Shown: in pieces, positions 1 through 64,000 of the stretch
Numbering within the stretch: position 1 is the stretch's first letter
How the letters are laid out: every line of letters begins with the position of its first letter
Position numbers and translations under genes: made by a program
NCBI GenBank assembly: GCA_041570195.1
Contig: JBFFWQ010000018.1
Coordinates: 466-64,465 of the forward strand
Reading direction: 5' to 3'
Length of the DNA stretch: 64,000 nt
Origin: Candidatus Promineifilaceae bacterium
Lineage (GTDB): Bacteria; Chloroflexota; Anaerolineae; Promineifilales; Promineifilaceae
The notes under the pieces: generated by a model
What the model saw: the letters and a program-made list of their open reading frames with translations, nothing else
The model's database searches: none
Told to the model about the DNA's origin: nothing

Positions 1-73
1 TCACTTAACACTGGCGGTTCCCGTCCTTCTATCAAGGCATTCGCCTTTGCTCAGTCCCAAATAGGAGCAAACC

Positions 74-1261
74 ATGGCCAAGACCCACAATGGCTACTTT
101 CTAATCGCGGATATCACCGGGTATACCCAGTATCTAAGTGAATCAGAGTTGGAACATGCCCAAGATACCTTAACGGCCTTATTGCAGTTGTTAGTCGAAA
201 ACACCCGTCCCCCCCTGGTCATCTCGCGTTTGGCCGGTGACGCCGTGATCAGTTACGGCTTGAGGGAAAACTTCTTTCATGGCCAGGCATTTATCGAAAA
301 AATCGAAGACACCTACGTAACCTTCCGAAAAGCGATAGAGCGGTTGGTTGTCAACAACACCTGTAAATGTAACGCTTGTGCCAATATTTCAAACCTGGAT
401 TTGAAATTCTTCATCCACTTTGGGGAATTCGGTATCCAGCGGATATCTGATGACCATGAGGAGTTAGTCGGCAGCGACGTTAACTTATTGCACCGCTTGC
501 TCAAGAACAGCGTGACAGAAGAGACTGGTGTTCGGGCGTACGCCTTATACACGGAAGAAGCGATCCAGCAACTGGATACTAGAGAGTTAGTGACTGGCAT
601 GACGCCTCATATGGAGCGTTATGAACATCTGGGTGAAGTGAAGGTCTGGATCCAGGATATGCATCCTGTATGGCAGGAGAAGCGAGAGGCGGTGAAGGTT
701 ACCTTTCCGGCCGAAAAGACCTGGTGGACCGATGCTATCGATATCGATATGCCCCGTGAACGTGTCTGGGATTACTTGATTCAGCCGGAGTTTCGAAACA
801 GCCTCATAGGCACTGATAGAATGGAGATAAGCAATAGCAAGGACGGCCGCATCGCTCCCGGGAGCGTCTACCAGTGCTACCACGGCGATAACGTGGTGCC
901 CCAGACTGTCCTGGAGTGGCAGCCATTCGAAAGCATGCTCCTCAAAGAGCTTTTTCCCATGAATCACAATGTTAGCTATCTCGCCGAATACCGTCTGCAA
1001 TCGATAGAATCGGGCGCCCGACTGACGAGAGAAATCGCCTATCCGGAAGGACCCCTCTTTGGGCGTACGATGCTGCGCGTCATGTCTCTTATGTTCAAAC
1101 CCATCAACAGAAGACTATTCAATAGTTTTAAAACCCGGATTGAGGAGGATTATCGATCCCAGGGCGAGTTGCCGGATTCCAAAGACGATTATTCTGAAAA
1201 GCAATTAAAAGAAGCGGCCGCGGCTGGGCTCCAAGCCTCTACTGGCGGCCAGGAAGTTTGA
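74..1261 (+). CDS. DUF2652-like (nucleotidyl-cyclase fold) domain fused to a C-terminal SRPBCC/START-like domain; function unknown
   Basis: 395-aa ORF with AGGAG 6 nt upstream of the ATG. The N-terminus GYFLIADITGYTQYL...RLAGDAVISYG recalls DUF2652. The C-terminal ~150 aa (RERVWDYLIQPEF...) looks SRPBCC-like. Assignment is from memory. Confidence 0.6.
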   Translation: MAKTHNGYFLIADITGYTQYLSESELEHAQDTLTALLQLLVENTRPPLVISRLAGDAVISYGLRENFFHGQAFIEKIEDTYVTFRKAIERLVVNNTCKCNACANISNLDLKFFIHFGEFGIQRISDDHEELVGSDVNLLHRLLKNSVTEETGVRAYALYTEEAIQQLDTRELVTGMTPHMERYEHLGEVKVWIQDMHPVWQEKREAVKVTFPAEKTWWTDAIDIDMPRERVWDYLIQPEFRNSLIGTDRMEISNSKDGRIAPGSVYQCYHGDNVVPQTVLEWQPFESMLLKELFPMNHNVSYLAEYRLQSIESGARLTREIAYPEGPLFGRTMLRVMSLMFKPINRRLFNSFKTRIEEDYRSQGELPDSKDDYSEKQLKEAAAAGLQASTGGQEV

Positions 1262-1276
1262 GGCACAATGAGTCTA

Positions 1277-1296
1277 TTAGCTGAATCTTCAGCTAA
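1277..1296. repeat. perfect 20-bp palindrome TTAGCTGAA-TC-TTCAGCTAA about 15 nt after the preceding stop codon
   Basis: Read directly; the 9-nt arms are exact reverse complements. No T-tract follows, so I cannot tell operator from weak terminator. Confidence 0.5.
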
Positions 1297-1380
1297 GCTA
1301 ATGATCCAAGACCTGATCTTTTCACAAAGATATTCGTGATTAGCCGCGTATATCTATGTTTTATAGACTGGAGTTGAGTA

Positions 1381-1812
1381 ATGACAGCAAAGCTTGAACT
1401 TACAGAAACGCACAACCGGTCCATTGATAAAGTGTTTCAATTTATTGCCGTCGAACACGTCCGTAACCATCCTCGCTGGGATCCGGAGATGAAATTGGAG
1501 AAACTAACGGATGGACCAATAGGCGTTGGGACCGTCATCCACCGGATAAATAGTCATAGCGGCACTCCAGTCGAAGGGACGATGGAGGTGACAGAATTCG
1601 AGCCCAATCAATCGATGGGTGTTGTGATTCGTGATGGTGGGGCTGAAACGCGAGCAAGGATGACATTCGAGGCCCTCGGCGAGGAGCAAACGCTCGTTAC
1701 CACCTATGTCGAGATTCCCGGTCTGGATGAGTCGACAGACACCGCTCCTCTTGCCAAGGCTATTGGACGCAGTATCCGTAATCGCAAGCTGCTAATCAAG
1801 GCTGAACTGTAG
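1381..1812 (+). CDS. SRPBCC family (polyketide cyclase/dehydrase-like) small protein
   Basis: 143-aa ORF with GGAG upstream. The pattern IDKVFQFIAVEHVRNHPRWDP...EGTMEVTEFEPNQ is typical of the SRPBCC fold. Confidence 0.65.
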   Translation: MTAKLELTETHNRSIDKVFQFIAVEHVRNHPRWDPEMKLEKLTDGPIGVGTVIHRINSHSGTPVEGTMEVTEFEPNQSMGVVIRDGGAETRARMTFEALGEEQTLVTTYVEIPGLDESTDTAPLAKAIGRSIRNRKLLIKAEL

Positions 1813-2009
1813 CATCCGTTTCGGCATACGGACGCCTGATGAGGCAAGACAATTATCGCGGAGGAGTTCTAAAGCCTACATAGAGATTTCAAGCGACGCC
1901 TGCATTAGACAGTATGTATTGCTGGTGACTTTCCTTTCGAAATCCGGTATATTAGATTGTCATTGAAGACAACCGCTCCCTTATTTGATTCACATCCGTG
2001 AAGTCAGTA

Positions 2010-2030
2010 GTTCGAGTCCGATCGCGCCCA
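2010..2030 (+). other. possible tRNA 3'-end fragment (T-loop, T-stem and acceptor 3' strand: GTTCGAGTCCGATCGCGCCCA); candidate att-site scar
   Basis: Contains the GTTCGAGTCC T-loop consensus followed by a 5+7 nt stem-like tail and a discriminator A. The upstream sequence cannot form the matching 5' stems, so it is not an intact tRNA. Confidence 0.3.
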
Positions 2031-2275
2031 CTTTTCCCCTCCTGATTGTACGTCAGCCACAATGTTAAGTAGCCTCACCTGAAATGGCGAGGCATGATCC
2101 CCGTTTGTCGGCGCAGTCCATATCCCAAGGGATGTGTATCCTACTCCAATGAGCCAGTGGAACAGTACCGAACGCAGTTCCCTAACGAAGTCGAGGAGGC
2201 CATCGCAGCCTACCAGCGGGCCAAAGCGCGTATGAGGGCCGAGGACCGGCGCTTCCCGGAAATGCGGCGCGATAA

Positions 2276-2453
2276 GCTCGGCGTCAGGCGGCCGCAACAT
2301 TGCTTCTTAAAGAGAAAGTCCACCCAAAATCGTGCAGGAGATGTTAGGTCATTCAACCATTCAACGATTTCGTTGACACTTGACACCTATTCGCATATCC
2401 TACCTGACATACAACAGGAAGCAGCTGACAAGATGGACAAGATCTTCGGTTAG
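2276..2453 (+). pseudogene. tyrosine recombinase/phage integrase, C-terminal remnant only, frameshifted
   Basis: Integrase C-terminal signature is split over frames: AATLLLKEKVHPK / IVQEMLGHS / TISLTLDTYSHILP. No N-terminal or core domain lies upstream. An 8-bp tandem duplication CATTCAAC at 2350-2365 breaks the LGHSTISLTLDTYSH motif. Confidence 0.6.
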
Positions 2454-2539
2454 GTGTAGCAGTTGTGCTACGCTTCAATCAACATATTGGAGATTTTTGA
2501 GGCATTTGAAACAGTTGTTACCGGAGGTAGAAGCACCTT

Positions 2540-2612
2540 GCCCCAGTAGCTCAAAGGATAGAGCGCCGGACTTCTAATCCGAAGGTTGGGGGTTCGAGTC
2601 CCTCCTGGGGTG
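2540..2612 (+). tRNA. tRNA-Arg (anticodon TCT)
   Basis: Manual cloverleaf. Acceptor GCCCCAG/CTGGGGT, D-stem GCTC/GAGC, anticodon loop CTTCTAA with TCT at positions 34-36, T-arm GGGGG-TTCGAGT-CCCTC, discriminator G. CCA is not encoded. Confidence 0.9.
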
Positions 2613-2669
2613 CTCAACAAAAATACCCGAGTTCAGCCCGATGACATCGGGCTGTTGGTAGCGCGGAAA

Positions 2670-3770
2670 TCAGAAATAGATCACACCGCGTGCCATTTCT
2701 CCGGCTAACATATCAGCATAAGCTTCGTTGATCTGCTCCAGCCTGTACTTCCTTGAGATCAGTCCATTCAGGTCTAGCCTACCCTTAAGGAAAAGGTCGG
2801 CATAGAGCGGAAAATCCCGGGCCGTGTTGGCCGTGCCGTAGTAAGAGCCGGTTACGGTCTTTTCTTGTCGAGTAATTATCGCGCCTGGCAGATTAGTCCC
2901 GCTGCCCATGGGCGAGACGCCAACCAACACAACCGTACCGGCCGGGCGAACAGCTTCCAACGATAGCTCCTGTACGGCCGGTATACCAATGGCCTCGAAC
3001 ACATAATCAGCTCCCCGCCCCTCTGTCAGGTCACGGATGTCCTGGACCACATCAGGACTATTGATTAACACGTCGGTCGCCCCAAAGCTTTGGGCCAGAT
3101 CGCCCTTGGTCTCGTTAGTATCGACGGCGATGATCTGCCGGGCGCCGGCCAGCAGAGCGCCCATGATGATACTAAGGCCCACCCCACCGGCGCCGAAGAC
3201 GACGACGCTGCTGCCCGGTTCCACCCGGACCGTATTGAGGGCCGCCCCCACGCCGGTAGTCACCGCACAGCCAATGAGCGCCGCCACATCCAGTGGCAGA
3301 TCATTGCGCAAGCTGACACAACATTCTTGAGGCACGACGGTGTAGTCGGCAAAGCAGGCCACGGCGCTAAAATGATAAACAGGTTGACCGCCGATCGACA
3401 GGCGTGTTGTACCGTCCATCATGGTGCCGGCCCATAATGGTCCGACGTACGTGGTGCACAGGTTCGGCCGGTCACGCAGGCAGTAAAAACACTCGCCACA
3501 ATTAGGAGCCCAATTTAGAGCGACTGGATCGCCCACCTTTATGCCGATCACGCCATCACCCACGGCTTCGACGAGGCCGGCGCCCTCGTGCCCGGCTACG
3601 ACAGGCATGGGATGCTTGGTGCCACCCGTCACCAGGTGATAGTCGCTGTGACAGACGCCGGCGGCGGCCATTTTGACCAAAACCTCTCCATCGGCAGGCG
3701 GCGCCAATTCCACACTTTCAATTTTAAATGGTTGATGGGGTTCATACAGAACGGCAGCTCTCGTCTTCAT
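2670..3770 (-). CDS. Zn-dependent alcohol dehydrogenase, class III / thiol-dependent formaldehyde dehydrogenase-like
   Basis: 366 aa. Catalytic Zn motif GVCHSDYH and GHEGAG; structural Zn site CGECFYCLRDRPNLC; Rossmann motif VFGAGGVG; GGAGG RBS. Confidence 0.85.
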   Translation of the reverse strand: MKTRAAVLYEPHQPFKIESVELAPPADGEVLVKMAAAGVCHSDYHLVTGGTKHPMPVVAGHEGAGLVEAVGDGVIGIKVGDPVALNWAPNCGECFYCLRDRPNLCTTYVGPLWAGTMMDGTTRLSIGGQPVYHFSAVACFADYTVVPQECCVSLRNDLPLDVAALIGCAVTTGVGAALNTVRVEPGSSVVVFGAGGVGLSIIMGALLAGARQIIAVDTNETKGDLAQSFGATDVLINSPDVVQDIRDLTEGRGADYVFEAIGIPAVQELSLEAVRPAGTVVLVGVSPMGSGTNLPGAIITRQEKTVTGSYYGTANTARDFPLYADLFLKGRLDLNGLISRKYRLEQINEAYADMLAGEMARGVIYF

Positions 3771-3791
3771 CGTTACCTCCAGTGCCCAGGC

Positions 3792-4898
3792 TCAAACCTT
3801 CAACTTCTCCAACTGTTGCCAATCGATCTTCACCCCAAGCCCCGGTGCCTCCGGCAAGGTGACATATCCATCACTGGCTTCTATAGGGACCGGCAGAATG
3901 AAGTCTCGCCTTTCCGGCGTCCAGCCAGGTGGATCAAAGGGGTACTCAACAAAGGGCGCCCGAGACACGGCCGCGGCCACGTGCAAGTTGGCCAATAATA
4001 CCAGGCCATCGCCCCAGGTATGGGGTGAATAGATGGCCCCTGACATCTGGACTTCCGAAGCCAGTTGCCTGGCCCTTAGGATGCCCGTGCTCCAGACGAC
4101 ATCGGGCTGGTAGACGTCCAAAGAGCCATGCTTGAGATATTGTCGTAACGTGGCAAATTCGCGGTTCCCTTCCCCACCGGCGATGCGCAACCGCACCCTT
4201 TGTCGCAATGCGGCCAGGCCCTCGTAATCATGGCGGTGTAACGGTTCCTCCAACCAGAATACATTCACTTCATCCAGTGCCTGGGCCACCCATAAAGCCG
4301 TCTTGAAATCCCAGTGGGCCGATTCATCCCCCGGCATCTGCCAGGCCTGGTTGGCATCGATCAGGATAGCCATGTCCGGCCCAACTGCCTGGCGTACAGC
4401 CTGTATTACCGGGATATCATCTTGTGGATTCGGAGCATGCAAACGAATCTTTAGCGCTGGAAAGCCGAGTTCTTTGAGCCAGATGGCCGACTCGGCCCGC
4501 TCTTGGGCAACTTTTCGTTCGCCAGTGGAAGCATACAGCCGCACCCGCCGGCTTCGGCCGCCCAGCATTCTCCACAGCGGTTGCCCGGTTATCTGGCCCA
4601 TCAGATCCCACAAGGCTACTTCCAGTGGCCACATGCGACCGTAGTGGAACTGCAGCGTATCCAATATTTGCACATGCCGCTCGATGGAGAAAGGGTCCCG
4701 GCCGATAAACAGCTCTTCGAGCCCCTGGAAACCGAGCATGGCGTCGCCGGCTCCCACGCCCTCATAGTCGCCGGCCCGCACCCGGACGATGGTCGTCGTA
4801 TGGCTCACCCTTGGCCGGGGATCCCAGTATGCCAGGAATGGCGGGTCCAATGGCAATCGATAATGCTGGATTTCAATCGCGTCGATGGTATGTTTCAT
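3792..4898 (-). CDS. enolase-superfamily protein (mandelate racemase/muconate lactonizing family)
   Basis: Metal-ligand/acid-base pattern ALKIRL, IDANQAW, WLEEP, AGGEG, YQPDV, SPHTWG. I place the start at MKHT (ATG 4898) because it forms an ATGA overlap with the upstream stop. The longer ORF (to 4955) overlaps the AOR gene. Confidence 0.8.
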   Translation of the reverse strand: MKHTIDAIEIQHYRLPLDPPFLAYWDPRPRVSHTTTIVRVRAGDYEGVGAGDAMLGFQGLEELFIGRDPFSIERHVQILDTLQFHYGRMWPLEVALWDLMGQITGQPLWRMLGGRSRRVRLYASTGERKVAQERAESAIWLKELGFPALKIRLHAPNPQDDIPVIQAVRQAVGPDMAILIDANQAWQMPGDESAHWDFKTALWVAQALDEVNVFWLEEPLHRHDYEGLAALRQRVRLRIAGGEGNREFATLRQYLKHGSLDVYQPDVVWSTGILRARQLASEVQMSGAIYSPHTWGDGLVLLANLHVAAAVSRAPFVEYPFDPPGWTPERRDFILPVPIEASDGYVTLPEAPGLGVKIDWQQLEKLKV

Positions 4899-6808
4899 GT
4901 GCTTGTCGCTCTTGTTGTTGCCAACAGACCCCGTAACTGCAATTGGTCCAGACACGCATCACCCGGTTCGGCCGAGTCCGCGTCCCAGCCCATCAATTCG
5001 TAATAACGTCGTTTGGCCCAGGCAAATTCTTCATCGCTGATCTCCACCCCGGCGATCGGACCTTTCTCAAATGCTTTGCGGACCCGTTTAGGCAATCGGT
5101 CATCTTCGGCCGTGAAGCCCTCCCGCAGGTTGAATAGCCGTGACAGCGTTTGGGCCCGGGCGCCGACGTCCAATATATCTTGAATCGTGTAGTCGAGGCC
5201 GGTTACACCAGAAAGAGCCTGAGCGAAATGCTCATACCGGTAAGGGTAGAAGTGACAATTAACGGCGCAGTCCTGGAAGTGCATCCAATTTAATTCGGTC
5301 ACAAAAAGGCGCAGCTTGTCTTCATTGAGTACGGTATTTGAGAGGGGCCCGATCGGCTGGCCCTCGGGCAAGGCGCTGTTGACCCGCCGCAGTCCTTCTC
5401 CTTCCTGAACAAAGTCGGTGTCGTGAACGTTCATCATGTGATCGGCGCCCACCGGTGCAACGGCGTAACCGATGCCCATGGCATGCTTCAAGCGGGGTTC
5501 ATGCATGGGCAATTCCTGCCCTTTGACGGTCAAATTAAAGGAGTTCGTGTCCGGTCCAAAACGCCGGCTCATACGATCCACGCCCATGGCCATCACGTCG
5601 CCAAAGCCTTCCCTTTTGGCAATCATCTCAACTGAACGAAGCAGAAGATCCGCATCCCCCCAGCGGTATTCCAGTCCACCGGTGTCCTTGGCCGTGAGGA
5701 TGCCCCGCTCAAAACATTCCATCACGAAGCCGATCGAGGTCCCAGTGGAGATGACGTCCAGGCCATAGCCGTTGGCCAATTCATTGGCCTTTGACACGGC
5801 CAGGTTATCTGTCACGCCGCAGGTCGGCCCCAGGGCCGCCATGGCCTCATATTCAGGTCCACCATACTCCGGATTTAACTTGCGATAGTTGTCCTCATCG
5901 TCGTTCTCGAAGACCTGCTTGCAGTTGATAGGACACGATTGGCAAGTGTCCCGCCCCTTGAGGAACATCTCGTAGTTGCGTTCTCCGCTCAGCAATTCCG
6001 GCGCCTCAAACACGGGCTGGCCGAAGTTCCTGCTTGGCAGACCGCCGAGGTAGGACCAATTCATGAGCGAGTCCTGGGTTCCCCGGCCGATACCCTCGGC
6101 GGCCCAGGCGGCCAGCTCTTTGTAGTTGTTGCCTAGCCATTTGGCCGTGGCGGCGACCGGTGTACGGTTGGCGACCGGCACCTTCAATGTGCCGCGAACG
6201 GCTACAGCCTTGAGATTCTTTGAGCCCATCAGCGCGCCAAGACCATTGCGGCCGGCAGCCCGGTTGACATCGTGCATGATAGCAGAGTAAAGAACCCCAT
6301 TCTCGCCGGCCGGGCCGATCTGCGCGACGCGGATACGATCGTCGTTTAGCTCCTGACGGATAGCCGTTTGCACTGGCAAGGTCTTCTGGCCCCACAGGTG
6401 TTCGGCCGGCCGGATCTCCACTTCACCGTTCTCGATCCACAAATATGCCGGCGATTCCGCCCGCCCGCGCAAGACCAAGACATCAAATCCAGTGCGCTTA
6501 AACTCATGCCCCCACCAACCGCCGGCCTCAGAGCTGGCAATGGCCCCGGTCAGGGGGGACTTGCCGCCTACTCCGTGCCTTCCAGAACCAGGTAGATTCG
6601 TACCCTGCATGATGCCTGGAGCGAAGATGAGTAGATTCTCTGGGCCAAGGGCATGAGCGCCCGGAGGTAGATCTCGCAGCAGCAAGTAAGCGACCATGGC
6701 TCTTCCGCCAACCAGAAGCCTGTAAAAGTCGTCTAGTGGAGATTCGATCTCGATCTCGCCGCTGGAGAGATCAATGTGCAGGATCTTTCCATGTGTACCA
6801 CCGAGCAT
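4895..6808 (-). CDS. aldehyde:ferredoxin oxidoreductase (AOR/FOR family, tungstopterin-type)
   Basis: 637 aa. N-terminus GKILHIDLSSGEIEIE is typical of AOR. The [4Fe-4S] motif CQSCPINC is present. GGAGAG RBS. Confidence 0.85.
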   Translation of the reverse strand: MLGGTHGKILHIDLSSGEIEIESPLDDFYRLLVGGRAMVAYLLLRDLPPGAHALGPENLLIFAPGIMQGTNLPGSGRHGVGGKSPLTGAIASSEAGGWWGHEFKRTGFDVLVLRGRAESPAYLWIENGEVEIRPAEHLWGQKTLPVQTAIRQELNDDRIRVAQIGPAGENGVLYSAIMHDVNRAAGRNGLGALMGSKNLKAVAVRGTLKVPVANRTPVAATAKWLGNNYKELAAWAAEGIGRGTQDSLMNWSYLGGLPSRNFGQPVFEAPELLSGERNYEMFLKGRDTCQSCPINCKQVFENDDEDNYRKLNPEYGGPEYEAMAALGPTCGVTDNLAVSKANELANGYGLDVISTGTSIGFVMECFERGILTAKDTGGLEYRWGDADLLLRSVEMIAKREGFGDVMAMGVDRMSRRFGPDTNSFNLTVKGQELPMHEPRLKHAMGIGYAVAPVGADHMMNVHDTDFVQEGEGLRRVNSALPEGQPIGPLSNTVLNEDKLRLFVTELNWMHFQDCAVNCHFYPYRYEHFAQALSGVTGLDYTIQDILDVGARAQTLSRLFNLREGFTAEDDRLPKRVRKAFEKGPIAGVEISDEEFAWAKRRYYELMGWDADSAEPGDACLDQLQLRGLLATTRATST

Positions 6809-6842
6809 AATTCTCTCCTACGTGCGCTACTTTTCTTGCCGG

Positions 6843-8369
6843 CTACTGATGTCCACGTGGCTGCATCACCTCACGCGGCAAGTAGATGTTGAACTCCCGG
6901 CGAATTTGATCGTCGATTTCTTCGGGGACGATTTCTTGAAACTGGTTAAGTAGGATCTCGCGCGCTTGCCGGCGGGCTCGCTCGCGCATATCGAGGGCCC
7001 CTGCTGCTTCCCAATCGTCCCTGGAGCCGCGATCAACCGAGTGTGGATAATGATATTCGCTTTCCATCAGGGCTAGCGTCTGTGAATGGCCGAGGTAGTG
7101 ACCTTCGCCATTGCAGACATCGTGAATGACATCCAGGGAGAGTGACTCCTCGGTCACTTCCAGGCCACACACCAAGCGCATGGCCTGACCGTTGATGTCG
7201 TCGTCGATGATATATTGCTCGTAGGCCACTGTCAGCATCGACTCTAGCATGCCGGCCGAATGGTGATTGAATTGCGCCCCGGCCAGGGCGACGGCGGCCG
7301 TGGTTAAACCCTTTTCGAATCCCGACTGCACGTCAGGCACTTTACTATCAGTCAGAGCCGATGAACTGTAAACCGGCAGTCCGTAGAAGTGGCTCATTTG
7401 AGCTGAAGCAGCGTTCATCAAAGCCAATTCGGCCGTGCCACCGATCATGCCGCCCGTGCGCAGGTTGGAGACCAGGGGCATGCCACCCATCAGAATTGGA
7501 TGGCCCGACCGCAGTAACTGGACGTAGGTAATGCCGGCCAGTTCCTCGGCCACCACCTGGACCAGGGCGCCCACCAACGAGGCTGGGGCCGTAGCTCCAG
7601 CCTGTGGGGCAGATACCAGCGACACCGGAATACCAGCCCGCACAGCGGCCGTCAACGTTTCGACGGTCTCCTTGGCGAAGCGAAGCGGGCTGACCATGAA
7701 ACCCAGGTTAAATGATAAGAACGGCCGATCCAGGAATGCCTTTTCCCCACCGGCCAGCAGGATGCCTAAACGCTTGATATCAGCCACTTTCTCGGCGTAA
7801 TAGCAGCCGCCCATGACATGCTTGTTGGTGGCCGTCAAACAGGCGTAGAAGGTGTTCACGTCGATATCTTCGTTGGGTACGTCCCGGGCAACTACCGGAC
7901 GCAAATAGAAGTGGATATTGTCCAACGTCTCGACCAACCGGCCGATGTCGTATAAGTCGCGTACAACCGTCTCTCTGGCCCGACCTGTTTCCAGATCCAA
8001 TACGTTGACGGCCGCGCCGCCGGTGCCTAAATGCACCCGTCTACCTCGGAGATGCAAATCTGTCCGGCCGTCCCTGCTGTACAGTATGCAATCCTTGTTC
8101 ACGCCTGCCAGGGCCCGCTCAACAATTTCACGGCGGAAGAAGACCCGGTCACGGGCTTTATCCACTCGCATGCCCGCCTGCGCCAGGATATGGCGGCACT
8201 CAGATTCCAGCACCTCCACGCCCGTTCTTTCGAGGACCGCCAGGGCCGCTTCATGAATGCGCCGCACGTCAGCGTCGGCCAGCGGCTTGTATTGCCCACC
8301 CTCCAGGCCCGGCGGTAGATAGTTCACTTTTCGTCGCTCGTGTCGTCTTGAACGCTTCTCTCGTCTCAT
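6843..8369 (-). CDS. MttB-family (COG5598) methyltransferase, non-pyrrolysine type (paralog 1)
   Basis: 508-aa uninterrupted ORF with an Arg-rich N-terminus. Motifs [19 protein letters not shown] and [17 protein letters not shown]. Closest by eye to paralog 2. Confidence 0.9.
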   Translation of the reverse strand: MRREKRSRRHERRKVNYLPPGLEGGQYKPLADADVRRIHEAALAVLERTGVEVLESECRHILAQAGMRVDKARDRVFFRREIVERALAGVNKDCILYSRDGRTDLHLRGRRVHLGTGGAAVNVLDLETGRARETVVRDLYDIGRLVETLDNIHFYLRPVVARDVPNEDIDVNTFYACLTATNKHVMGGCYYAEKVADIKRLGILLAGGEKAFLDRPFLSFNLGFMVSPLRFAKETVETLTAAVRAGIPVSLVSAPQAGATAPASLVGALVQVVAEELAGITYVQLLRSGHPILMGGMPLVSNLRTGGMIGGTAELALMNAASAQMSHFYGLPVYSSSALTDSKVPDVQSGFEKGLTTAAVALAGAQFNHHSAGMLESMLTVAYEQYIIDDDINGQAMRLVCGLEVTEESLSLDVIHDVCNGEGHYLGHSQTLALMESEYHYPHSVDRGSRDDWEAAGALDMRERARRQAREILLNQFQEIVPEEIDDQIRREFNIYLPREVMQPRGHQ

Positions 8370-8442
8370 TCCATTTGGCCTTTGAAACTCATTCGACCCG
8401 CTGTTCCTTCTCGCCGATATCAGCTGGCCACATCATTTCGAG

Positions 8443-9828
8443 TCAAACAAAAACGACCGGAGCCTGGACTGCCGCTAACCCTTCGGCAACGCCTGCATCG
8501 CCGCCTGACACCGTGACATGCGCTCCGCAAGCTAGCGCACGGCGGGACGCAGCGCCAGACGATGTGTCGTCCCTTAAGAAATAGACCCGCAGACGGGTGC
8601 TGCCGTCCCGTAACAGCCGGATCTTGTCCTCGTCATCCAGGTAGTTTTGGTCAACGCGGGCCGTTGGGATGGCCTGTTGGGCGACGACCGGCCAGGGCAG
8701 GGCCAGATAGTCTACCACTGTCTCAAGCCAGCTATTGTGGGTATGCTGCCGGCCCATTTCCAGGCTCCGGCCGCCCCAGGATCGATCGCCGCCATCGTAA
8801 GCAGCGAATTTGACCACCCAGTCATCCTTCTCGTCGATTATCCTTGTTGAACTTTCCTCTGTAAGAAGTATCGTTCGCGGAATGCAGCGATCCAGCACGC
8901 TTAGGTCCTTCTCGTCTAGTTGTTGGCGAATCTGCGGTAGCTCTAACGCAGCCATCAGGGTCTTGTTCTCCAAAAAATAGATGTTGGGATTGAGCGACTT
9001 AGCCCCGTTCAGCTGCCATTGTTGAAAGTTTCGCAGCCTGGTCTCCGAAAAACAATCGAAGTAACCGAAACGAAAAACAACGGTGTCATCGACATCTGAG
9101 GGCCATTCCTGGTCATCAGGCCACATGAACTGTTCCAGATGATGGCTCCGCACCCGGCCGATAATGTCGCCGTTCCAATTCTGGGGTTTAGAAGGAATGC
9201 CAAAGATAGGCGGTTGCCAACGCTCCCCCTGGCGTACTTCCTTGGCCAGCACAGTCAGGGGCACATCATAGAGGACCCGGCCGGTTCCACCAGCATCCTC
9301 CAACGCCCGGCAGAAAGCTAATTGTTCAAAAAGAAACTCGCTCCAGGCCTGGGTTCCGGCGAATAAAAAACAACGACCGGCCAGATAACGGACGAAACCA
9401 TCGGCCAAGTCGGTCGCCAGCCCATAGGCCGTTTGCATGGCGTGAGCGAAACCGTGGGCCGAAGGGCATATCTCTAACTCGGTTACCATTAGCTGGTAGG
9501 ATGAATCATCCCCGTCGACCGGGCACAGTTGAAAATCAGGACGTAGCGACTCAACGCGACCGCCAGCGACAAAGCGCGGGATATGTTTAGGCACCTTGAA
9601 TTCCAGCAACTCCATCAATCGGCGACTTGACCCGCGCCGGTATGAGTCGACGACGACATCAAAAAAGGAGAATAGCGCCGGCCCGATCGCTTCGAGCTGT
9701 TGGGCAACTTGTTTAGACAGCTCAAACGGTTCACAGGCCGGCCGCCACCACACGCCGTCGACCCCGGCAAAGCCGATGCCGGTGTTATCCAATCTTCGTC
9801 GCAACCCGTTTTGTACCTGCAATGCCAC
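8443..9828 (-). CDS. hypothetical protein, possibly ATP-grasp-like ligase fold
   Basis: 461-aa ORF in the operon. Weak resemblance to circularly permuted / glutathionylspermidine-synthase-type ATP-grasp (LRPDFQLCPVDG...MVTELEICPSAHGF; VVKFAAYDGGDRSWGGRS). No confident family. Confidence 0.55.
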   Translation of the reverse strand: MALQVQNGLRRRLDNTGIGFAGVDGVWWRPACEPFELSKQVAQQLEAIGPALFSFFDVVVDSYRRGSSRRLMELLEFKVPKHIPRFVAGGRVESLRPDFQLCPVDGDDSSYQLMVTELEICPSAHGFAHAMQTAYGLATDLADGFVRYLAGRCFLFAGTQAWSEFLFEQLAFCRALEDAGGTGRVLYDVPLTVLAKEVRQGERWQPPIFGIPSKPQNWNGDIIGRVRSHHLEQFMWPDDQEWPSDVDDTVVFRFGYFDCFSETRLRNFQQWQLNGAKSLNPNIYFLENKTLMAALELPQIRQQLDEKDLSVLDRCIPRTILLTEESSTRIIDEKDDWVVKFAAYDGGDRSWGGRSLEMGRQHTHNSWLETVVDYLALPWPVVAQQAIPTARVDQNYLDDEDKIRLLRDGSTRLRVYFLRDDTSSGAASRRALACGAHVTVSGGDAGVAEGLAAVQAPVVFV

Positions 9829-9848
9829 GTTATCGGACCGCGTGAGCT

Positions 9849-10706
9849 TTAAAATGCCTGTTGATAAAGGTTCTTGAAATCAGCCTCGCCTACCAATCCC
9901 CGATTGGTTGGCCAGTTTCCGTCAAGATGGTAAGCGTTCTCAGCCATGGGCGGGATCATCTCCTCGGTTAAACCCACTTCATGTAGTCGGGAAGGCAAGC
10001 CGATATCGCCAATGAGCTCCTCCACGGCCGTCACCGCTCGTTCCGCCCATTCTCGCCGGCCTCGTTCGGTTTCCGAGCCGCCTTGTCCGCCCAGGCCCTC
10101 AAGGGCAGCGCCGATGTCCCCAGAACGCTCGATGGCTCCTGGCAGACTAAAGGCCATTTGGTAGGGCAGCATCAGGGCGATGGCAACGCCAGGTTGCGTA
10201 GCGGTAAACGACGATAGTTGGTGGGCCAGAGAGTGGCAGGCGCCTAACCATTTGGAGCTGATAACTATGCCGGCGATCATCGAAGCCAACATCATGTCTC
10301 GCCTTGCCGTTCGATTGCTAGGCTGGGCAACGGCGAGACGGAGGCTGCCGCCTATCAGCTCTATGCCGTACAAGATCATAGGATCCAGCGCCGGGTTCTG
10401 CTTGGTCGACACATAAGCCTCGATGCAGTGCGAAAGAGCATCCTTTCCAGTTGCCGCCGTAGCCGCATCTACCGAGCCAATATCAGGGTTGGCCGGAATC
10501 TTAGCGTAGCACGTGTATGGTAGTCTGGTAGCGTCCAGGGAATCGATGACCGGTTCAAGTAACCGGGCGGAAATGATGCCTGGGTCGGTTAGGATGAAGA
10601 CGCTATTTGCCCTGAGCGCCCGGGCTTCCTGGCCCACCTGCCCAACCGCACCAATACCAAAATGTGTCGGCCCAGGCCATAGGTAGGTTGAGATACTCTC
10701 TGCCAT
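9849..10706 (-). CDS. iron-containing alcohol dehydrogenase family, internally deleted (likely degenerate or pseudogene)
   Basis: The Fe-ADH N-terminus (HFGIGAV...VFILTDPG...ANPDIGSV) joins directly to the helical-domain motif TGKDALSHCIEAY. The GGGS and PTTAGTGSE region (~100 aa) is absent. The last metal His appears replaced (ATQPG). Start chosen at ATG 10706 (AAGGA 8 nt upstream). Confidence 0.6.
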   Translation of the reverse strand: MAESISTYLWPGPTHFGIGAVGQVGQEARALRANSVFILTDPGIISARLLEPVIDSLDATRLPYTCYAKIPANPDIGSVDAATAATGKDALSHCIEAYVSTKQNPALDPMILYGIELIGGSLRLAVAQPSNRTARRDMMLASMIAGIVISSKWLGACHSLAHQLSSFTATQPGVAIALMLPYQMAFSLPGAIERSGDIGAALEGLGGQGGSETERGRREWAERAVTAVEELIGDIGLPSRLHEVGLTEEMIPPMAENAYHLDGNWPTNRGLVGEADFKNLYQQAF

Positions 10707-10755
10707 AGAATTCATCCTTGCTAAAGGCAGCAAACTTATTGCTGGTCGAGACGAA

Positions 10756-11934
10756 CTAGGAAATCGAACCGATGCCATATGCGCCGTGAAGTTCCTGGCC
10801 GGCATTGAATCGGTCCACAGCATAGATATCGATGGGTACGCGAGGCGCCTGGCCCAATATGGTTTGCGCAAGACCTTCGCCAATGGTGGGGGCCAGCTTG
10901 AAGCCATGTCCGCTGAAGCCGGTCGCTACGAATAATCCTTCATGGCCTGGCACCGGACCGACCAGGGGGTTCCAATCGGGGGTGATATCGTATGGGCCCG
11001 TCCAACCGGAGATATATCGCCCTTCTTTAAAGGCCGGCATCCGGTTTGAGATGAGCCTGTCAATGCGCGTGACGTGCTCCAAATCGACGCGGTCGCGCAG
11101 GGTATCAGGGTCTTCAATCGGATCGCCATGGTCGCCCGTGCCAACCAACACGACGCCGCCCGTTTCCGGCCGGAAGTAGATCTTATCGGGCGTCGTTAGA
11201 TCCTTGACGATGGGCCAGTCGGGCTGGTAGCGTTGGTCGATCTTGAGAGTGATGACCTTGTGCCGGCTGACCTCGTAAGGAAAGCTTACGCCAATCATAC
11301 GCCCAAGTTGATTGACCCATGGGCCCGCCGCCAATACCACAACCGGGCCTTCGTAGGCGACATTTGTAGTATGTACCATCTTGGTCGCCCCGTTCAAGTC
11401 AATGCCGGTGACGGCTGCGCCAGTCTCTATGCCAACTCCCAAATCCTTGGCGCGCCGCGCATAAGCGGTTGTGGTCAGATATGGGTCGGCATAGCCAGCC
11501 ATCGAATCGTAACCAATCACGTCGACGTCCTCAACCTGAATCAGGGGGTGGACGTTTCGCGCCTCGGCCGGGCTCATGATGGCCGTATCGATATCATAGG
11601 CCTTTTGTTTGCGAAAGACCGCCATCATTGGTTCGCGGTGCTCTGCTGGACCAAGGATCAAGTAACCGGTCCGGCGCCAGCCCACGCTCCCGCCCACGAT
11701 TTCATCAAAGTTGGCGAAGACCTTCAGGCTCTCAACCGCATGAAGTAAATTGGCCTCAATAGAATAATGGGTGCGGACGATGGCGCATGATTTCGCCGTC
11801 CCTCCAGAGCATATTTCGCCCCGCTCCAGCACGACAACATTCCTGGCCCCGTTCTGTGCCAGATTGCACGCCACGCTGCAGCCCACCACCCCACCGCCGA
11901 TTACGATAAAGTCTGCCGTCTTGGTCTTGCTCAT
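10756..11934 (-). CDS. FAD-dependent oxidoreductase (DAO family; sarcosine oxidase beta / D-amino-acid oxidase-like)
   Basis: Dinucleotide motif DFIVIGGGVVGCS...VVVLER. ATG at 11934 has AAGGGA upstream. An alternative TTG start lies at 11958. Confidence 0.8.
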   Translation of the reverse strand: MSKTKTADFIVIGGGVVGCSVACNLAQNGARNVVVLERGEICSGGTAKSCAIVRTHYSIEANLLHAVESLKVFANFDEIVGGSVGWRRTGYLILGPAEHREPMMAVFRKQKAYDIDTAIMSPAEARNVHPLIQVEDVDVIGYDSMAGYADPYLTTTAYARRAKDLGVGIETGAAVTGIDLNGATKMVHTTNVAYEGPVVVLAAGPWVNQLGRMIGVSFPYEVSRHKVITLKIDQRYQPDWPIVKDLTTPDKIYFRPETGGVVLVGTGDHGDPIEDPDTLRDRVDLEHVTRIDRLISNRMPAFKEGRYISGWTGPYDITPDWNPLVGPVPGHEGLFVATGFSGHGFKLAPTIGEGLAQTILGQAPRVPIDIYAVDRFNAGQELHGAYGIGSIS

Positions 11935-11972
11935 ATTTCCCTTCTTGCTCTTCGGCAACTGCCGCTGTCAGT

Positions 11973-13286
11973 TTACATCCATGGAAACGGTGCGTTTGAC
12001 TTCGGCAGCGCCCTTTGCCCCTCAAAACGACTATAGGCGAAGGGTGCCAACAGTTCACTTGACTTGCCGGTCAGGATGCCGGCCACTTGTTCGCCAACGC
12101 CAATCATTTTGAAGCCATGATTCGAGTCGGCAATGACATATACATTGGGGCGCATGAAGTCAAATATCGGGAAGTTGTCGGCCGAAAAAGCCCCCACGCC
12201 ACCAGAAGGTACTTTGGAAGCAAACCGGCGCTTGCCCTCATAGCGCTTCATGCAGTGAGCTAGCGAGGCCACCCAAAGATCGTAAAACTTAGCGTCAACA
12301 CAATAATAGGGGCTGCGCGTGCCATAGGGATCGACGGCGATATCAGATCCGACGTTAACAGGTACCGCTCCGCCCTGTACGGAATGCTTGTCGCGCTTAA
12401 CGTAAATGCCCCAGGGCCGGTCCCACACCAACTGGCCGTCTTCGCCATACAATGGCACGTCGCTATCAACATGAATCAAGGGAGGACGTTGGCCATCGTC
12501 GGTAATGTGGATATAGGGATTCACCTCAATCTCGCCCTCCCTTAGAGCGAGGAAACGCCATAATTCCGTCTTTTGTCCTGGCTCTTGGGGATCGGGCACA
12601 TCCTGCGGGAGGGCCAGTAGATTCCAAAGCTTCTTGATCCACGGACCGACGGCGACGATCACATGACCAGCTTCCAAGTTGCCAAAATCTGTTTCTACGA
12701 CGGTGACATTACCGCTGCTGCTGAACTGAAAGCCAGTTACCTCTGGGCCAACAAGCAACTGAACATCTTCTCGCTCAGCTTTAATGGCCAGGCCATGGAT
12801 CGCCTGGCGGCTCCAGGCGTGCCCGCCCCGATGTTCGTGTAACAGCACTTCCAGTCTTTCGGCCCGCCAATCGTAGAAGATGTTCTGCATGTATCGCTTG
12901 ACTTCACGTTCGCCGACCACGAGCGTGGAGGGGTAACCCAGCTCTTGATGGCGCCTATGAACAGTTTCCAACCCCTCCCGCATGGGGGCGAAAGATGCGG
13001 TCAGGTAGCCGACCGAGTTATAAGCGAAATAGTCGGGATCCGATTCCCAAATATCCATGCAGTGTATCATCAAGCGTGTCATCGGCTCCTGATAATAGTT
13101 GCAGCGCACATTGCCGCATGCTACGCCCGAGGCGCCGGCGGCAATGCTACTCTTCTCGACTACCAGGATATCTTCGCCACCACCCTGCCCGTTGGCCTTC
13201 AGGTATTTGGCCAGGTGATAAGCGGTGGACAAACCATGAACGCCAGCTCCAATGATCAGGTACTCAACTTTCTTTGGTAATGCCAT
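11973..13286 (-). CDS. FAD-dependent oxidoreductase (DAO family), paralog of 41311-42645
   Basis: 437 aa. EYLIIGAGVHGLSTAYHLAK...VVEK. Colinear by eye with the 41311-42645 product from the N-terminus to the C-terminal ...PFPWM / ...HSPWV. Confidence 0.8.
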   Translation of the reverse strand: MALPKKVEYLIIGAGVHGLSTAYHLAKYLKANGQGGGEDILVVEKSSIAAGASGVACGNVRCNYYQEPMTRLMIHCMDIWESDPDYFAYNSVGYLTASFAPMREGLETVHRRHQELGYPSTLVVGEREVKRYMQNIFYDWRAERLEVLLHEHRGGHAWSRQAIHGLAIKAEREDVQLLVGPEVTGFQFSSSGNVTVVETDFGNLEAGHVIVAVGPWIKKLWNLLALPQDVPDPQEPGQKTELWRFLALREGEIEVNPYIHITDDGQRPPLIHVDSDVPLYGEDGQLVWDRPWGIYVKRDKHSVQGGAVPVNVGSDIAVDPYGTRSPYYCVDAKFYDLWVASLAHCMKRYEGKRRFASKVPSGGVGAFSADNFPIFDFMRPNVYVIADSNHGFKMIGVGEQVAGILTGKSSELLAPFAYSRFEGQRALPKSNAPFPWM

Positions 13287-13342
13287 TCAATTCACTCCTG
13301 AAAACAGCTAGCGCGGCCGCTACCGTTCAAATTCCGCGAGGA

Positions 13343-13816
13343 TCACGCCGCAATCGGGGCCAACTGGGCGCCGCTCACTGAAATCAGATCTTGAGGATCC
13401 AATTCGAGGCCGGCCAGCGGATCGCCGCTACTGATATTAACCATCTTGCAGCGCCCGATCGCCTCGTCAAAAATCACCGGCACATCTTCGGGCAAGCAGA
13501 CTGGCGCAACCGCGCCCTGCAGATAGCCTGTTTTCTGGTAGATCTCATCGGCCGAGGCAAATCTGAGCCTGGCCCATTCACCGCCTAGATAGGCGCGCAC
13601 GGCCTTGGGATCTAGACGAGCATCGCCAGTGACACAGGCCATCACATAGTGGTGGTTCTTGTCGCGTAGTAAAATTGACTTCACCATCTCTTCCTTGACA
13701 ACGCCACGTTGGGCGGCCGCGGCCGCCACAGTGTAAACCGGCTCATCGTGCGGCAGTAGACGAAAGAGTATATTCTTACTCTCCAACAGGCGGATGACTT
13801 TCGTGTCCGGGTTCAT
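13343..13816 (-). CDS. YbaK/ProX-type aminoacyl-tRNA-deacylase-like domain protein
   Basis: 157 aa from MNPDTKVIRLL. The pattern VKSILLRDKNHHYVMACVTGDARLDPKAV...GAVAP is YbaK/EbsC-like. The ATG at 13816 overlaps the upstream TGA (ATGA). Confidence 0.75.
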   Translation of the reverse strand: MNPDTKVIRLLESKNILFRLLPHDEPVYTVAAAAAQRGVVKEEMVKSILLRDKNHHYVMACVTGDARLDPKAVRAYLGGEWARLRFASADEIYQKTGYLQGAVAPVCLPEDVPVIFDEAIGRCKMVNISSGDPLAGLELDPQDLISVSGAQLAPIAA

Positions 13817-15195
13817 TGATCCATTGTATCGGATCGTTGGGCGAGGAGCTGGCCCAGAAAACTGATATCCGGCAGCTCCGCAACACGCCAAATCGTCAAT
13901 TCGAGCTCTGTCAACCTCTCTTGCGACAGGCACGCGCTCGCCAACCAGCGAAACTTCTCGCGCAATACGTCATCGGTCGGCGGATATTCCGCCCCCCAAT
14001 CCGCCTCAACCTCGCCCGTGTCGAACATGGAACCATCTCTGGTCCTGATTTGAACCTGGGCGATTCTTTCAGCTGGGAAGCGAGCACTAAAACCACTATC
14101 TTCCACCAGTTCTACCCGTTCCGCTAATTGGTTCACGAGCGGATGAAGCAAACCTTGACCACTTAACTCGTCCGGCCCAAGTTGCCGGTGAACCAGGGCG
14201 GCCGCTACCGGAAACGGCAGACTATACTGGGCAACCTCTGTGCTTTCTGGGTGAGCGTCCTTCAACCGTACAGCCTCGTGAAAGGTGGCTACCCGGATGC
14301 GCTGGATGGTTTGCGGATCAAGGTCATGCTGTTTCTGTAGCATAAGAACGCCAGTAATCGCCGGCTGGGCCCAGCGACAGACGGCGAATGGCTTGAAGTA
14401 TTGCTCGGCGATCAGCCATCTATCCCCTAAATCAGCCCAAAATCGGCCGATTTCTTTTGCCTCCACCGTCAGGGAAGGCGCGCCCGAGAAACCGTCGCCG
14501 GCCAACAAGGCCGCGCTCACGCCGGTCATGGCGCCCCAGCCTGAGCCATCTTTTAGCATCGTCGGGTGATCAATACAGCGCATCATTTGGGAACGCGGGC
14601 CATGGTACTCGGCGATTCCAAGGGCATGTCGGGTCTGGTCCTCGTTAAGTCCAAGACGCCGGGCGATGATAGCCGCACAGCCAAGGGCATTCCAGGCCCC
14701 AGAAGTGTGATAATCACATGCCGTGGCATGCAGGGCTAGACCGGCTCTCAGAGCGATTTGGTAGCCCACCGTCAGGGCAGCTAAGAATTCTTGGCCGCTG
14801 ATCGGCTCATTTAAGACTATTGTCGAAAAGTTTGCAGGAACCAAAGCTGCGCCAGCGTGCCCCTTGGTCAGGGTGAAACCGTCGTGGATGTCCAGGGCAT
14901 CAATGGTCATGCCGTTGGCCAGCGCAGCGCCTGGCGGCGAGACCGGCCGTCCATCCACCCACAACTGGGCCCCAACACCGGCATATGTCGAGGCGCAAAA
15001 ATCGTGGATTATCTGGGAGAGCCTGGTCTGCCGCCCACCAACAGCAGCGCCCAGAGTATCGAGCAAGCAGCGCCGCGCCTGGCTCTGAATCGGGAGCGGC
15101 AGATCGTCCCAATTAGTTTCGTGAATGAATTCCGTTACCCGCAACGATGTTTCGGCACGCTTCAAACCATTTCGCCTCGACAATGTCAGCGACAC
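13813..15195 (-). CDS. MmgE/PrpD family protein (2-methylcitrate dehydratase-like)
   Basis: 460 aa with a GTG start. N-terminus VTEFIHETNWDDLPLPIQSQARRCLLDTLGAAVGG is typical of MmgE/PrpD. Confidence 0.85.
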   Translation of the reverse strand: MSLTLSRRNGLKRAETSLRVTEFIHETNWDDLPLPIQSQARRCLLDTLGAAVGGRQTRLSQIIHDFCASTYAGVGAQLWVDGRPVSPPGAALANGMTIDALDIHDGFTLTKGHAGAALVPANFSTIVLNEPISGQEFLAALTVGYQIALRAGLALHATACDYHTSGAWNALGCAAIIARRLGLNEDQTRHALGIAEYHGPRSQMMRCIDHPTMLKDGSGWGAMTGVSAALLAGDGFSGAPSLTVEAKEIGRFWADLGDRWLIAEQYFKPFAVCRWAQPAITGVLMLQKQHDLDPQTIQRIRVATFHEAVRLKDAHPESTEVAQYSLPFPVAAALVHRQLGPDELSGQGLLHPLVNQLAERVELVEDSGFSARFPAERIAQVQIRTRDGSMFDTGEVEADWGAEYPPTDDVLREKFRWLASACLSQERLTELELTIWRVAELPDISFLGQLLAQRSDTMDQ

Positions 15196-15399
15196 TTAAG
15201 GTATTCTCGCGGAGATTGAATCCCCCGGCAAGTGCAGGGAAGCAGTTATAGTGATGCGGAACCGGTAATTAGGGCCGGCGTGGAAGCGATCGGCGATCTC
15301 CGACCGAGGGAAGAGAAGTAGCCTACTGAGCCACAAATGGCCATCTAAACATAGTCTGTCCATATCGGAGAATGCGTTTTTTACGGACATAGTATCAGG

Positions 15400-16344
15400 T
15401 CAGTAATTGAAGTGAGGCAGGAGCTCACTGGCCAACAAATCCAGGGAGTCCAAGTCGTCCAGGTCGTTATGCTGCAGCATGAATCGTTCGATGCCGGCCT
15501 CGACGAAGGCCATGACTTGGTCCATCAACTGCTGGGGGCTGCCTCCCAGATAACCGGTTGCCAGCCAGTCCGGGAGGGTTGCCGGTAGGCTTGGGAACAC
15601 TGACCGGTGGGCGTCGATACGATTCTGAATGACCAGTTCGTTCCGTCCAATGACAAATGGGATCATCAACGAGCGCTTCAAAGTGGCCGGATCGCGGCCG
15701 ATAGCCTGGCAATTCTCATCTAGCTGGGCTGACTTCTGGCGAAAGAGCTCGATTCGCTCGTAGGAGAAATTCCATTCTGTGGCTTGCCGGGCCACGATTT
15801 GCAGTGTTTTCTTGCCCTTGCCGCCCATGATGATTGTTGGGTTGGCTCGTACCGGTTCAGGATGCGTTTCGGCCTTGGCCAACTGAAAATGCTTGCCCTC
15901 ATAGCTGGCTGGTCGGCCCGTCCACAGGAGCTTGATCACCTGTGCACCTTCATCCAGCATCTCCAACCGGTCTTTGTAAGGCGGGTAATTGACACCAAAC
16001 ATGCGGTGCTCGCCGCCAAACCAGCCAGCTCCCAAGCCTAAGTCTAATCGGCCGCCAGATAGCTGGTCCACGGCGGCCGCCATTTTGGCCAGCATGATCG
16101 GGTGACGAAAGGTTATTGGACAGACCATCGGTCCAAAGCGAATGCGCTTGGTCCGCATTGCCAAAGCCGTAAGGGATGGCCAAAGCGCCAGGGAGGTGCG
16201 CTGGGGAAATCCCTCCAGGGCCGTCAAGTGATCGGAACGAAACAATGAGCCGAAGCCAACTCCTTCCACCGTCTCGGCCATCTTGAAGAACCGTTCCCAG
16301 GTCAAATCTTCCTGACCTTCGATCATGATGCCTATCTCAGCCAT
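15400..16344 (-). CDS. LLM-class (luciferase-like) flavin/F420-dependent oxidoreductase
   Basis: Start at MAEIGIMIEGQ (ATG 16344, 8-nt overlap with the upstream stop). FGSLFRSDHL and LDLGLGAGW motifs of luciferase-like monooxygenases. Confidence 0.8.
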   Translation of the reverse strand: MAEIGIMIEGQEDLTWERFFKMAETVEGVGFGSLFRSDHLTALEGFPQRTSLALWPSLTALAMRTKRIRFGPMVCPITFRHPIMLAKMAAAVDQLSGGRLDLGLGAGWFGGEHRMFGVNYPPYKDRLEMLDEGAQVIKLLWTGRPASYEGKHFQLAKAETHPEPVRANPTIIMGGKGKKTLQIVARQATEWNFSYERIELFRQKSAQLDENCQAIGRDPATLKRSLMIPFVIGRNELVIQNRIDAHRSVFPSLPATLPDWLATGYLGGSPQQLMDQVMAFVEAGIERFMLQHNDLDDLDSLDLLASELLPHFNY

Positions 16345-19300
16345 GTTCTTTCTCCTGCCACAGTCTGGCCATCTGTTCAGCCAATATCGAGCCAACAGCC
16401 GAATTTATCACCGGCAAGAAAGGGCGAGGTACGGCCGGAACCGCCCATACGGCCTCGACGCCAACGCCTTGCACGGCTGGCAGATGTTGGTTTCCTTCAG
16501 GCACGAGAAGCAGTATCTTGGCGTTTCTCGTCCGGTAAACCTGCGTATCAACCAGGGCAGCCGCCTGGAAGAGCGGATCGGTTGCCAGGACGACGATCAG
16601 CGTGTCGTGGTCAGCGTCCGGCCCGCCAACGGTTGCCAATGGACCATGCCAGGCAGAGTCGGTGTACAAGGCCTCAGCCATGAACCCCCGGCTTCGTAGT
16701 GAACGGCCGATGCTGCCGGCAGACGCGTAATCCTGGCCGCCGCCGATAATCTGTACTTTGTCGTACCCGGCAGCCACAGACGGCCGCAAGATGTCGCCGA
16801 TTTCCTTTTCTGCTTGCTCGTCAGCCAATAATCTGGCCAGATGCAAGGGGATCTGGGCCAGGCTGGCTTCCCACAATGCCGTGTCCCTTCCCCGGCGCCG
16901 CGCCAGGCGTATACCTAGGCCGATCAAGTAGACTGCGGCCAAAAGCTCCAACTGAAAAGGCGAAAGGTCCGATGGTAGGGCAATGGTTTGAGAATCCCGA
17001 ATGGCCAGGATGGCGCCAGCGCGGATTAACCGGAGGCTGGCGGTATCAGGCTGGGTTTGCGGCAGCTCGTCAATAAAGCGCCGGTAGACGGTCAGGTCGA
17101 CGGCCAGCAAATCTGACCAGGCCGCGGCTGCCATTCGGGCACCTGTTTCTGTAGCTTCCGTGTCGGTCAGTACTACGAGGTGGCCAGCGCCAAGCGTCGC
17201 AAGTTTGTCGGGCAAGGGTTCGGAAATAACGGCCATCGCCGACCGCAAGGTCACAGTCGCCTGGAGGGACGCCCGTGAGGGGCCATGCCTGGCCCGGTCC
17301 CAAGCCTCATATGCCTGACGGCCGCTGGCGAACTCGGCCAGGGAAATGTTTTCGAAGCTACGACGAGCTTCGACCGTTTCGCGCGGTTCTGCGCCAGTCA
17401 CCGTGACAGATTTAGCTAGATTTCGCGGCCGGTCGATCTCCTCCGGTGAGAGATCTCGCGCATAAGCCATTGCCACGGCCAGATCAAAGAAGAAGGGCGC
17501 ATCAATTAGCGCCTGGAATGCCCCAGTAACCTTTGGTGAGACGAAAAGCTCGACGTTAGTTGCCTCCAGCCAGGAGTCTAGTCGATCGTTGGCCGTGGTA
17601 TGGATGAGGCAACGGACACCAAGATCTCGCAGGTAGTTGACGAGGTAACTGGTTTCCCGTTGTGCTTCGGTCGAAGTAGCATTGATGATAAACAGCACGC
17701 GCCGGCGATCGTCGTCGAACAGGGCGCTTCGTTCGATCAACGGCCGCAGGCTGGCGGCATGAAAATCCGAGGTCCGCGCTACAATCTGGGCCAATTCCTC
17801 GATTTTTAGCTCGGCTTCGATGTCTATCGGGCTATTGCCAACCACGACTACTTTGTTAAAGAGGCGGCATTGCCGGGCTACCTGGCGCAGTCGCCTGCGG
17901 CGCTCCTCGTCTTCGATGAGACGTCGCACGTGACGAGGGACTGTATGCGTTAGTTCATCCACAAGTCGAGCCAGGATGGAAGCATCATGACCGGCCTCAT
18001 ACATACTGGCTAGCCGTAAGGCCAGCAAGTTGAGGGTCATCAGGATGGCCTGGAAACCCTTGACCGTCGCCACTGAGACTTCGACCCCAGTCTGTACGTC
18101 CAATGTGCCGCCACTGACGGCAGTCCGCCGGCCCAGATCACTTTGCGGTCGGCCGGTGATCGCCAAGCGTACCACACCGGTTTCGCCCAGCCAGCTATCG
18201 ACTTTCAATAGCGAATCAGTCGTACCGGACCAGGAGATCTCAATGGCCAAATCACACGCCTGGTCTATTGCCTGGCCCAAATTGAGCACCGCTACCGGCC
18301 GGTACACATTGACCAGGATTCCGGGCAACAATTGGCGAAACAAAGGGGCGGCCGCCTGGGCATCGCGCCAGGAGCTGCCTTCGCCGATGATCAGCAAGCG
18401 CCCAAGTTTCTCCAGGCGAGGACCATATTGTTCGACCAAGACGTGTTCATTTAGACCGGGCGCCAACAAGCGGCCATTTTCCCAAGCGCTTTCCAAAGCC
18501 GGCTGCCCGTTCCGAACATAGTGATCGGCGATGCCCTCCATAATATCGGGTATCTCGGCAATGTGACTCTCGGTGTAGGAATCATGACCCTGTTTGCCAA
18601 CCATGGCCGGGTTGAGCTGCATGGTCTGGGCCGAAACAGGAACCGACGTGCCATCATAACGGCTTACCAGCACAGCTGGTACGCTTTGGTCAGCATGCCC
18701 TTCTTTTTCGATGCGAACGAACAGTTCTTCGCCATGGTGAAGCTGGTTGTCCAGGAACAACGCCTCCACGGTAAAAGTGTTGAGGATTTCTAAAATCTCA
18801 TCCTGCGCCCTATCGGCCGGGATAAGATCCTCCTTAGCAGCCCGTCGCAAATCAGATATTCGTCGCGCAGCCTCGCTCACCTCATCCTTTGACCATAACA
18901 TGAGCGCTGCATTGACATCGGAAGCCACCATCAAGGTACGGGATCCGTCGTCAAACTGCCGGGTTGCGATAGCAATCGGCTTGCGGTGGCTGGTCACATA
19001 AAGCACATCCGGGCGGCGCCTGCTGTAAAAGGCGCAGGCATGGGCATTGCCTTCTCGTAACCGCCAGATGGCCAAACGCAAGGCGCGTTCCTCCGATTCT
19101 ATGATTCTCTGCTGGTCTAGCCTTTCCAAGAAGGCTTCGCTATCGGGCGGAAGCTGTCCCTCGGCCAACATGTAGGCCATTCGCTCCCACTCGAAGGTAA
19201 TAACCTCGGTGGTGTTCTCAGATCGGTGTACCGTTTCGCCGCTGGGCAAGCCACGCGCTTGCCACCATTGCTTCTGATCGGCAAGAACACCCAACATGAG

Positions 19301-19639
19301 GGTGGCATTGTGGGAACCGTTTTCGCAGGCGATGCGATCTTGAGCCCGATCGGATAGTGGATGGGCATTCGTTTCATTTACCGCGCCAACCATCGCCCAC
19401 CGGCCGTGTCCCATAACCACCTGCATATCCCCAGGAAGTATCTTGGGCAGGGGTTGGAGGGCTATTCTTCTCCGCAATCGTTCGCCTGTGCCCACCACAC
19501 GGCGCAAAGCGAAGCGTCCGTCTTCACCAATTATAGCGATGCCGGACGAATCCGGGGCCCGATAAGCCAACAGTTCCAGGGCATCCAGAACCCGGGTGAC
19601 ACCCCCAGAATGGCCATAGAAGCAGACAATGCCGCACAT
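16337..19639 (-). CDS. class-II (Ntn) glutamine amidotransferase domain fused to four SIS (sugar isomerase) domains; double-length GlmS-like protein
   Basis: 1100 aa. N-terminal MCGIV (catalytic Cys2), GRWAM...NAHP and ENGSH. SIS-like cores at LLIIGEGSSW...IEISWSGTTDSL, VVVVGNSPIDIEAELKIEEL, HLVVLTDTEATE and VQIIGGGQDYASAGSIGRSLRS...WHGPLA. Confidence 0.8.
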   Translation of the reverse strand: MCGIVCFYGHSGGVTRVLDALELLAYRAPDSSGIAIIGEDGRFALRRVVGTGERLRRRIALQPLPKILPGDMQVVMGHGRWAMVGAVNETNAHPLSDRAQDRIACENGSHNATLMLGVLADQKQWWQARGLPSGETVHRSENTTEVITFEWERMAYMLAEGQLPPDSEAFLERLDQQRIIESEERALRLAIWRLREGNAHACAFYSRRRPDVLYVTSHRKPIAIATRQFDDGSRTLMVASDVNAALMLWSKDEVSEAARRISDLRRAAKEDLIPADRAQDEILEILNTFTVEALFLDNQLHHGEELFVRIEKEGHADQSVPAVLVSRYDGTSVPVSAQTMQLNPAMVGKQGHDSYTESHIAEIPDIMEGIADHYVRNGQPALESAWENGRLLAPGLNEHVLVEQYGPRLEKLGRLLIIGEGSSWRDAQAAAPLFRQLLPGILVNVYRPVAVLNLGQAIDQACDLAIEISWSGTTDSLLKVDSWLGETGVVRLAITGRPQSDLGRRTAVSGGTLDVQTGVEVSVATVKGFQAILMTLNLLALRLASMYEAGHDASILARLVDELTHTVPRHVRRLIEDEERRRRLRQVARQCRLFNKVVVVGNSPIDIEAELKIEELAQIVARTSDFHAASLRPLIERSALFDDDRRRVLFIINATSTEAQRETSYLVNYLRDLGVRCLIHTTANDRLDSWLEATNVELFVSPKVTGAFQALIDAPFFFDLAVAMAYARDLSPEEIDRPRNLAKSVTVTGAEPRETVEARRSFENISLAEFASGRQAYEAWDRARHGPSRASLQATVTLRSAMAVISEPLPDKLATLGAGHLVVLTDTEATETGARMAAAAWSDLLAVDLTVYRRFIDELPQTQPDTASLRLIRAGAILAIRDSQTIALPSDLSPFQLELLAAVYLIGLGIRLARRRGRDTALWEASLAQIPLHLARLLADEQAEKEIGDILRPSVAAGYDKVQIIGGGQDYASAGSIGRSLRSRGFMAEALYTDSAWHGPLATVGGPDADHDTLIVVLATDPLFQAAALVDTQVYRTRNAKILLLVPEGNQHLPAVQGVGVEAVWAVPAVPRPFLPVINSAVGSILAEQMARLWQEKEHG

Positions 19640-19670
19640 GAATTTGATACCAGGCTTAAAGACCTGCTGG

Positions 19671-20387
19671 CTAACCCCCTACTCGCAACGCTTCCAGGGC
19701 AAACCAGCCAATCGGAGCAACATCCAGGCTGCGACCTGCCTCGAGGATCGTGCGCCACAGATAAGTAGCCAGCGAGCGGCCACCAATCAATGAGAAGAGC
19801 GGCACCGCTGGTCCATCCGGTGGCTTCATGTCGTGGCGAAGAATGAGTTGGCGGGTCTTGGCCACGCTGCTTTGTCTAGCATTCAGATCAGGGAATTGGC
19901 TGGCATGGAAATCCAGGCTACAGAGGCGGCTAAGCAGCCCGGCGCTAAATGGGCCAATTAATAGCAATTCAGCCCGACCGTGGGTTATGTCGCTAACAGT
20001 GACTAAATCACCACTTCGTTCCCCTTCTTTGGTCAATATCTTTTCTGCGGAGTCTTCTCCGCCGGGTTCCAAATGCACAAAGAACTGATCGTCACGCAAA
20101 CGATAGACATATCTGGAGCCCAGGACCACGCCCTGGCCAATTGCCAGCGATGGTATGGCCCAGGCCGCTTGTAGAACGCTTTCCGCTTGCTTTCCCTCGA
20201 CTACGATCTTGCCACTGGCCGAGCTATCGGCGAGGGCAACGCCGCGCCTGGCGATCGTCTCCTCTTGCTCAACCGTGGTGAAAACCTGGGGCAATTGCCA
20301 ACCGGCAAGATCGACGAAAGTCGCCCCAATCTCTCGGGCAACATCATGTAACGGTAGCGCTTTGGTAGGTAATTGGCTCGAGTTCAT
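19671..20387 (-). CDS. soxG: sarcosine oxidase gamma subunit family (GcvT-like fold)
   Basis: 238 aa directly after soxA (TAG followed immediately by ATG). GcvT-like N-terminus LHDVAREIGATFVDLAGWQLP...GVALADSSASGKIVVEG. Confidence 0.75.
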   Translation of the reverse strand: MNSSQLPTKALPLHDVAREIGATFVDLAGWQLPQVFTTVEQEETIARRGVALADSSASGKIVVEGKQAESVLQAAWAIPSLAIGQGVVLGSRYVYRLRDDQFFVHLEPGGEDSAEKILTKEGERSGDLVTVSDITHGRAELLLIGPFSAGLLSRLCSLDFHASQFPDLNARQSSVAKTRQLILRHDMKPPDGPAVPLFSLIGGRSLATYLWRTILEAGRSLDVAPIGWFALEALRVGG

Positions 20388-23282
20388 CTAACTCCTCAAT
20401 CGCTCGCCCTCTGGGTCGTAAAACGGACCATGATGCACTTGCGCTTCGATTGTCGCGCCGTTCCGGCGAATGGTGAAGGTCGCCCCCTCCTCTTTGGCTA
20501 CGGTTTCCGGCAGCCAACAGAGGCCAATCGGTTTTGCCAATGTAGGGCTATAACGACTGGATGTAACCCAGCCAATGATATCTTTCCGGTTCTCACTGCC
20601 TGCTTCCACGATCTGCAAGCCTTCTTCCGGCACCGTTCTGCCATCTCTGATCCTGAACCCTACCAGGCGCTGCTGTTGGCCATCCATGGCGATACGCATC
20701 AAAGACCGCTGGCCCAAGAAGTCAGCTTTGTCTGGTTTGACCGCCCAGGCCATATCAGCGGAAATCGGATCCGAAAGGGCGTCAGTGTCCTGGCCGACGA
20801 TGATATGAGCCTTTTCCAGGCGCAGTATGCGTTGAGCTTCGACTCCGAAGGGAGTGATGCCAAAAGGCTCGCCGGCCGACATGATCGCTTGCCACAAGAA
20901 ACGGCCGTAACCGGCCGGGCAATGAATCTCATACGACAGCTCGCCGGTAAAACCAATCCGTAACAAGCGACAAGGCACGCCGGCCACTTCTACCTGGCGT
21001 AGATGCATAAAAGGGAATGCCTCGTTGGAAAGATCTGCTTCGACGAGTGTTTGCAGCACCTGGCGGGCCTTTGGCCCAGCTAGATTGAAGGCCGCATTCA
21101 CTTCGCTCAGGTCGCTTATATTGACACCATCCCCCCAGCCCGATTGCACCCACCACTGCATCCACTCATAAATAGTCGTTGCCCCAGAGGAAGTCGTGGT
21201 CATATACCATTCCCGGGCAGCAACCCGGGCGGTCACGCCATCATCCAGGATGATGCCCTCGTCATTGCACATCAAACCGTATCGGATACGCTCCATAGCT
21301 ACGTTCTGCCACTTGTTGACGTAAATGCGGTCTAGAAGGTCTGGCACTCCGGGACCATCTAGCCGAAACTTGCCAAGGGTACTAACGTCGATCAGGCCGA
21401 CCCGCTCTCGAACGGCCCGCACCTCTGCTTCTGGATCGCCGTAATGTTCTGGCCGTTTCCATAAACCGGCAACCATCATTTTGGCGCCGTGCCTCTTTTG
21501 CCATTCGTGAACTGGCGATATCCGCTCCGGTTCCATGTTTTGGCCAGCCAGCACCCCCAATGAGATGGGCGTCATGGGTGGGCGGGCGGTCGTCGTGCCC
21601 GTTTCTTCGATCGTTTGGCCGTTGGCTCGAGCGCAGAGGTGAACGGTATTCAGCGAACACATTTTGCCCTGGCATGGTCCCATGGAAATGGTGCTGTAGC
21701 GTTTAAGAAGCTCAATACTGTCATAACCTTCTGCGATAGATTGCTCCAGATCTTTCTTGGTGACGTCTTCGCAAAAGCACAAGAATTGCTTCTTTTTGCC
21801 GGGCACGAAAACCAGGTCAGACGTACGGCCCACTTGATCTTTCTTGATGGCCTCAATCCCGGTTCGTTCTTCCTCCGACGGCCTCTCACATAGTTCCAGA
21901 AAGGCGGCCGCTTCCCGTCCGGCGAAACGCCCCTCAGCAAGCTGAGCCAACAGTTCGTGAGTGCCAGCTACCCGGCCGGCAGCGAATATGCCCGCCGGCA
22001 ACGCCTGGGGTAAGAACTCACCTATTTGCCGATCGAAAGCCAGTTGGCCGTTTGCCTGATATATCAAGCCGCTGGCAGGCGCCCAGCCGACGCTCACGGC
22101 AATTAAATCACAGTCCACCATTTGTTCGGCACCGGTTAGCTCATGTCCGTTCACTGGGGAAATGATCGCCTGGCTAACTTCACCCGAACCTTTTGCCGCC
22201 ACGATCGTATGACCCCAGTAGGCATGGGTCTCCTCAGATGTCACTTGGCGGACTAGCGGTGAATCACTGGCCGGACGCTCGTCAACCACAGCGGCCACCT
22301 GGAGGCCGGCACTCTTCAAATCGGCCGCCACCGCCCAGCCATAGTCATTGGCCGTGACAACCAGGGCCTTTTCACCCGGAGCGACGCCATAGAGGTTTAT
22401 CATTCTTTGGACAGCGCTGGCTAACAGCACGCCTGGCAAGTCATTGTCGTCAAAGAGCAGCGGCTGCTCATAAGCGCCAGTGGCAAAGATGACGCTCTGG
22501 GCGCGGATCTTGAAGAGACGATCCTGCTGGGCCGCTGACAGCCAGTTGTCCTCATACCAACTTAAGACCGTCGTATTCAAATGGACGGCAAGGTCCGGCT
22601 CTTGCCCGATGGCCTCGAGCAGTTTCGGCAGGGACGCAGCAGTACCAGGTGAAGCAAAGCGCAAATGGCCGCCTAAAGCCGGATTTTCGTCAAGCAGAAT
22701 AACGCGCGCCCCCTCAGCGTTGGCCGCGATGGCCGCGCTCAATCCGGCCGGACCGCCGCCCACCACGACCACGTCGGCGTGCTGGTATTCCTTGTCGTAG
22801 CGACCCGGTTCTGTATCGAGGTTCACCTGACCCAATCCGGCCGCCCGGCGCAACATCCTTTCGAAAGTAGGCCAGAGAAACTGAGGCCGGATGAATGTCT
22901 TGTAATAGAAACCAGCGGGCAAGAAGCGATCCCCCAGGCTGGTCAGGGACATCACGTCTCGTTTTAATGATGGCCAGGCGTTTTGCGACCTTACCTTCAT
23001 TGCAGATTCAACCGGCCGGATGCAGGCCCTCACATTCGGTTCGTCGCCAACCTGGACCAGGCAGTTCGGGCACTGCCCGGCACAACACAGCAACCCACGC
23101 GGCCGGTGGTATTTGAAAGACCGGCTGAAGACCTTTACGCCAGCCGCGGCGAGAGCCGAGGCGATAGTGTCCCCTGGATGGGCATGGCAGGTCTGGCCAT
23201 CAAAGGAGAAAGAGAAACTGCTATCGCGATCGATGACCTCACCCGGTTGGGGAGAGAGCCGGTTCTTTTGCCGTTTTGTCAT
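20388..23282 (-). CDS. soxA: sarcosine oxidase alpha subunit family
   Basis: About 964 aa from MTKRQK (ATG 23282, ATGA overlap with soxD). N-terminal FSFDGQ...GDTIASALAA...YHRPRG, ADVVVVGGGPAGL and a C-terminal GcvT-type folate-binding domain. Confidence 0.9.
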   Translation of the reverse strand: MTKRQKNRLSPQPGEVIDRDSSFSFSFDGQTCHAHPGDTIASALAAAGVKVFSRSFKYHRPRGLLCCAGQCPNCLVQVGDEPNVRACIRPVESAMKVRSQNAWPSLKRDVMSLTSLGDRFLPAGFYYKTFIRPQFLWPTFERMLRRAAGLGQVNLDTEPGRYDKEYQHADVVVVGGGPAGLSAAIAANAEGARVILLDENPALGGHLRFASPGTAASLPKLLEAIGQEPDLAVHLNTTVLSWYEDNWLSAAQQDRLFKIRAQSVIFATGAYEQPLLFDDNDLPGVLLASAVQRMINLYGVAPGEKALVVTANDYGWAVAADLKSAGLQVAAVVDERPASDSPLVRQVTSEETHAYWGHTIVAAKGSGEVSQAIISPVNGHELTGAEQMVDCDLIAVSVGWAPASGLIYQANGQLAFDRQIGEFLPQALPAGIFAAGRVAGTHELLAQLAEGRFAGREAAAFLELCERPSEEERTGIEAIKKDQVGRTSDLVFVPGKKKQFLCFCEDVTKKDLEQSIAEGYDSIELLKRYSTISMGPCQGKMCSLNTVHLCARANGQTIEETGTTTARPPMTPISLGVLAGQNMEPERISPVHEWQKRHGAKMMVAGLWKRPEHYGDPEAEVRAVRERVGLIDVSTLGKFRLDGPGVPDLLDRIYVNKWQNVAMERIRYGLMCNDEGIILDDGVTARVAAREWYMTTTSSGATTIYEWMQWWVQSGWGDGVNISDLSEVNAAFNLAGPKARQVLQTLVEADLSNEAFPFMHLRQVEVAGVPCRLLRIGFTGELSYEIHCPAGYGRFLWQAIMSAGEPFGITPFGVEAQRILRLEKAHIIVGQDTDALSDPISADMAWAVKPDKADFLGQRSLMRIAMDGQQQRLVGFRIRDGRTVPEEGLQIVEAGSENRKDIIGWVTSSRYSPTLAKPIGLCWLPETVAKEEGATFTIRRNGATIEAQVHHGPFYDPEGERLRS

Positions 23283-23551
23283 GTCTCGCGCGGCTCCTTT
23301 CCCCAACGGTAAGTACGTTCAATCACGTTTGACTTCGTGTGCCGTTCGGCCAGGAACCAAAGTTGGCAGCCAGCGCCATGATACCACCATTCCTTCTGCC
23401 ACCCCTGTTTATTGTCTCGCATGTAAATGTAGTCAGTCCACTCGTCGGGGCTGACCGTTAGAGGCTCGGGCGGCCGGGGATTGTATTCACCGCCATAACG
23501 AAACTCCTGTACACTGCGGTCCCCGCAATTGGGACATTTGATGAGGATCAC
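23279..23551 (-). CDS. soxD: sarcosine oxidase delta subunit family
   Basis: 90 aa. MILIKCPNCGDRSVQEFRYGGE...WWYHGAGC is the classic SoxD pattern. Confidence 0.9.
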   Translation of the reverse strand: MILIKCPNCGDRSVQEFRYGGEYNPRPPEPLTVSPDEWTDYIYMRDNKQGWQKEWWYHGAGCQLWFLAERHTKSNVIERTYRWGKEPRET

Positions 23552-23577
23552 TGGCTTCCTCCGTCACTTACCGTGAC

Positions 23578-24816
23578 TCAATGACCGACGGACGCCGCGC
23601 CCTTCTCGCCGACGAGGTCATGCTCGTAGAAACGGGCCAGGCGGAATGGTTTTAGCAAGTCGGGTGTCTTGCCCGTTGCAATCAACTCGGCCATTCTCTT
23701 GCCAGAAACTGGCACAGCCTTAAACCCATAAGTCCCCCAACCGACATCTACCAAGAAACCCTCGACAGGAGTTACGCCCATGATCGGGCTGTAATCTGGG
23801 GTCATATCACACAGCCCAGCCCATTGTCGAAGCAATCGCACATGATGTAAGGATGGGAATAGCTCTAGTATGTGACCGGCAATGCCCTCAATGAACGCCG
23901 AGGAGCCGCGCATGGAATAGGAGGCAAAGGGATCGACAGCCGCGCCCATGACCAGCTCGCCGCGATCTGATTGGCTAACGTAAACGTGCAAGCTGCCTGA
24001 GACGATAATCACGTCAAGGAATGGCTTCAGCGCTTCCGTTACACAAGCTTGAAGCGGAAAAGTTGTCACCGGCAGCTTAACACCGACCATATCGGCAATG
24101 GTCGTACACCATCCGGCTGTGGCATTCAGCACTGTCCCGGTCTTGATCGGCCCTCGCGATGTCTCTACGCCCACCACCTGGCCCTTCTCAACTTCGATGC
24201 CTGTCACCTCCGTCATCTGGTGGATATGGATTCCGCTCAAGTCAACCTGATGCGCGTAACCCCACACCACGGCATCATGTCGGACAACGCCGCCCGGCGG
24301 ATGATAGAGGGCCGCCAAAATCGGATAACGTGGGTGTTGGCTTACGTCGATAGGCGGGCAAAGACGCTTAATCTCTTCCGGCCAAATCAAGCGCGAGTCA
24401 ACTCCCTGGAGCTGATTAACTTCCGCCCGGCGACGCATGGTACGTACAGCGCCGTCGGTATGGGCCAGGGTCAGGTGACCGCGTTGACTGAACATGACGT
24501 TGAAATCCAGCTCAACCGACATCTGTTCGTAGAGCTTCACGCTTTCATTGTAGAAACGCACCCCTTCCGGAGTCAGGTAATTGCTACGAATGATGGTTGT
24601 GTTGCGGCCGCTCCCTCCAGAGCCAATATAGCGCTTATCCAACACCGCCACATCGGTAATGCCGTGATCCTTAGCCAGGTAATAAGCGCAAGCCAGCCCA
24701 TGGGCGCCGCCGCCGACGATGACCACATCATACTGGTCCTTCAATGATCTCTGCCGCCACATGCGAGGCGGCGGCCGGTTGCCGTTTATGGCCTGGCGAA
24801 TCAACTTCAAAGACAT
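23578..24816 (-). CDS. soxB: sarcosine oxidase beta subunit family
   Basis: 412 aa. YDVVIVGGGAHGLACAYYLAKDHGITDVAVLDK...GRNTTIIRSNY. Confidence 0.9.
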   Translation of the reverse strand: MSLKLIRQAINGNRPPPRMWRQRSLKDQYDVVIVGGGAHGLACAYYLAKDHGITDVAVLDKRYIGSGGSGRNTTIIRSNYLTPEGVRFYNESVKLYEQMSVELDFNVMFSQRGHLTLAHTDGAVRTMRRRAEVNQLQGVDSRLIWPEEIKRLCPPIDVSQHPRYPILAALYHPPGGVVRHDAVVWGYAHQVDLSGIHIHQMTEVTGIEVEKGQVVGVETSRGPIKTGTVLNATAGWCTTIADMVGVKLPVTTFPLQACVTEALKPFLDVIIVSGSLHVYVSQSDRGELVMGAAVDPFASYSMRGSSAFIEGIAGHILELFPSLHHVRLLRQWAGLCDMTPDYSPIMGVTPVEGFLVDVGWGTYGFKAVPVSGKRMAELIATGKTPDLLKPFRLARFYEHDLVGEKGAASVGH

Positions 24817-24893
24817 TAGGCGACTTCCTTAAGGAGAGAAGTTGTCAGCAATTATGGCGACGCGGAAGATTATCGGTGTATCGGCATGTCCCC

Positions 24894-25493
24894 CTATTGA
24901 CCTTCACTTTGCCATTCTTCCATTTTGGCCACCAGGCGCCGTTCGAAGGAACCATAGCCTGTATAACGGATCTCCAGCGGCAATCCGAGATCTCGGGCGA
25001 TATTGTGAGCCTTTTGTGACAACGCCGGGTCTTCTTTCTGTACCAGATACACCATGCGCCGGTAATTGCGGAAGTACTCGTCCCTTAGATTGGGATATCG
25101 ATCCAGACCCAAACCCTTGAGCACCGTTCCGCGAAAGGCCCGCACAAGGAAATCGGTCAAAAAGAATGTGCCCGGTTCTTCGTCCATTAGTTCCTGAAAA
25201 CGCTGGCCGGCGTACATCTCATAACAGTGAGGACCCTCTATACGCTCTATCTTATAACGTTCCAGCAGTTGATCCAGGGCCCCCCTGGATCCACAGTCGC
25301 CAAAGAGGACGAAGATCCGATCGTATTGCTCATGAAGTTCCTGGAAGCGTTTGTCCACATCAGGAGCGATGCGCTCCGGGTACATGTGGTCGATGGCAGG
25401 TACGCCAACCAGGTCTACATCCCAACCGTGTCGATCGATGATGGCAATAACCTCATGGGCAAGCGCTCCACACATGATGAATGCCGTTTTCAT
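24894..25493 (-). CDS. DUF1638 domain-containing protein
   Basis: 199 aa. CGALAHEV...[11 protein letters not shown]...GPHCYEMY...FFLTDFL matches my recollection of DUF1638. The ATG overlaps the MttB stop (ATGA, 25490-25493). Confidence 0.8.
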
Positions 25494-27022
25494 AGCGTCT
25501 GATGCTGATTGGGGGGCAACAATATCTCGAAGCGTTTGCGGATTGCGGCGTCAATTTCTGGTAGGATGGGTGCAGGCTCATGGTCATTGAGGATGAGTCG
25601 GGCCTTTCGTCGGGCTTGTTCGCGCATATCCAGGCTGCCGTCCGCTTCCCAATCAGCCCGACGCTGGCGATCGCCCGTATGCGGGTAATAATACTCTGAA
25701 TTCATAAGTTCTAGGCTCTGTTGTGTGCCTAAATAATGCCCTTCTCCGCGGCAAACTTCCTCAATAACGTCAACCGACAGCGTTTCATCGGTAACCTCAA
25801 TTCCACGAACCATACGCATGATCGATCCGTTGATTTCATCGTCGATCACAAACTGTTCGTAAGCAACTGTTAACATCGACTCAAGCATACCGGCCGAATG
25901 ATGAATGTAATTGGCTCCTGCAAGAGCTGCCGACAAGCTGGTCAAGCCTTTTTCATAGCCGGCTTGAATATCCGGGATCTTGGCGTCGCTTAAGCCTGAC
26001 GAATTGTATACCGGCAAATTGTAGTATTGACCTAGCTGGGCCACGGCCGCATGCATGAGAGCGAATTCGGGCGCGCCCCCTGTAAAATTGCCGGTGCGCA
26101 GATCAGAAACAGAGGGAACATAACCCAAAATGACAGGAGTTCCTGGTTTAACCAGCTGGCAGTAAACGAGGCCCGACAGCTCCTCGGCGTTGATTTGAAC
26201 CAGGGAACCCGCCAGGGCGGCCGGGCTGGTGGCTCCTGATTGCGGCGCCGAAGAAAGGAAAACTGGCATCTCCTGGCGAACGATCTCGGTTAAAACTTCC
26301 ACCGTTTCAGGAGCAAAGCGTAAGGGGCTAACGGTCCAACTGGTGACGAAAGAGACGATCGGCTTTCGGCGCAGTTTCTGCTCGCTTCCGGCGATCATTG
26401 CCGCCATTTCCAGAACTTCATGAAGCGAGTCAAGGGTGAAGCAATTGCCGGTCACATGTTTTGTCGTGCTGCTTATTGCCGCGTAGTAGGTATTCAAGTC
26501 CAGACGATTGATGGGGATGTCGCGAGCCACGCACGGCCGCAGGTAAAAATGGACATTATCCAACGCATCGACCAGCCGGCCGATTTGGGCAACATCTTCC
26601 AGGGTCGATTCGCGAACACGGCCGGTTTCCAGATCAAGGACATTGACAGCCGCCCCGCCAGTGCCCATATAAACTCGAACGCCGCCCAAGTTGAGATTAT
26701 GCTTGGGATCGCGGCCATACAAGATGACCTCGTTCCGGGCCGTGGCCAGGCAGTCCTCGACCATGCTGGGTGGAATGTAGACCCGGTTGCTCTCGTCATC
26801 GACCCTGGCTCCAGCCCGGCGGAAGATCTCCCTGCATTCAGAAGGCATCACTTCAATGCCAATTCGCGACAACACTTCCAACGAGGCGTGGTGGATACGG
26901 CGGATATCCTCGGCGCAGAGGGGTTTGAACTGGCCACCCTGAAGTCCGGCCGGTGCAACGTTGGGTTTTTCCTGCGGGCGCCGAGAGCGGCGGCGATGCT
27001 TGACTCGACCAGGCGAACTCAC
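25490..27022 (-). CDS. MttB-family methyltransferase, non-pyrrolysine type (paralog 2)
   Basis: 510-aa uninterrupted ORF with an Arg-rich N-terminus. [36 protein letters not shown]. Confidence 0.9.
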
Positions 27023-27249
27023 CTGTACAACCTCTGTGAAAGTTGCCGGCGAGTCTGAATAGCTACAAATCGTTGCTTATCCTGTTCCGGCATTTGTCGG
27101 GTGTCCTGCCGAATCAATAGTATGCTTCAAGTACAATGAGATTCTACGGGGCATGCGGGGCAAAAGTCAAGCGTTTGTTGAATTTGCCTTGCACGCTGGG
27201 CACCATGTGTCATAATACGGTTACACAGATATATCCGTGATATATTAGT
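27023..27249. promoter_or_regulatory. divergent intergenic region between MttB paralog 2 and the GntR regulator; candidate operators
   Basis: AT-richer 227 bp. Inverted motif TGTGT-N12-ACACA (27206-27227) and ATATAT-CCGTG-ATATAT (27229-27245). No promoter could be assigned with confidence. Confidence 0.35.
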
Positions 27250-28038
27250 TTGTTTTCGCTGAAGCGGCAAGACTCTAGGATTGGGATTTACCTCAGGTCA
27301 GATCGAAGGAAGCTGAATATCTCAATCGGCCTGACAAACAGGTATGGGCAGCAGAAATTGAAGCAGGTCTCATTAAGCGAGCAAGCGTACGAGTGCATTA
27401 AACAGGAGATAGTCTCCTTAAAGCTTCCTCCTGGTTCGGTCATCAACGAAGCGGGTTTGAAGGAAGAACTGGGGTTTGGTCGTACGCCGATCCGGGAAGC
27501 CTTGAAACGGCTGTCGCTAGAGAGACTGGTTGTCATCGCACCGCGTCGCGGTATCTTTGTGGCAGAAATCGGAATCCGGGACTTGCAGCAACTGTTTGAG
27601 ATGCGCTTGCCGTTGGAAAGTTTGGCTGCTCGACTGGCGGCCGAGCGGGGCGCCGACAGACATTGGGATCGCATGAAAAGCGCATTGAGCGCTCTAGACG
27701 GTACGGCAGACAATAATCAGGCGTTGATAACGATTGACAAAACGTGTCACGAGATCATCTATGATGCGGCCGATAATGAGTTCCTGCGAGATACGCTGGT
27801 GACTCACTACGCCCTAAGCCTGCGACTCTGGTATTACTTCTTATCAAGAATTGGGGATATGCGAGAGGCCTTAAGAGAGCACCAACTCATACTGGAGGCG
27901 TTGCAAGCTAAAGATGGCCATCGAGCTGCCCGGCTGATGGAGCGGCACATTGGAACCTTTCAGGAAGAAATACAATCGGTGATGTTTAGCTCGGCCGTTC
28001 CGACTGGCGCACTTGATCCCGATATAGTCATTACTTGA
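27250..28038 (+). CDS. GntR-family transcriptional regulator (FadR/FCD-type C-terminal domain)
   Basis: wHTH motif LPPGSVINEAGLKEELGFGRTPIREALKRLSLERLV plus a helical FCD-like C-terminus. The start is uncertain: TTG 27250 gives an unusually long N-terminus, and an in-frame TTG at 27358 is possible. Confidence 0.85.
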   Translation: MFSLKRQDSRIGIYLRSDRRKLNISIGLTNRYGQQKLKQVSLSEQAYECIKQEIVSLKLPPGSVINEAGLKEELGFGRTPIREALKRLSLERLVVIAPRRGIFVAEIGIRDLQQLFEMRLPLESLAARLAAERGADRHWDRMKSALSALDGTADNNQALITIDKTCHEIIYDAADNEFLRDTLVTHYALSLRLWYYFLSRIGDMREALREHQLILEALQAKDGHRAARLMERHIGTFQEEIQSVMFSSAVPTGALDPDIVIT

Positions 28039-28059
28039 CGATGGTTAGTTAGAGGTGGT

Positions 28060-29592
28060 GTGATGAGGCAAGAAAGTCGGCGAAGACGGTCGCGCAGGCG
28101 ACGGGGGCGAACCCCAGATGCAGAAGCTGCTTCTGTTGCTGGCGTAGTCCAGCCCTTGCACGACTTGCCGGTCTATGATCTGATAGATCAGGAATCACTT
28201 GAGGTCGTTCACGAGGCTTCACTGCGCATTCTTTCTGAAATAGGGATTGCTTTCTACGACGAAGAAGCGTTGGCCATCCTTAAAAAGTATGGAGCCAAGG
28301 TGGACGAGGCCTCCGTCGTCCGTTTCGATCCCAACCTGGTCGAAGAATACATCGCCAAGGCGCCCAGTGAGTTCACCCAGCTTGCCCGCAACCCAGATAG
28401 GAACGTAATTATCGGCGGTCGACATCTATGTTTTGCTCCTGTTTATGGCCCGCCATATGTCGTCGACCTCGATCGGGGACGGAGAGAATCTACGCTGGCA
28501 GATTTTCGGGATTTCGTCAGGCTGGCCCACACCAGTCCCGTCATCCACCATTCAGGCGGCACCATTGTCGAACCAACGGACGAACCCGTGACGACTCGCC
28601 ACCTCGACATGCTCTTCAGCCTTATCAAGTATGGCGACAAACCTTTCATGGGATCGGTTACCTCGGCAGAAAACGCGGCCGACAGCGTGGCCATGGCCGA
28701 GATCCTCTTTGGCGCCGAACAGATTCGCGAGCAGCCGGCCTTGCTGTCATTGATCAATATCAGCAGCCCCAGGCGCCTTGACGATCGAATGCTAGGGGCA
28801 TTGAAAGTCTATGCGCGTGCCAATCAGGCCACCATTATTACACCCTTTGTGCTCTCTGGGGCCATGGCGCCGGTTTCTGTGGCCGGCACGGTAGCCCAGT
28901 TGAATGCGGAGGCTCTGGCTGGCATCGTATTCGCCCAGATGGTCCGCCCCGGCGCCCCGGTTGTATATGGCTCGTTCCAAACGACCATCGACCTGCAAAG
29001 TGGAGCGCCAGTTTTCGGCGCACCGGAAAGCCAACTTTCGCTTTATCTCAGCGCCCAACTGGCTCGCCGCTATGGTTTACCATTTCGCAGTGGCGGCATG
29101 TTTGCCAGCGCTAAGATCGCCGATATCCAGGCTGGCTATGAATCAATTATGTCTATGTTGCCGGCCATTATGGCCCGGGTCAATTTCGTATTGCATGCCG
29201 CCGGCTGGCTCGAGAGTGGGTTGGCGGCCGGTTATGAGAAGTTTGTCCTCGACTGCGAACTATTGGGCATGTTCCACAAATACCTGCAAGGGTTAGACCT
29301 CTCAGAAGAGGCATTTGCCCTGGACTCGATTCGATCTGTCGAGCCGGGCGGGCATCATTTGGGTACCGAATACACCATGAGTCACTTCCGTACGGCATTC
29401 TACCGGGCCGAGTTATTTGATTACAACTCGGCCGAACAGTGGGAAATTGACGGCGCGCAAGACGGTACCCAACGGGCGAACAAAAAATACAAACAGCTTC
29501 TACGGGAGTATGAAGAGCCGCCGCTAGATCCGGCCGTAGAAGAGGAACTACTTAACTTCATCACTCGTCGGAAAGACGAAATTCCAAACTGA
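28060..29592 (+). CDS. MttB-family methyltransferase, non-pyrrolysine type (paralog 3)
   Basis: 510 aa. N-terminus RRRRSRRRRGR and LHAAGWLESGLAAGYEKFVLD. Groups by eye with paralog 4. Confidence 0.9.
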   Translation: MMRQESRRRRSRRRRGRTPDAEAASVAGVVQPLHDLPVYDLIDQESLEVVHEASLRILSEIGIAFYDEEALAILKKYGAKVDEASVVRFDPNLVEEYIAKAPSEFTQLARNPDRNVIIGGRHLCFAPVYGPPYVVDLDRGRRESTLADFRDFVRLAHTSPVIHHSGGTIVEPTDEPVTTRHLDMLFSLIKYGDKPFMGSVTSAENAADSVAMAEILFGAEQIREQPALLSLINISSPRRLDDRMLGALKVYARANQATIITPFVLSGAMAPVSVAGTVAQLNAEALAGIVFAQMVRPGAPVVYGSFQTTIDLQSGAPVFGAPESQLSLYLSAQLARRYGLPFRSGGMFASAKIADIQAGYESIMSMLPAIMARVNFVLHAAGWLESGLAAGYEKFVLDCELLGMFHKYLQGLDLSEEAFALDSIRSVEPGGHHLGTEYTMSHFRTAFYRAELFDYNSAEQWEIDGAQDGTQRANKKYKQLLREYEEPPLDPAVEEELLNFITRRKDEIPN

Positions 29593-29655
29593 AGTTGCTG
29601 TGCCAGTGATATTTCATTCGGAGAGTAAGATAAGGAGCTATGGGAGGCATACGAA

Positions 29656-32172
29656 GTGAGTGATTTACCTGATCAGACCAAAATAATCGTTATCGGCGCC
29701 GGAATCGTCGGCAATTCTGTCATTTACCATCTGGCCAAACTCGGCTGGCGTGACATCGTCCTGATTGATAAAGGACCGCTGCCAAATCCAGGCGGCTCTA
29801 CCGGTCACGCTTCGAACTTCATTTTCCCGATCGACCATTCGAAGGAGATGACGCTACTAACGCTGGATAGTATGGCCCAATTCAAGGAGATGGGCGTCTA
29901 TACCGAATGCGGCGGCATTGAACTGGCCCGCACCGAGGCCCGGATGGAAGAGTTAAGGCGTCGCATGGCTTCAGCCAAAGCCTGGGGTGTTGAGGCACAC
30001 CTGGTTGACACCAGCCGGGTGAAGGAATTGGTGCCCTTTGTCGATACAGACGTCATTCTAGGCGGATTCTACATACCGTCAGTCGCCGTTGTGGATTCGT
30101 TGAGGGCCGGGACGATCATGCGCGAGCACGCCCAGGAATTAGGCGCATTGAGCGTTTTTCCGAACACCGAGGTGCTGGACGTGAAGGTCAAAGATGGGCG
30201 AGTACGCGGATTAAAAACGAGCCGAGGCGATATCCTTGCTGAATTCGTGGTTATTGCCTGTGGCGTGTGGAGCCCGCGTATTGCTGGCATGGCCGGAGCG
30301 ACTATTCCCTTGACCCCGGCCGTTCACCAGATGATCAGCGTCGGTCCTGTTTCCCTTTTCGAACAAACTTCCAGTGAGATTGAGTACCCTATCGTTCGTG
30401 ATATGGACACTTTCATGTACGAGCGTCAAAATGGAAACGACATGGAAGTTGGATCTTATGCCCACCGACCGATCCTGATGGCGCCCGACGATATCCCGTC
30501 GATCGAGGAATCCCGCCTCTCGCCAACTGAGCTTCCTTTTACACAGGAGGATTTTGAGCCTCAGCTGGAGCAAGCATTAGAGCTTATGCCCGAATTGCTA
30601 GGCGACGAACGAGCAGGCGTCCGTTATGCTATTAACGGCTTGCTGTCATTAACATCTGATGGCATGCCTGTGATCGGTGAAACAGTAGAGGTCAAGAACC
30701 TCTGGTCGGCGGCGGCCATTTGGATCAAAGAGGGCCCGGGATTCGGCCGAGCTATCGCCGAATGGATGACTGAAGGCTCGTCAGAGATCGACATACACGC
30801 TTCAGACGTGGCCCGCTTTTATGACTATTCACGATCCAAGAAACACATCACGGCTCGGACTTCCGAAGGCTTCAATAAGACTTATGGCATCGTCCACCCG
30901 CGAGAGCAGTGGGAGTCCAATCGCCAAGTACGGGTCAGCCCATTCTTCGAACGCGAGCAAGCTCTCGGCGCCGTCTTTTTTGAAACTGTGGGTTGGGAAC
31001 GGCCGCAGTGGTATGAATCAAACAAATCGTTATTGGACGAATACGCCGACCAGGTTCTTGAACGCCCGCATGAATGGGACGCTCGCTGGTGGTCACCCAT
31101 CATTTCCGCGGAGCATTTGGCGATGCGTGATCGAGGAGCCATTGTAGATCTGACCGCTTTTGCCATCTTTGACATCACGGGCCCGGGTGCGCTGGATTAC
31201 ATCCAGAAAATGACCGTAAACCAAATGAACGTTGCCATCGGCCGGGCCGTGTACACGCCACTCTTGAACGCGCATGGCGGTTTTAAGGCCGATCTGACGA
31301 TCATGCGGCGTAGCGCAAATGATTTTCGAATCGTCACCGGTGGCGGTGACGGCGGCCGAGATAAGAAGTGGTTCCTGGACAATCTGCCCGACGACGGCTC
31401 CGTTCACTTCGTCGACATGACATCTGCTTTGTGCACCGTGGGTCTTTGGGGACCCCATGCCCGGGATGTGCTAGCTTCTGTTACTGAAGACGACGTGTCC
31501 CATAGCGGTTTTCCTTTTGCCACGGCGAAAGACATAGCTATCGATGGCATTCCGTGCTGGGCGCTGCGGATCTCCTACGTCGGCGAATTAGGCTGGGAGA
31601 TCTACACGGCAATGGAGCATGGCTTAAAGCTGTGGGATACATTGTGGGCGGCCGGAAGGCAATATGGCATTGTGCCGGCCGGCATCGGCGTATACGGCAC
31701 TTCCGCGCGAATTGAGAAAGGTTACCGCCTCATGAGCGCTGAACTCGACGGTGAATACAATCCGGTGGAGGCTGGTCTTGACCGGCCGAAGGTCAAACGG
31801 GACGACTTCATCGGGCGCCAGGCCTATCTCCAAGCCCGCGACGAAGAGCCGGCGGCGGTTCTATGCACGTTGGCAGTTGACGATCACGCGTCCGCTTCTG
31901 GTCAAGAGCGCTATATGCAAGGGCGTGAACCGATCTTGACGCCAGATGGCGATCCCATTGTGGACCGGAAAGGACGCCGTTCATATGTGACCAGCGCTGG
32001 CACTGGACCGTCCGTAGGTAAACATATTCTCATGGCCTATCTGCCCCCTGACTATGCTCGGGAAGGTACCAAGCTTTCGGTCGAATATATGGCCGAATCA
32101 TACCCGGTGACTGTGGCGGTTGTGGGCAGCAGACCGCTGTTTGATCCGGCCGATGAACGAATGAAGTGCTAA
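29656..32172 (+). CDS. dimethylglycine/sarcosine dehydrogenase-like flavoprotein (DAO domain plus GcvT folate-binding domain)
   Basis: 838 aa with a GTG start and GGGAGG RBS. IIVIGAGIVGNS...GGSTGHASNF (site of covalent-FAD His in this family). C-terminal aminomethyltransferase-like domain. Confidence 0.85.
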   Translation: MSDLPDQTKIIVIGAGIVGNSVIYHLAKLGWRDIVLIDKGPLPNPGGSTGHASNFIFPIDHSKEMTLLTLDSMAQFKEMGVYTECGGIELARTEARMEELRRRMASAKAWGVEAHLVDTSRVKELVPFVDTDVILGGFYIPSVAVVDSLRAGTIMREHAQELGALSVFPNTEVLDVKVKDGRVRGLKTSRGDILAEFVVIACGVWSPRIAGMAGATIPLTPAVHQMISVGPVSLFEQTSSEIEYPIVRDMDTFMYERQNGNDMEVGSYAHRPILMAPDDIPSIEESRLSPTELPFTQEDFEPQLEQALELMPELLGDERAGVRYAINGLLSLTSDGMPVIGETVEVKNLWSAAAIWIKEGPGFGRAIAEWMTEGSSEIDIHASDVARFYDYSRSKKHITARTSEGFNKTYGIVHPREQWESNRQVRVSPFFEREQALGAVFFETVGWERPQWYESNKSLLDEYADQVLERPHEWDARWWSPIISAEHLAMRDRGAIVDLTAFAIFDITGPGALDYIQKMTVNQMNVAIGRAVYTPLLNAHGGFKADLTIMRRSANDFRIVTGGGDGGRDKKWFLDNLPDDGSVHFVDMTSALCTVGLWGPHARDVLASVTEDDVSHSGFPFATAKDIAIDGIPCWALRISYVGELGWEIYTAMEHGLKLWDTLWAAGRQYGIVPAGIGVYGTSARIEKGYRLMSAELDGEYNPVEAGLDRPKVKRDDFIGRQAYLQARDEEPAAVLCTLAVDDHASASGQERYMQGREPILTPDGDPIVDRKGRRSYVTSAGTGPSVGKHILMAYLPPDYAREGTKLSVEYMAESYPVTVAVVGSRPLFDPADERMKC

Positions 32173-32256
32173 TGGAAGCTGGGCAAACGCCCATCGCCCA
32201 GGCACGGAAGACAATCAAATCGACAAGGATTTGCTTTTTTTGCAAGCATAGCGACC

Positions 32257-33021
32257 ATGAATGTAATAACTTGTATCAAACGCGTCCCGGCAACGGGCGC
32301 AAACATCTTCCTTACCGAAGACCAGCAGGAAATTGAGACCCGTAATCTCGGTTTCACTATTAGCCCTCATGAGGAATGCGCTGTTGAAGAGGCCGTCCAA
32401 TTGGTGGAGCGATATGGCGGGTCTTCCGTCGTATTAACTTTGGGACCCGAAGAGGCGGTGGAACAGTTGCGAGATGCCATGGCCTTGGGCATTGACAGGG
32501 CCGTCCTCTTAGAAACTGAGGGCTCTGAGTGGGGACCCCAGGCCACCGCAAGCGCCATCGCGACCGCAATCGGCGACCAGCGTGATCAAGGCCATCATTT
32601 TGACCTGCTGCTCTTCGGCAATGAAGCTGCAGATTCCACTAACTACCAGGTGGGCGTTCGCGTGGCCCATGCCTTGGATCTGCCCTGTGTTACAGGCGTA
32701 AAGGGGCTATCGTTTGAAAACGGCCAGATACTGGCTCGTCGCGAAGCTTCTGGCGGTTGGGAAATCTTCTCGCTGCAATTGCCGGCCGTAGTTACGGTCA
32801 AGGAAGGCATCAACCTGCCGCGCTACCCTTCTTTGCCCGGTCGGTTGAAGGCTAAAAAGAAGCCGATCGATCACGTGGAGCCACTTCCTGGGAGCGATGG
32901 GTTGCAGAAGATCCGCCTGAAGAAGCCGGCCGAACAGGCCAGCAAGGTGGAGATCCTTGGCAAGGGCCCGGAGGCAGCCAAAGAAGTCGTTGGCCTCCTT
33001 AGAGATCTGAGGTTACTGTAA
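32257..33021 (+). CDS. etfB: electron transfer flavoprotein beta subunit
   Basis: 254 aa. MNVITCIKRVP...ISPHEECAVEEAV pattern. Confidence 0.9.
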   Translation: MNVITCIKRVPATGANIFLTEDQQEIETRNLGFTISPHEECAVEEAVQLVERYGGSSVVLTLGPEEAVEQLRDAMALGIDRAVLLETEGSEWGPQATASAIATAIGDQRDQGHHFDLLLFGNEAADSTNYQVGVRVAHALDLPCVTGVKGLSFENGQILARREASGGWEIFSLQLPAVVTVKEGINLPRYPSLPGRLKAKKKPIDHVEPLPGSDGLQKIRLKKPAEQASKVEILGKGPEAAKEVVGLLRDLRLL

Positions 33022-33023
33022 CG

Positions 33024-34010
33024 ATGTTGCTAGCAGTCGTCGATCATGATCTGGGAAACCTGAATAAAGTCTCATTGGAAATGCTCAGCCTGGCCCAGCC
33101 GGTGGCTGATGAGCTTGGCGAACCACTGGAAGCCGTGTTAATCGGCCAAGTGGCTCGGCCGCTTGCCGATCACTTGCCGGCTTATGGCGTGTCGAGAGTC
33201 CATCTCGTGCAACATGCTGGCCTGGAAGATTATGCGCCCGAGGCCTGGGCGGCCTCCATCGTGGAACTTCAGCATACTCTATCGCCCGCGGCCATTGTGG
33301 CTCCGGGAACAGAGCGGGGTAACGAAGTGCTGGCCCATGTGGCGGCGATAATGAACTTACCCATGGCTGCCAACTGCGCGGCCGTCCGCACTGGCGATAC
33401 GTATACCGTGACCAGGCTGCGCTGGGGAGGCAGTCTATTAGAAGAGGCAACTTTGGTCGGCGAACCTAAGCTTTTTAGCGTTGCTGCCCACACCATCGAA
33501 GCCAGCGAGGCTGCCGAAGGTGGCACCCTGGATGTGAATACTTTCGAGCCATCCTTGGAAGACAAGGTGTTTCGAGTGCGATTAGTCGAGCGCGAGGAAG
33601 CGGTAAGCGACAAGATTTCCCTGGCCGAAGCCCGGGTTGTCATAGGCGGTGGCCGTGGCGTAGGTAGCTCTGAAGGCTTTGCGCCGCTGGAGACATTGGC
33701 CGACTTGTTGGGCGGCGCCATCGGCGGATCGCGGGTGGTGACCAACCTGGGCTGGCGCCCGCATGCCGACCAAATCGGCCAGACCGGCACCCGGATCGCA
33801 CCGGACCTCTATATAGCTTGTGGCATCAGCGGGGCTATTCAACACATGGTAGGCTGCATGGGCTCCAAACACATCTTGGCCATTAATACGGATCGCGAGG
33901 CGCCTATCATGGCCAAAGCCGACTACGCCGTGATTGGCGATTTGCACGAGATCCTGCCGGCCTTGGTTGAGGCGATTGGCAACGAGACGGATATTCCCCA
34001 AAGTATATAA
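33024..34010 (+). CDS. etfA: electron transfer flavoprotein alpha subunit
   Basis: 328 aa. C-terminal FAD-binding motif PDLYIACGISGAIQHMVG...ILAINTD. Confidence 0.9.
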   Translation: MLLAVVDHDLGNLNKVSLEMLSLAQPVADELGEPLEAVLIGQVARPLADHLPAYGVSRVHLVQHAGLEDYAPEAWAASIVELQHTLSPAAIVAPGTERGNEVLAHVAAIMNLPMAANCAAVRTGDTYTVTRLRWGGSLLEEATLVGEPKLFSVAAHTIEASEAAEGGTLDVNTFEPSLEDKVFRVRLVEREEAVSDKISLAEARVVIGGGRGVGSSEGFAPLETLADLLGGAIGGSRVVTNLGWRPHADQIGQTGTRIAPDLYIACGISGAIQHMVGCMGSKHILAINTDREAPIMAKADYAVIGDLHEILPALVEAIGNETDIPQSI

Positions 34011-34012
34011 AG

Positions 34013-34519
34013 ATGCCCCAGGTAGAAATACGCGAGGCCCGAAGCGAACATGCGGAGGCCATTTGGTCGATCTTCGAGGCAGTTATCCAAGGCGGCGATA
34101 CCTATGTCTATTCGCCAGATACGCCCCGTTCTGACCTGGACCGGTATTGGCTGGCGGAATATATGCATACCTACGTGGCGGAAATAGAGGATACTATCGT
34201 CGGCACCTATATTCTGAAGGCCAATCACCCCGGCTTTGGTTCACACGTAGCCAATGCGTCGTACATGGTTCACCCAGCCGCGCAAGGCAAGGGTGCGGGT
34301 ACCGCCATGTGCGTCCATTCGCTAGACGAAGCCCGCCGGCTAGGTTTTCTGGCCATGCAGTTTAATCTGGTGGTGAGCACCAACGAAGCAGCCCTACACA
34401 TATGGCGCAAGATGGGCTTCGACATCGTGGGCACGTTGCCGGGCGCCTTTCACCATCAAAGCTTGGGCTACGTTGATGCCTACGTCATGTATCGGTCGCT
34501 GGTTGAGTCCACAACATGA
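34013..34519 (+). CDS. GNAT-family N-acetyltransferase
   Basis: 168 aa. Acetyl-CoA motif QGKGAGTAM...ALHIWRKMGF. Starts 2 nt after the etfA stop. Confidence 0.8.
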   Translation: MPQVEIREARSEHAEAIWSIFEAVIQGGDTYVYSPDTPRSDLDRYWLAEYMHTYVAEIEDTIVGTYILKANHPGFGSHVANASYMVHPAAQGKGAGTAMCVHSLDEARRLGFLAMQFNLVVSTNEAALHIWRKMGFDIVGTLPGAFHHQSLGYVDAYVMYRSLVESTT

Positions 34520-34544
34520 CCTAACGGCGATCGCCGATCTAGGT

Positions 34545-34598
34545 GGAGAACAGTTGCGGTTCTAGGTTCACTACGAAGCCGATCCGCAACTATTCTCC
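34545..34598 (+). repeat. long imperfect inverted repeat (15-nt arms, 14/15 complementary, 24-nt spacer) downstream of the GNAT gene
   Basis: GGAGAACAGTTGCGG ... CCGCAACTATTCTCC read directly. No T-tract follows. It is preceded by the 12-bp palindrome CGGCGATCGCCG (34525-34536). Confidence 0.5.
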
Positions 34599-34703
34599 TG
34601 ATAGCAGGCCACCACATCGGAAGGTCTATACCGTTCTTCGAACTCTGGCTTGCTTAGTGCTCAGCCTTCTTCTTCTGGCTAGCGCTCGAAACAGGTAGAA
34701 TCC

Positions 34704-35021
34704 TTGGCAGAATACCAAATCTTGTATTGGCATGACATTCCACTTCAAGTCCGAGCCGGCAGCAGGCGCAGCCGGGTACGACTTGAACTGGCGCCCCGGT
34801 TTCAGGAAGCTGTTGACCGCGTAGCTATGGCCGCTGGCTTGACGGGCACCGACGAATACCTGGACGGTTTTCGCTGGGGCGAGACGCAGGAACGCGAAGG
34901 TTCAAACGAGGAAGTGGCGGCGGCTGTGGTCTCGGAACTAGAAACGGCGTATCTACAGCTCGATTGGCAGAGGAGTGTCAGGACGATACGTGCCGAACAG
35001 TCTGATCGGGAAAGCAAGTAA
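34704..35021 (+). CDS. small 'virulence factor' family-like protein (function unknown) of corrinoid methyltransferase clusters
   Basis: 105 aa with a TTG start. YQILYWHDIPLQVRA... resembles the small proteins annotated 'virulence factor' next to ASKHA/corrinoid genes (from memory). Confidence 0.5.
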   Translation: MAEYQILYWHDIPLQVRAGSRRSRVRLELAPRFQEAVDRVAMAAGLTGTDEYLDGFRWGETQEREGSNEEVAAAVVSELETAYLQLDWQRSVRTIRAEQSDRESK

Positions 35022-35056
35022 AGTGTACTGTATTGTACCAGGTTCGAGGCCATCAC

Positions 35057-37087
35057 ATGCATAACGATGGCGCAAATCCACCGGATCCGAAGGTGATCTT
35101 TGTCCCTTCAGGACGGCGGGGAAAGGTATCCCAGGGGATGTCCGTGTTGGATGCTGCCCGCCAGTTGGGCGTGGAAATCGAGAGCATCTGTGGAGGAAGG
35201 CTGACGTGCGGCAAATGCAGAGTTCGCATCGAAGACGGCGCGTTTCAGAAACATGGCATTGTCAGTAAGCCCGATCATGTGACGCCGCCAAATGACGTTG
35301 AGACTGATCTATTGAATCGTTTGGGCGACGGCGAGCACCGCCTCTCGTGCTCAGCATATATCCAGGATGACATTCTGGTCCACGTTCCGGAGGAAAGCCA
35401 GGCCCAGAAGCAGATCATTCGTAAAACCGCGACCGAGCGACTCATCGAGATAGCGCCGGCCATCCGCCAGGTCTACGTCCAAGTGGAAGAAGCCCAACTG
35501 GGCGAGCATCGGGGTGATTGGGGACGGCTCGAATTTGCTCTGGCCGAGCAGTGGCAACTGGATGATTTAACCATCGATTTGCCGGCGCTGCGCCGCTTGC
35601 AGGCCGTATTGCGCCAAGGCCAGTGGGCAGTCACGGTAATCGTATGGCAAGAACGCCAGGTGATTGATGTGCAGCCAGGCTACCAGGAAGGCATCTATGG
35701 TCTGGCGGTGGATATCGGCAGCACAACGGTCGCAGGCTACTTGTGCGATCTACGCACCGGTGAAGTTCTGGCGACAGAATCGGTGATGAATCCCCAGGTG
35801 ACCTATGGCGAAGATTTGATGAGCCGCGTTTCTTACGCCATGACCCACCGGGATGGCCTCGACAAAATGCATTTGGCCATCGTCAAGGTCCTCAACCAAA
35901 TTTCGGCTCGAGCCGCTCGGGAAGCAGGACTTCAAGCGCGCCAGATCCACGAAGCTGTCGTCGTGGGCAATACGACCATGATCCACATTCTGCTAGGTAT
36001 CAACCCCGTCGAGCTAGGCGGGGCGCCTTTCGCCCTGGCAAATCGCGATGCCATGGATATTAAAGCCAGAGATCTAGAATTACGCTTTCATTCTGGGGCG
36101 AATCTACACGTATTACCCTCCGAAGCCGGACACGTTGGCGCCGATAATGTGGGCGTGCTTATCGCCGAGGAACCCTATCGACGGGATGAGATGACGTTGA
36201 TCGTCGACGTAGGTACAAATGCCGAGATTGTCTTGGGCAATCGAGAAAAGCTGTTCAGCGCCTCTAGTCCAACGGGGCCAGCCTTTGAAGGGGCGCAAAT
36301 CACCTATGGCATGCGCGCCGCCCCAGGCGCCATTGAGCGGGTGAGAATCGATCCCCAGACGTTTGAAGCACGCTTCAGCGTGATTGGTGAATCCCGCTGG
36401 TCTAATGAATGGAGTTTGGGAGCGGACGCGCCCCTGGCCTCGCAGCCCAAACATCTGGCGGCCGGTATTTGTGGTTCCGGCATTATCGAGGCCGTGGCCG
36501 AGATGTTTCTGACAGGGATCATCTTCCCTGATGGCGCTTTTAACCCCGACTGCCCAAGCCGGCGCATTCAGTGGAATGGTCGCAAGGGTGCCTACATTCT
36601 GACCCCTGGCGACTATACGACCATGGGTGAGCCGATCCTCGTCACTCAGGACGACGTACGCAGTATTCAACTGGCCAAAGCTGCTCTGTACGCTGGGGCC
36701 AAATTGTTGATGAGCCGGGCCAATATCTCCAAGGTGGACCAGGTTTTCCTGGCCGGCGCATTTGGCAGCTACATCGATCCTAAATATGCGATGATTCTGG
36801 GACTGATCCCAGACTGCCCGCTTGACCAGGTTTTTGCGATTGGCAATGCGGCCGGCGATGGCGCACGAATCGCCCTGTTAAACCGCAACAAGAGGCTAGA
36901 GGCGCAACAGGTTTCTCGGAAGATCAAGTACATTGAGACGGCCGTCGACCTCGAATTTCAAGATGAATTTGTTCACGCCCTTCATATCCCGCACGCTTCG
37001 GACCCGTTCTCTCAGCTGGAAGGTATCCTGCCGAAAAAAACGGTGAATGGCCGCCGGCGTGTTCGCCGGCGGCGCATGAGGGCCTGA
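35057..37087 (+). CDS. RACo/RamA-like ATP-dependent reductive activator of corrinoid proteins (N-terminal 2Fe-2S ferredoxin plus ASKHA/DUF4445 domain)
   Basis: Cys motif CGGRLTCGKCRV...LSCSAY. ASKHA-like GLAVDIGSTTVAGY and IVDVGTNAEIV. ATG 35057 has GAGG 7 nt upstream; the ORF is open from TTG 35033. Confidence 0.85.
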   Translation: MHNDGANPPDPKVIFVPSGRRGKVSQGMSVLDAARQLGVEIESICGGRLTCGKCRVRIEDGAFQKHGIVSKPDHVTPPNDVETDLLNRLGDGEHRLSCSAYIQDDILVHVPEESQAQKQIIRKTATERLIEIAPAIRQVYVQVEEAQLGEHRGDWGRLEFALAEQWQLDDLTIDLPALRRLQAVLRQGQWAVTVIVWQERQVIDVQPGYQEGIYGLAVDIGSTTVAGYLCDLRTGEVLATESVMNPQVTYGEDLMSRVSYAMTHRDGLDKMHLAIVKVLNQISARAAREAGLQARQIHEAVVVGNTTMIHILLGINPVELGGAPFALANRDAMDIKARDLELRFHSGANLHVLPSEAGHVGADNVGVLIAEEPYRRDEMTLIVDVGTNAEIVLGNREKLFSASSPTGPAFEGAQITYGMRAAPGAIERVRIDPQTFEARFSVIGESRWSNEWSLGADAPLASQPKHLAAGICGSGIIEAVAEMFLTGIIFPDGAFNPDCPSRRIQWNGRKGAYILTPGDYTTMGEPILVTQDDVRSIQLAKAALYAGAKLLMSRANISKVDQVFLAGAFGSYIDPKYAMILGLIPDCPLDQVFAIGNAAGDGARIALLNRNKRLEAQQVSRKIKYIETAVDLEFQDEFVHALHIPHASDPFSQLEGILPKKTVNGRRRVRRRRMRA

Positions 37088-37137
37088 TTGGAGGTAACAT
37101 TGGTGTCAATGTGTTATTGTATTCATGGAATCCGCAT

Positions 37138-37159
37138 GCCTGAGCGACCCTCAGGTTTT
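37138..37159 (+). terminator. weak hairpin plus T4 (CCTGAG-CGACC-CTCAGG-TTTT) between the activase and corrinoid-protein genes
   Basis: 6-bp stem followed by TTTTG, read directly. Too short to be sure it terminates. Confidence 0.25.
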
Positions 37160-37185
37160 GTGCGTGCTGGTATCCGAGGAGAGCA

Positions 37186-37872
37186 ATGAGCGACGAAATC
37201 AATATCAAAGATCTGCCAACCGATGAGCTTCTGGAACTCATGCAGGAGGATCTCTACGATGGATACGCCGACGAAATCGTTGAGGAAGTAGAGGAGCTCT
37301 TGGCTCGGGGTATGGAGCCTTATGATGTATTAACAAAAGGCCTGGTCGCCGGGATGGATGTTGTCGGAGAAGACTTTCGCGATGGCATTCTCTTTGTGCC
37401 CGAAGTGCTTATGGCAGCCAAGGCTATGAAAGCCGGCATGGCGATACTTCGACCCCTCCTGGCCGAGACTGGTGCGCCGAGGATCGGCACGATTGTCATT
37501 GGCACAGTGAAAGGGGATATCCACGATATCGGCAAGAACCTGGTGAGTATGATGTGGGAAGGGGCTGGTTTTGAAGTCTTTGATCTCGGCATCAACAACT
37601 CTGTGGAAGAGTATCTGGCTGCGATACAGGAGCACCAGCCAGATATCTTGGGCATGAGCGCCTTGTTGACGACCACCATGCCCTACATGCGCGTGGTCAT
37701 CGACACTCTCAAAGAAAAAGGGATACGCCAAGATCTGATAGTGCTTGTAGGCGGCGCGCCGCTCAACGAGGCATTTGCCGAAGACATCGAAGCTGACGCC
37801 TATTGCCGTGATGCGGCCGTCGCTGTCCAAACGGCGAAGAAGTTCATGCAAATTAAGCAAGGAACATCATAG
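37186..37872 (+). CDS. corrinoid (cobalamin-binding) protein, MtgC/MttC-like
   Basis: 228 aa. B12-binding signature GDIHDIGKNLV (DxHxxG), SALLTTT and VLVGGAPL. N-terminal helical cap domain. Confidence 0.9.
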   Translation: MSDEINIKDLPTDELLELMQEDLYDGYADEIVEEVEELLARGMEPYDVLTKGLVAGMDVVGEDFRDGILFVPEVLMAAKAMKAGMAILRPLLAETGAPRIGTIVIGTVKGDIHDIGKNLVSMMWEGAGFEVFDLGINNSVEEYLAAIQEHQPDILGMSALLTTTMPYMRVVIDTLKEKGIRQDLIVLVGGAPLNEAFAEDIEADAYCRDAAVAVQTAKKFMQIKQGTS

Positions 37873-37890
37873 AATGGAGTCTGCCGCAGG

Positions 37891-38433
37891 ATGAACCCGG
37901 GTAGTCGACTCCAGAATTATCCACACATCCTTGAGCTTTCGTACCAGGTTGCCGACCGGCTCTTTTCGTTCTTCGACCCGCTGATCTCTCGCTTGGGCTA
38001 CGAACGGGTCGATCGTTGGTTGCGGCCGGCTGAAGAATTGAGCAAGCGCATTATTTTTGATTGCCAAATGTGCGGTCAGTGCGTGCTTCACTCAACTGGC
38101 ATGACCTGTCCCATGACCTGTCCCAAAGAATTACGTAATGGACCATGTGGCGGGGTCCGATCGAACGGCCATTGCGAGGTTATCCCGGAGATGAAATGCA
38201 TTTGGGTCATGGCCTTTGAGCGCTCGAAACATATGCCCGCATTTGGCCGCGATATGATGCAGCTGCAACCACCAGTAAATCATCAGCTAGAAGGATCTTC
38301 GGCCTGGATCAACATACTGACCGGCAAACACGGCGAATTGCCGGCCGGTTGGGAGGATGCATCGCCGAAACCGTTTATCAGAATAGAAGAAATTGACGCG
38401 TGGAAACCGAATTTAAGTCAGACGGTCGCCTAG
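37891..38433 (+). CDS. methylenetetrahydrofolate reductase C-terminal-domain (MetV-like, Cys-rich) protein
   Basis: 180 aa. CQMCGQCVLHSTGMTCPMTCPKELRNGPCGG motif. Confidence 0.8.
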   Translation: MNPGSRLQNYPHILELSYQVADRLFSFFDPLISRLGYERVDRWLRPAEELSKRIIFDCQMCGQCVLHSTGMTCPMTCPKELRNGPCGGVRSNGHCEVIPEMKCIWVMAFERSKHMPAFGRDMMQLQPPVNHQLEGSSAWINILTGKHGELPAGWEDASPKPFIRIEEIDAWKPNLSQTVA

Positions 38434-39407
38434 AGAGGGTCCTTCGATCGGGGCGCTTTGCGGTTACGGCCGAGCTGAATCCGCCTGACAGCGCCAACCC
38501 GCAAGAAGTCTTTGATGCCGCCCTCGTCCTGTCGTCCGTATGCGATGCCATAAACGCTACCGACGCTTCGGGCGCTAACTGCCACATGTCCAGTGTGGCC
38601 ATTTGTGCCTTGTTGACGCATGCCGACTATGCGCCAATATTGCAAGTATCTTGCCGGGACCGAAACCGCATTGCCCTACAAGGCGATGTGCTGGGCGCCG
38701 CTGCTATGGGGGTCTGTAACGTCTTGTGCTTGACCGGCGACGACGTCAGCGTGGGCGATCAGCCGCAGGCCAAGCCGGTGTTTGATTTCGATTCCATACA
38801 ACTCCTACGCACCATCAAGATCATGCGAGACGAGGGTAAGTTTCTGAGCGGTCGTAAGCTCGCGGCGCCTCCCAAGCTGTTCTTAGGCGCAGCCAGCAAC
38901 CCATTTGTGCCGCCATATGACTGGCGGCCGCTGCGTCTGGCCAAGAAGGTCGAAGCCGGGGCCGACTTCATCCAAACGCAGTATTGTTTCGATGTGCCTC
39001 GTTTACGTCAGTTCCTGAATAAGGTCTGCGACATGGGATTGGACGAAAAGGTCCATATCTTAATAGGTGTCGGCCCGCTACGTTCAGAGAAAGCGGCCGA
39101 GTATTTGCGCAACCATGTTCCGGGCGTAGTTATCCCAGACGAAGTCGTGGATCGATTGCGTAAGACTTCTGCGCATAAAAAGCGGGAAGAAGGCAAGCGG
39201 ATTTGCGTCGAAATAATCCAGCAGGTTCAGGATATAAAATGCGTATCTGGCGTCCACGTGATGGCTTACCGGCAGGAAGAGCTAGTAGCGGAGATCATCG
39301 AAGAAGCTGGTCTGTTACCCCGGCCCATGCAGCCCCTGGCGCGGGACACTGATCCACGAGCTAGGCCCAGCAGGCGCAGACGAACGAACAAAGGCGGCTC
39401 TAAATGA
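38400..39407 (+). CDS. metF: methylenetetrahydrofolate reductase
   Basis: 335 aa with a GTG start overlapping the preceding gene by 34 nt. FAVTAELNPP..., CLTGDD, IQTQYCFD patterns. Arg-rich C-terminal tail. Confidence 0.85.
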   Translation: METEFKSDGRLERVLRSGRFAVTAELNPPDSANPQEVFDAALVLSSVCDAINATDASGANCHMSSVAICALLTHADYAPILQVSCRDRNRIALQGDVLGAAAMGVCNVLCLTGDDVSVGDQPQAKPVFDFDSIQLLRTIKIMRDEGKFLSGRKLAAPPKLFLGAASNPFVPPYDWRPLRLAKKVEAGADFIQTQYCFDVPRLRQFLNKVCDMGLDEKVHILIGVGPLRSEKAAEYLRNHVPGVVIPDEVVDRLRKTSAHKKREEGKRICVEIIQQVQDIKCVSGVHVMAYRQEELVAEIIEEAGLLPRPMQPLARDTDPRARPSRRRRTNKGGSK

Positions 39408-39540
39408 ACCTCGACATCTGTGTTATGTGGCGTCCCATCTTCTTTGGGAGGAGACGTCACGCGCTACAGTGCACCACCACTGAAGTAAACGCTAACCACT
39501 AGAAGCTCGTAGCCAAGAGCTGTTTTCGAAGGAGGCAACC

Positions 39541-40443
39541 TTGCCTGAGACGATCATAAGCTCCAAATCAAAAACGGTTATTATAAGTCCGGACCACCCG
39601 TTCACGATTATTGGCGAACGCATTAATCCCACCGGTCGGAAGAAACTGGCGGCCGAGATGGCTGCAGGCAATTATGATCGGGTGCAGCACGATGCTATCG
39701 TCCAGATCACAGCGGGCGCCCATGCTCTCGACGTGAACGCCGGCATTCCCCTGGCCGATGAACCGGCCATTTTGGCCGAAGCGATTCAACTCGTGCAATC
39801 AGTGACCGACGTGCCTTTGTCGATCGACTCGTCCATCGTCGATGCCCTGGAAAGAGGTCTCGGAGCCTACCAGGGAAAAGCCCTGGTCAACTCAGTAACA
39901 GGTGAGGAAGAGCGCCTGGAATCCGTTTTGCCGCTGATAAAGAAATACGGCGCGGCCGTGATCGGTATCTCCAACGATGAAATGGGCATTTCGGAGGATC
40001 CTGATGTTCGCTTGGCTGTGGCCAAGAAGATCGTCGAAAGGGCTCAAGATCACGGTATCCCCAGGGAAGATGTGCTCATCGATCCCCTGGTGATGCCTGT
40101 GGGCGCCATGCGTTACGCGGGCCGGCAAGTATTTCGCATCGTCGGCCGCTGCCGTGATGAACTGGGCGTCAATACCTGCTGCGGAGCCAGCAACGTTTCC
40201 TTTGGCTTGCCCAACCGCGCCCCGCTCAATGCCACATTCTTGGCTATGGCCATCGCTGCTGGATTAACCTCAGCCATCACCAACCCCATCGAACCGGAGA
40301 TCAAACAAGCGGTCCTGGTCGCCGATGTGATGATGGGCAATGACGAGAACTGCACGACGTGGATCATGACCAACCGGCCGCAGGAGGAAAAAGATGCAGG
40401 CCGTCGCCGGACCGGCCGTCGCCGCCAGGCACGACGGTCCTGA
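39541..40443 (+). CDS. methyltetrahydrofolate:corrinoid methyltransferase (pterin-binding, MtrH/AcsE/MtgA-like), copy 1
   Basis: 300 aa with a TTG start and GGAGG RBS. IIGERINPTGRKK, ALDVNAG, ALVNSV, GASNVSFGLP. Arg-rich C-terminal tail. Confidence 0.85.
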   Translation: MPETIISSKSKTVIISPDHPFTIIGERINPTGRKKLAAEMAAGNYDRVQHDAIVQITAGAHALDVNAGIPLADEPAILAEAIQLVQSVTDVPLSIDSSIVDALERGLGAYQGKALVNSVTGEEERLESVLPLIKKYGAAVIGISNDEMGISEDPDVRLAVAKKIVERAQDHGIPREDVLIDPLVMPVGAMRYAGRQVFRIVGRCRDELGVNTCCGASNVSFGLPNRAPLNATFLAMAIAAGLTSAITNPIEPEIKQAVLVADVMMGNDENCTTWIMTNRPQEEKDAGRRRTGRRRQARRS

Positions 40444-41247
40444 TCACGCCGACAGCGCCACCGGGCGAGCCTCCCTGGCCACATCGCGAATGCTCTGGTA
40501 ACCGATATCGGTAGCGGGCACAAAGCACGACAGTTCTCCATGAGCCAGAAGGGCCCGGCCTTCCGGATCAATATGCATGGCTAGTAAGAGCTCGCGCAGC
40601 CGGTGGCGTAGTTCCTGTGGTAGCTGAAGGGATACGACCCAGGGCGGGACCGGGCTTGGTCCGATCGTCTCGATCACGCGCAGTTTGCGGGCCAGAAATG
40701 GCCGGCGTCTCATTTCGTAATCAAGGACAGTGCTGTCAATGGCGGTTACGTCGGCCCGGCCATCAATAAGCATCTGCAAAGAGTTCAAATGGGTGCCTGA
40801 CTCAAGCACCTTACCGAAGTAATTGAGAGACTCATCTCGTTCTAAAAGATGGTGGCATACGACGTAATAACCGGAATAGGAGCCTGTTTCGTTGTAGACC
40901 CAGCAAACACCCTTCAAATCGTCGAAGGAATTAAATGGACTATCACGTTGGACGATGACGTCTGAATAGTAAACTGGCTGACCTTGGTAGCGGGGATCCC
41001 GCATCACGGGCGCTGCCAGAAGCTCTATCTGGGGATCATGCTGGTCGGCCTTCATCGCGTAAAGCAGGCCGCAGATCCAGCCCAGCTGGATCTGCCCGCA
41101 ATCGAGAAGTCGCTTCCGCTCTTGCCAGTGAATGTCGACGACAAACTCAGCTTTGATTCCCAGCTTTTGACCTATATAGTCCGTGACGGTTTGGCCATCG
41201 TCGTGTGTGTTGACTGCCAGGCAAGAAGTGACGACGAGTTTATCCAT
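40444..41247 (-). CDS. PhnD-like periplasmic-binding-protein-fold protein without an obvious signal peptide
   Basis: 267 aa. ...ERKRLLDCGQIQLGWICGLLY...VYYSDVIV... resembles phosphonate/PBP2 substrate-binding proteins. The N-terminus MDKLVVTSCLAVNTHDDG lacks a hydrophobic leader. Confidence 0.6.
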   Translation of the reverse strand: MDKLVVTSCLAVNTHDDGQTVTDYIGQKLGIKAEFVVDIHWQERKRLLDCGQIQLGWICGLLYAMKADQHDPQIELLAAPVMRDPRYQGQPVYYSDVIVQRDSPFNSFDDLKGVCWVYNETGSYSGYYVVCHHLLERDESLNYFGKVLESGTHLNSLQMLIDGRADVTAIDSTVLDYEMRRRPFLARKLRVIETIGPSPVPPWVVSLQLPQELRHRLRELLLAMHIDPEGRALLAHGELSCFVPATDIGYQSIRDVAREARPVALSA

Positions 41248-41310
41248 TTGAAGGCCCTTTACAAAGCATGATTGGCCGGTCGACGGCCTGATAACCTGCC
41301 CGCCCTTTTC

Positions 41311-42645
41311 CTACACCCACGGTGAATGGCTATTGGTCGAGCCGAAAGTCCGGCCCTCAGCGAAACGACCGAATGAGAAGGGTTTCAGTTCGGCCACATC
41401 ATCACCCATCAATTGCTTCGCTACCAGTTTCCCGGCGCCAAGCATCTTGAATCCGTGATTACTATCAGCGATCATGTATACATTAGGCAACACCCAATCG
41501 ATGATGGGTACATTATCGGGCGTAAATGCGCCAATCCCGCCGTTCCGTCGCTTACGGAAGCTAGGGCGGATGCCTTGAAAGCGGGACATGGTCTGGGCCA
41601 TCGCCGCGCAAAGATAGTCAGCGAATTCGGTCCCGGCCTGATAGGCGTCGTTGGCGTGGCCATATGGATCGAGGATGGCTTCTGGCCCGATCTTGACCGG
41701 AACCGTACCTCCTTGCAATCCAGGTTGATCCATCCTTTCGTTGCCATTCTTGAAATACACGTACGTATAGTCTCTCAATTGTCGACCGCTTTCCTCGTCG
41801 ACGACCGGGGTATTCATCAGTTCAACGTGCAAGACCGGCGGGTTCAGGCCATCGGCCGTGAGATAAGGCTGGTCGTAGTAAACCTCGCCCTCCAGCAAAC
41901 GCCAGTAGGTCCACATATCTTTGTCTTTGACCACGTCGCCATCGGGATAATAGCAGTCCAAAGTCATGGGTTGATCGAGCATTTGCCAATGTTTGGGCGT
42001 CCAGGCGCCGAGCCCCCAAATAACCAGATCGGTGTTTATCTCCCCGTGATTGGTCACCACGCTCTTGACTTGCCCAGTCATCAACGTGTAATCCAGCACC
42101 TCGACGTCGCCAATGACTCTTACGCCATGATCGGCGCACTTCTGAGCTAATCCCTTAATAACCTGGTCAGTGCCGGCGTAGCCGCTGACCCGTTCGAATA
42201 TGGTCACTTCGACACCGCTGGTATTGAAGTCGGGCCAGATATTCTTGAGATAGCGGCGCGCATCCTGGCCCACATACAGTTCAGAATGGTAACCAACGGC
42301 ATTCTGGCTCTTGTGGATGCGTTCATAATCAGAGATCTGGTTTTCCTCGCCTACCGAGACATAACCGACCTGTTGGAATCCAAAGGCGACGGGATCGTAC
42401 ATCCAGACGTCCACACTGTGACGAAGTAGAGCGTGAATAGGTTCGGTCATATAAAAGTTGCGGACACAGCCACAGGCGATGCCGGATGCCCCCGCGCCCG
42501 GGCCAGTCTTATCCAGCACGACGATGTCCTGGCCACTACCCCGGCCGCGCGCTTCCAACTCCATGGCCAGATGCCAGGCCGTGCTAAGCCCGTGTACGCC
42601 CGCGCCGACGATGGTGTATCTGACGGATTCCGGTAAATTACCCAT
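41311..42645 (-). CDS. FAD-dependent oxidoreductase (DAO family), paralog of 11973-13286
   Basis: Start at ATG 42645 (GGAGGA 5 nt upstream, 8-nt overlap with the MttB stop). RYTIVGAGVHGLSTAWHLA...VVLDK. Confidence 0.8.
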   Translation of the reverse strand: MGNLPESVRYTIVGAGVHGLSTAWHLAMELEARGRGSGQDIVVLDKTGPGAGASGIACGCVRNFYMTEPIHALLRHSVDVWMYDPVAFGFQQVGYVSVGEENQISDYERIHKSQNAVGYHSELYVGQDARRYLKNIWPDFNTSGVEVTIFERVSGYAGTDQVIKGLAQKCADHGVRVIGDVEVLDYTLMTGQVKSVVTNHGEINTDLVIWGLGAWTPKHWQMLDQPMTLDCYYPDGDVVKDKDMWTYWRLLEGEVYYDQPYLTADGLNPPVLHVELMNTPVVDEESGRQLRDYTYVYFKNGNERMDQPGLQGGTVPVKIGPEAILDPYGHANDAYQAGTEFADYLCAAMAQTMSRFQGIRPSFRKRRNGGIGAFTPDNVPIIDWVLPNVYMIADSNHGFKMLGAGKLVAKQLMGDDVAELKPFSFGRFAEGRTFGSTNSHSPWV

Positions 42646-44179
42646 GCTGTTCCTCCTCTCTAACATGTTTCATTCTTTCGACGTAGGCTAGCAGTTCTTG
42701 CTCCACCATCGTATCTATAGGGGGACGGTCATAGGATGCTAGCAGCCGCTGGGCCACATGGTACGCTCGCTGATGTGCGTCATCGGCCCCATCATCCGAC
42801 CAATTATCATAGCCGCGCCGGTCGCTGATGATGGGCTTATAGAACGCGTTCCGATAGCGTTCCAACGTGTGATCGGTGCCAAAATGATGTCCTCCCGGCC
42901 CCACCCCAGCAATCGAGTCAAAGGCTAGCGTCTCATCATTGATCTCAAGTTCGGACAGGAATTGATGCATCATGGCCAGTCCTTCCAGATCCAAGACAAA
43001 CTTCTCCAACGAGCAGACCAGCCCCGCTTCCAGCCAGCCCGCACTATGCAATATGATATTGGTGTGAGCTAAAACGGCCGGCCAAAGAGTCATTTGAGTT
43101 TCATAAGCCGCCTGCGCATCGGGGATCTTTGAGTTATTCAAACCACCACTACCCCGATAGGGTAGGCCATAATGGCGGGCCATCTGCGCGCCTATTATGA
43201 GAGCCTGTGCTCCTTCAGGGGTGCCAAAGGCAGGACTGCCGTTTTGCATGTCAATATTGGTTGTAAAACCACCATAAATCACCGGGCAACCCGGATTAAT
43301 CAGTTGGGTTAAGGCGATACCCGCCAGCGCCTCCGCGTTCTGTTGGGCAATAGCAGCAGCCATCGTGATCGGACTCATTGCCCCAGCCAATATGAATGGC
43401 GTTATGATCGTCGGTTGGCCGTGCTGACAATAGACGATCAGGGCGCCCAACATATGCTCGTCAAAACGTAAAGGGCTATTGGCGTTTACATTGCTGGCCA
43501 GAACCGGATTTTGGCGAATCGTCTCCAGGCCTCCAAATGCGATGGCAGCCATCTGGATGTAATCCGTGGCTGCTATCCGGCCATGGGCCGCCGTCGTATA
43601 TACCTTGTCGCTAAGGGTCAAAAGAGAAAATCCTTTCTCCAGATGACGCAGCGCCACGGGTACGTCTTGCGGCTCTACGAGTAACCCTTCCACAATATGT
43701 ACAGGCCCACAAATCTGGGCCAGTTTAACCATCTGGCGATAATCATCTAGGGTTCCCGGCCGCCGGCCGCTCTTCAAATCGGCATAATAGGGCGCTGCTC
43801 CAACGGTAGCGAAGTTGATGTGATTGCTGCCTATACACAGTGAATGGGCAGGGTTTCGTGCGTGAAGCGTGAACTCGGACGGGGCTTTGGCCACTAATTC
43901 CCGCACCAATGGCCGGTCAAGCCAAACATGCTGGCTCTGATAATCTACCCGAGCCCCAGCTGCTGCCCAAATGCCTATGGCTTCACTCTCCAGAAAATCA
44001 ATCCCGATCTCTTCCAAAATACGCATGGATGCTCGGTCGATCTGGTCCACTTGTTCTGATGATAACATCTCAACCGGCGCCATAGGATTGACTAGCCGGC
44101 GAAACGGTTTATCGGCAAGCGGCGTTAGCGGCTGTACTTTGCGCCGGGCCTGTCGCCGGCGCGCTGGGCGCCTGGTCAT
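42638..44179 (-). CDS. MttB-family methyltransferase, non-pyrrolysine type (paralog 4)
   Basis: 513 aa. N-terminus RRPARRRQARRK and LHSAGWLEAGLVCSLEKFVLD. Confidence 0.9.
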   Translation of the reverse strand: MTRRPARRRQARRKVQPLTPLADKPFRRLVNPMAPVEMLSSEQVDQIDRASMRILEEIGIDFLESEAIGIWAAAGARVDYQSQHVWLDRPLVRELVAKAPSEFTLHARNPAHSLCIGSNHINFATVGAAPYYADLKSGRRPGTLDDYRQMVKLAQICGPVHIVEGLLVEPQDVPVALRHLEKGFSLLTLSDKVYTTAAHGRIAATDYIQMAAIAFGGLETIRQNPVLASNVNANSPLRFDEHMLGALIVYCQHGQPTIITPFILAGAMSPITMAAAIAQQNAEALAGIALTQLINPGCPVIYGGFTTNIDMQNGSPAFGTPEGAQALIIGAQMARHYGLPYRGSGGLNNSKIPDAQAAYETQMTLWPAVLAHTNIILHSAGWLEAGLVCSLEKFVLDLEGLAMMHQFLSELEINDETLAFDSIAGVGPGGHHFGTDHTLERYRNAFYKPIISDRRGYDNWSDDGADDAHQRAYHVAQRLLASYDRPPIDTMVEQELLAYVERMKHVREEEQHG

Positions 44180-44182
44180 CGA

Positions 44183-44815
44183 TCAAGAACCATTATGGAA
44201 CTCCCGCACGGCATGCCACCGTGGATTATCCTGATAGTCGAAGTATTTGATGCGCGTCACTTGCAAGGCGCGACTATCGGCTATGCCGCCAGGCAAATGC
44301 CCGTTGTAAAGCTTGATCGATACGTAGTATTCAGGTGATAGATCTTGTACCGCTTGATCGTGAGCCTGACTTCGACTCCACTGCTTCTTGACGCTTGTAT
44401 CTGCAAATATAACCAGGTTGCTGAAATCGCCTGATAACATAGCCATCGTGCTATAGCTAAGCAATCCCGGATAATCGGGGATCTCGCCGACCAAGATCTC
44501 GTCAAATTCATCACCTAGTTTCAAGTTGGCGTCTTCCCGACGGTGGCCCAAAAAACCGACAAAAGCCAGTTCACCCGGTTGAGACAATATCTCCGGCTGG
44601 GCGACAACCAGTCGGTAGAACCAATTATCCCGGTTAGGCTGGTGAACAATGATGGGGGGCTTGCCATTGGCGCAATGTTTTTGATCCTCCAAGAAGAGGC
44701 ACAATTGATCGACCATGAAACGCAATGTGTTGACGTCATAAACGATTCGCTCAGGGTTAGTAAATGGCCTCGCTCGGACAACCTCGGCCGGTTTCAAGGT
44801 CAATTCTTGATCCAT
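44183..44815 (-). CDS. hypothetical protein (210 aa), faint dimeric alpha/beta-barrel (ABM/DUF3291-like) resemblance
   Basis: First gene of the IclR-adjacent operon, 3 nt upstream of MttB paralog 4. The only hint is ...NLVIFADTSVKKQWSRSQAHDQAV... No confident family. Confidence 0.55.
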   Translation of the reverse strand: MDQELTLKPAEVVRARPFTNPERIVYDVNTLRFMVDQLCLFLEDQKHCANGKPPIIVHQPNRDNWFYRLVVAQPEILSQPGELAFVGFLGHRREDANLKLGDEFDEILVGEIPDYPGLLSYSTMAMLSGDFSNLVIFADTSVKKQWSRSQAHDQAVQDLSPEYYVSIKLYNGHLPGGIADSRALQVTRIKYFDYQDNPRWHAVREFHNGS

Positions 44816-44859
44816 CGTTTTCCTCGTTGCAGTTGCCTGCGCCAGTGGCCGAACATCAC

Positions 44860-45699
44860 TTATCGTAATGCATCATTGCCATTGCCCGGTATCGATACAT
44901 CGCTCACGCTGCGACGCTGGCCAAATCCCATCTCGGCCGAGATCGTTTGCGCCGTTTCTTGTAAGGGATTTATGAAGCTTTCCACGATCCCAGGTCCCAT
45001 GCGGTAGGTCGGCCCAGAGACAGATACGGCAGCCACAGCCTGACCTTCATGATTGAATATAGGCGCAGCGATGCCACTGAACCCCGCTTCGAACTCCTCA
45101 TGCACAATGGCGTATCGTTGCAGCCGGATTTCTTTCAGGATATTGATGAGCGTTTGGTCGTCAGTCACCGTCTGGCTTGTGTACTTCACCAAAGGCAGTG
45201 CGAGCCTGACGGAACGTTCCCTGTCTGGCAAATAGGCCAACAGCACTTTTCCGGCCGCCGTACAATGCAAGGGCGTGCGCCGACCGATCCATCCTTCGTA
45301 GCGGATCGGTTGGGGGCTGCGCGCCCGTTCGATGTTCACACATTCATGACCTTCTATTACGGTGATGTTTACTGTTTCCTGCGTAGATGCCACCAAGTCA
45401 TTCAGATAAGGCTGGGCCACTCCGCGCACGTCCAGTCGCCCCAAAGCCACTCCGGCCAGGCCGATCAATCCTAATCCCAGCCGGTACCTCCCCGATTCTG
45501 GATTTCGACTAACCAGGCCACCTGCTTGCAGTGTCGCCAAGATGCGGGAAACGGTGCTTTTGTGCAAGCCAAGGCGATGGGCCAGTTCGGTCACGCGAAG
45601 TTCAGGCTCGTACTCAGTGAAGCTGCGCAGAATAGCTATCGCCCGCGCGACTGATTGGACGCTTTCAGTCGTCCTCGGCTTATCTTTAGGCATCGGCAA
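44860..45699 (-). CDS. IclR-family transcriptional regulator
   Basis: 279 aa. SVARAIAILRSF...LRVTELAHRLGLHKSTVSRILATLQAGGLV plus an IclR effector domain. Confidence 0.9.
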   Translation of the reverse strand: MPMPKDKPRTTESVQSVARAIAILRSFTEYEPELRVTELAHRLGLHKSTVSRILATLQAGGLVSRNPESGRYRLGLGLIGLAGVALGRLDVRGVAQPYLNDLVASTQETVNITVIEGHECVNIERARSPQPIRYEGWIGRRTPLHCTAAGKVLLAYLPDRERSVRLALPLVKYTSQTVTDDQTLINILKEIRLQRYAIVHEEFEAGFSGIAAPIFNHEGQAVAAVSVSGPTYRMGPGIVESFINPLQETAQTISAEMGFGQRRSVSDVSIPGNGNDALR

Positions 45700-45955
45700 A
45701 ACGCTCCGCTGCGTTACTTGATTGGCGAGATTAAGTTGTTGCGTATTATGAAACCCTGTTCCGAGACGTGCACGTGCTGATTATAGGCGAAGTTGGCCGA
45801 TCACGTCAATAGGTACGTCAGTACGATTTTGGTTCGAGCATACTGATAACAAGATGAATCGACGGCGCCGCTTCGCATTGTGAAGCACTCACTCCCGTTC
45901 CGCGGCCACGGCGCCACGAAACTACTCATCAACGGCCGCGTGTTATACTAGCCCA

Positions 45956-47260
45956 ATGACCTCCCCGACAAGAGTTCGCGTCCGGCTAAAGGCTCGCTAC
46001 CTTCCTTTTTTGCTCGGGCTAGTGCTTTTACTACAGCTGATTGTTCCCCATAAAAGCTGGATGATCCTGCTGGTGGGCCTGGGTGGCGCGTGGCTGATTG
46101 GCAATCGTTGGGCCTATTCGCTGGCCAGGAGTCTGGAACTGACGCGTGAGCGCCGCTTTGGCTGGACGCAGGTCGGCGATAACTTACAGGAACGTTTTAC
46201 TCTGACAAATCGTGGTTGGGCGCCAGCACTTTGGGTTACGGTGCGCGATCATTCTACCCTACCCGGCTACCAGGCCAGCAAAGTGCGAACGGTGGGAGGA
46301 CGGGCCTTGATCCACTGGTTCACGGATGGCGTTTGCTACCGCCGTGGCTTGTTCACGTTGGGACCCACTACTTTCGAGACGGGCGATCCTTTCGGTTTCT
46401 ATCGCGTCACGATTGACTATCCCGGCCTCTCGACAATGATGGTCATGCCGCCCATCGTGAAGCTGCCCGCCATCGACATCGCCTCCGCTGCGCGAGCAGG
46501 AGAGGGCCGACCCATCGCAGAACGCTCGCCAGACCGCTCAATAAGCGCAACCGGCGTGCGCGAGTTTGCTCAGGGCGACAGTCTGCATCGAATTCATTGG
46601 CCCACCTCGGCCCGTCACGATGATCTCTTTGTGCGTATTTTCGAACGTACACCGGCCAGCGACTGGTGGATCTTTCTGGATCTGTACCAACAGGTGCAGG
46701 CTGGCGTTGGGCAGAACGCATCTGAAGAACAAGCCATAATCCTGGCCGCTTCCCTGGCGTCGCAAGGACTAGAAGGAGGCACGGCCGTCGGCCTGGCGAC
46801 TTCCGGACTGGGCCAGGGCGCCGTCTGGCTGCCGCCGAAACTGGGAGACGATCAGCGCTGGCGAATCTTGCGCGAACTTGCTCTGGTAGAGCCCGGCGAT
46901 CAGCCCCTTACCCGGCAATTGGCCGGCGCCAGCGCCACGCTGAAAGAACGTAGCAGCTTGATCATCATCACGGCCGATATTGAGGGACAATGGCTCAACC
47001 CCATGCTGCTGCTGATGCGGCGCGGGATCATACCCACGGTGCTACTGCTGGATCGGGCAGCATTTGGCGGGCAAGGAGAGGCAGCCGGCGTTTTGGGCTC
47101 GTTGCTCGATCTGGGCGTCACCCACCATCTTATCATGCCCGATCTCCTGGAGCGGCCCGAAATGCAGCCAGGGCAAATCGGCAAATGGCGCCGCACGCAA
47201 CGAGGTCATTGGGAACCAAAGTTTGACCACGCTGCGCTGGATTGGAGAGAGCTGACATGA
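45956..47260 (+). CDS. DUF58 domain-containing membrane protein
   Basis: 434 aa with N-terminal TM helices. Signature VREFAQGDSLHRIHWPTSARHDDLFVRIFE. Confidence 0.85.
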   Translation: MTSPTRVRVRLKARYLPFLLGLVLLLQLIVPHKSWMILLVGLGGAWLIGNRWAYSLARSLELTRERRFGWTQVGDNLQERFTLTNRGWAPALWVTVRDHSTLPGYQASKVRTVGGRALIHWFTDGVCYRRGLFTLGPTTFETGDPFGFYRVTIDYPGLSTMMVMPPIVKLPAIDIASAARAGEGRPIAERSPDRSISATGVREFAQGDSLHRIHWPTSARHDDLFVRIFERTPASDWWIFLDLYQQVQAGVGQNASEEQAIILAASLASQGLEGGTAVGLATSGLGQGAVWLPPKLGDDQRWRILRELALVEPGDQPLTRQLAGASATLKERSSLIIITADIEGQWLNPMLLLMRRGIIPTVLLLDRAAFGGQGEAAGVLGSLLDLGVTHHLIMPDLLERPEMQPGQIGKWRRTQRGHWEPKFDHAALDWRELT

Positions 47261-49617
47261 GGCGCAGATGGCTGCGCCGTTTGAATCGAAGAATGCGCCG
47301 GGAGAACTGGTTGGCGCTTGGCCTGGTTCTGGCGATCTTCTTTATCATCCTCTTGCGGGTTGCCAGCGCTGTAGACGGCCTTGAATTTAGTCTCCTATGG
47401 CCAACGACTCTTCTGGGGTTAGCGCTCGGATGGGGGCTGGCAGCGGTCGCCGCGGGTCACCTGACGATCATCCTCGGTGTGCTGCTTGGCCCACCCTTGA
47501 TAATAATCCAGGTCGGCAACTTGTTAGCGCCATTGGCAGCTTTGGCCGTTTCCTTCGTCGCCTTCGTCAGCCAGGCGATACTCTCAAGCGCTATGCCCGC
47601 GTCCACTTCCCTTGTCACTGCTCGAGATGAACTTGCGGCTGCCACTAGTGCGCTCGTCACGCGATTGTACGATTGGTTCCTGGCATTGACGGGCGGAGAG
47701 CCTCTGTTCGACCCGGTGGCCACCGCAATTCTGTGGCTGCTGGTGCTATGGGCGGCCGCCTTTTGGGCCGGTTGGTCCGTGCGGCGGCGTAACCAACCAA
47801 TGTTCGCTCTACTTCCCGCCTTAATATTGTTGGCGGTTATTATCATCATCACCGGCACGTCAGCCTTGTACCTGGCGCCCGCGCTAGCACTGATGTTGAT
47901 ACTGAAAGCCACTATATCGCACGCCAAACGAGAACAGAAGTGGAAGGCGGATGAAATCAACTTTTCGCAGAAATCCGGCCGCAAGGTCGCCTGGACGACC
48001 TCGGGGCTGGCGCTGGCTTTGATGATCGTGATGCTCATCATGCCTTCGCCTTCGATTTACCGCCTGGCGGACCTGGCCCGAAACCGGTCCCAGCAACAGC
48101 GAGACCAGGAACTGGCCCGCTCATTAGGGTTGGAAGCTGCACCGGATGCGCGTGCTGTCGACGCCTTCGCCAATGAACGCCTTGGTGGCTTGCCGGCGCG
48201 CCACCTGATCGGTTCTGGACCCGAGTTATCCGAGCAGCCAATCATGGCCATCAGCGTCGAAGGGCCTAGTGCCCAGGCAAGCCGATTGCGCTACTGGCGG
48301 GGCCAGACCTATGACCGCTACAATGGTCGCGGCTGGGAGACCGGGGGCACGAGCACGATCGACTACGCGGCCGGCGAAACAGCCGGGAGAGCATTGGAGG
48401 GCCAGCAGTTGGTACGCCAGGAAGTGCGCCCCCTGACCGAACTCGGCGGGCTGCTATACGCCGCCGGCACGTTATGGACGGTAGATGAGGCCTTTCAGAT
48501 CGCCTGGCGCGCCCGCTATCGTGCGACCGAAACTTATACAGACTTCTTCGCGGCAGCGGCGGCCGATGGCAATACAGGCACCTATCGCGTGGATTCCTTC
48601 GTTCCCGATTTCGGCGAGGCTGAGCTGCGCGCCGCTGGCCGAGATATACCCGACTGGATCGCAGAGCGCTATCTGGCCCTGCCGGATGATGTATCGGCCC
48701 GGGTGAGGGCGCTGGCGCGCGATCTGACGGCTACCGAGCTAACAGCTTATGACCGGGCGCGGGCCATCGAGGCGTATTTACGCCAGTTTCCCTACACGCT
48801 TGGCCTACCCGCGCCGCCGGCCGACCGTGAAATAGCCGATTACTTCCTCTTTGAGCTTCAGCGCGGTTACTGTGATTATTATGCAACCACCATGGTCGTT
48901 CTGGCCCGGGCGGCAGGTCTGCCGGCGCGCCTGGCCACCGGGTTCATCGGCGGAATGTATGACCAGGAAGAACGCCGCTTCACAGTCACGGCCGATCTGG
49001 CCCACTCCTGGCCAGAGATCTACTTCCCGAATTATGGCTGGATTCAATTTGAGCCTACAGGCGGCCGGGCCATCATCGAGCGCCCGGCCAAGGCCCGGCC
49101 GCCGGTTGAATCGGAGCTAGAAGCAGAATTAGAACCGATTACCGAGGCTCGTAGTCGCGCCCGATGGAACCTGGTGCTAGGCGCTGCGGCCGGGGTGATG
49201 CTCTTCGCTGCCGTGGCTACCGTTAGCTGGTGGCTCGTAGATATTTGGCGGCTGCGCTACCTCAGTCCAAACCGGACCATCATACAGCTCTTCAAACGAC
49301 TAAGTCGTGGTGGCCATCGGTTGGATGTGCGACCAGAGCCAGGCGAGACGCCCCACGAATTCGCCGGCCGGTTGAGTGCGCGATTGGTTGCACTGTCCGG
49401 CAGCGAGCCCGAGAATGGGTCGTTGGCCTCAGCTCCAGAAGCGGTCTATTGGTTGACCGGACTCTATACGCGTTGTCTATTCAGCCCTTACGAAGCGCAG
49501 GCGAAGCAGCGCGCGCTGGCCATCCATACCTGGTCGCGGCTGCGCATCCAGCTGCTATGGGCAGCACTGCTGCAACGAAGCAAAAAAGGGATCCGCCGCT
49601 CTCATGACAGCCGCTAA
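47257..49617 (+). CDS. transglutaminase-like domain membrane protein (TgpA-like)
   Basis: Start at ATG 47257 (ATGA overlap with the DUF58 stop; GGAGAG 8 nt upstream). Multi-TM N-terminus and a transglutaminase core GYCDYYATTMVVLARAAGLPARL...HSWPEIY...WIQFEPT. Confidence 0.85.
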   Translation: MRRRWLRRLNRRMRRENWLALGLVLAIFFIILLRVASAVDGLEFSLLWPTTLLGLALGWGLAAVAAGHLTIILGVLLGPPLIIIQVGNLLAPLAALAVSFVAFVSQAILSSAMPASTSLVTARDELAAATSALVTRLYDWFLALTGGEPLFDPVATAILWLLVLWAAAFWAGWSVRRRNQPMFALLPALILLAVIIIITGTSALYLAPALALMLILKATISHAKREQKWKADEINFSQKSGRKVAWTTSGLALALMIVMLIMPSPSIYRLADLARNRSQQQRDQELARSLGLEAAPDARAVDAFANERLGGLPARHLIGSGPELSEQPIMAISVEGPSAQASRLRYWRGQTYDRYNGRGWETGGTSTIDYAAGETAGRALEGQQLVRQEVRPLTELGGLLYAAGTLWTVDEAFQIAWRARYRATETYTDFFAAAAADGNTGTYRVDSFVPDFGEAELRAAGRDIPDWIAERYLALPDDVSARVRALARDLTATELTAYDRARAIEAYLRQFPYTLGLPAPPADREIADYFLFELQRGYCDYYATTMVVLARAAGLPARLATGFIGGMYDQEERRFTVTADLAHSWPEIYFPNYGWIQFEPTGGRAIIERPAKARPPVESELEAELEPITEARSRARWNLVLGAAAGVMLFAAVATVSWWLVDIWRLRYLSPNRTIIQLFKRLSRGGHRLDVRPEPGETPHEFAGRLSARLVALSGSEPENGSLASAPEAVYWLTGLYTRCLFSPYEAQAKQRALAIHTWSRLRIQLLWAALLQRSKKGIRRSHDSR

Positions 49618-49770
49618 CAGCCCGTTGGTTTCGAGCCCTGAACGCCTGCATTTACGCGGTTCCAAAGGACCCTCTGGCCAGATGAACGGCTACAGCGATG
49701 TTCGGGGCATGGCCGTCAGCCCCAATGTGGTCGGCAAGTGATCCCGTGACCGGGGCGCCTCAATATCGTC

Positions 49771-50649
49771 TCATGTCTCGCCTGCCTCGCGCTTCCGGCG
49801 GGCGCGAAACGCCTTGATCCAATTCATGCCGTAGTCATCACGGCCCATTGCCAAATCGGCAGCCAGAATCGCCGTGATTATCTCCTTCACCAGAGGATTG
49901 GTGATCGGGCAGGTCAGGCCAGCATGGATGGCCATGGCAATGAACGCAGCGTTGACGTATTTGCGATCGGGTAGGCCAAAGGAGATATTGCTGGCGCCCA
50001 TCGTCACGTTAACGCCAAACTCTTTCACGACCAACATGATCGTCTCCAGGGAAACTCGGCCGGCGCTGCTGTCAGCTCCCATAGTCAAGGCCAGGGGATC
50101 GACAACGATATCCTCGGGCGGAATACCTAGTTGACCTGCGCGCTCAATGATCTTTCCGGCGACCGCCAGCCGCTTCTCGGGCGTCTCCGGGATGCCCTCG
50201 TCATCCATACACAAACCAATGACTGCGGCCTCATGTTCTTTGACCAACGGCAAAATCGCTTCCAGGGATCGCTCTTCGCCATTGACCGAGTTCACCAGAG
50301 CCTTGCCCTCATACAACGAGAGGGCGGCAGCCAGCGCATCTGGATCGGCCGTGTCAATGCACAAGGGCACGTCTGTCACTTCCATCACGGTACGCATTAC
50401 CTGGCCGAGCAAGACGGGTTCGTCCGCGCTCGGCACGCCAGCATTCACATCCAAGATTACAGCGCCGGCCACAACCTGGCTCAAGGCATCCTGGCGCACA
50501 ATATCGAAATTCCCGTCCTGTAAAGCAGCCAGGACTTTCTTGCGGCCGGTCGGGTTGATTCGTTCGCCGATGACTGAAGTCGGTCCAGTGCGGCTAATCT
50601 CCACCGTCTTTGTCTTGGATGCAACTATCGTTCGTAAGTTATTTGGCAT
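49771..50649 (-). CDS. methyltetrahydrofolate:corrinoid methyltransferase (pterin-binding), copy 2
   Basis: Start at ATG 50649 (GAGG 6 nt upstream). VIGERINPTGRKK, ILDVNAG, ALVNSV, GASNISFGLP. Colinear with copy 1. Confidence 0.85.
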   Translation of the reverse strand: MPNNLRTIVASKTKTVEISRTGPTSVIGERINPTGRKKVLAALQDGNFDIVRQDALSQVVAGAVILDVNAGVPSADEPVLLGQVMRTVMEVTDVPLCIDTADPDALAAALSLYEGKALVNSVNGEERSLEAILPLVKEHEAAVIGLCMDDEGIPETPEKRLAVAGKIIERAGQLGIPPEDIVVDPLALTMGADSSAGRVSLETIMLVVKEFGVNVTMGASNISFGLPDRKYVNAAFIAMAIHAGLTCPITNPLVKEIITAILAADLAMGRDDYGMNWIKAFRARRKREAGET

Positions 50650-50787
50650 TCTCCACCTCAAACGGATCAGTTAACGACTACGAATTGTTATCTCTTTTCT
50701 CGTGGTTTGATCGGGGCTGCCGATCGATAGATCTCCAGGTCCTATGTCCGTTCGGACTTCTTGCCCTGGTTTTTCCCGGCTTTCGAA

Positions 50788-53010
50788 TCACGTGTTTAGA
50801 TGCGTTTTGGATCCCTGATTGGCAGCATTACCCTGGCCGCGTTTAACCACGTTACACATTAAGGCCTTGTATACCGGAAAACCGGAAATTGGATCGCGAT
50901 TATCGAAGTCCGTCAATTGGTTGACGTTGCCACGTTGCCAGTCCACCGGCCCAACCGGACCCCCACCGCCCATATTCACTTCGACAACTCCGGGTACGAT
51001 ATGTTCCGTCACGTGAGCCCTAAATGGCGCCCTGCCTCGAGGAGAGAGTACGTAGACAGGATCTCCATCCACTATTCCCCTGGCATAGGCATCTTCTGGG
51101 TGTAGGTGAACCAGCGGGAAGGGTTGTTTAGCTGCCAAGGAAGGTATATTGTGGTGCTGAGAACGGAAGGCGGTCTGGGTTCGGGCGCCGGAATTAAATA
51201 CAAGCGGGTATTTCCGGGAGATTTCTGGCGCAGCCAACGGACCCTCAATGGGTTCGGTATAGGCCGGCAAAGGATCATATCCATTTTGCCGGAACCATTC
51301 CGAAGCAACTTCGAACTTTCCTGTTGGCGTATTGAAGCCCGGCGCGCCATCGGCCCGCAGTAAGCCTGCTTCATATTTGCGAAAGATCATGGCCGGCACG
51401 TCGAATGGCAAACCCTCAGGAAACTCGCGCAAGGCTTCCAGGGTAAAACCATTGTCGCCCAACGCGTCTCTTATCATGCCCTCTTCCGTTTGCGGCCAAA
51501 GCTGCCCATAACCTAAGCGGCGAGCCAATTCGGAGAATATCAGGTAATCGTTACGAGCCTCGCCGACCGGCTCAATCACCTTTTGCCTGAGTTGAATATA
51601 ACCATCGTGAATCATGTACGATTCAATCTCAAACATGGTCGTGGCTGGCAAAAGGATATCGGCGTAGCGGGCATCAGCCGTAGGGAAACGATTGACGATC
51701 ACCAGGAAATCGAGCGCCGCTAGCGCCCGGCGCCACAAGTCAGGATTAGGCCACGATGTAATGAGCGATGAGCCGCTGATGATCAAGGCCCGCACGGGGT
51801 AAGGATCATCCTCCAAGATAGCCCGGGGCAACAGGGCTGCATGGGCCTCCTTACGAACCTCGTAGTACAGCGGATATTCGTCGGCGCCAAGGGGTTTAGG
51901 CGAATCAAGTGGCAAAGGGGTCAAGATGCGGTTGAGCTGCAAACGGTCCGGCATCTTAAACAATTTGCCGCCCGGCACGTCCAGATGACCGGCGATGGCC
52001 TGCAGCGCCCATACCGCCCGAATTGCCTGGACCCCACCATTGGAATACTCCAGGCCAGTATAGGTTAGAATCGAGCATCCTTCTGCCTGGCCGACAGCCC
52101 TCGCTAACTCACGGATTCGATCGGCCGGCACCCAGCTGATTTGTTCAACACGCTCAGGGGTGAAGGCAGCCACATAGTCGCGCAATGCACGAAAACCATG
52201 CACCCATTGTTTGACGAAGGGAAGATCGTACAGTTCGTCAGCGATCAAGACGTGAATCATGGCCAGAGCCAGTGCGCCATCGGTTCCCGGCCGGATGCCT
52301 ATCCATTCGGCCCGCATGGCCTGGGCAGTTTCGCTGCGGCGATGATCAATGACCACGACCCGCGCACCACTGCGCTGGGCTCTCATAAGCCGGGGCAGAT
52401 TAATGGGCGACGAATCCGTGGTTGGGTTTTCACCCCAGACAAGGATCAGATCGGCCTGGTCGATATCCTCGACCATGTTACGCATATACTCACCAAAACA
52501 CGCGCGAGACGCGATCATGCCGTAGGCTGCATAACAAAGCGAGCCGACACCGCTTGCGTTGGGGGAACCAAAGGGAAACAAGACGGCATTGGCCGACGAT
52601 TCGACGGTTCCTTCAGGAGCAAATGCTTCATTTAGGCCGTATTCGAAGTTCCCCCGGCCGGTGTAGATACAGACGGACTCAGGACCGTGCCGCCTGGCGA
52701 TTTGATGCAGATTGTCGACGATTGCCTCATAGGCCACATCCCAGGTGATTCGCTCGAATAGCTGCTGGTCGCGCGCACCATTTCGCCTTTGCGGGAATAG
52801 GATTCGGTCAGGTGAATACACGATCTCCCGAGCATGCATACCCCGGGGGCAGACGATGCCTTGAGGATGTTCTTTGATGGGAGTTAGCCGGTCGATCTTG
52901 CCGTCGACTTTGTGGACATGCACACCACAGCCTGCCGGACAGATACCACATATGCTGGCGACCACTTCTTCGACCGGTGTTGTCGCGATGATGCTTTCAA
53001 TTAATTCCAC
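50788..53010 (-). CDS. molybdopterin (bis-MGD) oxidoreductase, cytoplasmic, substrate unknown
   Basis: 740 aa. N-terminal Fe-S motif CGICPAGCG...C. Typical MopB-family and C-terminal molybdopterin-binding patterns. No twin-arginine leader and no in-frame stop. Confidence 0.85.
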   Translation of the reverse strand: MELIESIIATTPVEEVVASICGICPAGCGVHVHKVDGKIDRLTPIKEHPQGIVCPRGMHAREIVYSPDRILFPQRRNGARDQQLFERITWDVAYEAIVDNLHQIARRHGPESVCIYTGRGNFEYGLNEAFAPEGTVESSANAVLFPFGSPNASGVGSLCYAAYGMIASRACFGEYMRNMVEDIDQADLILVWGENPTTDSSPINLPRLMRAQRSGARVVVIDHRRSETAQAMRAEWIGIRPGTDGALALAMIHVLIADELYDLPFVKQWVHGFRALRDYVAAFTPERVEQISWVPADRIRELARAVGQAEGCSILTYTGLEYSNGGVQAIRAVWALQAIAGHLDVPGGKLFKMPDRLQLNRILTPLPLDSPKPLGADEYPLYYEVRKEAHAALLPRAILEDDPYPVRALIISGSSLITSWPNPDLWRRALAALDFLVIVNRFPTADARYADILLPATTMFEIESYMIHDGYIQLRQKVIEPVGEARNDYLIFSELARRLGYGQLWPQTEEGMIRDALGDNGFTLEALREFPEGLPFDVPAMIFRKYEAGLLRADGAPGFNTPTGKFEVASEWFRQNGYDPLPAYTEPIEGPLAAPEISRKYPLVFNSGARTQTAFRSQHHNIPSLAAKQPFPLVHLHPEDAYARGIVDGDPVYVLSPRGRAPFRAHVTEHIVPGVVEVNMGGGGPVGPVDWQRGNVNQLTDFDNRDPISGFPVYKALMCNVVKRGQGNAANQGSKTHLNT

Positions 53011-53068
53011 TACCGATCCTTCAAAGCTCAGAATTCTGGGGCCTTATTGCAGCCGTTTTCTATACCTC

Positions 53069-54562
53069 TCATGTCGTGTCCTCCTGCAGGATTCTTTCGA
53101 TTTCTCCATCGACCGAAGCAGGCACTTCCTGTATCTTGTGTTCGTCCAGGATGCCTATGGTTGTCTCCCGCAGAGTCGCGTTTATGTCCTTCGCTCCCTG
53201 ATCTTGCCAACGATCTAATCGCTGGCGGTTGAAGATCTGCGGCATCCATAACGCTCGCCAGTGATCCATCGTGTGTTTGTGACTCAAGAATTCTCCGCCA
53301 GGTCCGACATCATTGATAACATCAACGGCCAAAGCTTCCGCGTCGACGCGAACTCCTTCGGCGAATCGCCGGGTCATGGAGATGATCTCGTTCGTCAACA
53401 CCATCATCTCTGGCGAACCGGTCAAGCCGCTTTCTAGATAGCCCACATCGTGGTTGAGGTTGGTCCTGGACAGCAAAGCAACCAGGACAGCAAATTGGGC
53501 GTCGGCCGCGGCTTGGCCATCGATGACTTTGCTGTCACTATGCCCGGCATAACCCCACACGGGCAGACTATAGAAGCGGCCCATTTCGGCCGCCATTACC
53601 CGGGCGAGTTGGAATTCGGGCGCACCGTATACGCTGATCATCTCCTTCATATCCATGTGATGAACGCCATGTCCATAAAGGAAGGGGGCGCCAGGATTCT
53701 CAAGTTGGTGCATGACCAGGCTGCTGAGCACCTCGGCATTGCCCAGAGCTACCGCTCCGGCTAAGGTCACCGGGGCTGTCGCGCCCATCATTGGCGCCGG
53801 CGAGTGAGTGATTGGGATCTTATGCTTGGCACAAAAAAGGAGTTTTTCGGTTGCGTCCAGACTATGTCGGAGGGGTGTCGAAGGCTCGGAATAAAGCAAG
53901 ATGCTTGGATATTGAACAAGTTCGTCCAGACCGCCGGCGGCCGCGGCGGCCATGGACGTGATAGCTTCCATGTCGGCCTTCGTACCGCACACGACCACGA
54001 TGGGCTTGGTAGTATTGCGCAACATGGCAGCAAATTGGTATCGAAAATAGGTCGCTTCGGGCACATCTCGCGGCACGCCCAGCGACATCATGAAATGAAG
54101 TTCGGGTAGCGAATCGACCACCCTGGCACAATCGCCGATGTCTGCCAGGAGAAAATCACGACGAACTCCAGAGCGAGGATCTAGATAGCGAAAAGTGTCA
54201 GAGCCTGGGCCAAAATAGACACCCTTGCCATCCAACTTGATGGCCACCTGGTCGTTGCCTCGACTATAAAGATTGAATGATCCCGGAACAGTAGCCAAGG
54301 CCCACTCGACAAGAGAAGGTGGTATCTTCACCAGGTTCTCCTCGATCAGGGCTCCGGCCTGGTCCAGCAAGCGAATGGCGGCCGGGCTAAATACGCGGAC
54401 ACCTGTCTGCCGCAGAATCTCACAGGAGGCGCGATGAATGCGCAGGCAATCTTCGCGGCCCAACATGGAAAACCGCGGCCGTATGGGAGGCAGGTCACGT
54501 CGTGGTAGATCACGTGGTGAATGAGCTTGGGTCAACGGGTCATGGTGATGTCGGTCGTTCAT
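53069..54562 (-). CDS. MttB-family methyltransferase, non-pyrrolysine type (paralog 5, most divergent)
   Basis: Start at ATG 54562 (AGGAGG upstream); the ORF is open from TTG 54595. FGPGSDTF, NHDVGYLESGLTGS. Lacks the poly-Arg N-terminus of paralogs 1-4. Confidence 0.85.
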   Translation of the reverse strand: MNDRHHHDPLTQAHSPRDLPRRDLPPIRPRFSMLGREDCLRIHRASCEILRQTGVRVFSPAAIRLLDQAGALIEENLVKIPPSLVEWALATVPGSFNLYSRGNDQVAIKLDGKGVYFGPGSDTFRYLDPRSGVRRDFLLADIGDCARVVDSLPELHFMMSLGVPRDVPEATYFRYQFAAMLRNTTKPIVVVCGTKADMEAITSMAAAAAGGLDELVQYPSILLYSEPSTPLRHSLDATEKLLFCAKHKIPITHSPAPMMGATAPVTLAGAVALGNAEVLSSLVMHQLENPGAPFLYGHGVHHMDMKEMISVYGAPEFQLARVMAAEMGRFYSLPVWGYAGHSDSKVIDGQAAADAQFAVLVALLSRTNLNHDVGYLESGLTGSPEMMVLTNEIISMTRRFAEGVRVDAEALAVDVINDVGPGGEFLSHKHTMDHWRALWMPQIFNRQRLDRWQDQGAKDINATLRETTIGILDEHKIQEVPASVDGEIERILQEDTT

Positions 54563-54608
54563 TTGCCTCCTCGCGGCACACTGGCAGAGTACCAACTATC
54601 TTAATGCC

Positions 54609-54626
54609 AAAAGGGCGATCCGCCCT
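54609..54626 (-). terminator. terminator-like hairpin (A)GGGCG-GAT-CGCCC(T)TTTGG in the 5' leader of MttB paralog 5
   Basis: 5-6 bp GC stem, 3-nt loop and T4 on the minus strand, about 45 nt upstream of the ATG. Short, so uncertain. Confidence 0.3.
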
Positions 54627-54650
54627 ACTGATGATCGTCCAAAAATTCAC

Positions 54651-54698
54651 TGTAGATCGGCACGTATGGTGCAGACAAGCCCTGCCAACTGATCTACA
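54651..54698 (-). promoter_or_regulatory. 12-bp interrupted stem (8+4 bp, 4-nt bulge, 20-nt loop) in the same leader
   Basis: TGTAGATCGGCA pairs with TGCC-(AACT)-GATCTACA; all 12 pairs verified by hand. Confidence 0.4.
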
Positions 54699-54814
54699 TC
54701 TGGCCCGAGAGCTTCTTATGTGAATGAACAGCCCAACTGTCGACTGCCTGGCCCACCTGTTTGGGGTCGTTGGTCCCCATCGGAACTTTCGAGGCGACGA
54801 CTCTATCGAATTGT

Positions 54815-55924
54815 TTATCCCCAAACCCGCCTGGCAGTCTCGGCGATCGTTCCAAGCTTGTACTTTTCATCGTCGACGGTAATGGCATTGCCGACTACCG
54901 ATGTCGAAAAACCGCACTGGGGACTGAGGGCAAGCCGTTCCAGGTCGATATACTGGCTGGCTTCTTCTAAACGCCGGACCAGTTCGCCGACACTCTCGCG
55001 CCGGGCTGTCTTAGTCGTCACCAGTCCCAGAACGACCGTTTTATCCTCGGGAACATCCTGTAAAGGCACGAATGAACCCGAACGCGCATCGTCGTACTCG
55101 AGCATTAAGCGCTGGGCGTGGATGCCCTGGAAGATCGGCTTGGCGATCAGGTCATAACCCCCTTCTACCAGCCATCGACTTCCCTGATTGCCCCGGCAGA
55201 GGTGAAAACTGAAGGTCACCCCGGGAAAGTCGCCGATGACCGCGTTATCCATGGCAATGCCCCTATCCAGATAGTCCTCCAGGTCCCACCCGCGTGACTC
55301 ATAGAAAGACCGAGTCTTAGGGTCGAGCAACAGGGGGTAATGGGGAGCATCCAACTGTATGTAGCTGGCGCCAAGACGGACCAACTCTTCAACTTCCTCA
55401 CGCAAGATATCCACCACGTCGGCCAGAAAACCGTCGACGGTTGGGTAGGCGGCCGTCGAATGTTCGGCCGACCAGAAATTGACCCACAAACTAGGGCTAG
55501 GCAGGGTTATTTTGGGAACCCGCGTCGTCCTGGCCCGAAGATAGGTGAACTCTTCGGCCGAGAGGTGCCGTTTGCGACGCAGCTTGCCGGTGACGCCAAG
55601 CTGCTGGGGTCGCTCGCAACTCCAATCCCCGATGCCTTCCTCTCCGGCCCAATCGCCCCACAAGAAGGCATCGATATCCCATTCGCCAAAGCCTTCCACC
55701 GCTTCTGGTAACTGGCTTTGGAACGAGAGGCGACGCTGTTCACCATCGGTGACGACTTGCAGGCCGGCCTCCTCTTGCAAGGCAACCGCTTGATCGACTG
55801 CCAGATCCTCGATGGCCTTGAAAGCCACCTGGCTAATACGGCCGGCGGCCAAGTCATCGCGAGCTTTCAGTAGCTCAGGCGGCCGGAGCAGGCTGCCAAC
55901 AACATCTGCACGGGCGGTTATCAT
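54815..55924 (-). CDS. cobalamin-independent methionine synthase (MetE C-terminal domain)-like Zn methyltransferase
   Basis: 369 aa. N-terminus ADVVGSLLRPPEL...VTDGEQRR. Putative Zn ligands are retained: HLCRGN, LEYDD, SPQCGF. Confidence 0.85.
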   Translation of the reverse strand: MITARADVVGSLLRPPELLKARDDLAAGRISQVAFKAIEDLAVDQAVALQEEAGLQVVTDGEQRRLSFQSQLPEAVEGFGEWDIDAFLWGDWAGEEGIGDWSCERPQQLGVTGKLRRKRHLSAEEFTYLRARTTRVPKITLPSPSLWVNFWSAEHSTAAYPTVDGFLADVVDILREEVEELVRLGASYIQLDAPHYPLLLDPKTRSFYESRGWDLEDYLDRGIAMDNAVIGDFPGVTFSFHLCRGNQGSRWLVEGGYDLIAKPIFQGIHAQRLMLEYDDARSGSFVPLQDVPEDKTVVLGLVTTKTARRESVGELVRRLEEASQYIDLERLALSPQCGFSTSVVGNAITVDDEKYKLGTIAETARRVWG

Positions 55925-55982
55925 GATCTACTCTCCTGGGACACGAAAAGATTGACCGATACCAAGTTGCTTCAAAACCTGC

Positions 55983-57290
55983 TCATGTCGCTTTCTGAGT
56001 CAACCAGGTTAGCGTTCGAGCCATCTCATTGTGAAACGCGGCGATGCTGGCGCCGGCCGGCCGGTCTCTTGGATAGGTCAAGAGGTCAGGTTGCATTGCC
56101 AGGGCCACCTGGCTGGTGACGGCCGACGGAGCCCCTTCCAGCAAGATCCGCATGTCGCGAGCCCGGCATTCCTGGCTGGCTACGATCAACTCCTGGATGG
56201 TGCCCAGCCGGGACATCTGCAGGTGGAGCACATGAACTGCTTCGGCCTGGACGAAGGACCGAATATCACTCAGCGTATGAATTCCGGCGCTTGCTACCAA
56301 TTGCAGCGACATCCCGCGCATGCGGATGTAACTGCGCAATTGGCCTAGGGCCTCAATCTGAGAATCAAGATCGTCCAAGATCAGTGGGTCCTGTACGCGA
56401 ACCAGGCACGGCTTGGCCGCTTGCTCCAGACCATAAAGAGCGCCCAAGACCTTGCCGATGTCCTGGCCAAAGATCTGTCCCAGGCCTCCAGCAGTGTCCA
56501 GATGAATCGTCATCGGCCGCGCATAACCAGCCTCGACCAGGCTCTCCCGCAATTGGCGTACAAATCGTTGGATCCGCTCGCCGTTTGGTCCTAAAGATTC
56601 TTCAAAGTCAGTCCTGCCGACGGCATAAGAAAGGGCTGAGATCTGATCGTGCAGTTGCAGCTTCTGCCCGCGTTGGATAGGCATTTGCAGGTCAACGGCC
56701 GTCGATGGGATGGGTAAATCGAATTCTTCGGCGATGATCTCGGCGACGGTTACGCCCCGAACCATCGACACAGCCGACAATAAGGCCTGACTTAAGCCAT
56801 GGCCAATGGCTGGATGGATCGCTCGTTCAATCGTAATCTGCTCAGTCGCAGCCACTGATTCATCCGCTTCAGAGGAGGAAAGAAACCCGCTGATGATCGC
56901 CCGGCGGGAGACGATTTGGGACCGCCTTTCCGGCTGGGGTACAGGCTTGCTTATGGTTACGGTTTCCCTTATCGACTCGACCACGCTGGCCAGATGGCGG
57001 AAAGTGACCAGCTTTTGCCCCACCAAGAGAGGATTAATCTTCTCTTCGATGAAAGCAATACCCTCTTCAATTGAAAAAGGGGATTGGAAGTCGGGTCGGT
57101 CTCCAACTTGAACGTCTTCGCACGTTCCCCAGGCGATCCGCGAATCGCCGATTACAATACCAAGCTGGATCGTCCCAGTAGCTTGGCCGGTTGTGTCCAA
57201 ACCTGGTACGGTTACTATTGAGGTGATGGCGGGACGGTCCTCGGCGGAACCCTTTCCGACCGGAGACTTCCCAAGTGGAGATTGTTCCAT
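55983..57290 (-). CDS. methylaspartate ammonia-lyase-like (enolase superfamily) protein with non-canonical active-site positions
   Basis: 435 aa. Segments VPGLDTTG, IAWGTCEDVQ, HPAIGHGLSQALLSAVSMVRGVTVAEIIAEEF, IHLDTAGGLG and QLVASAG...LHLQMSRLG align by eye with my recollection of clostridial MAL. Confidence 0.5.
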   Translation of the reverse strand: MEQSPLGKSPVGKGSAEDRPAITSIVTVPGLDTTGQATGTIQLGIVIGDSRIAWGTCEDVQVGDRPDFQSPFSIEEGIAFIEEKINPLLVGQKLVTFRHLASVVESIRETVTISKPVPQPERRSQIVSRRAIISGFLSSSEADESVAATEQITIERAIHPAIGHGLSQALLSAVSMVRGVTVAEIIAEEFDLPIPSTAVDLQMPIQRGQKLQLHDQISALSYAVGRTDFEESLGPNGERIQRFVRQLRESLVEAGYARPMTIHLDTAGGLGQIFGQDIGKVLGALYGLEQAAKPCLVRVQDPLILDDLDSQIEALGQLRSYIRMRGMSLQLVASAGIHTLSDIRSFVQAEAVHVLHLQMSRLGTIQELIVASQECRARDMRILLEGAPSAVTSQVALAMQPDLLTYPRDRPAGASIAAFHNEMARTLTWLTQKAT

Positions 57291-57768
57291 GGATGAAGAA
57301 ATTCGAGCCTACAATCACTCTATCTTGCTGGGCTGTGGATTAGCTGCCCTGGTTGGCGTTGTAGTACTGGCGGGAATCCTGGTCCTACTGTTTGCTCATG
57401 ACCGGCAGGCGGCCCAGTATCCCGGTTCTGTACCCCTTTCAAAACATAGCAACTACAGGGGCCTGCCGTTTGAGTACCGTTGGGATAATTCTTACCGCAC
57501 CTCTGATAATTTCACCGATGTTTACAATTGGTACTCCGTCAAATACGATTTGGGCGCCGAGGCGCGGGCCAACGGCGATTGCATATTGCTAGAGGGGAGC
57601 CACACTCAACTGGCATTCAGCCGCCATATCAGCGTATTTCTATGCAATACTCGCTACGGCCAGATGATCTACGTCACTCGCTCCACATCTGTCGCCGGAC
57701 GAACGGCGCTTTTCACCGGGATTGACGATCTTCGCCAGTCCCTTTCCTTCGTTAGACCACGTCCCTGA
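57289..57768 (+). CDS. hypothetical single-pass membrane protein
   Basis: 159 aa from MDEEIRAYNHS with one TM helix (ILLGCGLAALVGVVVLAGILVLLF). It fills the only gap in the minus-strand array. Coding status is unproven. Confidence 0.4.
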   Translation: MDEEIRAYNHSILLGCGLAALVGVVVLAGILVLLFAHDRQAAQYPGSVPLSKHSNYRGLPFEYRWDNSYRTSDNFTDVYNWYSVKYDLGAEARANGDCILLEGSHTQLAFSRHISVFLCNTRYGQMIYVTRSTSVAGRTALFTGIDDLRQSLSFVRPRP

Positions 57769-58408
57769 GGTCGATTATCTCCTGGTCAGGGATATTGCCG
57801 AGGACGGTATCTACCTCAGGACCGGTTACATTCCTGATTTTAAGCACAACGTCCCAGAAACCCTCGCGGCGGCGGGACGGATAGGTACCTATCCCAATCA
57901 CGCCCATGCGATGTTCGCGCAGCGCATCGCTCAATTTGGCAAACTCGCCTGCCCGCTCGGGCATACGTACCGTCACCCGAACGCCAGTCTCGGGCATGCC
58001 CAGCATTTCCTGGAGCGCGTCTAGAAGATCTGATTCGGTAATGATGCCCACGACCGCACCATCTTCGATGACGGGCAGACAGCCGATCTTGTGCTCATTC
58101 ATTATCCGGGCGGCCCGTTCAACCGTCTTATCTGGCTCGATCGTATGGACCTTGTCCCGCCCTAGCATGATGCTCTTCACATTCAGCCCGGAAAGATAGC
58201 GGGTGATATCCCACACGTCCAGGCTGGCCAGTACGTCAGGCGCCAGGGCAAAGCTTTGACGGGTGATCAATCCCTCAAGGCGCTTGCCACTGCCGGTTAC
58301 AGGTAGGTGCCGGATATTGTTCTCGGACATAATCTTTTGCGCCTCTGAGGCCGGAATCTCAGGCGATATCAAGATTGGATGTCGGGTCATACAATCGTTA
58401 ACAAGCAT
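57752..58408 (-). CDS. CBS-pair plus ACT-like domain protein (AcuB-like)
   Basis: 218 aa. Two CBS repeats (IRHLPVTG...GLITRQ; IGCLPVIEDGAVVGIITESDL) followed by an ACT-like tail. Starts 2 nt after the ABC ATPase stop. Confidence 0.85.
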   Translation of the reverse strand: MLVNDCMTRHPILISPEIPASEAQKIMSENNIRHLPVTGSGKRLEGLITRQSFALAPDVLASLDVWDITRYLSGLNVKSIMLGRDKVHTIEPDKTVERAARIMNEHKIGCLPVIEDGAVVGIITESDLLDALQEMLGMPETGVRVTVRMPERAGEFAKLSDALREHRMGVIGIGTYPSRRREGFWDVVLKIRNVTGPEVDTVLGNIPDQEIIDLRDVV

Positions 58409-58410
58409 GA

Positions 58411-60564
58411 TCAGCTTCCTTGTGGTATTGGTTGGTATTGTCTAGCATCGGGCGTGTCGCCAGAGGAGATCACTGGATCGAAGGTGCGCAATACGTCCTC
58501 CTCGATATGGCAGAAAATCCGATGCCCCCCGCCAATTTCCCGCCAGGGCGGTAGTTCTTCCTCGCATATCTTGCCTCCATCTGGCAGCAATTGTCGTCTT
58601 GGGCAACGGGTGTGGAAACGGCAGCCGCTCGGCGGGTCGATGGCGCTTGGCACCGATCCCTCGAGGCGAATATGCTTCTGTTCTACCTTGGGATCGGGTA
58701 TGGGCACGGCCGAGAGCAGGGCCTCTGTATAAGGATGATAAGGCGGCGTGTAGATGGCGTCGGCCGGGCCGATTTCCATGAACTGACCCAAATACATGAC
58801 GGCCACGTCATCAGAGAAGAATCGCACTACACTTAGATCATGGGCGATGAAGATCAAGGTCGTGTTAAATTCTTGCTGCACTTCCAGGAGCAAATTGAGG
58901 ATCGCAGCCTGTACTGAAACGTCCAGGGCGCTGACCGGCTCGTCGCACAACACCAGATCCGGCTTGCTGGCCAGGGCCCGAGCGATGCCCACCCGCTGCT
59001 TCTCACCACCACTGAGCTGGCGTGGCAGGCGATCATAGTAATTCTCGCCCAGTCGCATGGCCCTCAGCAATTTAATAACTTCGCCCCGGACTTCCTTTTT
59101 TGGCACCGTCTTGAAACGATGCATCGGCCGGGCGATCTGTTGGCCGACAGAATAAGAGGGATTCATCGTCGAATCCGGGTTCTGAAACACCATCTGAAGC
59201 TCCTGGATCAACTTCTCATCCCGGGTTGAAATATCATCGGTGACGTCAAAACCCATGAACACCGCTTCGCCAGAGGTGCTGTCTTCCAGGCCAATGATGG
59301 TTTTTATCAACGTGCTCTTGCCGCAACCGGATTCGCCGACGACGCCTAGGGTACGGCCCTTTTCAACTTTGAAGCTCGCGTTTTCCACCGCTTTCACATA
59401 GCGTTTGTCGGCCAGGCCAATCATGTCTCGCAAGGATCCTCCCTGAACCTCATAATATTTCTTCAGGTCTTTCAGCTCAAGGATGGTCTCGCCAGATCGA
59501 TTTCCTTCGACGGCGATCGGTAGTTGCAGATCCTCAGGTGGACGCCACTGGCTTGGATCGATTTCTTCGGCGAAATGGCAACGGACGGCCATACCATTTG
59601 GCAACAAGCGCAGCTTGGGTCTTTCCCGCCGGCAGCGCTCCTGGATATAGTCACAACGAGGTCCATAAACACAACCGGCCGGCCGGCTATCGGGCGGCGG
59701 CACCCGGCCTCGGATAGGATAAAGCATGCTGCTGGCCTTGTCGGCGCCCAGCTTGGGCACGCAGCGCATCAAACCCTGGCTGTACGGATGCTGGGGGTCG
59801 TCGTAGATCTGTTCGACCGTTCCTATTTCTACCATCTCGCCCGCATACATCACCCCGACTCGGGTAGAGACCCGAGCCACAACACCCAGGTTATGAGTGA
59901 TGTACATGATGGCTGTATCAAAATCCCGTCGCAATTCGGCGATCAGGTCCAGAACAGCTGCTTCCACGGTGACATCCAAAGCCGTCGTCGGCTCATCCAT
60001 GATCAAAAGGGCTGGATTGTTAAGCAAGGCCATGGCAATGACTACCCGTTGCTGTTGGCCGCCAGATATCTGATGTGGATATCGTTTCATGACATTGGCC
60101 GGATCGGGCATATATACCCGATCCAACATCTGAATGCTGCGTTCAGAAGCCTCCTCGTCATTCATGTCCCGGTGCACGGTCAACACCTCTTTCATCTGGT
60201 CACCTAGACGCAAAGAGGGATTCAGGGCTTGCATCGGATCCTGATAGACCATGGCAATCTGATCGCCCCGGAGACGACGCAATTCTTCCCCTGTCTGGCC
60301 AACCAGGTCCTGACCCTGAAACTTAATGTGGCCATCCTTCACGTAGCCATTGGCCCCCAGGAAGTTGACGATGGCCCAGGCAACCGTGCTTTTTCCGCAG
60401 CCAGACTCGCCCACGATACCATGGGTTTCGCCCCGGTAGATATCGAAGGAAACGTCTTGCACAGCTTCGATCTCGCCGCCCCTGACTTTGTAGGCGACGG
60501 ACAGGTTCTCGATATTAAGAACCGGAGCGCCCTTCCGTTTTTTATTAGTCGATGCTTCTACCAT
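58411..60564 (-). CDS. fused double ABC ATPase of the peptide/opine/nickel (DppD-DppF/OppD-OppF) type
   Basis: 717 aa. Two Walker A sites (GESGCGKST twice), two LSGG signatures (ISGGQQQRV, LSGGEKQRV) and Cys-rich Opp-type C-terminal extensions. Confidence 0.9.
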   Translation of the reverse strand: MVEASTNKKRKGAPVLNIENLSVAYKVRGGEIEAVQDVSFDIYRGETHGIVGESGCGKSTVAWAIVNFLGANGYVKDGHIKFQGQDLVGQTGEELRRLRGDQIAMVYQDPMQALNPSLRLGDQMKEVLTVHRDMNDEEASERSIQMLDRVYMPDPANVMKRYPHQISGGQQQRVVIAMALLNNPALLIMDEPTTALDVTVEAAVLDLIAELRRDFDTAIMYITHNLGVVARVSTRVGVMYAGEMVEIGTVEQIYDDPQHPYSQGLMRCVPKLGADKASSMLYPIRGRVPPPDSRPAGCVYGPRCDYIQERCRRERPKLRLLPNGMAVRCHFAEEIDPSQWRPPEDLQLPIAVEGNRSGETILELKDLKKYYEVQGGSLRDMIGLADKRYVKAVENASFKVEKGRTLGVVGESGCGKSTLIKTIIGLEDSTSGEAVFMGFDVTDDISTRDEKLIQELQMVFQNPDSTMNPSYSVGQQIARPMHRFKTVPKKEVRGEVIKLLRAMRLGENYYDRLPRQLSGGEKQRVGIARALASKPDLVLCDEPVSALDVSVQAAILNLLLEVQQEFNTTLIFIAHDLSVVRFFSDDVAVMYLGQFMEIGPADAIYTPPYHPYTEALLSAVPIPDPKVEQKHIRLEGSVPSAIDPPSGCRFHTRCPRRQLLPDGGKICEEELPPWREIGGGHRIFCHIEEDVLRTFDPVISSGDTPDARQYQPIPQGS

Positions 60565-60574
60565 GGGTCTCCCT

Positions 60575-62056
60575 TTACTTCTGGTACCGGGTCAACTCTT
60601 CTCGCATACCATCGGCGAAGAAGTTCAGGCCAATGACCAGACTGGCTACGGCGATGGCCGGCCAGACAACGCCGGCCGGGTTGGCGAAAATGAACTGGCG
60701 GGCATCGGCAACCATGGTGCCCCAATCTGGATCCGGAGGCGGCAGCCCCAGCCCCAAGAAACCCAGGGTGCCGATAGCAAAAATCGCATAACCCACCCGT
60801 AACATGGCATCAACCAGAATCGGACCTCGGGCGTTGGGCAAGATCTCTCTGAGCATAATATAGCCGACGCTCTCGCCGCGCGTCTCGGCGGCGCGAATAT
60901 AGTCGCGCGTCTTGATGTCAAGCGCCAGGCTGCGCACCAGGCGAGCGACGCCCGGAGTGCCAGTGATGGTAATGGCCAGGATCACAACCAAAGCCCGCGT
61001 CTCCTGGTCCGCCCCGGCCAAGGCGCCGATCAATACCAAGTAGAGGACGATCACCGGAAAAGCGATCAGGGCGTCTAAGCCCTGCATAATCGTCTGGTCC
61101 CACCAACCGCCCCGGTAGCCGGCGTTTAGGCCGAGTATCGAACCAACGAGTAGTGAGCCGATCACTCCCCATATGGCCACACCAATCGGAATTGAAAATG
61201 GCGGCAACATCCTTGATTGCAATGCGGTCGAGTTTCCGACAAAGGCCAGTACGAGGGCCGCCAACAGGCTAATGGTCCAGACTCGCATCGGATCGGTCAA
61301 GCCCAGGGCCTTGGCTCGGATCCATCCGAATAAGAAGAGGCTTACATATAAGATGGCCAGCGTCATGATAAACGGTGTGTAGAAAGCCACCGTTATTACC
61401 CTATCACCTATCCGGATGGTATCGGGCAATACAAACAACAAGACCAGGCTGGCGATGAACCACACGGCGGCCAGGATGAACAACTGCAGCCGGTATCCGA
61501 TTTGGGCCAGGGCCGATAACAAGGCAACGGGGCCTAAAAGGCTGACCACAAAGGCTATCGCTGCCGCGGCAATAAGATAATTGCCAAGCGGCATTGCCGG
61601 AAAATCAGTTTTGAGCAGGACCGGTTGGGTTCCGACCATGATTCGGGAAAGGGCATCTCTACCTAAATTGTCCGTGCCAAGCAAGTTGGGCGTAGCGGTT
61701 TGAAGTAGCCAGCCAACGATGACGATTTCGATCAGCACCAGAATAAACAATCCACCCATCTTGATATTACGGTGTATATTCGATATTGCTAGACCAATTA
61801 CGCCGGCGGCAACTACCAAGAAGCTGACCAGGAAAGTGGCGTTTGGTGGCAGCTGTTGTGTGAACATGGAGGCATTCTCAGGGAAAGGCGTCCAGAACAA
61901 GGAAATGATGCCCACAATTACCCAAAAGGCTACGATGATCAAACCCACGGTTGCGATCCGTGACTCAAAGATAATTGAGAGATTCTTCCAGGTTCTTAGC
62001 CAGACAGACGGCCGCGGCGGCGTACGTATCAGTGATTCTTCAGCAGCCATGGTCAC
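60575..62056 (-). CDS. ABC permease (DppC/OppC-like) with about 6 extra predicted TM segments
   Basis: 493 aa. LLGTDNLGRDALSRI and the EAA-type loop YIRAAETRGES are present. There are extra hydrophobic segments before LLGTDN and between VGTQ and NAGYRGGWWD. Confidence 0.85.
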   Translation of the reverse strand: MTMAAEESLIRTPPRPSVWLRTWKNLSIIFESRIATVGLIIVAFWVIVGIISLFWTPFPENASMFTQQLPPNATFLVSFLVVAAGVIGLAISNIHRNIKMGGLFILVLIEIVIVGWLLQTATPNLLGTDNLGRDALSRIMVGTQPVLLKTDFPAMPLGNYLIAAAAIAFVVSLLGPVALLSALAQIGYRLQLFILAAVWFIASLVLLFVLPDTIRIGDRVITVAFYTPFIMTLAILYVSLFLFGWIRAKALGLTDPMRVWTISLLAALVLAFVGNSTALQSRMLPPFSIPIGVAIWGVIGSLLVGSILGLNAGYRGGWWDQTIMQGLDALIAFPVIVLYLVLIGALAGADQETRALVVILAITITGTPGVARLVRSLALDIKTRDYIRAAETRGESVGYIMLREILPNARGPILVDAMLRVGYAIFAIGTLGFLGLGLPPPDPDWGTMVADARQFIFANPAGVVWPAIAVASLVIGLNFFADGMREELTRYQK

Positions 62057-62103
62057 TTCTCCAATGCTTGAAGATTGCAGTAATGCTTCTGGTCGTTCTA
62101 TCG

Positions 62104-63402
62104 CTACGCATAACGAATCCGTGGGTTGAGCATGGTGTAGGCGAAATCTCCGATCAGTCGCGTACCGACGGCGATAACGACGGTGATCATCGCCGCTGCT
62201 TCCACGGCGTTATAATCGCCAAAGACGGCCGCATCATAGATGTACTTACCCAGACCGGGATAGCCAAAAATGACCTCGACGACCACGATGCCGCCGATCA
62301 GCCAGTTGACATGGAGCATGATCACGGTTATTGGAGCCAACAGAGCATTTCGCAAAGCATGGCGGAGGACGATCCGGCTTCGAGGCATTCCTTTGATAGT
62401 GGCCGTGCGAATATAGGGCGCATCCATCACCTCGACCATGCTGGCCCGGGTCATGCGGGCCACGTAGCCTAGCTCCACAGCCGTTAGTGTGAGCACCGGC
62501 AGGATCAGAATCGAGGGATTTTCAAAGACGCAGTTGGGACTGGTACAGATGGCCACGGCAGGCACCAAGTCAAGCCAGATGCCCAGGATCAGGATCAAAA
62601 AGATGCCGGTAACAAATTCCGGCGTTGCCGTGGCGCCCAAACTGAGCGTCGAAATGGTGCGGTCGATGGCCTTGCCTTCGTTGATGCCGGCCAGGATGCC
62701 AAAGAAGAGGGCCAGCGGCATAATGATGATGAAGGCCACACCCGCCAATACCAGCGTATTGCGTAGGCGGGGTCCCAATGTCAAGGCGACGGGGCGGCCG
62801 TATTGCAGGGACTCGCCCGGATCACCGCGTATAATGCCTTTACGTAGCGGGATATATTCCTGGGGTCCGTCACCCTCCTGGCGCAGACCGGCTTTGGTTA
62901 AAACCCAGACCGTCTCCCCCGAACCCCGGACCCATTTTACCGCCCGGTTATTGTCGTCAACGCCCCAGAAAACTTCGGACCCATCCTCTTCAGGCACCCA
63001 GTCAATGCTGATGATTCGGGTAGCGACGTCTCCATCTGGCTGGAGCTGCTGCGTCATCAGCCGGCCGTCTTCCATCTTCCAGCGAGTAAATGTGCCATCC
63101 ACGTCGGCCCACCATACCAGCTCGCCGGTGGCCTGGTTGCTAACGGCCACCAGGTCATAGCCTACCCTGTCCTCAGCCCGCCACTCGCTGCCTATAAGCC
63201 AATCGAGGTAACGCTGTTCAGGCGGAGAATCTAAGCCGAGTTGAGCTTTGTAAGATGCCAGCTGCTCTTCCGTGGCAAATACGCCCAGGATTCGCAGGGC
63301 GATGTTATCAGTTCGGGTTTCCAGCAATAAGAACAGGAAGATCGAGACCAAGAGCATGGTCACGACGGCGGAAATGGCGCTGCGGCCGAGAAAACGAGCC
63401 AT
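62104..63402 (-). CDS. ABC permease (DppB/OppB-like) with an insertion of about 120 aa in the first extracytoplasmic loop
   Basis: 432 aa. Canonical N-terminus and YLDWLIG, then a Trp-rich hydrophilic insert, before GDPGESLQYGRPV resumes the family pattern. Confidence 0.85.
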   Translation of the reverse strand: MARFLGRSAISAVVTMLLVSIFLFLLLETRTDNIALRILGVFATEEQLASYKAQLGLDSPPEQRYLDWLIGSEWRAEDRVGYDLVAVSNQATGELVWWADVDGTFTRWKMEDGRLMTQQLQPDGDVATRIISIDWVPEEDGSEVFWGVDDNNRAVKWVRGSGETVWVLTKAGLRQEGDGPQEYIPLRKGIIRGDPGESLQYGRPVALTLGPRLRNTLVLAGVAFIIIMPLALFFGILAGINEGKAIDRTISTLSLGATATPEFVTGIFLILILGIWLDLVPAVAICTSPNCVFENPSILILPVLTLTAVELGYVARMTRASMVEVMDAPYIRTATIKGMPRSRIVLRHALRNALLAPITVIMLHVNWLIGGIVVVEVIFGYPGLGKYIYDAAVFGDYNAVEAAAMITVVIAVGTRLIGDFAYTMLNPRIRYA

Positions 63403-63496
63403 GCGTTTACTCCTTCGATAGCTGACCTTTGATATATGCTCCAGTAGAGCTACGGGTCAAACCATCGTTTAAGGGGATGTAGAACTGCCCAAACAC

Positions 63497-63526
63497 CCCG
63501 AGACTTGGCTGTGACCAAGTCTCGGG
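63497..63526 (-). repeat. perfect 12-bp stem / 6-nt loop hairpin in the SBP-permease intergenic region
   Basis: CCCGAGACTTGG-CTGTGA-CCAAGTCTCGGG; all pairs verified by hand. Confidence 0.6.
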
Positions 63527-63545
63527 CGACGAGATCGGAGGGATA

Positions 63546-63575
63546 AGATGGCCTGCCCGTATAGGCAGGCCATCT
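63546..63575 (-). repeat. second perfect 12-bp stem / 6-nt loop hairpin, 10 nt downstream of the SBP stop codon
   Basis: AGATGGCCTGCC-CGTATA-GGCAGGCCATCT, verified by hand. No T-tract follows on the minus strand. Confidence 0.6.
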
Positions 63576-63585
63576 AACTCTGAAT

Positions 63586-64000
63586 TTACGCCTTATTAGG
63601 ATTTTCCCAGACGTCGAAAAACAGGTCGTAAGCCGTTGGATGCGATACGACGTTTTCGAATCGCTTGTGGGTGATATTCCAGACCTTCTTCCAGTAACTA
63701 TTGCCGATGGGGCCCCGTTCTTGCATGATGTCTTCGATCTGGCACATGATGCTTCGCCGAGTTTCGACATCCAGGGTGGCCTGCGCTTCGCGCAATAGCC
63801 CCTCGAATTCATCGTCGAACCAGCGAGTTTCATTCCAGGCGCCGATGCCTTCTTCAATGTAAGCCAGCGGTAAGACCATGATGCCCAACGGCCGGTGAGT
63901 CCAGGAGGTAATGCCCAGATCGACCTCGGTCCAGCGGTCCCAGTAGCCGGATGCCTCGGTGATATCCAGGGTGATGTCGAAGCCGGCCGGTAAAGCCAGT
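63586..64000 (-). CDS. ABC transporter substrate-binding protein, family 5 (peptide/opine/nickel type), C-terminal part; 5' end lies outside the window
   Basis: The frame is open from 63586 to the window edge; I translated 63889-63999 by hand and found no stop. C-terminus ...WFDDEFEGLLREAQATLDVETRRSIMCQIEDIMQERGP... is typical of family-5 SBPs. Confidence 0.8.
   Translation of the reverse strand, partial: LALPAGFDITLDITEASGYWDRWTEVDLGITSWTHRPLGIMVLPLAYIEEGIGAWNETRWFDDEFEGLLREAQATLDVETRRSIMCQIEDIMQERGPIGNSYWKKVWNITHKRFENVVSHPTAYDLFFDVWENPNKA

Follow-up and report, generated by a model that had tools for sequence, protein, structure and literature searches.

Shared-carrier systems and the hub

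The closest described relatives of this locus are systems in which several MttB-family enzymes draw on one corrinoid protein. In Eubacterium limosum, a strictly anaerobic acetogen whose methyl groups enter the Wood-Ljungdahl pathway, one corrinoid protein (MtqC), one corrinoid:THF methyltransferase (MtqA) and one activase (RamQ) serve the non-Pyl MttB enzymes MtpB, MtcB, MtyB and MthB, which are individually induced front ends, the components being scattered over separate clusters (PMC8604678, PMC12155760, PMC13080624); for MtpB, MtcB and MtyB the sharing has been shown biochemically (PMC8604678). Bacteria with mtgC and mtgD often channel up to seven pfam06253 ORFs through one MtgC, as has been proposed for the paralogs of Ruegeria, in which the MtgBCDE locus type is tied genetically to growth on GBT (Mausz et al. 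2025, PMC12478193). Support for the aerobic-type MtgB comes from proteomics and locus genetics.

The 64-kb window (the whole stretch of DNA analysed here) would follow the hub-and-spoke logic that the sequence-only reading had suggested and that E. limosum exemplifies. Scanning the window in six frames with phmmer for hub and MttB genes gave exactly one B12-binding corrinoid protein, one RACo activase and two pterin-binding methyltransferases, the numbers counted before, together with five MttB ORFs (M1 to M5; Table 1). An independent 59.8-kb JGI contig and NCBI MAG contigs show the same gene order, and therefore the window is no assembly chimera. Because E. limosum and Alphaproteobacteria from the sea and from soil already provide documented cases of a shared carrier, the island is a fresh case of a known layout, and the earlier expectation that a hub with so many spokes would be unusual gives way to these precedents (PMC8604678, PMC12478193).

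The hub consists of a small PF13769-type ORF, RACo, MtgC, a MetV/MetF pair, MtgD and DUF1638, of which DUF1638, the MetV/MetF pair and the small ORF had been overlooked. The D-x-H-x-x-G motif of MtgC reads 'DIHDIGKN'. Hub genes are conserved in hundreds of Anaerolineae MAGs and, in 80 sampled Chloroflexota loci that all contain MtgC (73-86% identity), RACo adjoins MtgC in 58, MtgD occurs in 36, MetVF in 34, and DUF1638 follows MtgD in 24, counts that are lower bounds since many contigs are truncated. At the position of the small ORF, two related loci (L001, L002) have a called 64-aa gene with a weak PF13769 match.

Aerobic Alphaproteobacteria (Ruegeria pomeroyi, Phaeobacter inhibens and Sinorhizobium meliloti) have the MtgBCD(E) glycine betaine demethylase / split methionine synthase (PMC12478193), and the hub genes are component-by-component orthologues of the S. 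meliloti MtgBCD locus. The S. meliloti cobalamin-binding protein MtgC is 69.5% identical to that of the island, MetF 64%, the MetV-like partner MTHFR_C 49%, DUF1638 45%, the ASKHA protein 40% (to RACo) and the 'methyltetrahydrofolate cobalamin methyltransferase' 60% (to MtgD1), and a 'virulence factor' gene lies beside the MTHFR_C gene. The MetV/MetF pair corresponds to the MetF2 that Mausz et al. describe (PMC12478193). MtgB, MtgC, MtgD, MetF2/MTHFR_C, an ASKHA/RamA-type activase, DUF1638 and the 'virulence factor' are common to both, as are co-located genes for dimethylglycine and sarcosine demethylation and several pfam06253 paralogs per genome with one proposed MtgC. The island differs in its host, a member of the Chloroflexota (Anaerolineae), in having a short MetE-like gene instead of MtgE (the BHMT-like homocysteine module) in the window, in mixing in anaerobe-type partners (a tungsten AOR and a cytoplasmic Mo/W enzyme), and in keeping five paralogs, which belong to different clades, no farther than 48 kb from the hub, whereas the alphaproteobacterial paralogs are scattered.

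We consider it rather probable that this is a catabolic island which strips N-methyl groups from quaternary amines and passes them to tetrahydrofolate, with one hub serving M3 and further substrate-specific front ends. With ATP and a low-potential electron, RACo would restore the B12 bound to MtgC to the Co(I) state. One methyl of the substrate would then pass to Co(I)-MtgC by the action of an MttB-family enzyme, MtgD1 or MtgD2 would move this methyl to THF, and MetV/MetF would oxidize methyl-THF to methylene-THF. DUF1638 and the small PF13769-type protein are conserved and would be accessories. In Ruegeria, DUF1638 is induced on N-osmolytes and is predicted to aid cobalamin reactivation (PMC12478193).

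Table 1. Genes of the island, in window positions, with strand and basis of assignment.
Feature	Position	Strand	Basis
Zn-ADH, M1 cassette downstream	2670-3770	-	Pfam
MR_MLE enolase-superfamily enzyme, M1 cassette downstream	3792-4955	-	Pfam
Tungsten-type aldehyde:ferredoxin oxidoreductase (AOR), M1 cassette downstream	4895-6808	-	Pfam
M1, M1/M2-clade MttB paralog with own cassette	6843-8369	-	PF06253, 375 bits
M1 cassette upstream part, six genes	9849-16395	-	Pfam + NCBIfam
soxB, soxD, soxA, soxG (heterotetrameric sarcosine-oxidase family)	19671-24816	-	Pfam; SoxD as ORF
DUF1638 protein overlapping M2 end	24894-25493	-	PF07796
M2, M1/M2-clade MttB paralog upstream of soxBDAG	25490-27022	-	PF06253, 418 bits
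GntR/FCD regulator between divergent M2 and M3 operons	27250-28038	+	PF00392 + PF07729
M3, predicted MtgB-type glycine betaine:corrinoid methyltransferase (core spoke)	28060-29592	+	PF06253, 710 bits
Dimethylglycine dehydrogenase (DMGDH)-like enzyme	29656-32172	+	DAO, FAO_M, GCV_T, GCV_T_C
ETF beta	32257-33021	+	ETF domain
ETF alpha	33024-34010	+	ETF domain
Small PF13769-type ('virulence factor') ORF upstream of activase	34704-35021	+	ORF
RACo-type ATP-dependent reductive activase	35033-37087	+	Fer2, RACo_linker, Raco_middle, RACo_C_ter
MtgC, only corrinoid (B12-binding) protein in window	37186-37872	+	PF02607 + PF02310
MetV-like	37891-38433	+	PF12225
MetF	38400-39407	+	PF02219
MtgD1, methyl-corrinoid:THF methyltransferase (pterin-binding)	39541-40443	+	PF00809
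PhnD-like binding protein	40444-41247	-	Pfam + NCBIfam
DAO flavoprotein, overlaps M4 stop	41311-42666	-	Pfam + NCBIfam
M4, MttB paralog, sister clade to M3	42638-44179	-	PF06253, 639 bits
orf210, lineage-restricted protein, M4 cassette upstream	44183-44815	-	ORF
IclR regulator, M4 cassette upstream	44860-45699	-	domain call
MtgD2, second pterin-binding methyltransferase, last gene of M5 string	49771-50661	-	PF00809
Mo/W-bisPGD oxidoreductase, cytoplasmic, Cys-ligated, paired with M5	50788-53010	-	Molybdopterin, Molydop_binding, Fe4S4
M5, divergent MttB paralog paired with Mo/W enzyme	53069-54595	-	PF06253, 313 bits
MetE-like thiol methyltransferase, short, M5 string upstream	54815-55924	-	Pfam, NCBIfam, PDB
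Methylaspartate-ammonia-lyase (MAAL)-like protein, M5 string upstream	55983-57290	-	Pfam, NCBIfam, PDB
CBS protein, M5 string upstream	57752-58408	-	Pfam, NCBIfam, PDB
Opp-type ABC transporter, M5 string upstream	58411-63402	-	Pfam, NCBIfam, PDB

Corrinoid genes around the paralogs

Among relatives, a corrinoid gene is mostly absent from the M1, M4 and M5 cassettes, and a pterin methyltransferase and activase for them are normally encoded elsewhere, which fits a hub used in trans. One MtgC orthogroup adjoins M3 orthologues in many genomes and directly adjoins M2 orthologues in two loci (L018, L102), where it is 83-85% identical to the hub MtgC. From these patterns we infer that all five paralogs would use MtgC.

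The leading alternative holds that some paralogs, especially M5 and perhaps M2, use corrinoid proteins outside the window, the single carrier being a boundary artefact. In L017 two MtgC-like genes (47%) stand on either side of a paralog that belongs to the wider M5 group, another (49%) lies right behind the M5-Mo oxidoreductase pair in L088, and the M5 string of the island has its own pterin methyltransferase, MtgD2. Furthermore, a close Promineifilaceae MAG (L018, L021) holds two MtgC copies (84-86%), one of them adjoining an M2 orthologue, and given such extra copies other corrinoid proteins may lie beyond the 64-kb window. However, no corrinoid gene was found within 8-10 kb at 10 of the 11 M5-orthologue loci or at any M1 or M4 cassette locus examined, and the MtgC beside M2 belongs to the hub orthogroup rather than to a specialised paralog. 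We regard a boundary artefact as possible but on the whole unlikely.

Substrate pockets of M1 to M5

All five ORFs match PF06253 (MttB) over nearly their full length (E-values 3e-93 to 1e-213), and the H-x-x-G-[MWY]-LE-[SA] core aligns in each, in agreement with the sequence-only reading, as is the absence of in-frame TAG from the five coding sequences, which are also free of TGA and TAA. M5, previously placed at 53069-54562, is an MttB ORF as described but in its longest form begins at 54595, with conservation among orthologues setting in at about residues 3-12. Methanosarcina barkeri Pyl-MttB (PDB 7XCL) belongs to the same fold family and is 36% identical to M2. Unlike it, the island paralogs have no UAG codon, and the residue aligned with Pyl, singled out earlier for inspection, is Leu, Phe or His; in M1, M2 and M4 the homologous part of the coding sequence is nevertheless matched by Rfam PYLIS_3. 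A true trimethylamine methyltransferase was rejected for M1-M5 as they score 334-474 bits against TIGR02369, the equivalog for that enzyme (cut-off 525 bits), and none is predicted to be a TMA methyltransferase of known kind.

The three sequence groups seen by eye also stand: M1 and M2 share 55.5% identity, M3 and M4 47.2%, and all other pairs 29-34%, with M5 alone (about 29-34% to the other paralogs, 27-29% to references). Rather than one isofunctional clade, the tree gives at least three and arguably four. Mapped onto MtgB, the pocket residues form four signatures, each invariant inside its own orthogroup, including G-Y-L-H-M-M in M1/M2, G-R-L-H-W-G in M4 and S-W-H-H-Y-G in M5, with His at the Pyl-aligned site. 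H348 of MtgB is present in all five paralogs and F356 is Gly in all five. M4 keeps R312 and H348 without Y97, M1, M2 and M5 keep only H348 of the MtgB binding residues, and Y97 and R312 occur together only in M3.

M3 is predicted to be a glycine betaine enzyme because it retains Y97, R312 and H348, groups with PDB 4yyc (support 100) and Desulfitobacterium hafniense MtgB (support 88), and lies in a GntR-M3-DMGDH-ETF order found in relatives. These are three of the four experimentally validated glycine betaine-binding residues of MtgB; at the fourth, F356, M3 has Gly with Trp at position 352, as does 4yyc, and M4 shares this Trp. M3 is 53% identical to 4yyc, 52.6% to the S. meliloti MttB-family gene adjoining MtgC and 45% to the MtgB of D. 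hafniense (PDB 2QNE/9YCE; Picking et al. 2026, PMC13080624). The identity of this MtgB to M4 is 42%, and Leu or Phe at the Pyl-aligned position is a shared feature. More than 8000 candidate M3 homologs were found, the best 120 at 70% identity or above. The GntR-M3 pairing is conserved in relatives, DMGDH-like and ETF genes follow M3 in several loci, and SoxBDAG lies opposite this operon. M3 would convert glycine betaine to dimethylglycine, the DMGDH-like enzyme with ETF would yield sarcosine, and SoxBDAG would yield glycine.

Every characterised quaternary-amine member of the family uses an Arg to bind the acid group of its substrate; because M1, M2 and M5 lack it, they may not accept betaines. 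It is conceivable, though improbable, that M5 and M1/M2 are not quaternary-amine:corrinoid methyltransferases and catalyse some other reaction on the MttB TIM barrel, for instance with a tertiary amine, an N-oxide or a sulfonium compound, or with a non-methyl-transfer substrate that connects to the Mo/W enzyme or AOR. Besides the missing Arg, M5 combines its His with an aromatic W/Y pocket and a Mo/W partner instead of a flavin demethylase, while M1/M2 have the Gly and Tyr of true Pyl-MttB at the sites aligned with Y97 and R312. Against this, the full-length domain and core motifs are intact, M2 orthologues adjoin MtgC, and the MtgC-like neighbour in L088 and the terminal MtgD2 of the M5 string point to corrinoid-dependent methyl transfer.

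Distinct pockets and conserved cassettes of each clade argue for several substrates, and it is very unlikely that the five are redundant methyltransferases for glycine betaine or a close compound, kept for dosage, affinity or oxygen regime, even though all keep H348, M2 and M3 flank one GntR and abut glycine-betaine-pathway enzymes (Sox, DMGDH), and GBT increases two different pfam06253 proteins in Ruegeria (PMC12478193), since the groups share just 29-34% identity, only M3 has both Y97 and R312 (R312L abolishes MtgB activity), and the clades differ in regulator and in cassettes that move independently among genomes.

Conserved cassettes and partner enzymes

Each clade has its own conserved cassette in relatives. 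Of the differing neighbours noted before, those of M1 and M2 had been swapped: AOR, enolase and ADH flank M1, and Sox flanks M2. The M2 stop codon overlaps the DUF1638 start, an M2-like-SoxB-D-A order also occurs in L102, and M2 is 44% identical to an S. meliloti paralog adjoining DMGDH-like flavoenzymes. M1 orthologues are abundant in Anaerolineae (72-89% identity), and AOR, MR_MLE and Zn-ADH follow them in L099, L100 and L101. The enolase comes closest to the acid-sugar dehydratase and mandelate racemase types and matches no equivalog. Upstream lie a Fe-ADH, a YbaK/ProX-type tRNA_edit protein, a PrpD-like protein, a luciferase-like monooxygenase and two DAO flavoproteins resembling N-methyl-amino-acid oxidases. 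Across L099-L101 these neighbours are kept in part. L100 retains the DAO pair. L099 has fragmented DAO ORFs along with the tRNA_edit, PrpD-like and luciferase-like genes, the last of which also occurs in L101. Given their identical six-position signature, M1 and M2 could be isofunctional.

The IclR-orf210-MttB-DAO-PhnD-like cassette of M4 is conserved in L103 and L105 and rearranged in L104. No signal peptide was found at the N-terminus of the PhnD-like protein. The orf210 product has no sequence match in Pfam, NCBIfam or PDB but forms 91 homolog clusters, all of about 210 aa, the few with a source name being from Chloroflexota; its AF2 model (pLDDT 87) is a tandem ferredoxin-like alpha+beta barrel with weak Foldseek matches only, to ABM/Dabb-type proteins.

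Of 11 metagenome loci with M5 orthologues (65-83%), 7 have the Mo-oxidoreductase next to them. In PDB this enzyme matches acetylene hydratase (224 bits) and PsrA (213 bits) best, every NCBIfam match is under cut-off, the ligand region reads 'SLCYAA' and no twin-arginine signal was found. MAAL, CBS and ABC genes lie upstream of M5 orthologues in 4-5 loci; the MetE-like gene, whose product retains the H-x-C, E and C ligands, is not conserved there. MtgD2 matches MtgD1 at 302 bits (phmmer) and has orthologues (72-75%) in L011 and L017.

By analogy, the paralogs M1, M2, M4 and M5 would each feed the hub from a specific substrate among the other methylated onium compounds. Beside M1, M3 and M4, flavin amine oxidases or dehydrogenases would take off the methyl or alkyl group that comes next, the partner of M2 would be SoxBDAG and that of M5 the cytoplasmic Mo/W enzyme, and separate regulators may switch on individual spokes (GntR for M2 and M3, IclR for M4). 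Since tungsten AOR is oxygen-sensitive whereas Sox uses oxygen as an oxidase, the island as a whole may not be active under any single condition. Its most novel feature is that M5 and a molybdenum enzyme form a conserved pair.

Five amber-free MttB-family paralogs

The window carries five MttB-family paralogs, M1 to M5, each 508-513 aa long, in a gene map that is dense and almost gapless by ORF listing and Pfam scans. In the Pfam scan all five matched PF06253 (MTTB) at 313-710 bits (E-values 3e-93 to 1e-213; gathering score 25 bits) and almost end to end, from profile positions ~3-28 through 489-500 of 500. None contains an in-frame stop codon of any kind. With a full-length PF06253 match above the gathering score and no in-frame UAG in any of them, M1-M5 are assigned by sequence to the non-pyrrolysine branch of the MttB superfamily (PF06253 / COG5598). 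The sequence-only reading had already described five amber-free MttB paralogs, and alignment to the M. barkeri MttB structure 7XCL agrees: the codon aligned with Pyl334 is a sense codon in every gene, specifying Leu in M1, M2 and M4, Phe in M3 and His in M5. The sole NCBIfam match was to TIGR02369, the equivalog model for true trimethylamine methyltransferases, which all five matched at 334-474 bits against a cut-off of 525, with the UAG codon absent; no subfamily-specific NCBIfam model was found for any paralog. Pairwise identities of 55.5% for M1-M2, 47.2% for M3-M4 and 29-34% for all other pairs reproduce the three groups that had been drawn by eye, namely (1,2), (3,4) and 5. In homologue searches with M3 and M1, the matches listed were all close orthologues (at least 70% identity), with generic names and no functional anchors.

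Three of these amber-free genes (M1, M2 and M4) also matched Rfam RF02510 (PYLIS_3, the mttB pyrrolysine insertion sequence), each match starting right after the Pyl-aligned codon. We rejected a relic recoding signal in favor of coding-sequence homology because the model has few base pairs, several of these are non-canonical in the match, and UAG is absent. The RF02510 model can fire on non-Pyl MttB genes.

Features of the window discussed in the text
Feature	Position	Strand	Remarks
M1	6843-8369	-	PF06253
M2	25490-27022	-	PF06253
M3	28060-29592	+	PF06253
M4	42638-44179	-	PF06253
M5	53069-54595	-	PF06253
PYLIS_3 match in M1	7256-7355	-	38.8 bits
PYLIS_3 match in M2	25894-25991	-	56.7 bits
PYLIS_3 match in M4	43044-43141	-	41.7 bits
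DUF1638	24894-25493	-	away from hub string; start overlaps M2 end
Small ORF, PF13769 type	34704-35021	+	hub, first in order
RACo activase	35033-37087	+	hub
MtgC corrinoid protein	37186-37872	+	canonical DIHDIGKN motif
MetV-like MTHFR_C protein and MetF	37891-39407	+	hub
MtgD1 pterin-binding methyltransferase	39541-40443	+	hub, last in order
PhnD-family protein	40444-41247	-	phosphonate-binding-protein fold; conserved last gene of M4 cassette
orf210	44183-44815	-	~210 aa; between IclR and M4-type MttB cassette in three longer contigs examined
Mo/W-bisPGD oxidoreductase	50788-53010	-	cytoplasmic; Cys ligand; N-terminal 4Fe-4S motif
Short MetE-like protein	54815-55924	-	369 aa; PRK06520/YxjG type, below cut-off
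orf461	8443-9828	-	461 aa; directly upstream of M1
YbaK/ProX-type protein	13343-13933	-	free-standing aminoacyl-tRNA editing domain
SIS-domain protein	16337-19639	-	1100 aa; between soxG and luciferase-like monooxygenase
Co-directional string, M2 to Zn-ADH	2670-27022	-	19 genes, 24 kb; one intergenic gap >100 nt (15195-15400)
tRNA-Arg(TCT)	2540-2613	+	called by Rfam and ARAGORN alike
'tRNA-Asp'	40392-40485	-	94 nt; ARAGORN only, without Rfam support; across MtgD1/PhnD-like junction

To place the paralogs, a neighbor-joining tree (100 bootstraps) was built from 49 MttB ORFs of related loci fetched from other genomes and metagenomes, 17 database orthologues and three references transcribed from PDB alignments, namely the MttB of M. 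barkeri, the MtgB of D. hafniense and, as an uncharacterised protein, 4yyc, which has the PDB title 'putative trimethylamine methyltransferase' and is probably from S. meliloti. M1 grouped with M2 (support 100), M3 with 4yyc (100) and with M4 (99), and M3 and M4 together with D. hafniense MtgB (88), while the M5 orthologues formed a clade of their own (100). In this three-reference NJ tree M1/M2 and M5 were placed outside the MtgB clade, and the node joining M1/M2 with Pyl-MttB has low support (30).

Mutagenesis and a ligand-bound structure have revealed that glycine betaine is held in MtgB by Y97 and F356 through cation-pi contacts and by R312 and H348 at the carboxylate, and that R312 is retained in MtcB, MtpB, MthB and MtyB (Picking et al. 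2026, PMC13080624). We mapped these four positions, the Pyl site and I352 onto the paralogs and found pocket signatures that were invariant inside each orthogroup.

Pocket residues at six mapped positions (MtgB numbering), with the number of glycine betaine-binding residues (Y97, R312, H348, F356) kept
Protein	Y97	R312	Pyl site	H348	I352	F356	Kept
M3	Y	R	F	H	W	G	3/4
4yyc	Y	R	L	H	W	G	3/4
M4	G	R	L	H	W	G	2/4
M1/M2	G	Y	L	H	M	M	1/4
M5	S	W	H	H	Y	G	1/4
Pyl-MttB	G	Y	Pyl	Y	M	G	

By these residues M3 plausibly qualifies as an MtgB and M1, M2, M4 and M5 do not; M3 has the appearance of an aerobic-type glycine betaine enzyme. Since M4 keeps the acid-binding pair and lacks Y97, its pocket suggests a different acidic quaternary amine as substrate. 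The Arg at the R312 position is absent from M1/M2 and M5. We also observed a sixth pocket type, S-G/A-L-N-L-L, outside the window, in an MttB clade 31-36% identical to M2. This clade lies just upstream of RACo-MtgC in a subset of Anaerolineales MAGs (L059, L070, L079, L082, L084, L085 and others), in the position that M3 has elsewhere, and would use a hub of the same family; two more loci have it close to MtgC.

A hub of the MtgBCDE type

A six-frame phmmer scan of the window found a single B12-binding corrinoid protein, a single RACo-type activase and two pterin-binding methyltransferases, the same tally of one corrinoid protein, one activase and two methyl-THF methyltransferases that had been made without database searches. 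The components which that reading had listed for the hub, our term for the small PF13769-type ORF, RACo, MtgC, MetV/MetF, MtgD and DUF1638, are present, but it had overlooked some parts. The same gene set is found in an S. meliloti locus that carries an ASKHA protein, a methyl-THF:cobalamin methyltransferase, an MTHFR and an MTHFR C-terminal-domain protein, along with a 'virulence factor', DUF1638, a cobalamin-binding protein and a divergent MttB-family gene, with bmt ~5.6 kb further downstream; this type of locus has been named MtgBCDE (Mausz et al. 2025, PMC12478193). Identities between the two loci are 69.5% for MtgC, 64% for MetF, 60% for MtgD, 49% for MTHFR_C, 45% for DUF1638 and 40% for the activase, and M3 is 52.6% identical to the S. 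meliloti MttB-family gene. As in aerobic MtgBCD(E) systems, an alphaproteobacterial-type MtgC shares one neighborhood with MtgD, MetF2, an ASKHA activase and DUF1638, and on gene content and identity we assign the window hub as a Chloroflexota orthologue of the MtgBCDE system. M1-M5 would transfer methyl groups from methylated amines to a cognate Co(I) corrinoid protein, and genes for MtgC, MtgD and RACo are present in the window.

No BHMT-like, PF02574-type MtgE was found among window ORFs of at least 150 aa. The mtgE gene is often not co-located (Mausz et al. 2025, PMC12478193), and it may lie elsewhere in the genome. In MtgBCD(E) systems the MtgE module binds homocysteine and gives the system a dual role, as a split methionine synthase too; the window has a short MetE-like gene instead, whose product keeps the zinc/homocysteine ligands His-x-Cys, Glu and Cys. 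'Core' methionine synthases use methylcobalamin or corrinoid proteins (PMC7005905, PMC7857596), and the MetE-like protein may be of this kind, taking its methyl group from a corrinoid protein. As such it could, by analogy, provide an outlet from methyl-MtgC to methionine as a MetE-type counterpart of MtgE. The gene is not conserved beside M5 orthologues in 11 metagenome loci.

Among 80 related loci, MtgC was accompanied by RACo in 58, MtgD in 36, MetV/MetF in 34 and DUF1638 in 24, counts that are lower bounds as many contigs are short. An identical MtgC is encoded on a 59.8-kb JGI metagenome contig that has the gene order of the window, as well as on contigs from two NCBI MAGs, and the best matches in a species-representative genome collection were 73-86% identical, with 508 relatives confirmed in total. 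Because the hosts are nearly all Chloroflexota MAGs, labelled Ardenticatenaceae, Promineifilaceae, Anaerolineales or Caldilineales, we assign the window to an uncultured Anaerolineae-class bacterium. GC content is even along the window (53-58%). Of the two tRNA calls there, the 'tRNA-Asp' is probably a false positive.

Conserved cassettes around the paralogs

As a general rule, the M1, M3 and M4 genes are each accompanied by one for a flavin amine oxidase or dehydrogenase, which would remove the next N-alkyl group, M2 is accompanied by SoxBDAG (sarcosine oxidase) and M5 by a molybdenum enzyme. The neighbors listed in the sequence-only reading were recovered, but it had exchanged those of M1 and M2.

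The M3 cassette, GntR-M3-DMGDH-ETFba, runs into the hub with SoxBDAG divergent, an order that recurs in 6-8 related loci and that links M3 genomically to dimethylglycine and sarcosine demethylation. In 13 loci an M3 orthologue (at least 60% identity) is found no more than 10 kb from MtgC. M2 forms an M2-DUF1638-soxBDAG array divergent from GntR. A relative has, on a 302-kb contig, MtgC (83%) followed by an M2-like gene, SoxB, SoxD and SoxA and then, in divergent orientation, by GntR, M3, a number of inserted genes, DMGDH and ETF; the M1 cassette of that relative lies 22 kb away on this contig. In L018, a close MAG, MtgC (85%) directly adjoins the M2 orthologue (77%).

Downstream of M1 orthologues (75-77% identity, L099-L101), AOR, an MR_MLE enolase-superfamily gene and Zn-ADH are retained, and varying subsets of DAO flavoproteins (flavin amine oxidase family), tRNA_edit, PrpD-like and luciferase-like genes occur nearby. 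The enolase-superfamily, DAO and ProX-like neighbors raised the idea of a (hydroxy)proline betaine enzyme, which we dropped as unsupported because the enolase is nearest to acid-sugar dehydratase/mandelate racemase types rather than a known betaine epimerase and because M1 has no acid-binding Arg. The upstream orf461 has no Pfam, NCBIfam or PDB match and probably lies outside the conserved cassette, as none of the three M1-orthologue loci examined has it. The YbaK/ProX-type protein recurs in methylamine loci (L024, L027, L054, L099), right after MtgC in three related loci (63-69% identity) and beside a PrpD-like gene in one M1-orthologue locus, an odd association. The gene string from M2 to Zn-ADH suggests one or two very long transcription units, and it mixes an oxygen-using oxidase (Sox) with an oxygen-sensitive tungsten AOR. 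Within it, the 1100-aa protein has a family match only at residues ~315-747, to two SIS domains (the GlmS isomerase half), with no glutaminase domain and with ~310 N-terminal and 350 C-terminal residues outside any family match.

The five-gene M4 cassette (IclR, orf210, MttB, DAO, PhnD-like) is kept in L103 and L105 and rearranged in L104, where the DAO gene directly follows orf210. No Pfam, NCBIfam or PDB sequence match was found for orf210, whose family is small (91 clusters) and appears to be lineage-restricted, the few members with a source name being Chloroflexota. In the AF2 model (pLDDT 87) the orf210 protein forms a tandem ferredoxin-like alpha+beta barrel. Its only structural matches, to ABM/Dabb-type proteins, are weak, and the modelled fold resembles ABM/Dabb cofactor-free oxygenases or isomerases. 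The PhnD-like protein has no signal peptide or lipobox and no adjoining permease or ATPase; the gene might point to a quaternary amine substrate that carries a phosphonate or phosphate group, or to ligand binding in the cytoplasm.

For M5 we found 11 orthologues in metagenomes (65-83% identity), 7 of which adjoin the same Mo/W oxidoreductase, and MAAL-like, CBS and Opp-type ABC genes lie upstream in four to five loci. The Mo/W enzyme matches no curated subfamily, and its best PDB matches are acetylene hydratase and PsrA. We rejected a formate dehydrogenase for C1 oxidation because the ligand site is Cys-Tyr rather than Cys/Sec-His, formate dehydrogenase models scored below cut-off, and the PDB matches are to those two other enzymes. 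Acetylene hydratase itself was ruled out, its catalytic Asp being replaced by Pro.

A possibly shared carrier and several proposed substrates

The observation of five paralogs around one hub is confirmed, and its interpretation as a multi-substrate quaternary-amine demethylation island is partly supported. We consider the multi-substrate hub model as a whole moderately probable, and the separate regulators are consistent with front ends that are induced one by one and work on a common back end. Sharing is favored by the M1, M4 and M5 cassettes of other genomes, which mostly come without corrinoid genes of their own, and by the single MtgC orthogroup that adjoins M3 in some genomes and M2 in others. 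That all five paralogs use only this MtgC is somewhat doubtful: in L017 a paralog of the broader M5 group is flanked by two MtgC-like paralogs (47%), in L088 an MtgC-like gene (49%) comes after the M5-molybdenum enzyme pair, one close MAG has two MtgC copies, and the count of a single carrier covers 64 kb of the genome only.

The sequence-only reading had called a hub with so many spokes unusual. This does not hold, as the layout is already established in E. limosum, where MtqC, MtqA and RamQ are common to MtpB, MtcB and MtyB and hub genes are proposed to respond to many quaternary amines and each MttB member to its own substrate (PMC8604678). Likewise, up to seven pfam06253 ORFs are often present in a bacterium that has mtgC and mtgD, and diverse methylated compounds have been suggested to pass through the MtgC/MtgD route (Mausz et al. 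2025, PMC12478193). In Chloroflexi, mtgB beside mtgC has been recorded in MAG surveys (PMC6081815), and we found hardly any open literature that deals specifically with MttB paralogs of Anaerolineae. A plasmid collection rich in Alphaproteobacteria held no homologues above 34% identity for M5 or above 46% for M4. The layout itself is no discovery; what is new here is the lineage, the tight packing of four pocket types into the 48 kb around the hub, and the conserved cassettes of three clades that are uncharacterised, and the interest rests on the substrates of M1/M2, M4 and especially M5.

That at least one of the M1/M2, M4 and M5 clades acts on a substrate class new to the MttB superfamily seems unlikely on balance. 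M5 is the strongest predicted candidate, given its pocket (no acid-binding Arg; Trp, Tyr, and His at the Pyl-aligned site) and its pairing with the Mo/W enzyme across metagenomes. If true, M5 and the Mo/W enzyme would together make up a new route of two enzymes that takes in a non-carboxylated onium or N-oxide compound and supplies the same B12 carrier.

These data extend the aerobic-type MtgBCD glycine betaine pathway to the Anaerolineae, which are common in sediments, sludge and soils and in which the hub is highly conserved (>500 genome matches), with M3 and M1 homologs in the thousands. To our knowledge, most members of the MttB superfamily have no known substrate, and the window offers a compact test set of four pocket signatures, every one of them linked to a conserved cassette. 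Knowing what the M1/M2, M4 and M5 clades act on would reveal the methylated nitrogen compounds that these bacteria handle and the size of their B12-dependent C1 flux.

Follow-up and report, generated by a model that had tools for sequence, protein, structure and literature searches.

The DNA analysed here is a stretch of 64,000 nucleotides from Candidatus Promineifilaceae bacterium (hereafter the window), which carries a gene for a GlmS-like protein (GlmSL) at 16337..19639 on the minus strand. The ORF list and the translation gave an ATG start and 1100 uninterrupted codons followed by a stop, in agreement with the first-pass annotation, from which only the strand was absent. The gene begins 31 nt past the stop of a soxG/GCV_T-like gene (19671-20387) and shares 8 nt (ATGGCTGA) with the start of a gene for a luciferase-like (LLM, F420-type) oxidoreductase (15400-16344), whose ATG is at 16344; the position between these two genes and the 8-nt overlap had been described. 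Pfam and NCBIfam assigned the surrounding genes, all on the minus strand. Those upstream are soxA-like (20388-23306), soxD (23279-23551), soxB-like (23578-24816), a DUF1638 gene (24894-25493), and a gene for a non-pyrrolysine MttB-family methyltransferase, MTTB_a (25490-27022). Downstream of the LLM gene lie genes for an MmgE/PrpD-family protein (13813-15195), a YbaK/tRNA_edit protein (13343-13933), the DAO-family flavoprotein DAO437 (11973-13286), and an MTOX/MSOX-like flavoprotein (10756-11958). The genes from LLM to MTOX/MSOX (10756..16344) are downstream genes of the operon and co-occur with GlmSL in other loci. The nearest PDB neighbour of DAO437 was 1y56_B (deposited as "sarcosine oxidase"), and those of the PrpD-like protein were IDS-epimerase and cis-aconitate decarboxylase.

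The soxB/soxD/soxA/soxG-like genes (19671..24816) are predicted to encode a heterotetrameric N-methyl amine oxidase/dehydrogenase of the sarcosine-oxidase family. In the PDB, SoxB matched the beta subunit of TSOX at 1e-113, and all four sox genes were present, with NCBIfam scores of SoxA and SoxB under the cut-offs (928 vs 1164 and 503 vs 529, respectively). The soxBDAG and mgdABCD genes are easily confused (PMC13236597). DUF1638 has been linked to corrinoid reactivation (PMC12478193). Orthologues of MTTB_a with 74-79% identity adjoin GlmSL in most Chloroflexota loci. Among the 31 non-giant GlmSL loci, 19 contained an MttB-family gene (Pfam MTTB) and 26 contained at least one cluster gene, and MttB-family genes directly flank homologues of only 26-28% identity to GlmSL. 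An OpuAC-type ABC transporter was found immediately upstream of the GlmSL homologue in three loci (L027, L007, L035); no betaine genes were found within 10 kb of the homologue in L014 and L020. Genes for MttB-family methyltransferases, soxBDAG-like proteins, flavin oxidases, and OpuAC transporters thus recur beside GlmSL in several bacterial phyla. The setting is also broader than the sox operon assigned in the first pass: the cluster is a cobalamin/MttB-type quaternary-amine island, in which the link to MttB is conserved best.

About 100 full-length homologues with 47-87% identity were found in Chloroflexota, which excludes a fusion artefact. The homologue at 87% identity is encoded with contiguous architecture in a closed 4.46-Mb genome. 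GlmSL, with its 1100 residues, is a real and conserved relative of glucosamine-6-phosphate synthase that carries the sugar-isomerase half a second time, in degenerate form. It matched the NCBIfam GlmS models TIGR01135 and NF001484 with 153 bits (cut-off 418) and 176.6 bits (cut-off 381), so that the equivalog/subfamily level was not reached, and the match was confined to residues 315-747. Domain parsing with Pfam detected SIS1 clearly, SIS4 and GATase_6 weakly, and no other SIS subdomain in the GlmSL sequence, and structure was needed to recognize four subdomains. The mean identity within the family was highest in the Lys tail described below (92%), followed by SIS4 (76%) and SIS1 (74%).

The full-length AF2 model had a pLDDT of 89.1 and a pTM of 0.88. 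When residues 1-750 were compared with the closed form of E. coli GlmS (2J6H, 2j6h_A) by Foldseek, the match had an E value of 2.2e-31, a target TM of 0.88, and an rmsd of 3.7 A; this part is modelled as a complete GlmS in closed form. A model of residues 750-1100 alone (pLDDT 89.5) matched the isomerase domains of GlmS (E ~1e-11, TM 0.61-0.68, ~360 columns), and by this prediction the part is a second, degenerate GlmS isomerase domain. There are therefore four SIS subdomains overall, and the proposed architecture of one Ntn amidotransferase domain followed by two SIS-SIS pairs was borne out.

The enlarged Ntn (class II) amidotransferase-like domain (residues 1-345; 18605..19639, minus strand) was delimited by PDB phmmer, by alignment of the family HMM to GlmS residues 1-100, and by the GlmS fold match. 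It is ~100 residues longer than in GlmS, and most homologues carry a further insertion of ~175 residues. The N-terminus reads MCGIV, and C2, R27, R80-W81, H93, and N107-G108, which include the R-W and N-G elements recognized earlier, are invariant in alignment A1 and across 99-106 homologues (in close homologues, C2 99/99, R80/W81 103/103, N107/G108 106/106). Judged from the sequence, the glutaminase machinery is intact. The glutamine site is altered. Pairwise alignment to E. coli GlmS placed T143, within the ENTTEV motif (residues 141-146; 19202..19219, minus strand, coordinates checked), at the position of D123, which in GlmS is a ligand of the glutamine alpha-amino group. The residue census of 106 close homologues counted Thr in 104, Ser in 2, and Asp in none, so the Asp-to-Thr change reported in the first pass holds throughout. 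Alignment and census also revealed that Thr76/His77 of GlmS are replaced with Met/Val throughout the family. It is thus likely that plain glutamine is not the amide donor of GlmSL and that the donor is a non-standard one. Our leading guess is an N-alpha-methylated (substituted) glutamine-type compound derived from a betaine. The invariant Asn142 could, however, offset the change from Asp to Thr, with glutamine staying the donor.

Isomerase module 1 (SIS1, SIS2, and the C-tail; residues 400-750; 17390..18442, minus strand) was analysed by HMM alignment to GlmS residues 248-608, by the residue census, and with the NCBIfam GlmS models. It carries S423, S469-W-S471-G-T-T474, K612, E615, and K743, which correspond to the phosphate loop (S303, S347, S349, T352), K485/E488, and K603 of GlmS. 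All these Ser, Thr, Lys, and Glu residues are invariant or nearly so (S423 107/107, E615 103/103, K743 102/102 in close homologues). No segment is better conserved in the family than the one that contains K743 (DRPRNLAKSVTVT; 17396..17434, minus strand); it is the C-terminus in GlmS, whereas the GlmSL chain runs on. Q348 in the phosphate loop of GlmS is replaced with the invariant W470 (alignment A1), and the acceptor may therefore not be fructose-6-phosphate. The position of GlmS H504 is occupied by L631, with no His in 103 homologues, and SIS2 lacks the KHGP motif (AASLRPLIER). Apart from these changes, the sugar-phosphate site has been well kept, and clear divergence is thus confined to the glutamine site. 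The first-pass annotation had regarded both substrate sites as divergent, which does not apply to an acceptor site that keeps the phosphate loop, the Lys/Glu pair, and the Schiff-base Lys tail of GlmS.

Isomerase module 2 (linker, degenerate SIS3, and SIS4; residues 751-1100; 16340..17389, minus strand) was defined from the AF2 model of this part, Foldseek, and HMM alignment of SIS4 to GlmS residues 412-511. The SxSGxT loop, the Lys/Glu pair, and the Lys tail are all missing from it, and the Glu position is occupied by R982, with no Glu among close homologues. What it does contain is the His loop DSAWHGPLA (residues 994-1002; 16634..16660, minus strand), which is invariant in A1 and aligns with ELKHGPLA of GlmS. 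H998, the equivalent of GlmS H504, is kept in 100 of 101 close homologues. The KHGP-type motifs, which had been described as altered, are thus altered in SIS2 and not in SIS4 with its invariant WHGPLA. Module 2 is a degenerate copy that keeps essentially only the His loop that module 1 lost, and not a second working isomerase as the term duplicated module had implied. The His loop is the sole segment of the full-length model with a pLDDT below 50.

Neither module holds both Glu and His: Glu615+16 is Leu631, and His998-16 is Arg982. In FrlB, FraB, and GlmS, the spacing between the Glu and the His is always 16 residues, and the Glu of one monomer forms a site with the His of the other (PMC10285752). 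His998 of module 2 thus appears, from the residue pattern, to supply the catalytic histidine missing from module 1. By analogy with the GlmS and FrlB homodimers, in which both subunits contribute to each Glu/His pair, we infer that GlmSL forms a pseudo-dimer within one chain and has a single composite site; module 2 would take the place of the second GlmS subunit against module 1 and bring His998 into the module-1 site. The complementary residue loss, the pTM of 0.88, and the conservation profile are consistent with this packing. The two halves are fused and asymmetric, and therefore only one site can be complete; with His998 completing the module-1 site, each polypeptide would have exactly one complete acceptor site.

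We propose, with a probability of about 55%, that GlmSL functions as a two-site amidotransferase of the GlmS type that has been rebuilt into an intramolecular pseudo-dimer, probably uses a donor other than plain glutamine, and serves cobalamin/MttB-dependent betaine catabolism. The Ntn domain would hydrolyse a carboxamide with Cys2 as the nucleophile, Asn107/Gly108 as the oxyanion hole, Arg80 for a carboxylate, and Trp81 as the channel gate. The released nitrogen would pass to a ketose-phosphate site to which SIS1 contributes Ser423, Ser469, Ser471, and Thr474, SIS2 contributes Lys612 and Glu615, and the tail contributes Lys743. The ring-opening/general-acid His, which the other subunit provides in GlmS and FrlB, would be His998 of the fused module 2, which would have no other catalytic function. 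GlmSL would act beside the MttB methyltransferase and the SoxBDAG-type N-methyl oxidase on the amide nitrogen of a betaine-derived skeleton. A point against a synthase is that a catabolic pathway has no obvious need for amino-sugar phosphate synthesis.

In a second reading, GlmSL would be a catabolic deaminase/deglycase. The composite SIS site, acting as in FrlB, FraB, or GlmD, would cleave the C-N bond of an Amadori/Heyns-type amino-ketose or amino-aldose phosphate from a demethylated betaine-like substrate, and the Ntn domain would remove the side-chain amide of the same molecule. The asparaginase and deglycase pair of fructose-asparagine utilisation is the model for such a reaction. GlmSL and the FrlB deglycase share the Glu/His/phosphate-loop set, the operon encodes, besides an MSOX/MTOX-like flavoprotein of the DAO family, a PrpD-family protein whose closest match is iminodisuccinate epimerase, and the missing alpha-amino-binding Asp fits an N-alpha-glycated glutamine. 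However, the invariant GlmS-specific Lys603 tail and Trp74 gate serve ammonia transfer to sugar, no conserved sugar kinase or sugar transporter was found across the clusters examined, and the top conserved neighbour is an MttB methyltransferase and not an Amadori-type oxidase. We consider this direction unlikely. The amino-sugar, Amadori, or opine-type conjugate that the first pass suggested may be the substrate. It is quite improbable that GlmSL is an ordinary glucosamine-6-phosphate synthase isozyme, which uses glutamine and fructose-6-phosphate and lies in these clusters by chance or for regulation. GlmSL has its fold and most of its catalytic residues in common with GlmS, but the scores of 153 and 177 bits fall below the GlmS cut-offs of 418 and 381, D123, T76, and H77 are replaced across the whole family, the extra 350-residue module is conserved, and so is the MttB/Sox/OpuAC linkage across phyla.

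A class II amidotransferase adjoining a four-subunit Sox-like enzyme also recalls mgsABC-mgdABCD, and the easy confusion of soxBDAG with mgdABCD and the SoxA and SoxB scores under the NCBIfam cut-offs would fit an analogue of the N-methylglutamate pathway. In such an analogue, a gamma-glutamyl amide would be the source of the methylamine (or ammonia) freed by the Ntn domain, the SIS site would load this amine onto fructose-6-phosphate to give N-methyl-glucosamine-6-phosphate, and the SoxBDAG-like enzyme would demethylate this to tetrahydrofolate. We regard this as very improbable, since no glutamine-synthetase-like GMAS gene was found in the 64-kb window or the related loci examined, known non-Pyl MttB-family enzymes take quaternary amines and not methylamine, and the loss of Asp123 would be unexplained because a gamma-glutamyl amide has a free alpha-amino group. 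That an assembly error or a frameshift has fused two neighbouring genes, a reservation raised in the first pass, has a negligible probability: the ~100 homologues are contiguous in independent assemblies and one closed genome, and in every one the chain continues from the GlmS-type tail into module 2 uninterrupted by a stop. The opposite was seen in just two long-read MAG loci (L028, L029), in which the gene is split into pieces.

The nearest known system to the proposed pseudo-dimeric amidotransferase is GlmS/GFAT (EC 2.6.1.16; E. coli GlmS PDB 2J6H, 1JXA, 1MOQ). Common to both are, in GlmS numbering, the N-terminal Cys, Arg26, Arg73-Trp74, His86, and Asn98-Gly99, as well as the two SIS subdomains, the Ser/Ser/Ser/Thr phosphate loop, Lys485/Glu488, the closed-form fold, and a counterpart of the C-terminal PRNLAKSVTV tail with Lys603. 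Unlike GlmS, GlmSL has Asp123 changed to Thr, Thr76/His77 to Met/Val, and Gln348 to Trp, and has His504 only in the extra fused degenerate module of ~350 residues and not at the cognate position; it lies in betaine-catabolic clusters, whereas GlmS lies with glmU. The FrlB/FraB deglycases and the GlmD/NagB-II and AgaS deaminases are double-SIS enzymes whose Glu and His pair meets across the two-fold interface (PMC10285752), as proposed for GlmSL, but they are homodimers with two equivalent sites and without an Ntn domain, whereas in GlmSL the amidotransferase domain is complete and the Lys tail of GlmS is present. The N-methylglutamate pathway (MgsABC and MgdABCD) resembles the GlmSL locus in that, in a methylated-amine context, a class II amidotransferase gene adjoins the genes for a four-subunit flavoenzyme of the SoxBDAG type, which is folate-linked and N-demethylating. 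N-methylglutamate synthase (MgsABC/GlxBCD type), however, has GXGXG/FMN glutamate-synthase acceptor domains in place of the SIS isomerase domain, and Pfam found none in GlmSL and none among the neighbour genes. The GlmSL clusters also differ in having MttB/corrinoid methyltransferases at the centre and no GMAS.

Members of the MttB superfamily act on glycine betaine (MtgB), proline betaine (MtpB), carnitine (MtcB), and gamma-butyrobetaine (MtyB). The surroundings of GlmSL share with such quaternary-amine systems an MttB-family methyltransferase, a corrinoid protein, a RACo/RamA-type activase, DUF1638, a pterin-binding methyltransferase, and MTHFR. None of the described MttB-superfamily demethylation systems has a GlmS-like protein, and the literature search found no paper connecting such a protein with MttB-type demethylation. 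In agreement with the first-pass annotation, neither Pfam and NCBIfam nor the literature yielded a characterised family or a report of such a protein in methylated-amine catabolism; no role is yet known for a GlmS-like enzyme in quaternary-amine (betaine) demethylation clusters. Giant relatives of GlmSL show the same residue pattern (Glu 15/15, His 15/15), and in homologues of 908 aa, residues 771-925 are deleted so that SIS3 is dropped and SIS4 is retained.

GlmSL is encoded by an uninterrupted ORF of 1100 codons on the minus strand (16337-19639), as seen in the ORF list and its translation. The ORF starts with ATG-TGC (N-terminal sequence MCGIVCFYGH) 31 nt past the stop codon of the soxG/GCV_T-like gene, and its own stop overlaps the ATG of the following F420-type LLM oxidoreductase gene (start at 16344) by 8 nt (ATGGCTGA). 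Both the coordinates and the overlap had been given correctly in the first-pass annotation, from which the strand was absent. We found 476 relatives among 5.8 billion proteins, about 100 of them full-length with 47-87% identity. Where the source of a full-length homologue is named, it is a Chloroflexota MAG (Anaerolineae/Anaerolineales); homologues are annotated merely as "hypothetical" or "SIS domain-containing" or with a generic COG label. The 87%-identical homologue is present in a closed 4.46-Mb Chloroflexota genome, where the gene order is that of the window. The junction between module 1 (residues 400-750, SIS1, SIS2 and C-tail) and module 2 (residues 751-1100, with SIS3 and SIS4) is unbroken in all of the ~100 full-length homologues. 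This contiguous set, including the closed genome, rules out that GlmSL is a fusion or frameshift artefact, which the first-pass annotation had named as an outcome that would refute its reading.

Pfam assigned a single passing domain, SIS, to residues 411-541 (E 8e-9), and GATase_6 was below the threshold. The NCBIfam GlmS models aligned to residues 315-747 with 153 and 177 bits, whereas their cut-offs are 418 and 381. In the PDB sequence search, GlmSL matched E. coli GlmS (E 1e-15); residues 1-95 aligned with GlmS 1-89, and residues 408-747 with GlmS 289-608, a stretch that takes in the C-terminal PRNLAKSVTV tail. These profile and PDB matches indicate that residues 1 to ~750 form a complete but divergent GlmS-like unit, which is followed by ~350 more residues. 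Assignment of GlmSL to a known family was rejected, as sequence searches of Pfam, NCBIfam and the PDB yielded at most sub-threshold GlmS matches and SIS matches; together with a literature search, they revealed no family model, structure or paper covering GlmSL. An AlphaFold2 model of the full protein, with an alignment of 51 sequences as input, showed a mean pLDDT of 89.1 and a pTM of 0.88. Its residues ~1-750 superposed on the closed, ligand-bound E. coli GlmS (2J6H) with a target TM-score of 0.88 and an rmsd of 3.7 Å, and on human GFAT1 with a TM-score of 0.75-0.83. When the C-terminal 351 residues were modelled alone (pLDDT 89.5, pTM 0.90), GlmS/GFAT isomerase domains were among the top-ranked PDB matches (E ~1e-11, TM 0.61-0.68, ~360 columns). 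Thus, the fold matches of both parts bear out the architecture proposed from the sequence, an Ntn domain plus four SIS domains, while domain parsing by HMMs recovered just one of the SIS domains. Module 1 and module 2 resemble each other weakly in sequence (BLASTP E 0.004, hhalign probability 15%), on which grounds the idea that the isomerase module was duplicated in tandem recently was rejected; their kinship is visible solely through the fold and the His-loop motif. A free-standing or otherwise-fused module 2 was not found in 1.84 billion representatives, where all 33 phmmer matches were family members, fragments or giant relatives.

The residues of the sugar-phosphate site were mapped using E. 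coli GlmS from NC_000913 and an HMM of the GlmSL family. The phosphate-loop residues S303, S347, S349 and T352 of GlmS are retained in module 1 as S423, S469, S471 and T474, K485 and E488 as K612 and E615, and the tail residue K603 as K743, and all of these are invariant or near-invariant in the family. The sugar site had been described as divergent, which is not supported for module 1, the sole exception being the replacement of Gln348 by Trp470. Module 2 has neither the SxSGxT loop nor the Lys tail, and carries R982 at the Glu position. The reverse applies to H504 of GlmS. At this position module 1 has L631, with no His in 103 homologues, whereas module 2 has H998 within the invariant motif DSAWHGPLA (100/101), which is aligned to ELKH504GPLA of GlmS.

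In the FrlB/FraB/GlmS group, the spacing between the Glu and the His is always 16 residues, and the active site has its Glu supplied by one monomer and its His by the partner monomer (PMC10285752). In GlmSL, the residue 16 positions after Glu615 is Leu631, and that 16 positions before His998 is Arg982. Conservation in the family is highest in the Lys tail (92% mean identity), SIS4 (76%) and SIS1 (74%), and a 908-aa subfamily without residues 771-925 has dropped SIS3 and retained SIS4. The complementary loss of Glu and His at the 16-residue spacing, the conservation of these segments, and the loss of SIS3 with SIS4 kept suggest a pseudo-dimer. Module 2 would act as a built-in replacement of the GlmS dimer's second subunit and would donate His998 in the predicted packing, so that each GlmSL chain would possess one complete acceptor site. 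The pLDDT of the full model falls below 50 solely at residues 996-999, which correspond to the His loop. The same split was detected in the giant relatives (Glu 15/15, His 15/15), and a 1500-aa relative has SSHGPLVTV in its C-terminal part. If this is true, GlmSL is, as far as could be found, the first GlmS-type enzyme with a fused asymmetric pseudo-dimer instead of an obligate homodimer. Its architecture offers a testable case of pseudo-dimerisation, and the Glu/His pair split over a live and a dead module would be a natural experiment on the composite active site of SIS proteins.

In the amide-donor site, Cys2, Arg27, Arg80-Trp81, His93 and Asn107-Gly108 are invariant in the family, so that, judged by sequence, the machinery for amide hydrolysis via a thioester and the ammonia channel's Trp gate both appear intact. 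Asp123 of GlmS, which binds the alpha-amino group of glutamine, as is established for class II amidotransferases, is replaced by Thr143, directly preceded by an invariant Asn. This Asp-to-Thr change, noticed in the first reading of the window, is a family-wide trait (T in 104 and S in 2 of 106 homologues). The Q-loop residues Thr76/His77 of GlmS are Met83/Val84 in GlmSL. GlmSL is therefore a protein of the GlmS fold whose amidase and acceptor-site residues are present, whose Glu/His pair is split and whose alpha-amino pocket is altered. It would probably work like GlmS; as a member of GlmS, it fails on the curated score, on Asp123 and on His504 in cis, and it carries an extra module absent from any described GlmS, GFAT, FrlB, FraB, GlmD or AgaS.

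GlmSL lies within a minus-strand operon. Its members are, in order, the MttB-family (non-pyrrolysine) methyltransferase MTTB_a (25490-27022), DUF1638, soxB-like, soxD, soxA-like (20388-23306), soxG/GCV_T-like, GlmSL, the LLM oxidoreductase, an MmgE/PrpD-family protein, a YbaK-like protein (YbaK/tRNA_edit, aminoacyl-tRNA deacylase-type, 13343-13933), two DAO-family flavoproteins, Fe-ADH, a 461-aa protein (8443-9828), and a second MttB-family gene. SoxA and SoxB are below the NCBIfam cut-offs, and the closest match of the PrpD-like protein is an epimerase that acts on an N-substituted dicarboxylic amino acid. DUF1638 has been linked to reductive cobalamin recharging (PMC12478193). The substrate of MTTB_a could not be assigned from its PDB matches, since Pyl-type MttB, D. 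hafniense MtgB and a glycine betaine methyltransferase tie at ~267 bits. The whole window (1-64000) is a methylated-amine island. It contains at least five MttB-family paralogues (6843-8369, 25490-27022, 28060-29592, 42638-44179 and 53069-54595) and further encodes a DMGDH-like gene with etfBA, a corrinoid protein, a RACo/RamA-type activase, MTHFR, two pterin-binding methyltransferases, aldehyde:ferredoxin oxidoreductase, a molybdopterin oxidoreductase, an MR/MLE-family enzyme and a methylaspartate-ammonia-lyase-like gene.

We counted linkage across 31 independently assembled non-giant GlmSL loci. An MttB-family gene was present in 19 of them, and at least one of the cluster genes (MttB, Sox, the DAO-family flavoprotein at 11973-13286 in the window, PrpD-like) in 26. 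Loci whose GlmSL proteins are merely 53-64% identical have MTTB_a orthologues with 74-79% identity. The arrangement extends to loci whose GlmSL homologues are 26-28% identical: one has MttB-GlmSL-MttB with stop and start overlapping (L036), two have MttB-GlmSL (L037, L006), and one has MttB-soxBDAG-OpuA transporter-GlmSL (L035). An OpuAC-type betaine ABC transporter is encoded directly upstream of GlmSL in L027, L007 and L035. No MttB or Sox linkage was found in the loci of the giant Omnitrophota and Planctomycetia relatives (L030-L034). GlmSL is thus tightly coupled in the genome to genes of MttB-type quaternary-amine catabolism, as a conserved large enzyme that accompanies MttB-family genes both in Chloroflexota and in lineages farther away, among them a Desulfovermiculus MAG. 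In some clusters other nitrogen-releasing hydrolases directly abut GlmSL: in L005, the end of an arginase-family gene (9013-9999) is 1 nt ahead of it, and a CN_hydrolase gene (nitrilase/omega-amidase family) overlaps its stop in L006 (14587-15513), where amtB, glnK and glnD adjoin.

Quaternary amines are major marine osmolytes and precursors of methane and TMA. To our knowledge, none of the known MttB pathways, which serve glycine betaine, proline betaine, carnitine, gamma-butyrobetaine and choline, includes a step that would need a GlmSL-type enzyme, and our literature search revealed nothing relevant joining GlmS-like or SIS proteins with sarcosine oxidase, betaine or MttB. The partnership with MttB suggests that quaternary-amine (betaine) turnover under anaerobic or micro-oxic conditions involves a substrate, or a step of nitrogen handling, that has gone unrecognised. 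We infer that GlmSL works as an amidotransferase whose single acceptor site is composite, and that it would transfer the amide nitrogen from a non-standard, probably N-alpha-substituted glutamine-like donor to a ketose phosphate. For its physiological role we hypothesize, at a probability of only about 15%, that it is the missing enzyme for the amide in a catabolic route, not described so far, that breaks down "betainised" amino acids bearing an amide, for example glutamine betaine. The OpuAC-type transporter would bring the betaine in, and the adjacent MttB-family enzyme would take off its first methyl group, with a corrinoid as the acceptor. The Ntn site, without its ligand for a free alpha-amino group, would then take N-alpha-methylated glutamine, pass the amide nitrogen through the channel to a ketose phosphate and free N-methylated glutamate, from which the remaining methyls would be stripped by the DAO-family flavoproteins and by the SoxBDAG-like complex in the role of an N-methylglutamate-type dehydrogenase. 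Such a route fits the natural occurrence of glutamine betaine and glutamic acid betaine (PMC12706699, PMC4390839), and of N-methylglutamine and N-methylglutamate, which are real catabolic intermediates (PMC13236597). It also fits the ready confusion of soxBDAG with the N-methylglutamate dehydrogenase genes mgdABCD (PMC13236597), the sub-cut-off scores of SoxA and SoxB, and the likeness of the PrpD-like protein to an epimerase.

A plain GlmS isozyme would share the fold, but both the residue changes and the genomic context oppose it. GlmSL might instead act in a sugar-phosphate counterpart of the N-methylglutamate pathway, against which counts that no GMAS gene was found; an N-methylglutamate-pathway reading was rejected, as the window has no GMAS, GXGXG or FMN-domain genes. 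A catabolic deglycase or deaminase of the FrlB/GlmD type, corresponding to the Amadori conjugate suggested in the first-pass annotation, is a possible alternative to the amidotransferase.

Most homologues reach ~1280 aa through an insertion of ~175 residues that lies inside the Ntn domain, between query residues 64 and 73 (P0018-P0095; window ~19421-19450). The insertion is absent from the GlmSL of the window, which belongs to a shorter subfamily, and P0036 and P0049 have a shorter form of it. Distant relatives are 1500-1850 aa long with ~27% identity, the named ones being from Desulfovermiculus. The giant relatives (P0131-P0148, 2241-4868 aa), from Omnitrophota and Planctomycetia MAGs, contain the whole architecture of Ntn, SIS pair and His module internally. 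In these proteins the Cys position of the model falls near residue 310-350, behind a signal-peptide-like N-terminal segment ending in ...AWALRP, and, with the nucleophile so far from the N-terminus, proteolytic processing would be required. In two MAGs labelled MFD05684 (L028 10748-13829, L029 10748-13845), GlmSL is in two or three ORFs (P0098, 950 aa; P0104, 742 aa), which are probably sequencing frameshifts and not natural splits.

The 461-aa ORF had no match in Pfam, NCBIfam or PDB; a 50%-identical partial copy is present at the end of a related GlmSL cluster (L008). In the same cluster, a YbaK domain is fused to the C-terminus of GlmSL (P0096, 4468-8160). A tRNA-editing-type YbaK in a catabolic cluster might deacylate an ester intermediate or shield translation from an amino-acid analogue. 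The soxA-like gene, one 972-aa ORF in the window, is represented by two ORFs (442 and 503 aa) in CP070688, a closed genome of a close relative (L001 6430-9324), which is either a genuine split or an assembly frameshift. PYLIS_3 is the pyrrolysine insertion sequence of mttB, and this Rfam model scored above gathering at 25894-25991, 43044-43141 and 7256-7355 (all minus), inside three MttB-family genes. None of the three has an in-frame amber codon, and in the best match no stop falls at the model's UAG. The matches stem from the coding-sequence homology of non-Pyl MttB genes and not from a working PYLIS element. A tRNA gene was detected at 2540-2612 (+; Rfam tRNA, 67.8 bits).

Follow-up and report, generated by a model that had tools for sequence, protein, structure and literature searches.

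The ergothioneine synthase MES was described by Beliaeva and Seebeck, who validated the enzyme of Caldithrix abyssi (CaMES) experimentally (JACS Au 2022; PMC9516567). CaMES and acetylene hydratase share only 27% identity, and MES with an inactivated desulfurase can still pass 34S on from ergothioneine to hercynine in vivo; the reversibility published for MES is this in vivo sulfur exchange, not net desulfurization (PMC9516567). The metallopterin module of CaMES comprises residues 1-718. To our knowledge, ergothioneine and hercynine are the sole known substrates of MES, there is no MES structure to define substrate-binding residues, and stand-alone relatives of the enzyme have not been discussed since its description in 2022. 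Ergothioneine is a widespread, very stable thiol-histidine betaine, and the only well-known route for its breakdown that we are aware of begins with ergothionase. The MttB-family enzymes of known substrate act on quaternary amine betaines, and the characterised ones operate as demethylases; as far as we know, most members of the superfamily still have no assigned substrate.

Here we compare these systems with a locus from Candidatus Promineifilaceae bacterium. The window, meaning the whole stretch of DNA analysed, spans 64,000 nt (GCA_041570195.1, contig JBFFWQ010000018.1, positions 466-64,465, forward strand). A sequence-only reading had proposed that five genes between 49771 and 57290 form one system. 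All five are uninterrupted minus-strand ORFs with exactly the coordinates given there, and ORF calls and Pfam/NCBIfam profiles confirm every domain assignment. Two features were absent from its list: a plus-strand gene at 57289-57768 and the closeness of the Mo enzyme to ergothioneine synthase. The relevant features are as follows.

35033-40443, plus strand: shared corrinoid machinery (Pfam)
40444-45699, minus strand: module of IclR, hyp210, MttB4, DAO and PhnD-like genes (Pfam)
49771-50661, minus strand: methyl-THF:corrinoid methyltransferase (AcsE/MtgA-like), 296 aa, Pterin_bind and NF005719
50788-53010, minus strand: Mo/W bis-MGD enzyme, 740 aa, Molybdop_Fe4S4, Molybdopterin and Molydop_binding
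53069-54595, minus strand: MttB5, 508 aa, MTTB at 313 bits
54815-55924, minus strand: MetE-like zinc thiol methyltransferase, 369 aa, Meth_synt_2
55983-57290, minus strand: MAL-like protein, 435 aa, MAAL_N and MAAL_C
57289-57768, plus strand: small membrane-anchored protein, ~159 aa, no known family
57752-58408, minus strand: CBS-pair protein, 218 aa, two CBS domains
58411-60564, minus strand: fused OppD/OppF double ATPase, 717 aa, two ABC_tran and two oligo_HPY domains
60575-62056, minus strand: OppC-like ABC permease, 493 aa, BPD_transp_1 at residues 305-485 only
62104-63402, minus strand: OppB-like ABC permease, 432 aa, BPD_transp_1_N and BPD_transp_1
63587-64000, minus strand: C-terminal part of an SBP_bac_5 (peptide/nickel/opine family) binding protein, whose gene exceeds the window end

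The Mo enzyme has the N-terminus VELIESIIATTPVEEVVASICGICPAGC, with no twin-arginine motif and no space for a leader, in keeping with the earlier claim that it lacks a Tat signal. It is a cytoplasmic protein with an N-terminal 4Fe-4S cluster and a stand-alone homologue of the MES metallopterin module. Identity to the CaMES module is 49% over 726 aa (residues 12-731), a figure that is probably slightly too low because the CaMES sequence was machine-read from the supplement; identity to hvMES is 51%, and the MES modules compared range from 49 to 53%. Cys159 aligns with the essential CaMES metal ligand Cys153, and Cys21, 24, 28 and 54 align with the four FeS cysteines of CaMES. The MES motifs CGICPAGC, YTGRG.FE, FPFGSPN, GLEYSN.GVQAIRA, FRSQHH and MGGGGP...DPISGFPVYK are likewise kept. 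No Aminotran_5 (cysteine-desulfurase) domain was found by Pfam in the ORF, which ends at 740 aa, whereas fused homologues of ~1140 aa do carry one. In the tree, the window enzyme falls in a sister clade of MES, every member of which is unfused.

Among solved structures, the best matches of the Mo enzyme are acetylene hydratase (2E7Z, 224 bits) and PsrA (2VPW), in a range of 213-224 bits. An assignment as acetylene hydratase was rejected, given that the catalytic Asp13 is replaced by Pro (CGICPAGC versus CQSCDINC). FdhF-type formate dehydrogenases have a functional His immediately after the Cys or Sec metal ligand; here the residue after the Cys is Tyr (SLCYAAYG) and the TIGR01591 score is 295 bits against a cut-off of 666, and this assignment was rejected as well. 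The sequence-only reading had favored an N-oxide or S-oxide reductase (acting on TMAO, DMSO or DMSOP-like compounds) that works together with MttB5, all five genes cooperating. The domains of the enzyme are indeed those of the DMSO-reductase superfamily, with partial matches to the TorA, BisC and DmsA models, but the scores fall far short of the curated cut-offs: 173 bits versus 1018 for the BisC family, 125 versus 1465 for TorA and 257 versus 778 for DmsA/YnfE. Enzymes of the TorA/DorA/BisC type have a Ser ligand and no FeS cluster, whereas the ligand here is Cys and an Fe4S4 domain is present, and the nearest characterised relative of the enzyme is MES. Given these features, an oxide reductase is unsuited to the locus and extremely improbable, and the neighbourhoods described below, in which the five genes are not co-conserved, largely refute it.

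What is conserved is a two-gene operon, MttB5 followed by the Mo enzyme. The two genes lie on the same strand with a gap of 0-58 bp at at least 16 independent Chloroflexota loci, which upholds the earlier idea of a functional pairing between an MttB paralog and the Mo enzyme. The partner of the Mo gene is always of the MttB5 type (65-80% identity), never another paralog. In the tree, the Mo enzymes linked to MttB group in one subclade, where 14 of the 17 testable loci have MttB; at L029, a GcvT-family demethylase fusion occupies the place of MttB. Fused MES-type loci in metagenomes (Mo domains plus cysteine desulfurase) have an EgtD-type neighbour in 13 of 29 cases and MttB in 0 of 29. No EgtD-type histidine methyltransferase (PF10017) was found beside the unfused Mo genes (0 of ~50 loci) or among the window ORFs scanned.

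The genes around the pair vary. Opp-type importers flank it in the window and at L006, L009, L011, L040, L044/45 and L105, and a second Opp type does so at L023 and L026. The IclR-MttB4-DAO-PhnD-like module (51-79% identity) comes right after the Mo gene at L009 and after the MAL-like gene at L014-L016 and L019; an IclR gene follows the Mo gene at L024, L059 and L105. The loci compared have no conserved electron-donor gene beside the pair, and neither histidine-utilisation genes nor known ergothioneine-catabolic genes were found in any neighbourhood examined. MttB5 and the Mo enzyme could conceivably be neighbours only through a methylamine/betaine catabolic island and common regulation, with unrelated substrates. 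Indeed, the window encodes five MttB paralogs, sarcosine-oxidase-like and dimethylglycine-dehydrogenase-like genes, ETF, MTHFR and corrinoid machinery, and each gene of the pair occurs singly at some loci: MttB5-type genes without a nearby Mo gene at L001, L004 and L007, and Mo genes without MttB at L022, L037 and L068. We nevertheless consider coincidental neighbours quite improbable, in that the close, same-strand spacing recurs at loci with otherwise differing flanks, always with the same type of partner and within a coherent subclade of Mo enzymes.

The Opp-type importer reported to lie directly upstream of the block is present, as Pfam/NCBIfam profiles show, and it belongs to a module of its own. 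The order ABC importer, CBS gene, small-membrane-protein gene, MAL-like gene is kept in 13 of 13 informative loci, the MAL-like gene being the last of the module and downstream of the ABC-CBS genes in every case. The reading frame of the binding protein ends ...NPNKA and a stop codon; this C-terminus is 58-88% identical to those of full-length proteins at L006, L009, L012 and L015-L021, and the best solved relatives of the full-length L006 homologue are peptide, nickel and opine binders at no more than 108 bits. In every module locus, the OppB-like permease (61-94% identity) and the OppD/OppF fusion (74-92%) are found. The OppC-like permease has an additional N-terminal stretch of ~180 aa relative to 307-aa homologues, with homologue lengths of 307-312 aa at L009 and L012 and 474-491 aa at L006 and L011. 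The CBS-pair gene begins 3 bp past the ATPase gene, which it invariably follows in the loci compared, and its product probably serves the importer as a regulatory partner. The small plus-strand protein consists of one N-terminal helix and then a domain of ~100 aa, with the motifs RYPGS, HSNY, FRWD, DNFT.VYNWYS and CNT..GQM in translations from four loci. It is 42-73% identical at L006, L009, L011, L012, L014-L016, L018, L019 and L040; a Pfam search gave no match, and its single-sequence structure model is poor (pLDDT 52).

The MAL-like gene accompanies the ABC, CBS and small-membrane-protein genes and not MttB5 or the Mo enzyme, with which it had been grouped. Its start is probably at 57200, yielding 405 aa. 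Only 77 relatives were found among 5.8 billion sequences. The protein shares the two-domain enolase-superfamily fold and the MAAL_N/MAAL_C domains of methylaspartate ammonia-lyase (1KCZ, 1KKO, 3ZVI): its structure model has a pLDDT of 86, and the best Foldseek matches are MAL structures, including 1KCZ and 3ZVI, with TM-scores of 0.73-0.77. The canonical catalytic residues are missing, as the sequence-only reading had noticed. At the positions of K331, H194, D238, E273, D307, Q329 and Q172 (Clostridium tetanomorphum MAL numbering) it has Gln, Tyr, Asp, Gln, Ser, His and Pro, such that the catalytic Lys331/His194, the Mg ligands Glu273 and Asp307 and the substrate ligands Gln329 and Gln172 are all replaced and only D238, also a Mg ligand, stays; the loss of six of the seven is common to the whole MAL-like clade. 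An assignment as a true methylaspartate ammonia-lyase was rejected on these grounds and on a TIGR01502 score of 148 bits, below the cut-off of 286; unlike that enzyme, the MAL-like protein is tied to an ABC importer. Judging from these substitutions, it would be incapable of enolase-type chemistry, a predicted pseudo-lyase. Tentatively, we suggest that it is probably a ligand binder or an accessory or regulatory subunit.

The MetE-like protein has the intact zinc site claimed for it: the HxC, E and C motifs are kept in an end-to-end alignment with 1YPX (167 bits), in which HLCRGN, LEYD and SPQCGF align with the 1YPX motifs. We take these to be equivalent to the zinc ligands His-x-Cys, Glu and Cys of E. 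coli MetE. Full MetE was rejected as an identity, this being a single barrel of 369 aa and not a two-barrel protein of ~750 aa with an N-terminal folate-binding barrel. The protein is of the single-barrel YxjG/YxjH type (1YPX), and it shares the single catalytic barrel and intact zinc motif with these enzymes and with the corrinoid-dependent 'core' methionine synthases; it differs from such short proteins in scoring under the cut-off of all NCBIfam methionine-synthase models (228 bits versus 313 for NF005085) and in its variable gene position. The gene occurs at only three related loci and in three different positions, among them after the MAL-like gene at L019 (77% identity) and after the Mo gene at L028 (73%), and is missing from L006, L009 and L011. 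The protein encoded at 49771-50661 scores 316.7 bits with NF005719 (methyl-THF:corrinoid methyltransferase), above the cut-off of 259, and shares 53% identity with the second copy (39541-40443). Solely in the window does its gene follow the Mo gene; no homologue lies 3' of the Mo gene in the other loci compared, the sole related match being at L020 (52%). Neither of these two genes is a fixed member of the block, as had been supposed; they are optional extras. When related loci are compared, the five genes fail to travel together, and the region is a patchwork of separate modules rather than a single operon of five genes.

MttB5, with a start probably at 54562 (497 aa), is the most divergent of the MttB paralogs, as the sequence-only reading had stated: its identity to the other four in the window is 29-34%, while these form pairs of 55% and 47% identity, and it has the lowest Pfam score. 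Its MTTB match (PF06253, 313 bits) covers profile positions 28-489 of 500, and it reaches only ~181-190 bits with solved MttB and MtgB structures. Trimethylamine:corrinoid methyltransferase proper was rejected as an identity (TIGR02369, 387 bits, cut-off 525). The ORF and its alignment contain no internal stop or in-frame amber (pyrrolysine) codon, and the gene has no PYLIS match. The position equivalent to pyrrolysine is His, as in 108 of 120 close homologues; the other MttB paralogs in the window have Leu or Phe. The shared corrinoid machinery on which MttB5 would depend consists of the reductive activase RACo (35033-37087), a corrinoid protein (37186-37872), DUF5981 and MTHFR (37891-39407) and the second pterin methyltransferase (39541-40443); RACo, the corrinoid protein and this methyltransferase are 13-18 kb from MttB5, not adjacent.

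The best explanation that we can offer, with a probability of roughly 0.45, is import, reductive desulfurization of ergothioneine to hercynine, and corrinoid-dependent demethylation of hercynine. Because hercynine and ergothioneine are betaines, two unrelated enzyme families point to one kind of substrate, and the link to MttB is explained without extra assumptions. MttB5 is a predicted hercynine or ergothioneine:corrinoid methyltransferase. The earlier suggestion that one methylated compound enters through the Opp-type importer and is used by both enzymes fits the neighbourhoods, and passage of the methyl group to THF or a thiol is plausible. We found no published description of such an ergothioneine/hercynine pathway in the literature. 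In the proposed sequence of events, ergothioneine and/or hercynine would be taken up by the importer. Running the MES sulfur transfer in reverse, as published MES chemistry suggests, the stand-alone metallopterin enzyme would convert ergothioneine and Mo(IV) to hercynine and Mo(VI)=S, and the sulfido would be reduced off as sulfide with electrons delivered via the 4Fe-4S cluster. By analogy with its family, MttB5 would then take one methyl off the quaternary amine of hercynine and load it onto the corrinoid protein (gene at 37186-37872) in its Co(I) state, yielding N,N-dimethylhistidine. The pterin methyltransferase would hand the methyl on to THF, and the optional MetE-like zinc enzyme would hand it to a thiol such as homocysteine.

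Characterised MES enzymes run from hercynine to ergothioneine, and the related EanB enzyme uses polysulfide; the window enzyme might likewise make ergothioneine from hercynine with a separate sulfur donor (polysulfide or a free cysteine desulfurase), MttB5 supplying or completing the trimethylation from methyl-corrinoid. We regard biosynthesis as very unlikely. CaMES required a desulfurase on the same polypeptide for sulfur delivery (PMC9516567), and EgtD is near none of the unfused genes but near many of the fused ones. At CaMES position 120, MES enzymes have a conserved Cys where the unfused clade has Asn, a change that would be compatible with loss of a persulfide relay. Furthermore, the pair is tied to importers and catabolic regulators, and demethylation is the direction in which characterised MttB enzymes work.

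The same logic may nevertheless serve a different compound. The MttB-linked clade matches the MES metallopterin modules at 211 of the 323 columns conserved among the latter, but 22 fixed differences, one of them the loss of the Cys just mentioned, set it apart from MES. These differences cluster near the metal-ligand Cys, several of them flanking it (F157Y, A158G, H163R, T165C and M169Y, CaMES numbering), so the substrate may differ from that of MES. Sulfur or selenium could be added to or removed from an N-methylated heterocycle or thio-compound, followed by demethylation by MttB5; candidates include selenoneine, S-methyl-ergothioneine and a thio-imidazole betaine of another kind. Consistent with this, several unfused subclades lie beside enoyl-CoA hydratase, GNAT, deacetylase or cyclase genes, the His of MttB5 is specific to its clade, and the authors of the MES study suggest that further Mo enzymes may sulfurize other heterocycles (PMC9516567). 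On the other hand, ~50% identity to MES over the full length is more than one would expect if the substrate class had changed, and the established MES substrates are betaines already; we consider another substrate rather unlikely and retain ergothioneine and hercynine as the preferred pair.

It is possible, at somewhat less than even odds, that Anaerolineae and related Chloroflexota carry an undescribed O2-independent catabolism of ergothioneine and hercynine, with reductive C2-S cleavage on a Mo/W-sulfido centre and demethylation by MttB. Such a pathway would bear on ergothioneine turnover in O2-free settings in sediments, sludge, sponges and guts. If true, Mo/W-sulfido chemistry would serve both the making and the breaking of C-S bonds, the DMSO-reductase family would gain its first assigned catabolic C-S cleavage, and a new member of the MttB superfamily would feed histidine-betaine methyls into the corrinoid/THF pool. 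For the question of MttB substrates, the Mo-gene partner points to hercynine or ergothioneine, a concrete and cheap test. The picture of the block is also corrected: the MAL-like pseudo-lyase belongs with the importer, outside the methyl-transfer unit.

Compared with known systems, the importer is not of the EgtUV type, the known ergothioneine transporter, and its binding protein is distant from anything solved. MttB5 resembles the non-pyrrolysine members of its superfamily (MtgB for glycine betaine, MtpB for proline betaine, MtcB for carnitine and MtyB for gamma-butyrobetaine) in its full-length MTTB domain and lack of a pyrrolysine codon, and the window, as in those systems, encodes a corrinoid protein, RACo and pterin methyltransferases; in contrast to them, the partner of MttB5 is a Mo enzyme and not a corrinoid protein. 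The Mo enzyme shares Cys-ligated bis-MGD and an N-terminal 4Fe-4S cluster with acetylene hydratase and PsrA. Like acetylene hydratase, it is a single soluble subunit of ~730 aa. The reductive handling of sulfane sulfur by PsrA, a polysulfide/thiosulfate reductase, resembles the release step proposed here, but there are no PsrB or PsrC partner genes beside the Mo enzyme. With MES, it has in common the Cys metal ligand, the four FeS cysteines and the cytoplasmic location. MES, however, is a protein of 1136 aa with a C-terminal PLP cysteine desulfurase (Lys952, Cys1074, Cys1135) that the 740-aa enzyme lacks, and fused genes of its type have an EgtD neighbour at 13 of 29 loci, whereas the neighbour here is MttB, with no EgtD. 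The predicted role of the Mo enzyme is catabolic, opposite to that of the biosynthetic MES, and if this is true the pathway would mirror, enzyme for enzyme, the EgtD and MES route.

The five open reading frames that the sequence-only reading placed on the minus strand are all there, and each assignment is backed by Pfam and NCBIfam. To these we add a small conserved gene on the opposite strand that was not in the original list (MAL, methylaspartate ammonia-lyase).

49771-50661, minus strand: pterin-binding methyl-THF:corrinoid methyltransferase (NF005719, 317 bits against a cut-off of 259)
50788-53010, minus strand: bis-MGD enzyme with an Fe4S4 domain, 740 aa, here the Mo enzyme (Pfam/NCBIfam)
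53069-54595, minus strand: MttB-family protein (313 bits), here MttB5
54815-55924, minus strand: MetE-like protein, single barrel (Pfam/NCBIfam)
55983-57290, minus strand: MAAL_N/MAAL_C (MAL-like) protein (Pfam/NCBIfam)
57289-57768, plus strand: small conserved gene between the CBS and MAL-like genes

The descriptions of the individual proteins hold up as well. MttB5 is indeed the most divergent of the five MttB paralogs in the window, a singleton with 29-34% identity to the other four, which themselves form pairs at 55% and 47% identity. The Mo enzyme has no Tat leader; its first FeS cysteine lies 20 residues after the start and a twin-arginine motif is absent. All three zinc motifs of 1YPX (HxC, E and C) are intact in the MetE-like protein, and the MAL-like protein has lost six of the seven key MAL residues. 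The Opp-type importer reported upstream is also present, with OppB-like, OppC-like and fused OppD/F genes and a CBS protein; of the SBP_bac_5 gene, only the end lies inside the window, cut by its edge.

Starting from the MttB paralog, the MAL-like protein and the Mo enzyme, we collected the neighbourhoods of their homologues, and mapped the window proteins onto 106 loci (L001-L106) by tblastn; for the MAL-like genome scan, the query was an alignment of the 10 closer MAL-like proteins. The proposal that the five genes form one methyl-transfer system does not survive this comparison. Three loci (L006, L009 and L011) lack the MetE-like gene; in L019 it comes behind the MAL-like gene (77% identity), and in L028 behind the Mo gene (73%). 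In none of the 106 loci did the neighbourhoods or tblastn place a homologue of the pterin methyltransferase behind the Mo gene. The sequence-only reading had itself named lack of co-conservation among the findings that would refute the unit, and given that the block is not co-conserved, we reject the unit with high confidence. Scans of the DNA contributed little: in Rfam the block has neither a riboswitch nor a leader, the sole matches being a tRNA and PYLIS-like elements inside three other mttB genes; promoter-like sites are fewer than in shuffled sequence and terminator-like sites no more than expected, so these counts are uninformative about transcription units.

Instead, three modules emerge that recombine among loci. 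Module A runs from the binding protein through OppB, OppC, OppDF, CBS and the small opposite-strand gene to the MAL-like gene; module B is MttB5 followed by the Mo enzyme; and module C (40444-45699 in the window) comprises IclR, hyp210, MttB4, DAO and a PhnD-like gene. The MAL-like gene is followed by MttB5 and the Mo gene in the window, L006, L009/10, L011, L013 and L040, by an IclR-led module in L014-L016 and L019, and in other loci by a cation exchanger, a creatinase-like gene or split MetH-like genes. On a 2.6-Mb Chloroflexota contig (L012:11529-12389), a DDE transposase sits immediately after the MAL-like gene, where relatives have MttB5 and the Mo gene, which suggests a recombination-prone junction. 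In L009, module C comes right behind the Mo gene; in the window, the two are pushed apart by the pterin methyltransferase and by an opposite-strand pair at 45956-49617 (plus strand), one gene for a DUF58 protein and one for a transglutaminase-like membrane protein of 791 aa. With a G+C content of 0.59-0.62 against about 0.55 in the surroundings, this pair looks like an insertion at the site where L009 has the Mo gene and then IclR. The orders seen are A-B-C, A-B, A-C, B-IclR and B-A, together with B-IclR with A convergent in L105; such repeated adjacency in several orders argues for a looser functional supercluster.

Within module A, the MAL-like gene lies downstream of the ABC-CBS genes in 13 of the 13 loci with sufficient upstream sequence; it is strictly tied to the importer rather than to the MttB5-Mo gene pair. 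The modelled protein has the MAL fold (pLDDT 86, TM-score 0.73-0.77). Relatives are rare: a set of 5.8 billion sequences contained 77. No member of its clade retains the catalytic Lys or His, and two of the three Mg ligands are likewise substituted throughout, while canonical MAL-like relatives from the same search keep all seven residues. A role as a trimethylamine or dimethylamine lyase is rejected, since neither the catalytic base nor the metal site survives, and the lyase reading is further disfavoured because enolase-type chemistry needs a second carboxylate that histidine betaines lack. Among the invariant positions are the SRR motif of the capping domain and a number of Arg, Asp and Glu residues, and the protein may still bind an anionic ligand.

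The binding protein matches peptide, nickel and opine binders so weakly that no ligand can be called. Both permeases are unusually long (60575-62056, 493 aa, and 62104-63402, 432 aa, minus strand). The OppC-like one is extended at its N-terminus by about 180 residues that match nothing in Pfam, and its homologues come in a short form of about 307 aa and a long form of 474-493 aa. The small opposite-strand gene recurs in at least 10 related loci and shares 17 bp at its 3' end with the CBS gene. Its product, about 150 aa long and with strongly conserved motifs, combines one membrane helix with a roughly 100-aa domain in which two Cys are conserved; no Pfam family was found for it, and its single-sequence model was too poor for a structure search.

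What is retained is the pair in module B. An MttB5-type gene directly adjoins the Mo gene in the window and in 17 further loci (L006, L009/10, L011, L023-L028, L030, L032, L039, L040, L044/45, L105, L106), always on the same strand, upstream in all but L027, and with spacings from a 1-bp overlap to 58 bp where genes are called. The partner is always of the MttB5 type, 65-80% identical to the window MttB5 and about 30% to the other paralogs. An MttB5-type gene occurs without the Mo gene in L001, L004 and L007, and the Mo gene without MttB in L022, L037 and L068. These data indicate that MttB5 and the Mo enzyme are very likely a functional unit (probability roughly 0.85).

At the pyrrolysine-equivalent position, 108 of 120 close MttB5 homologues have His; in the four remaining paralogs of the window the residue is Leu or Phe. 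Rfam PYLIS_3, the pyrrolysine insertion element of mttB, scores above its gathering threshold at 7256-7355, 25894-25991 and 43044-43141 (minus strand), inside three other paralogs; MttB3 and MttB5 had no match in the scan. The three matching genes have no in-frame stop and encode Leu at the pyrrolysine position, and the matches look like coding-sequence similarity rather than recoding signals. Elsewhere in the window, at 2670-8369 (minus strand), 45 kb from MttB5, lie genes for a zinc alcohol dehydrogenase, an MR_MLE enolase-superfamily protein, a tungsten-type aldehyde:ferredoxin oxidoreductase (AOR) and MttB1; in L028 (256-9935), MttB1 (76% identity), AOR and MR_MLE directly precede MttB5, the Mo gene and the MetE-like gene. 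A 1100-aa ORF at 16337-19639 (minus strand), whose sole match is a weak one to the SIS domain, is flanked by luciferase-like monooxygenase and sarcosine-oxidase-like GCV_T genes.

The Mo enzyme reaches the cut-off of no NCBIfam model, and its best matches of solved structure are weak (acetylene hydratase, 224 bits; PsrA, 213 bits). Acetylene hydratase is rejected, as Pro stands in place of its catalytic Asp13, although the Cys ligand is retained; so is formate dehydrogenase, as the His after the Cys ligand is missing. The N-oxide or S-oxide substrate proposed earlier is not borne out either, since the protein scores far under the cut-offs for TMAO, DMSO and biotin-sulfoxide reductases. A metagenome scan returned homologues of about 1140 aa and 51-55% identity with the same three Mo domains plus a class-V aminotransferase (cysteine desulfurase-like) domain, adjoined in 13 loci by a PF10017 histidine-specific SAM methyltransferase (EgtD family). 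These fused proteins are 58-64% identical over their full length to CaMES, the metallopterin-dependent ergothioneine synthase (MES) of Caldithrix abyssi, whose sequence we took from the supplement of PMC9516567. Against the window enzyme, CaMES residues 12-731 show 49% identity and hvMES 51%; CaMES and acetylene hydratase share 27% (PMC9516567). Cys159 aligns with the essential CaMES ligand Cys153, and the four FeS cysteines of the two enzymes align with each other. Membership in the MES family is thus all but certain.

Because the window enzyme ends at residue 740, the desulfurase domain is absent. Of the positions conserved across MES modules (323 columns), the MttB-linked clade has the identical residue at 211, and 22 differences are fixed. 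One is CaMES position 120, a conserved Cys in MES and Asn in the MttB-linked clade, a change compatible with a lost persulfide relay; several others flank the ligand Cys and could instead reflect a different substrate.

Fused and unfused enzymes also differ in their neighbours. Among 29 fused loci, 13 have an EgtD-like neighbour and none an MttB; among about 50 unfused loci, none has an EgtD-like neighbour and a dozen have an adjacent MttB5 type, plus loci found by other routes. The fused contigs (about 29 among L074-L104, e.g. L080:6977-10432 and L088:10474-11469) carry full-length genes, and in 16 the fetched flanks lack an EgtD-like gene. A neighbour-joining tree splits the fused clade, including CaMES, from the unfused one, inside which the MttB-linked enzymes form one subclade with an MttB gene in 14 of 17 testable loci. 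In L029, a fusion of GcvT (THF-dependent demethylase family) and DUF1989 takes MttB's place. Unfused subclades without MttB (L029, L035, L046-L056 and others) have varied contexts, such as enoyl-CoA hydratase and a putative cyclase (L035, L047) or a deacetylase, GNAT and MR_MLE protein (L046, L048), and may act on other substrates.

A MES metallopterin module with a dead desulfurase still transfers 34S from ergothioneine to hercynine (PMC9516567), so the C-S step is reversible. In the proposed pathway, the stand-alone Mo enzyme would take up the sulfur of ergothioneine on its Mo(IV), leaving hercynine and Mo(VI)=S, and would be regenerated by two-electron reduction via the FeS cluster with release of sulfide, chemistry that resembles that of PsrA. 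MttB5 would then methylate the Co(I) corrinoid protein (37186-37872; activase, 35033-37087) from hercynine or ergothioneine itself, the pterin methyltransferases would hand the methyl group on to THF, and the MetE-like zinc enzyme might pass it to a thiol. On homology and genomic context, we put the chance that the substrate is one of these two compounds, ergothioneine or hercynine, at about even; if it is, the direction is probably catabolic.

In the literature searched, we found no link between MttB and ergothioneine, no description of stand-alone MES-like enzymes, and no discussion of the MttB5-Mo gene pair. MttB proteins strip methyl groups from quaternary amines. Ergothioneine biosynthesis pairs a histidine-trimethylating enzyme with a sulfur-adding one, and the window locus mirrors this arrangement, with a demethylating family beside a sulfur module that lacks a sulfur supply. 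The families themselves are known, but the literature searched describes neither how they are paired here, nor the absence of the domain, nor a catabolic direction such as these loci imply.
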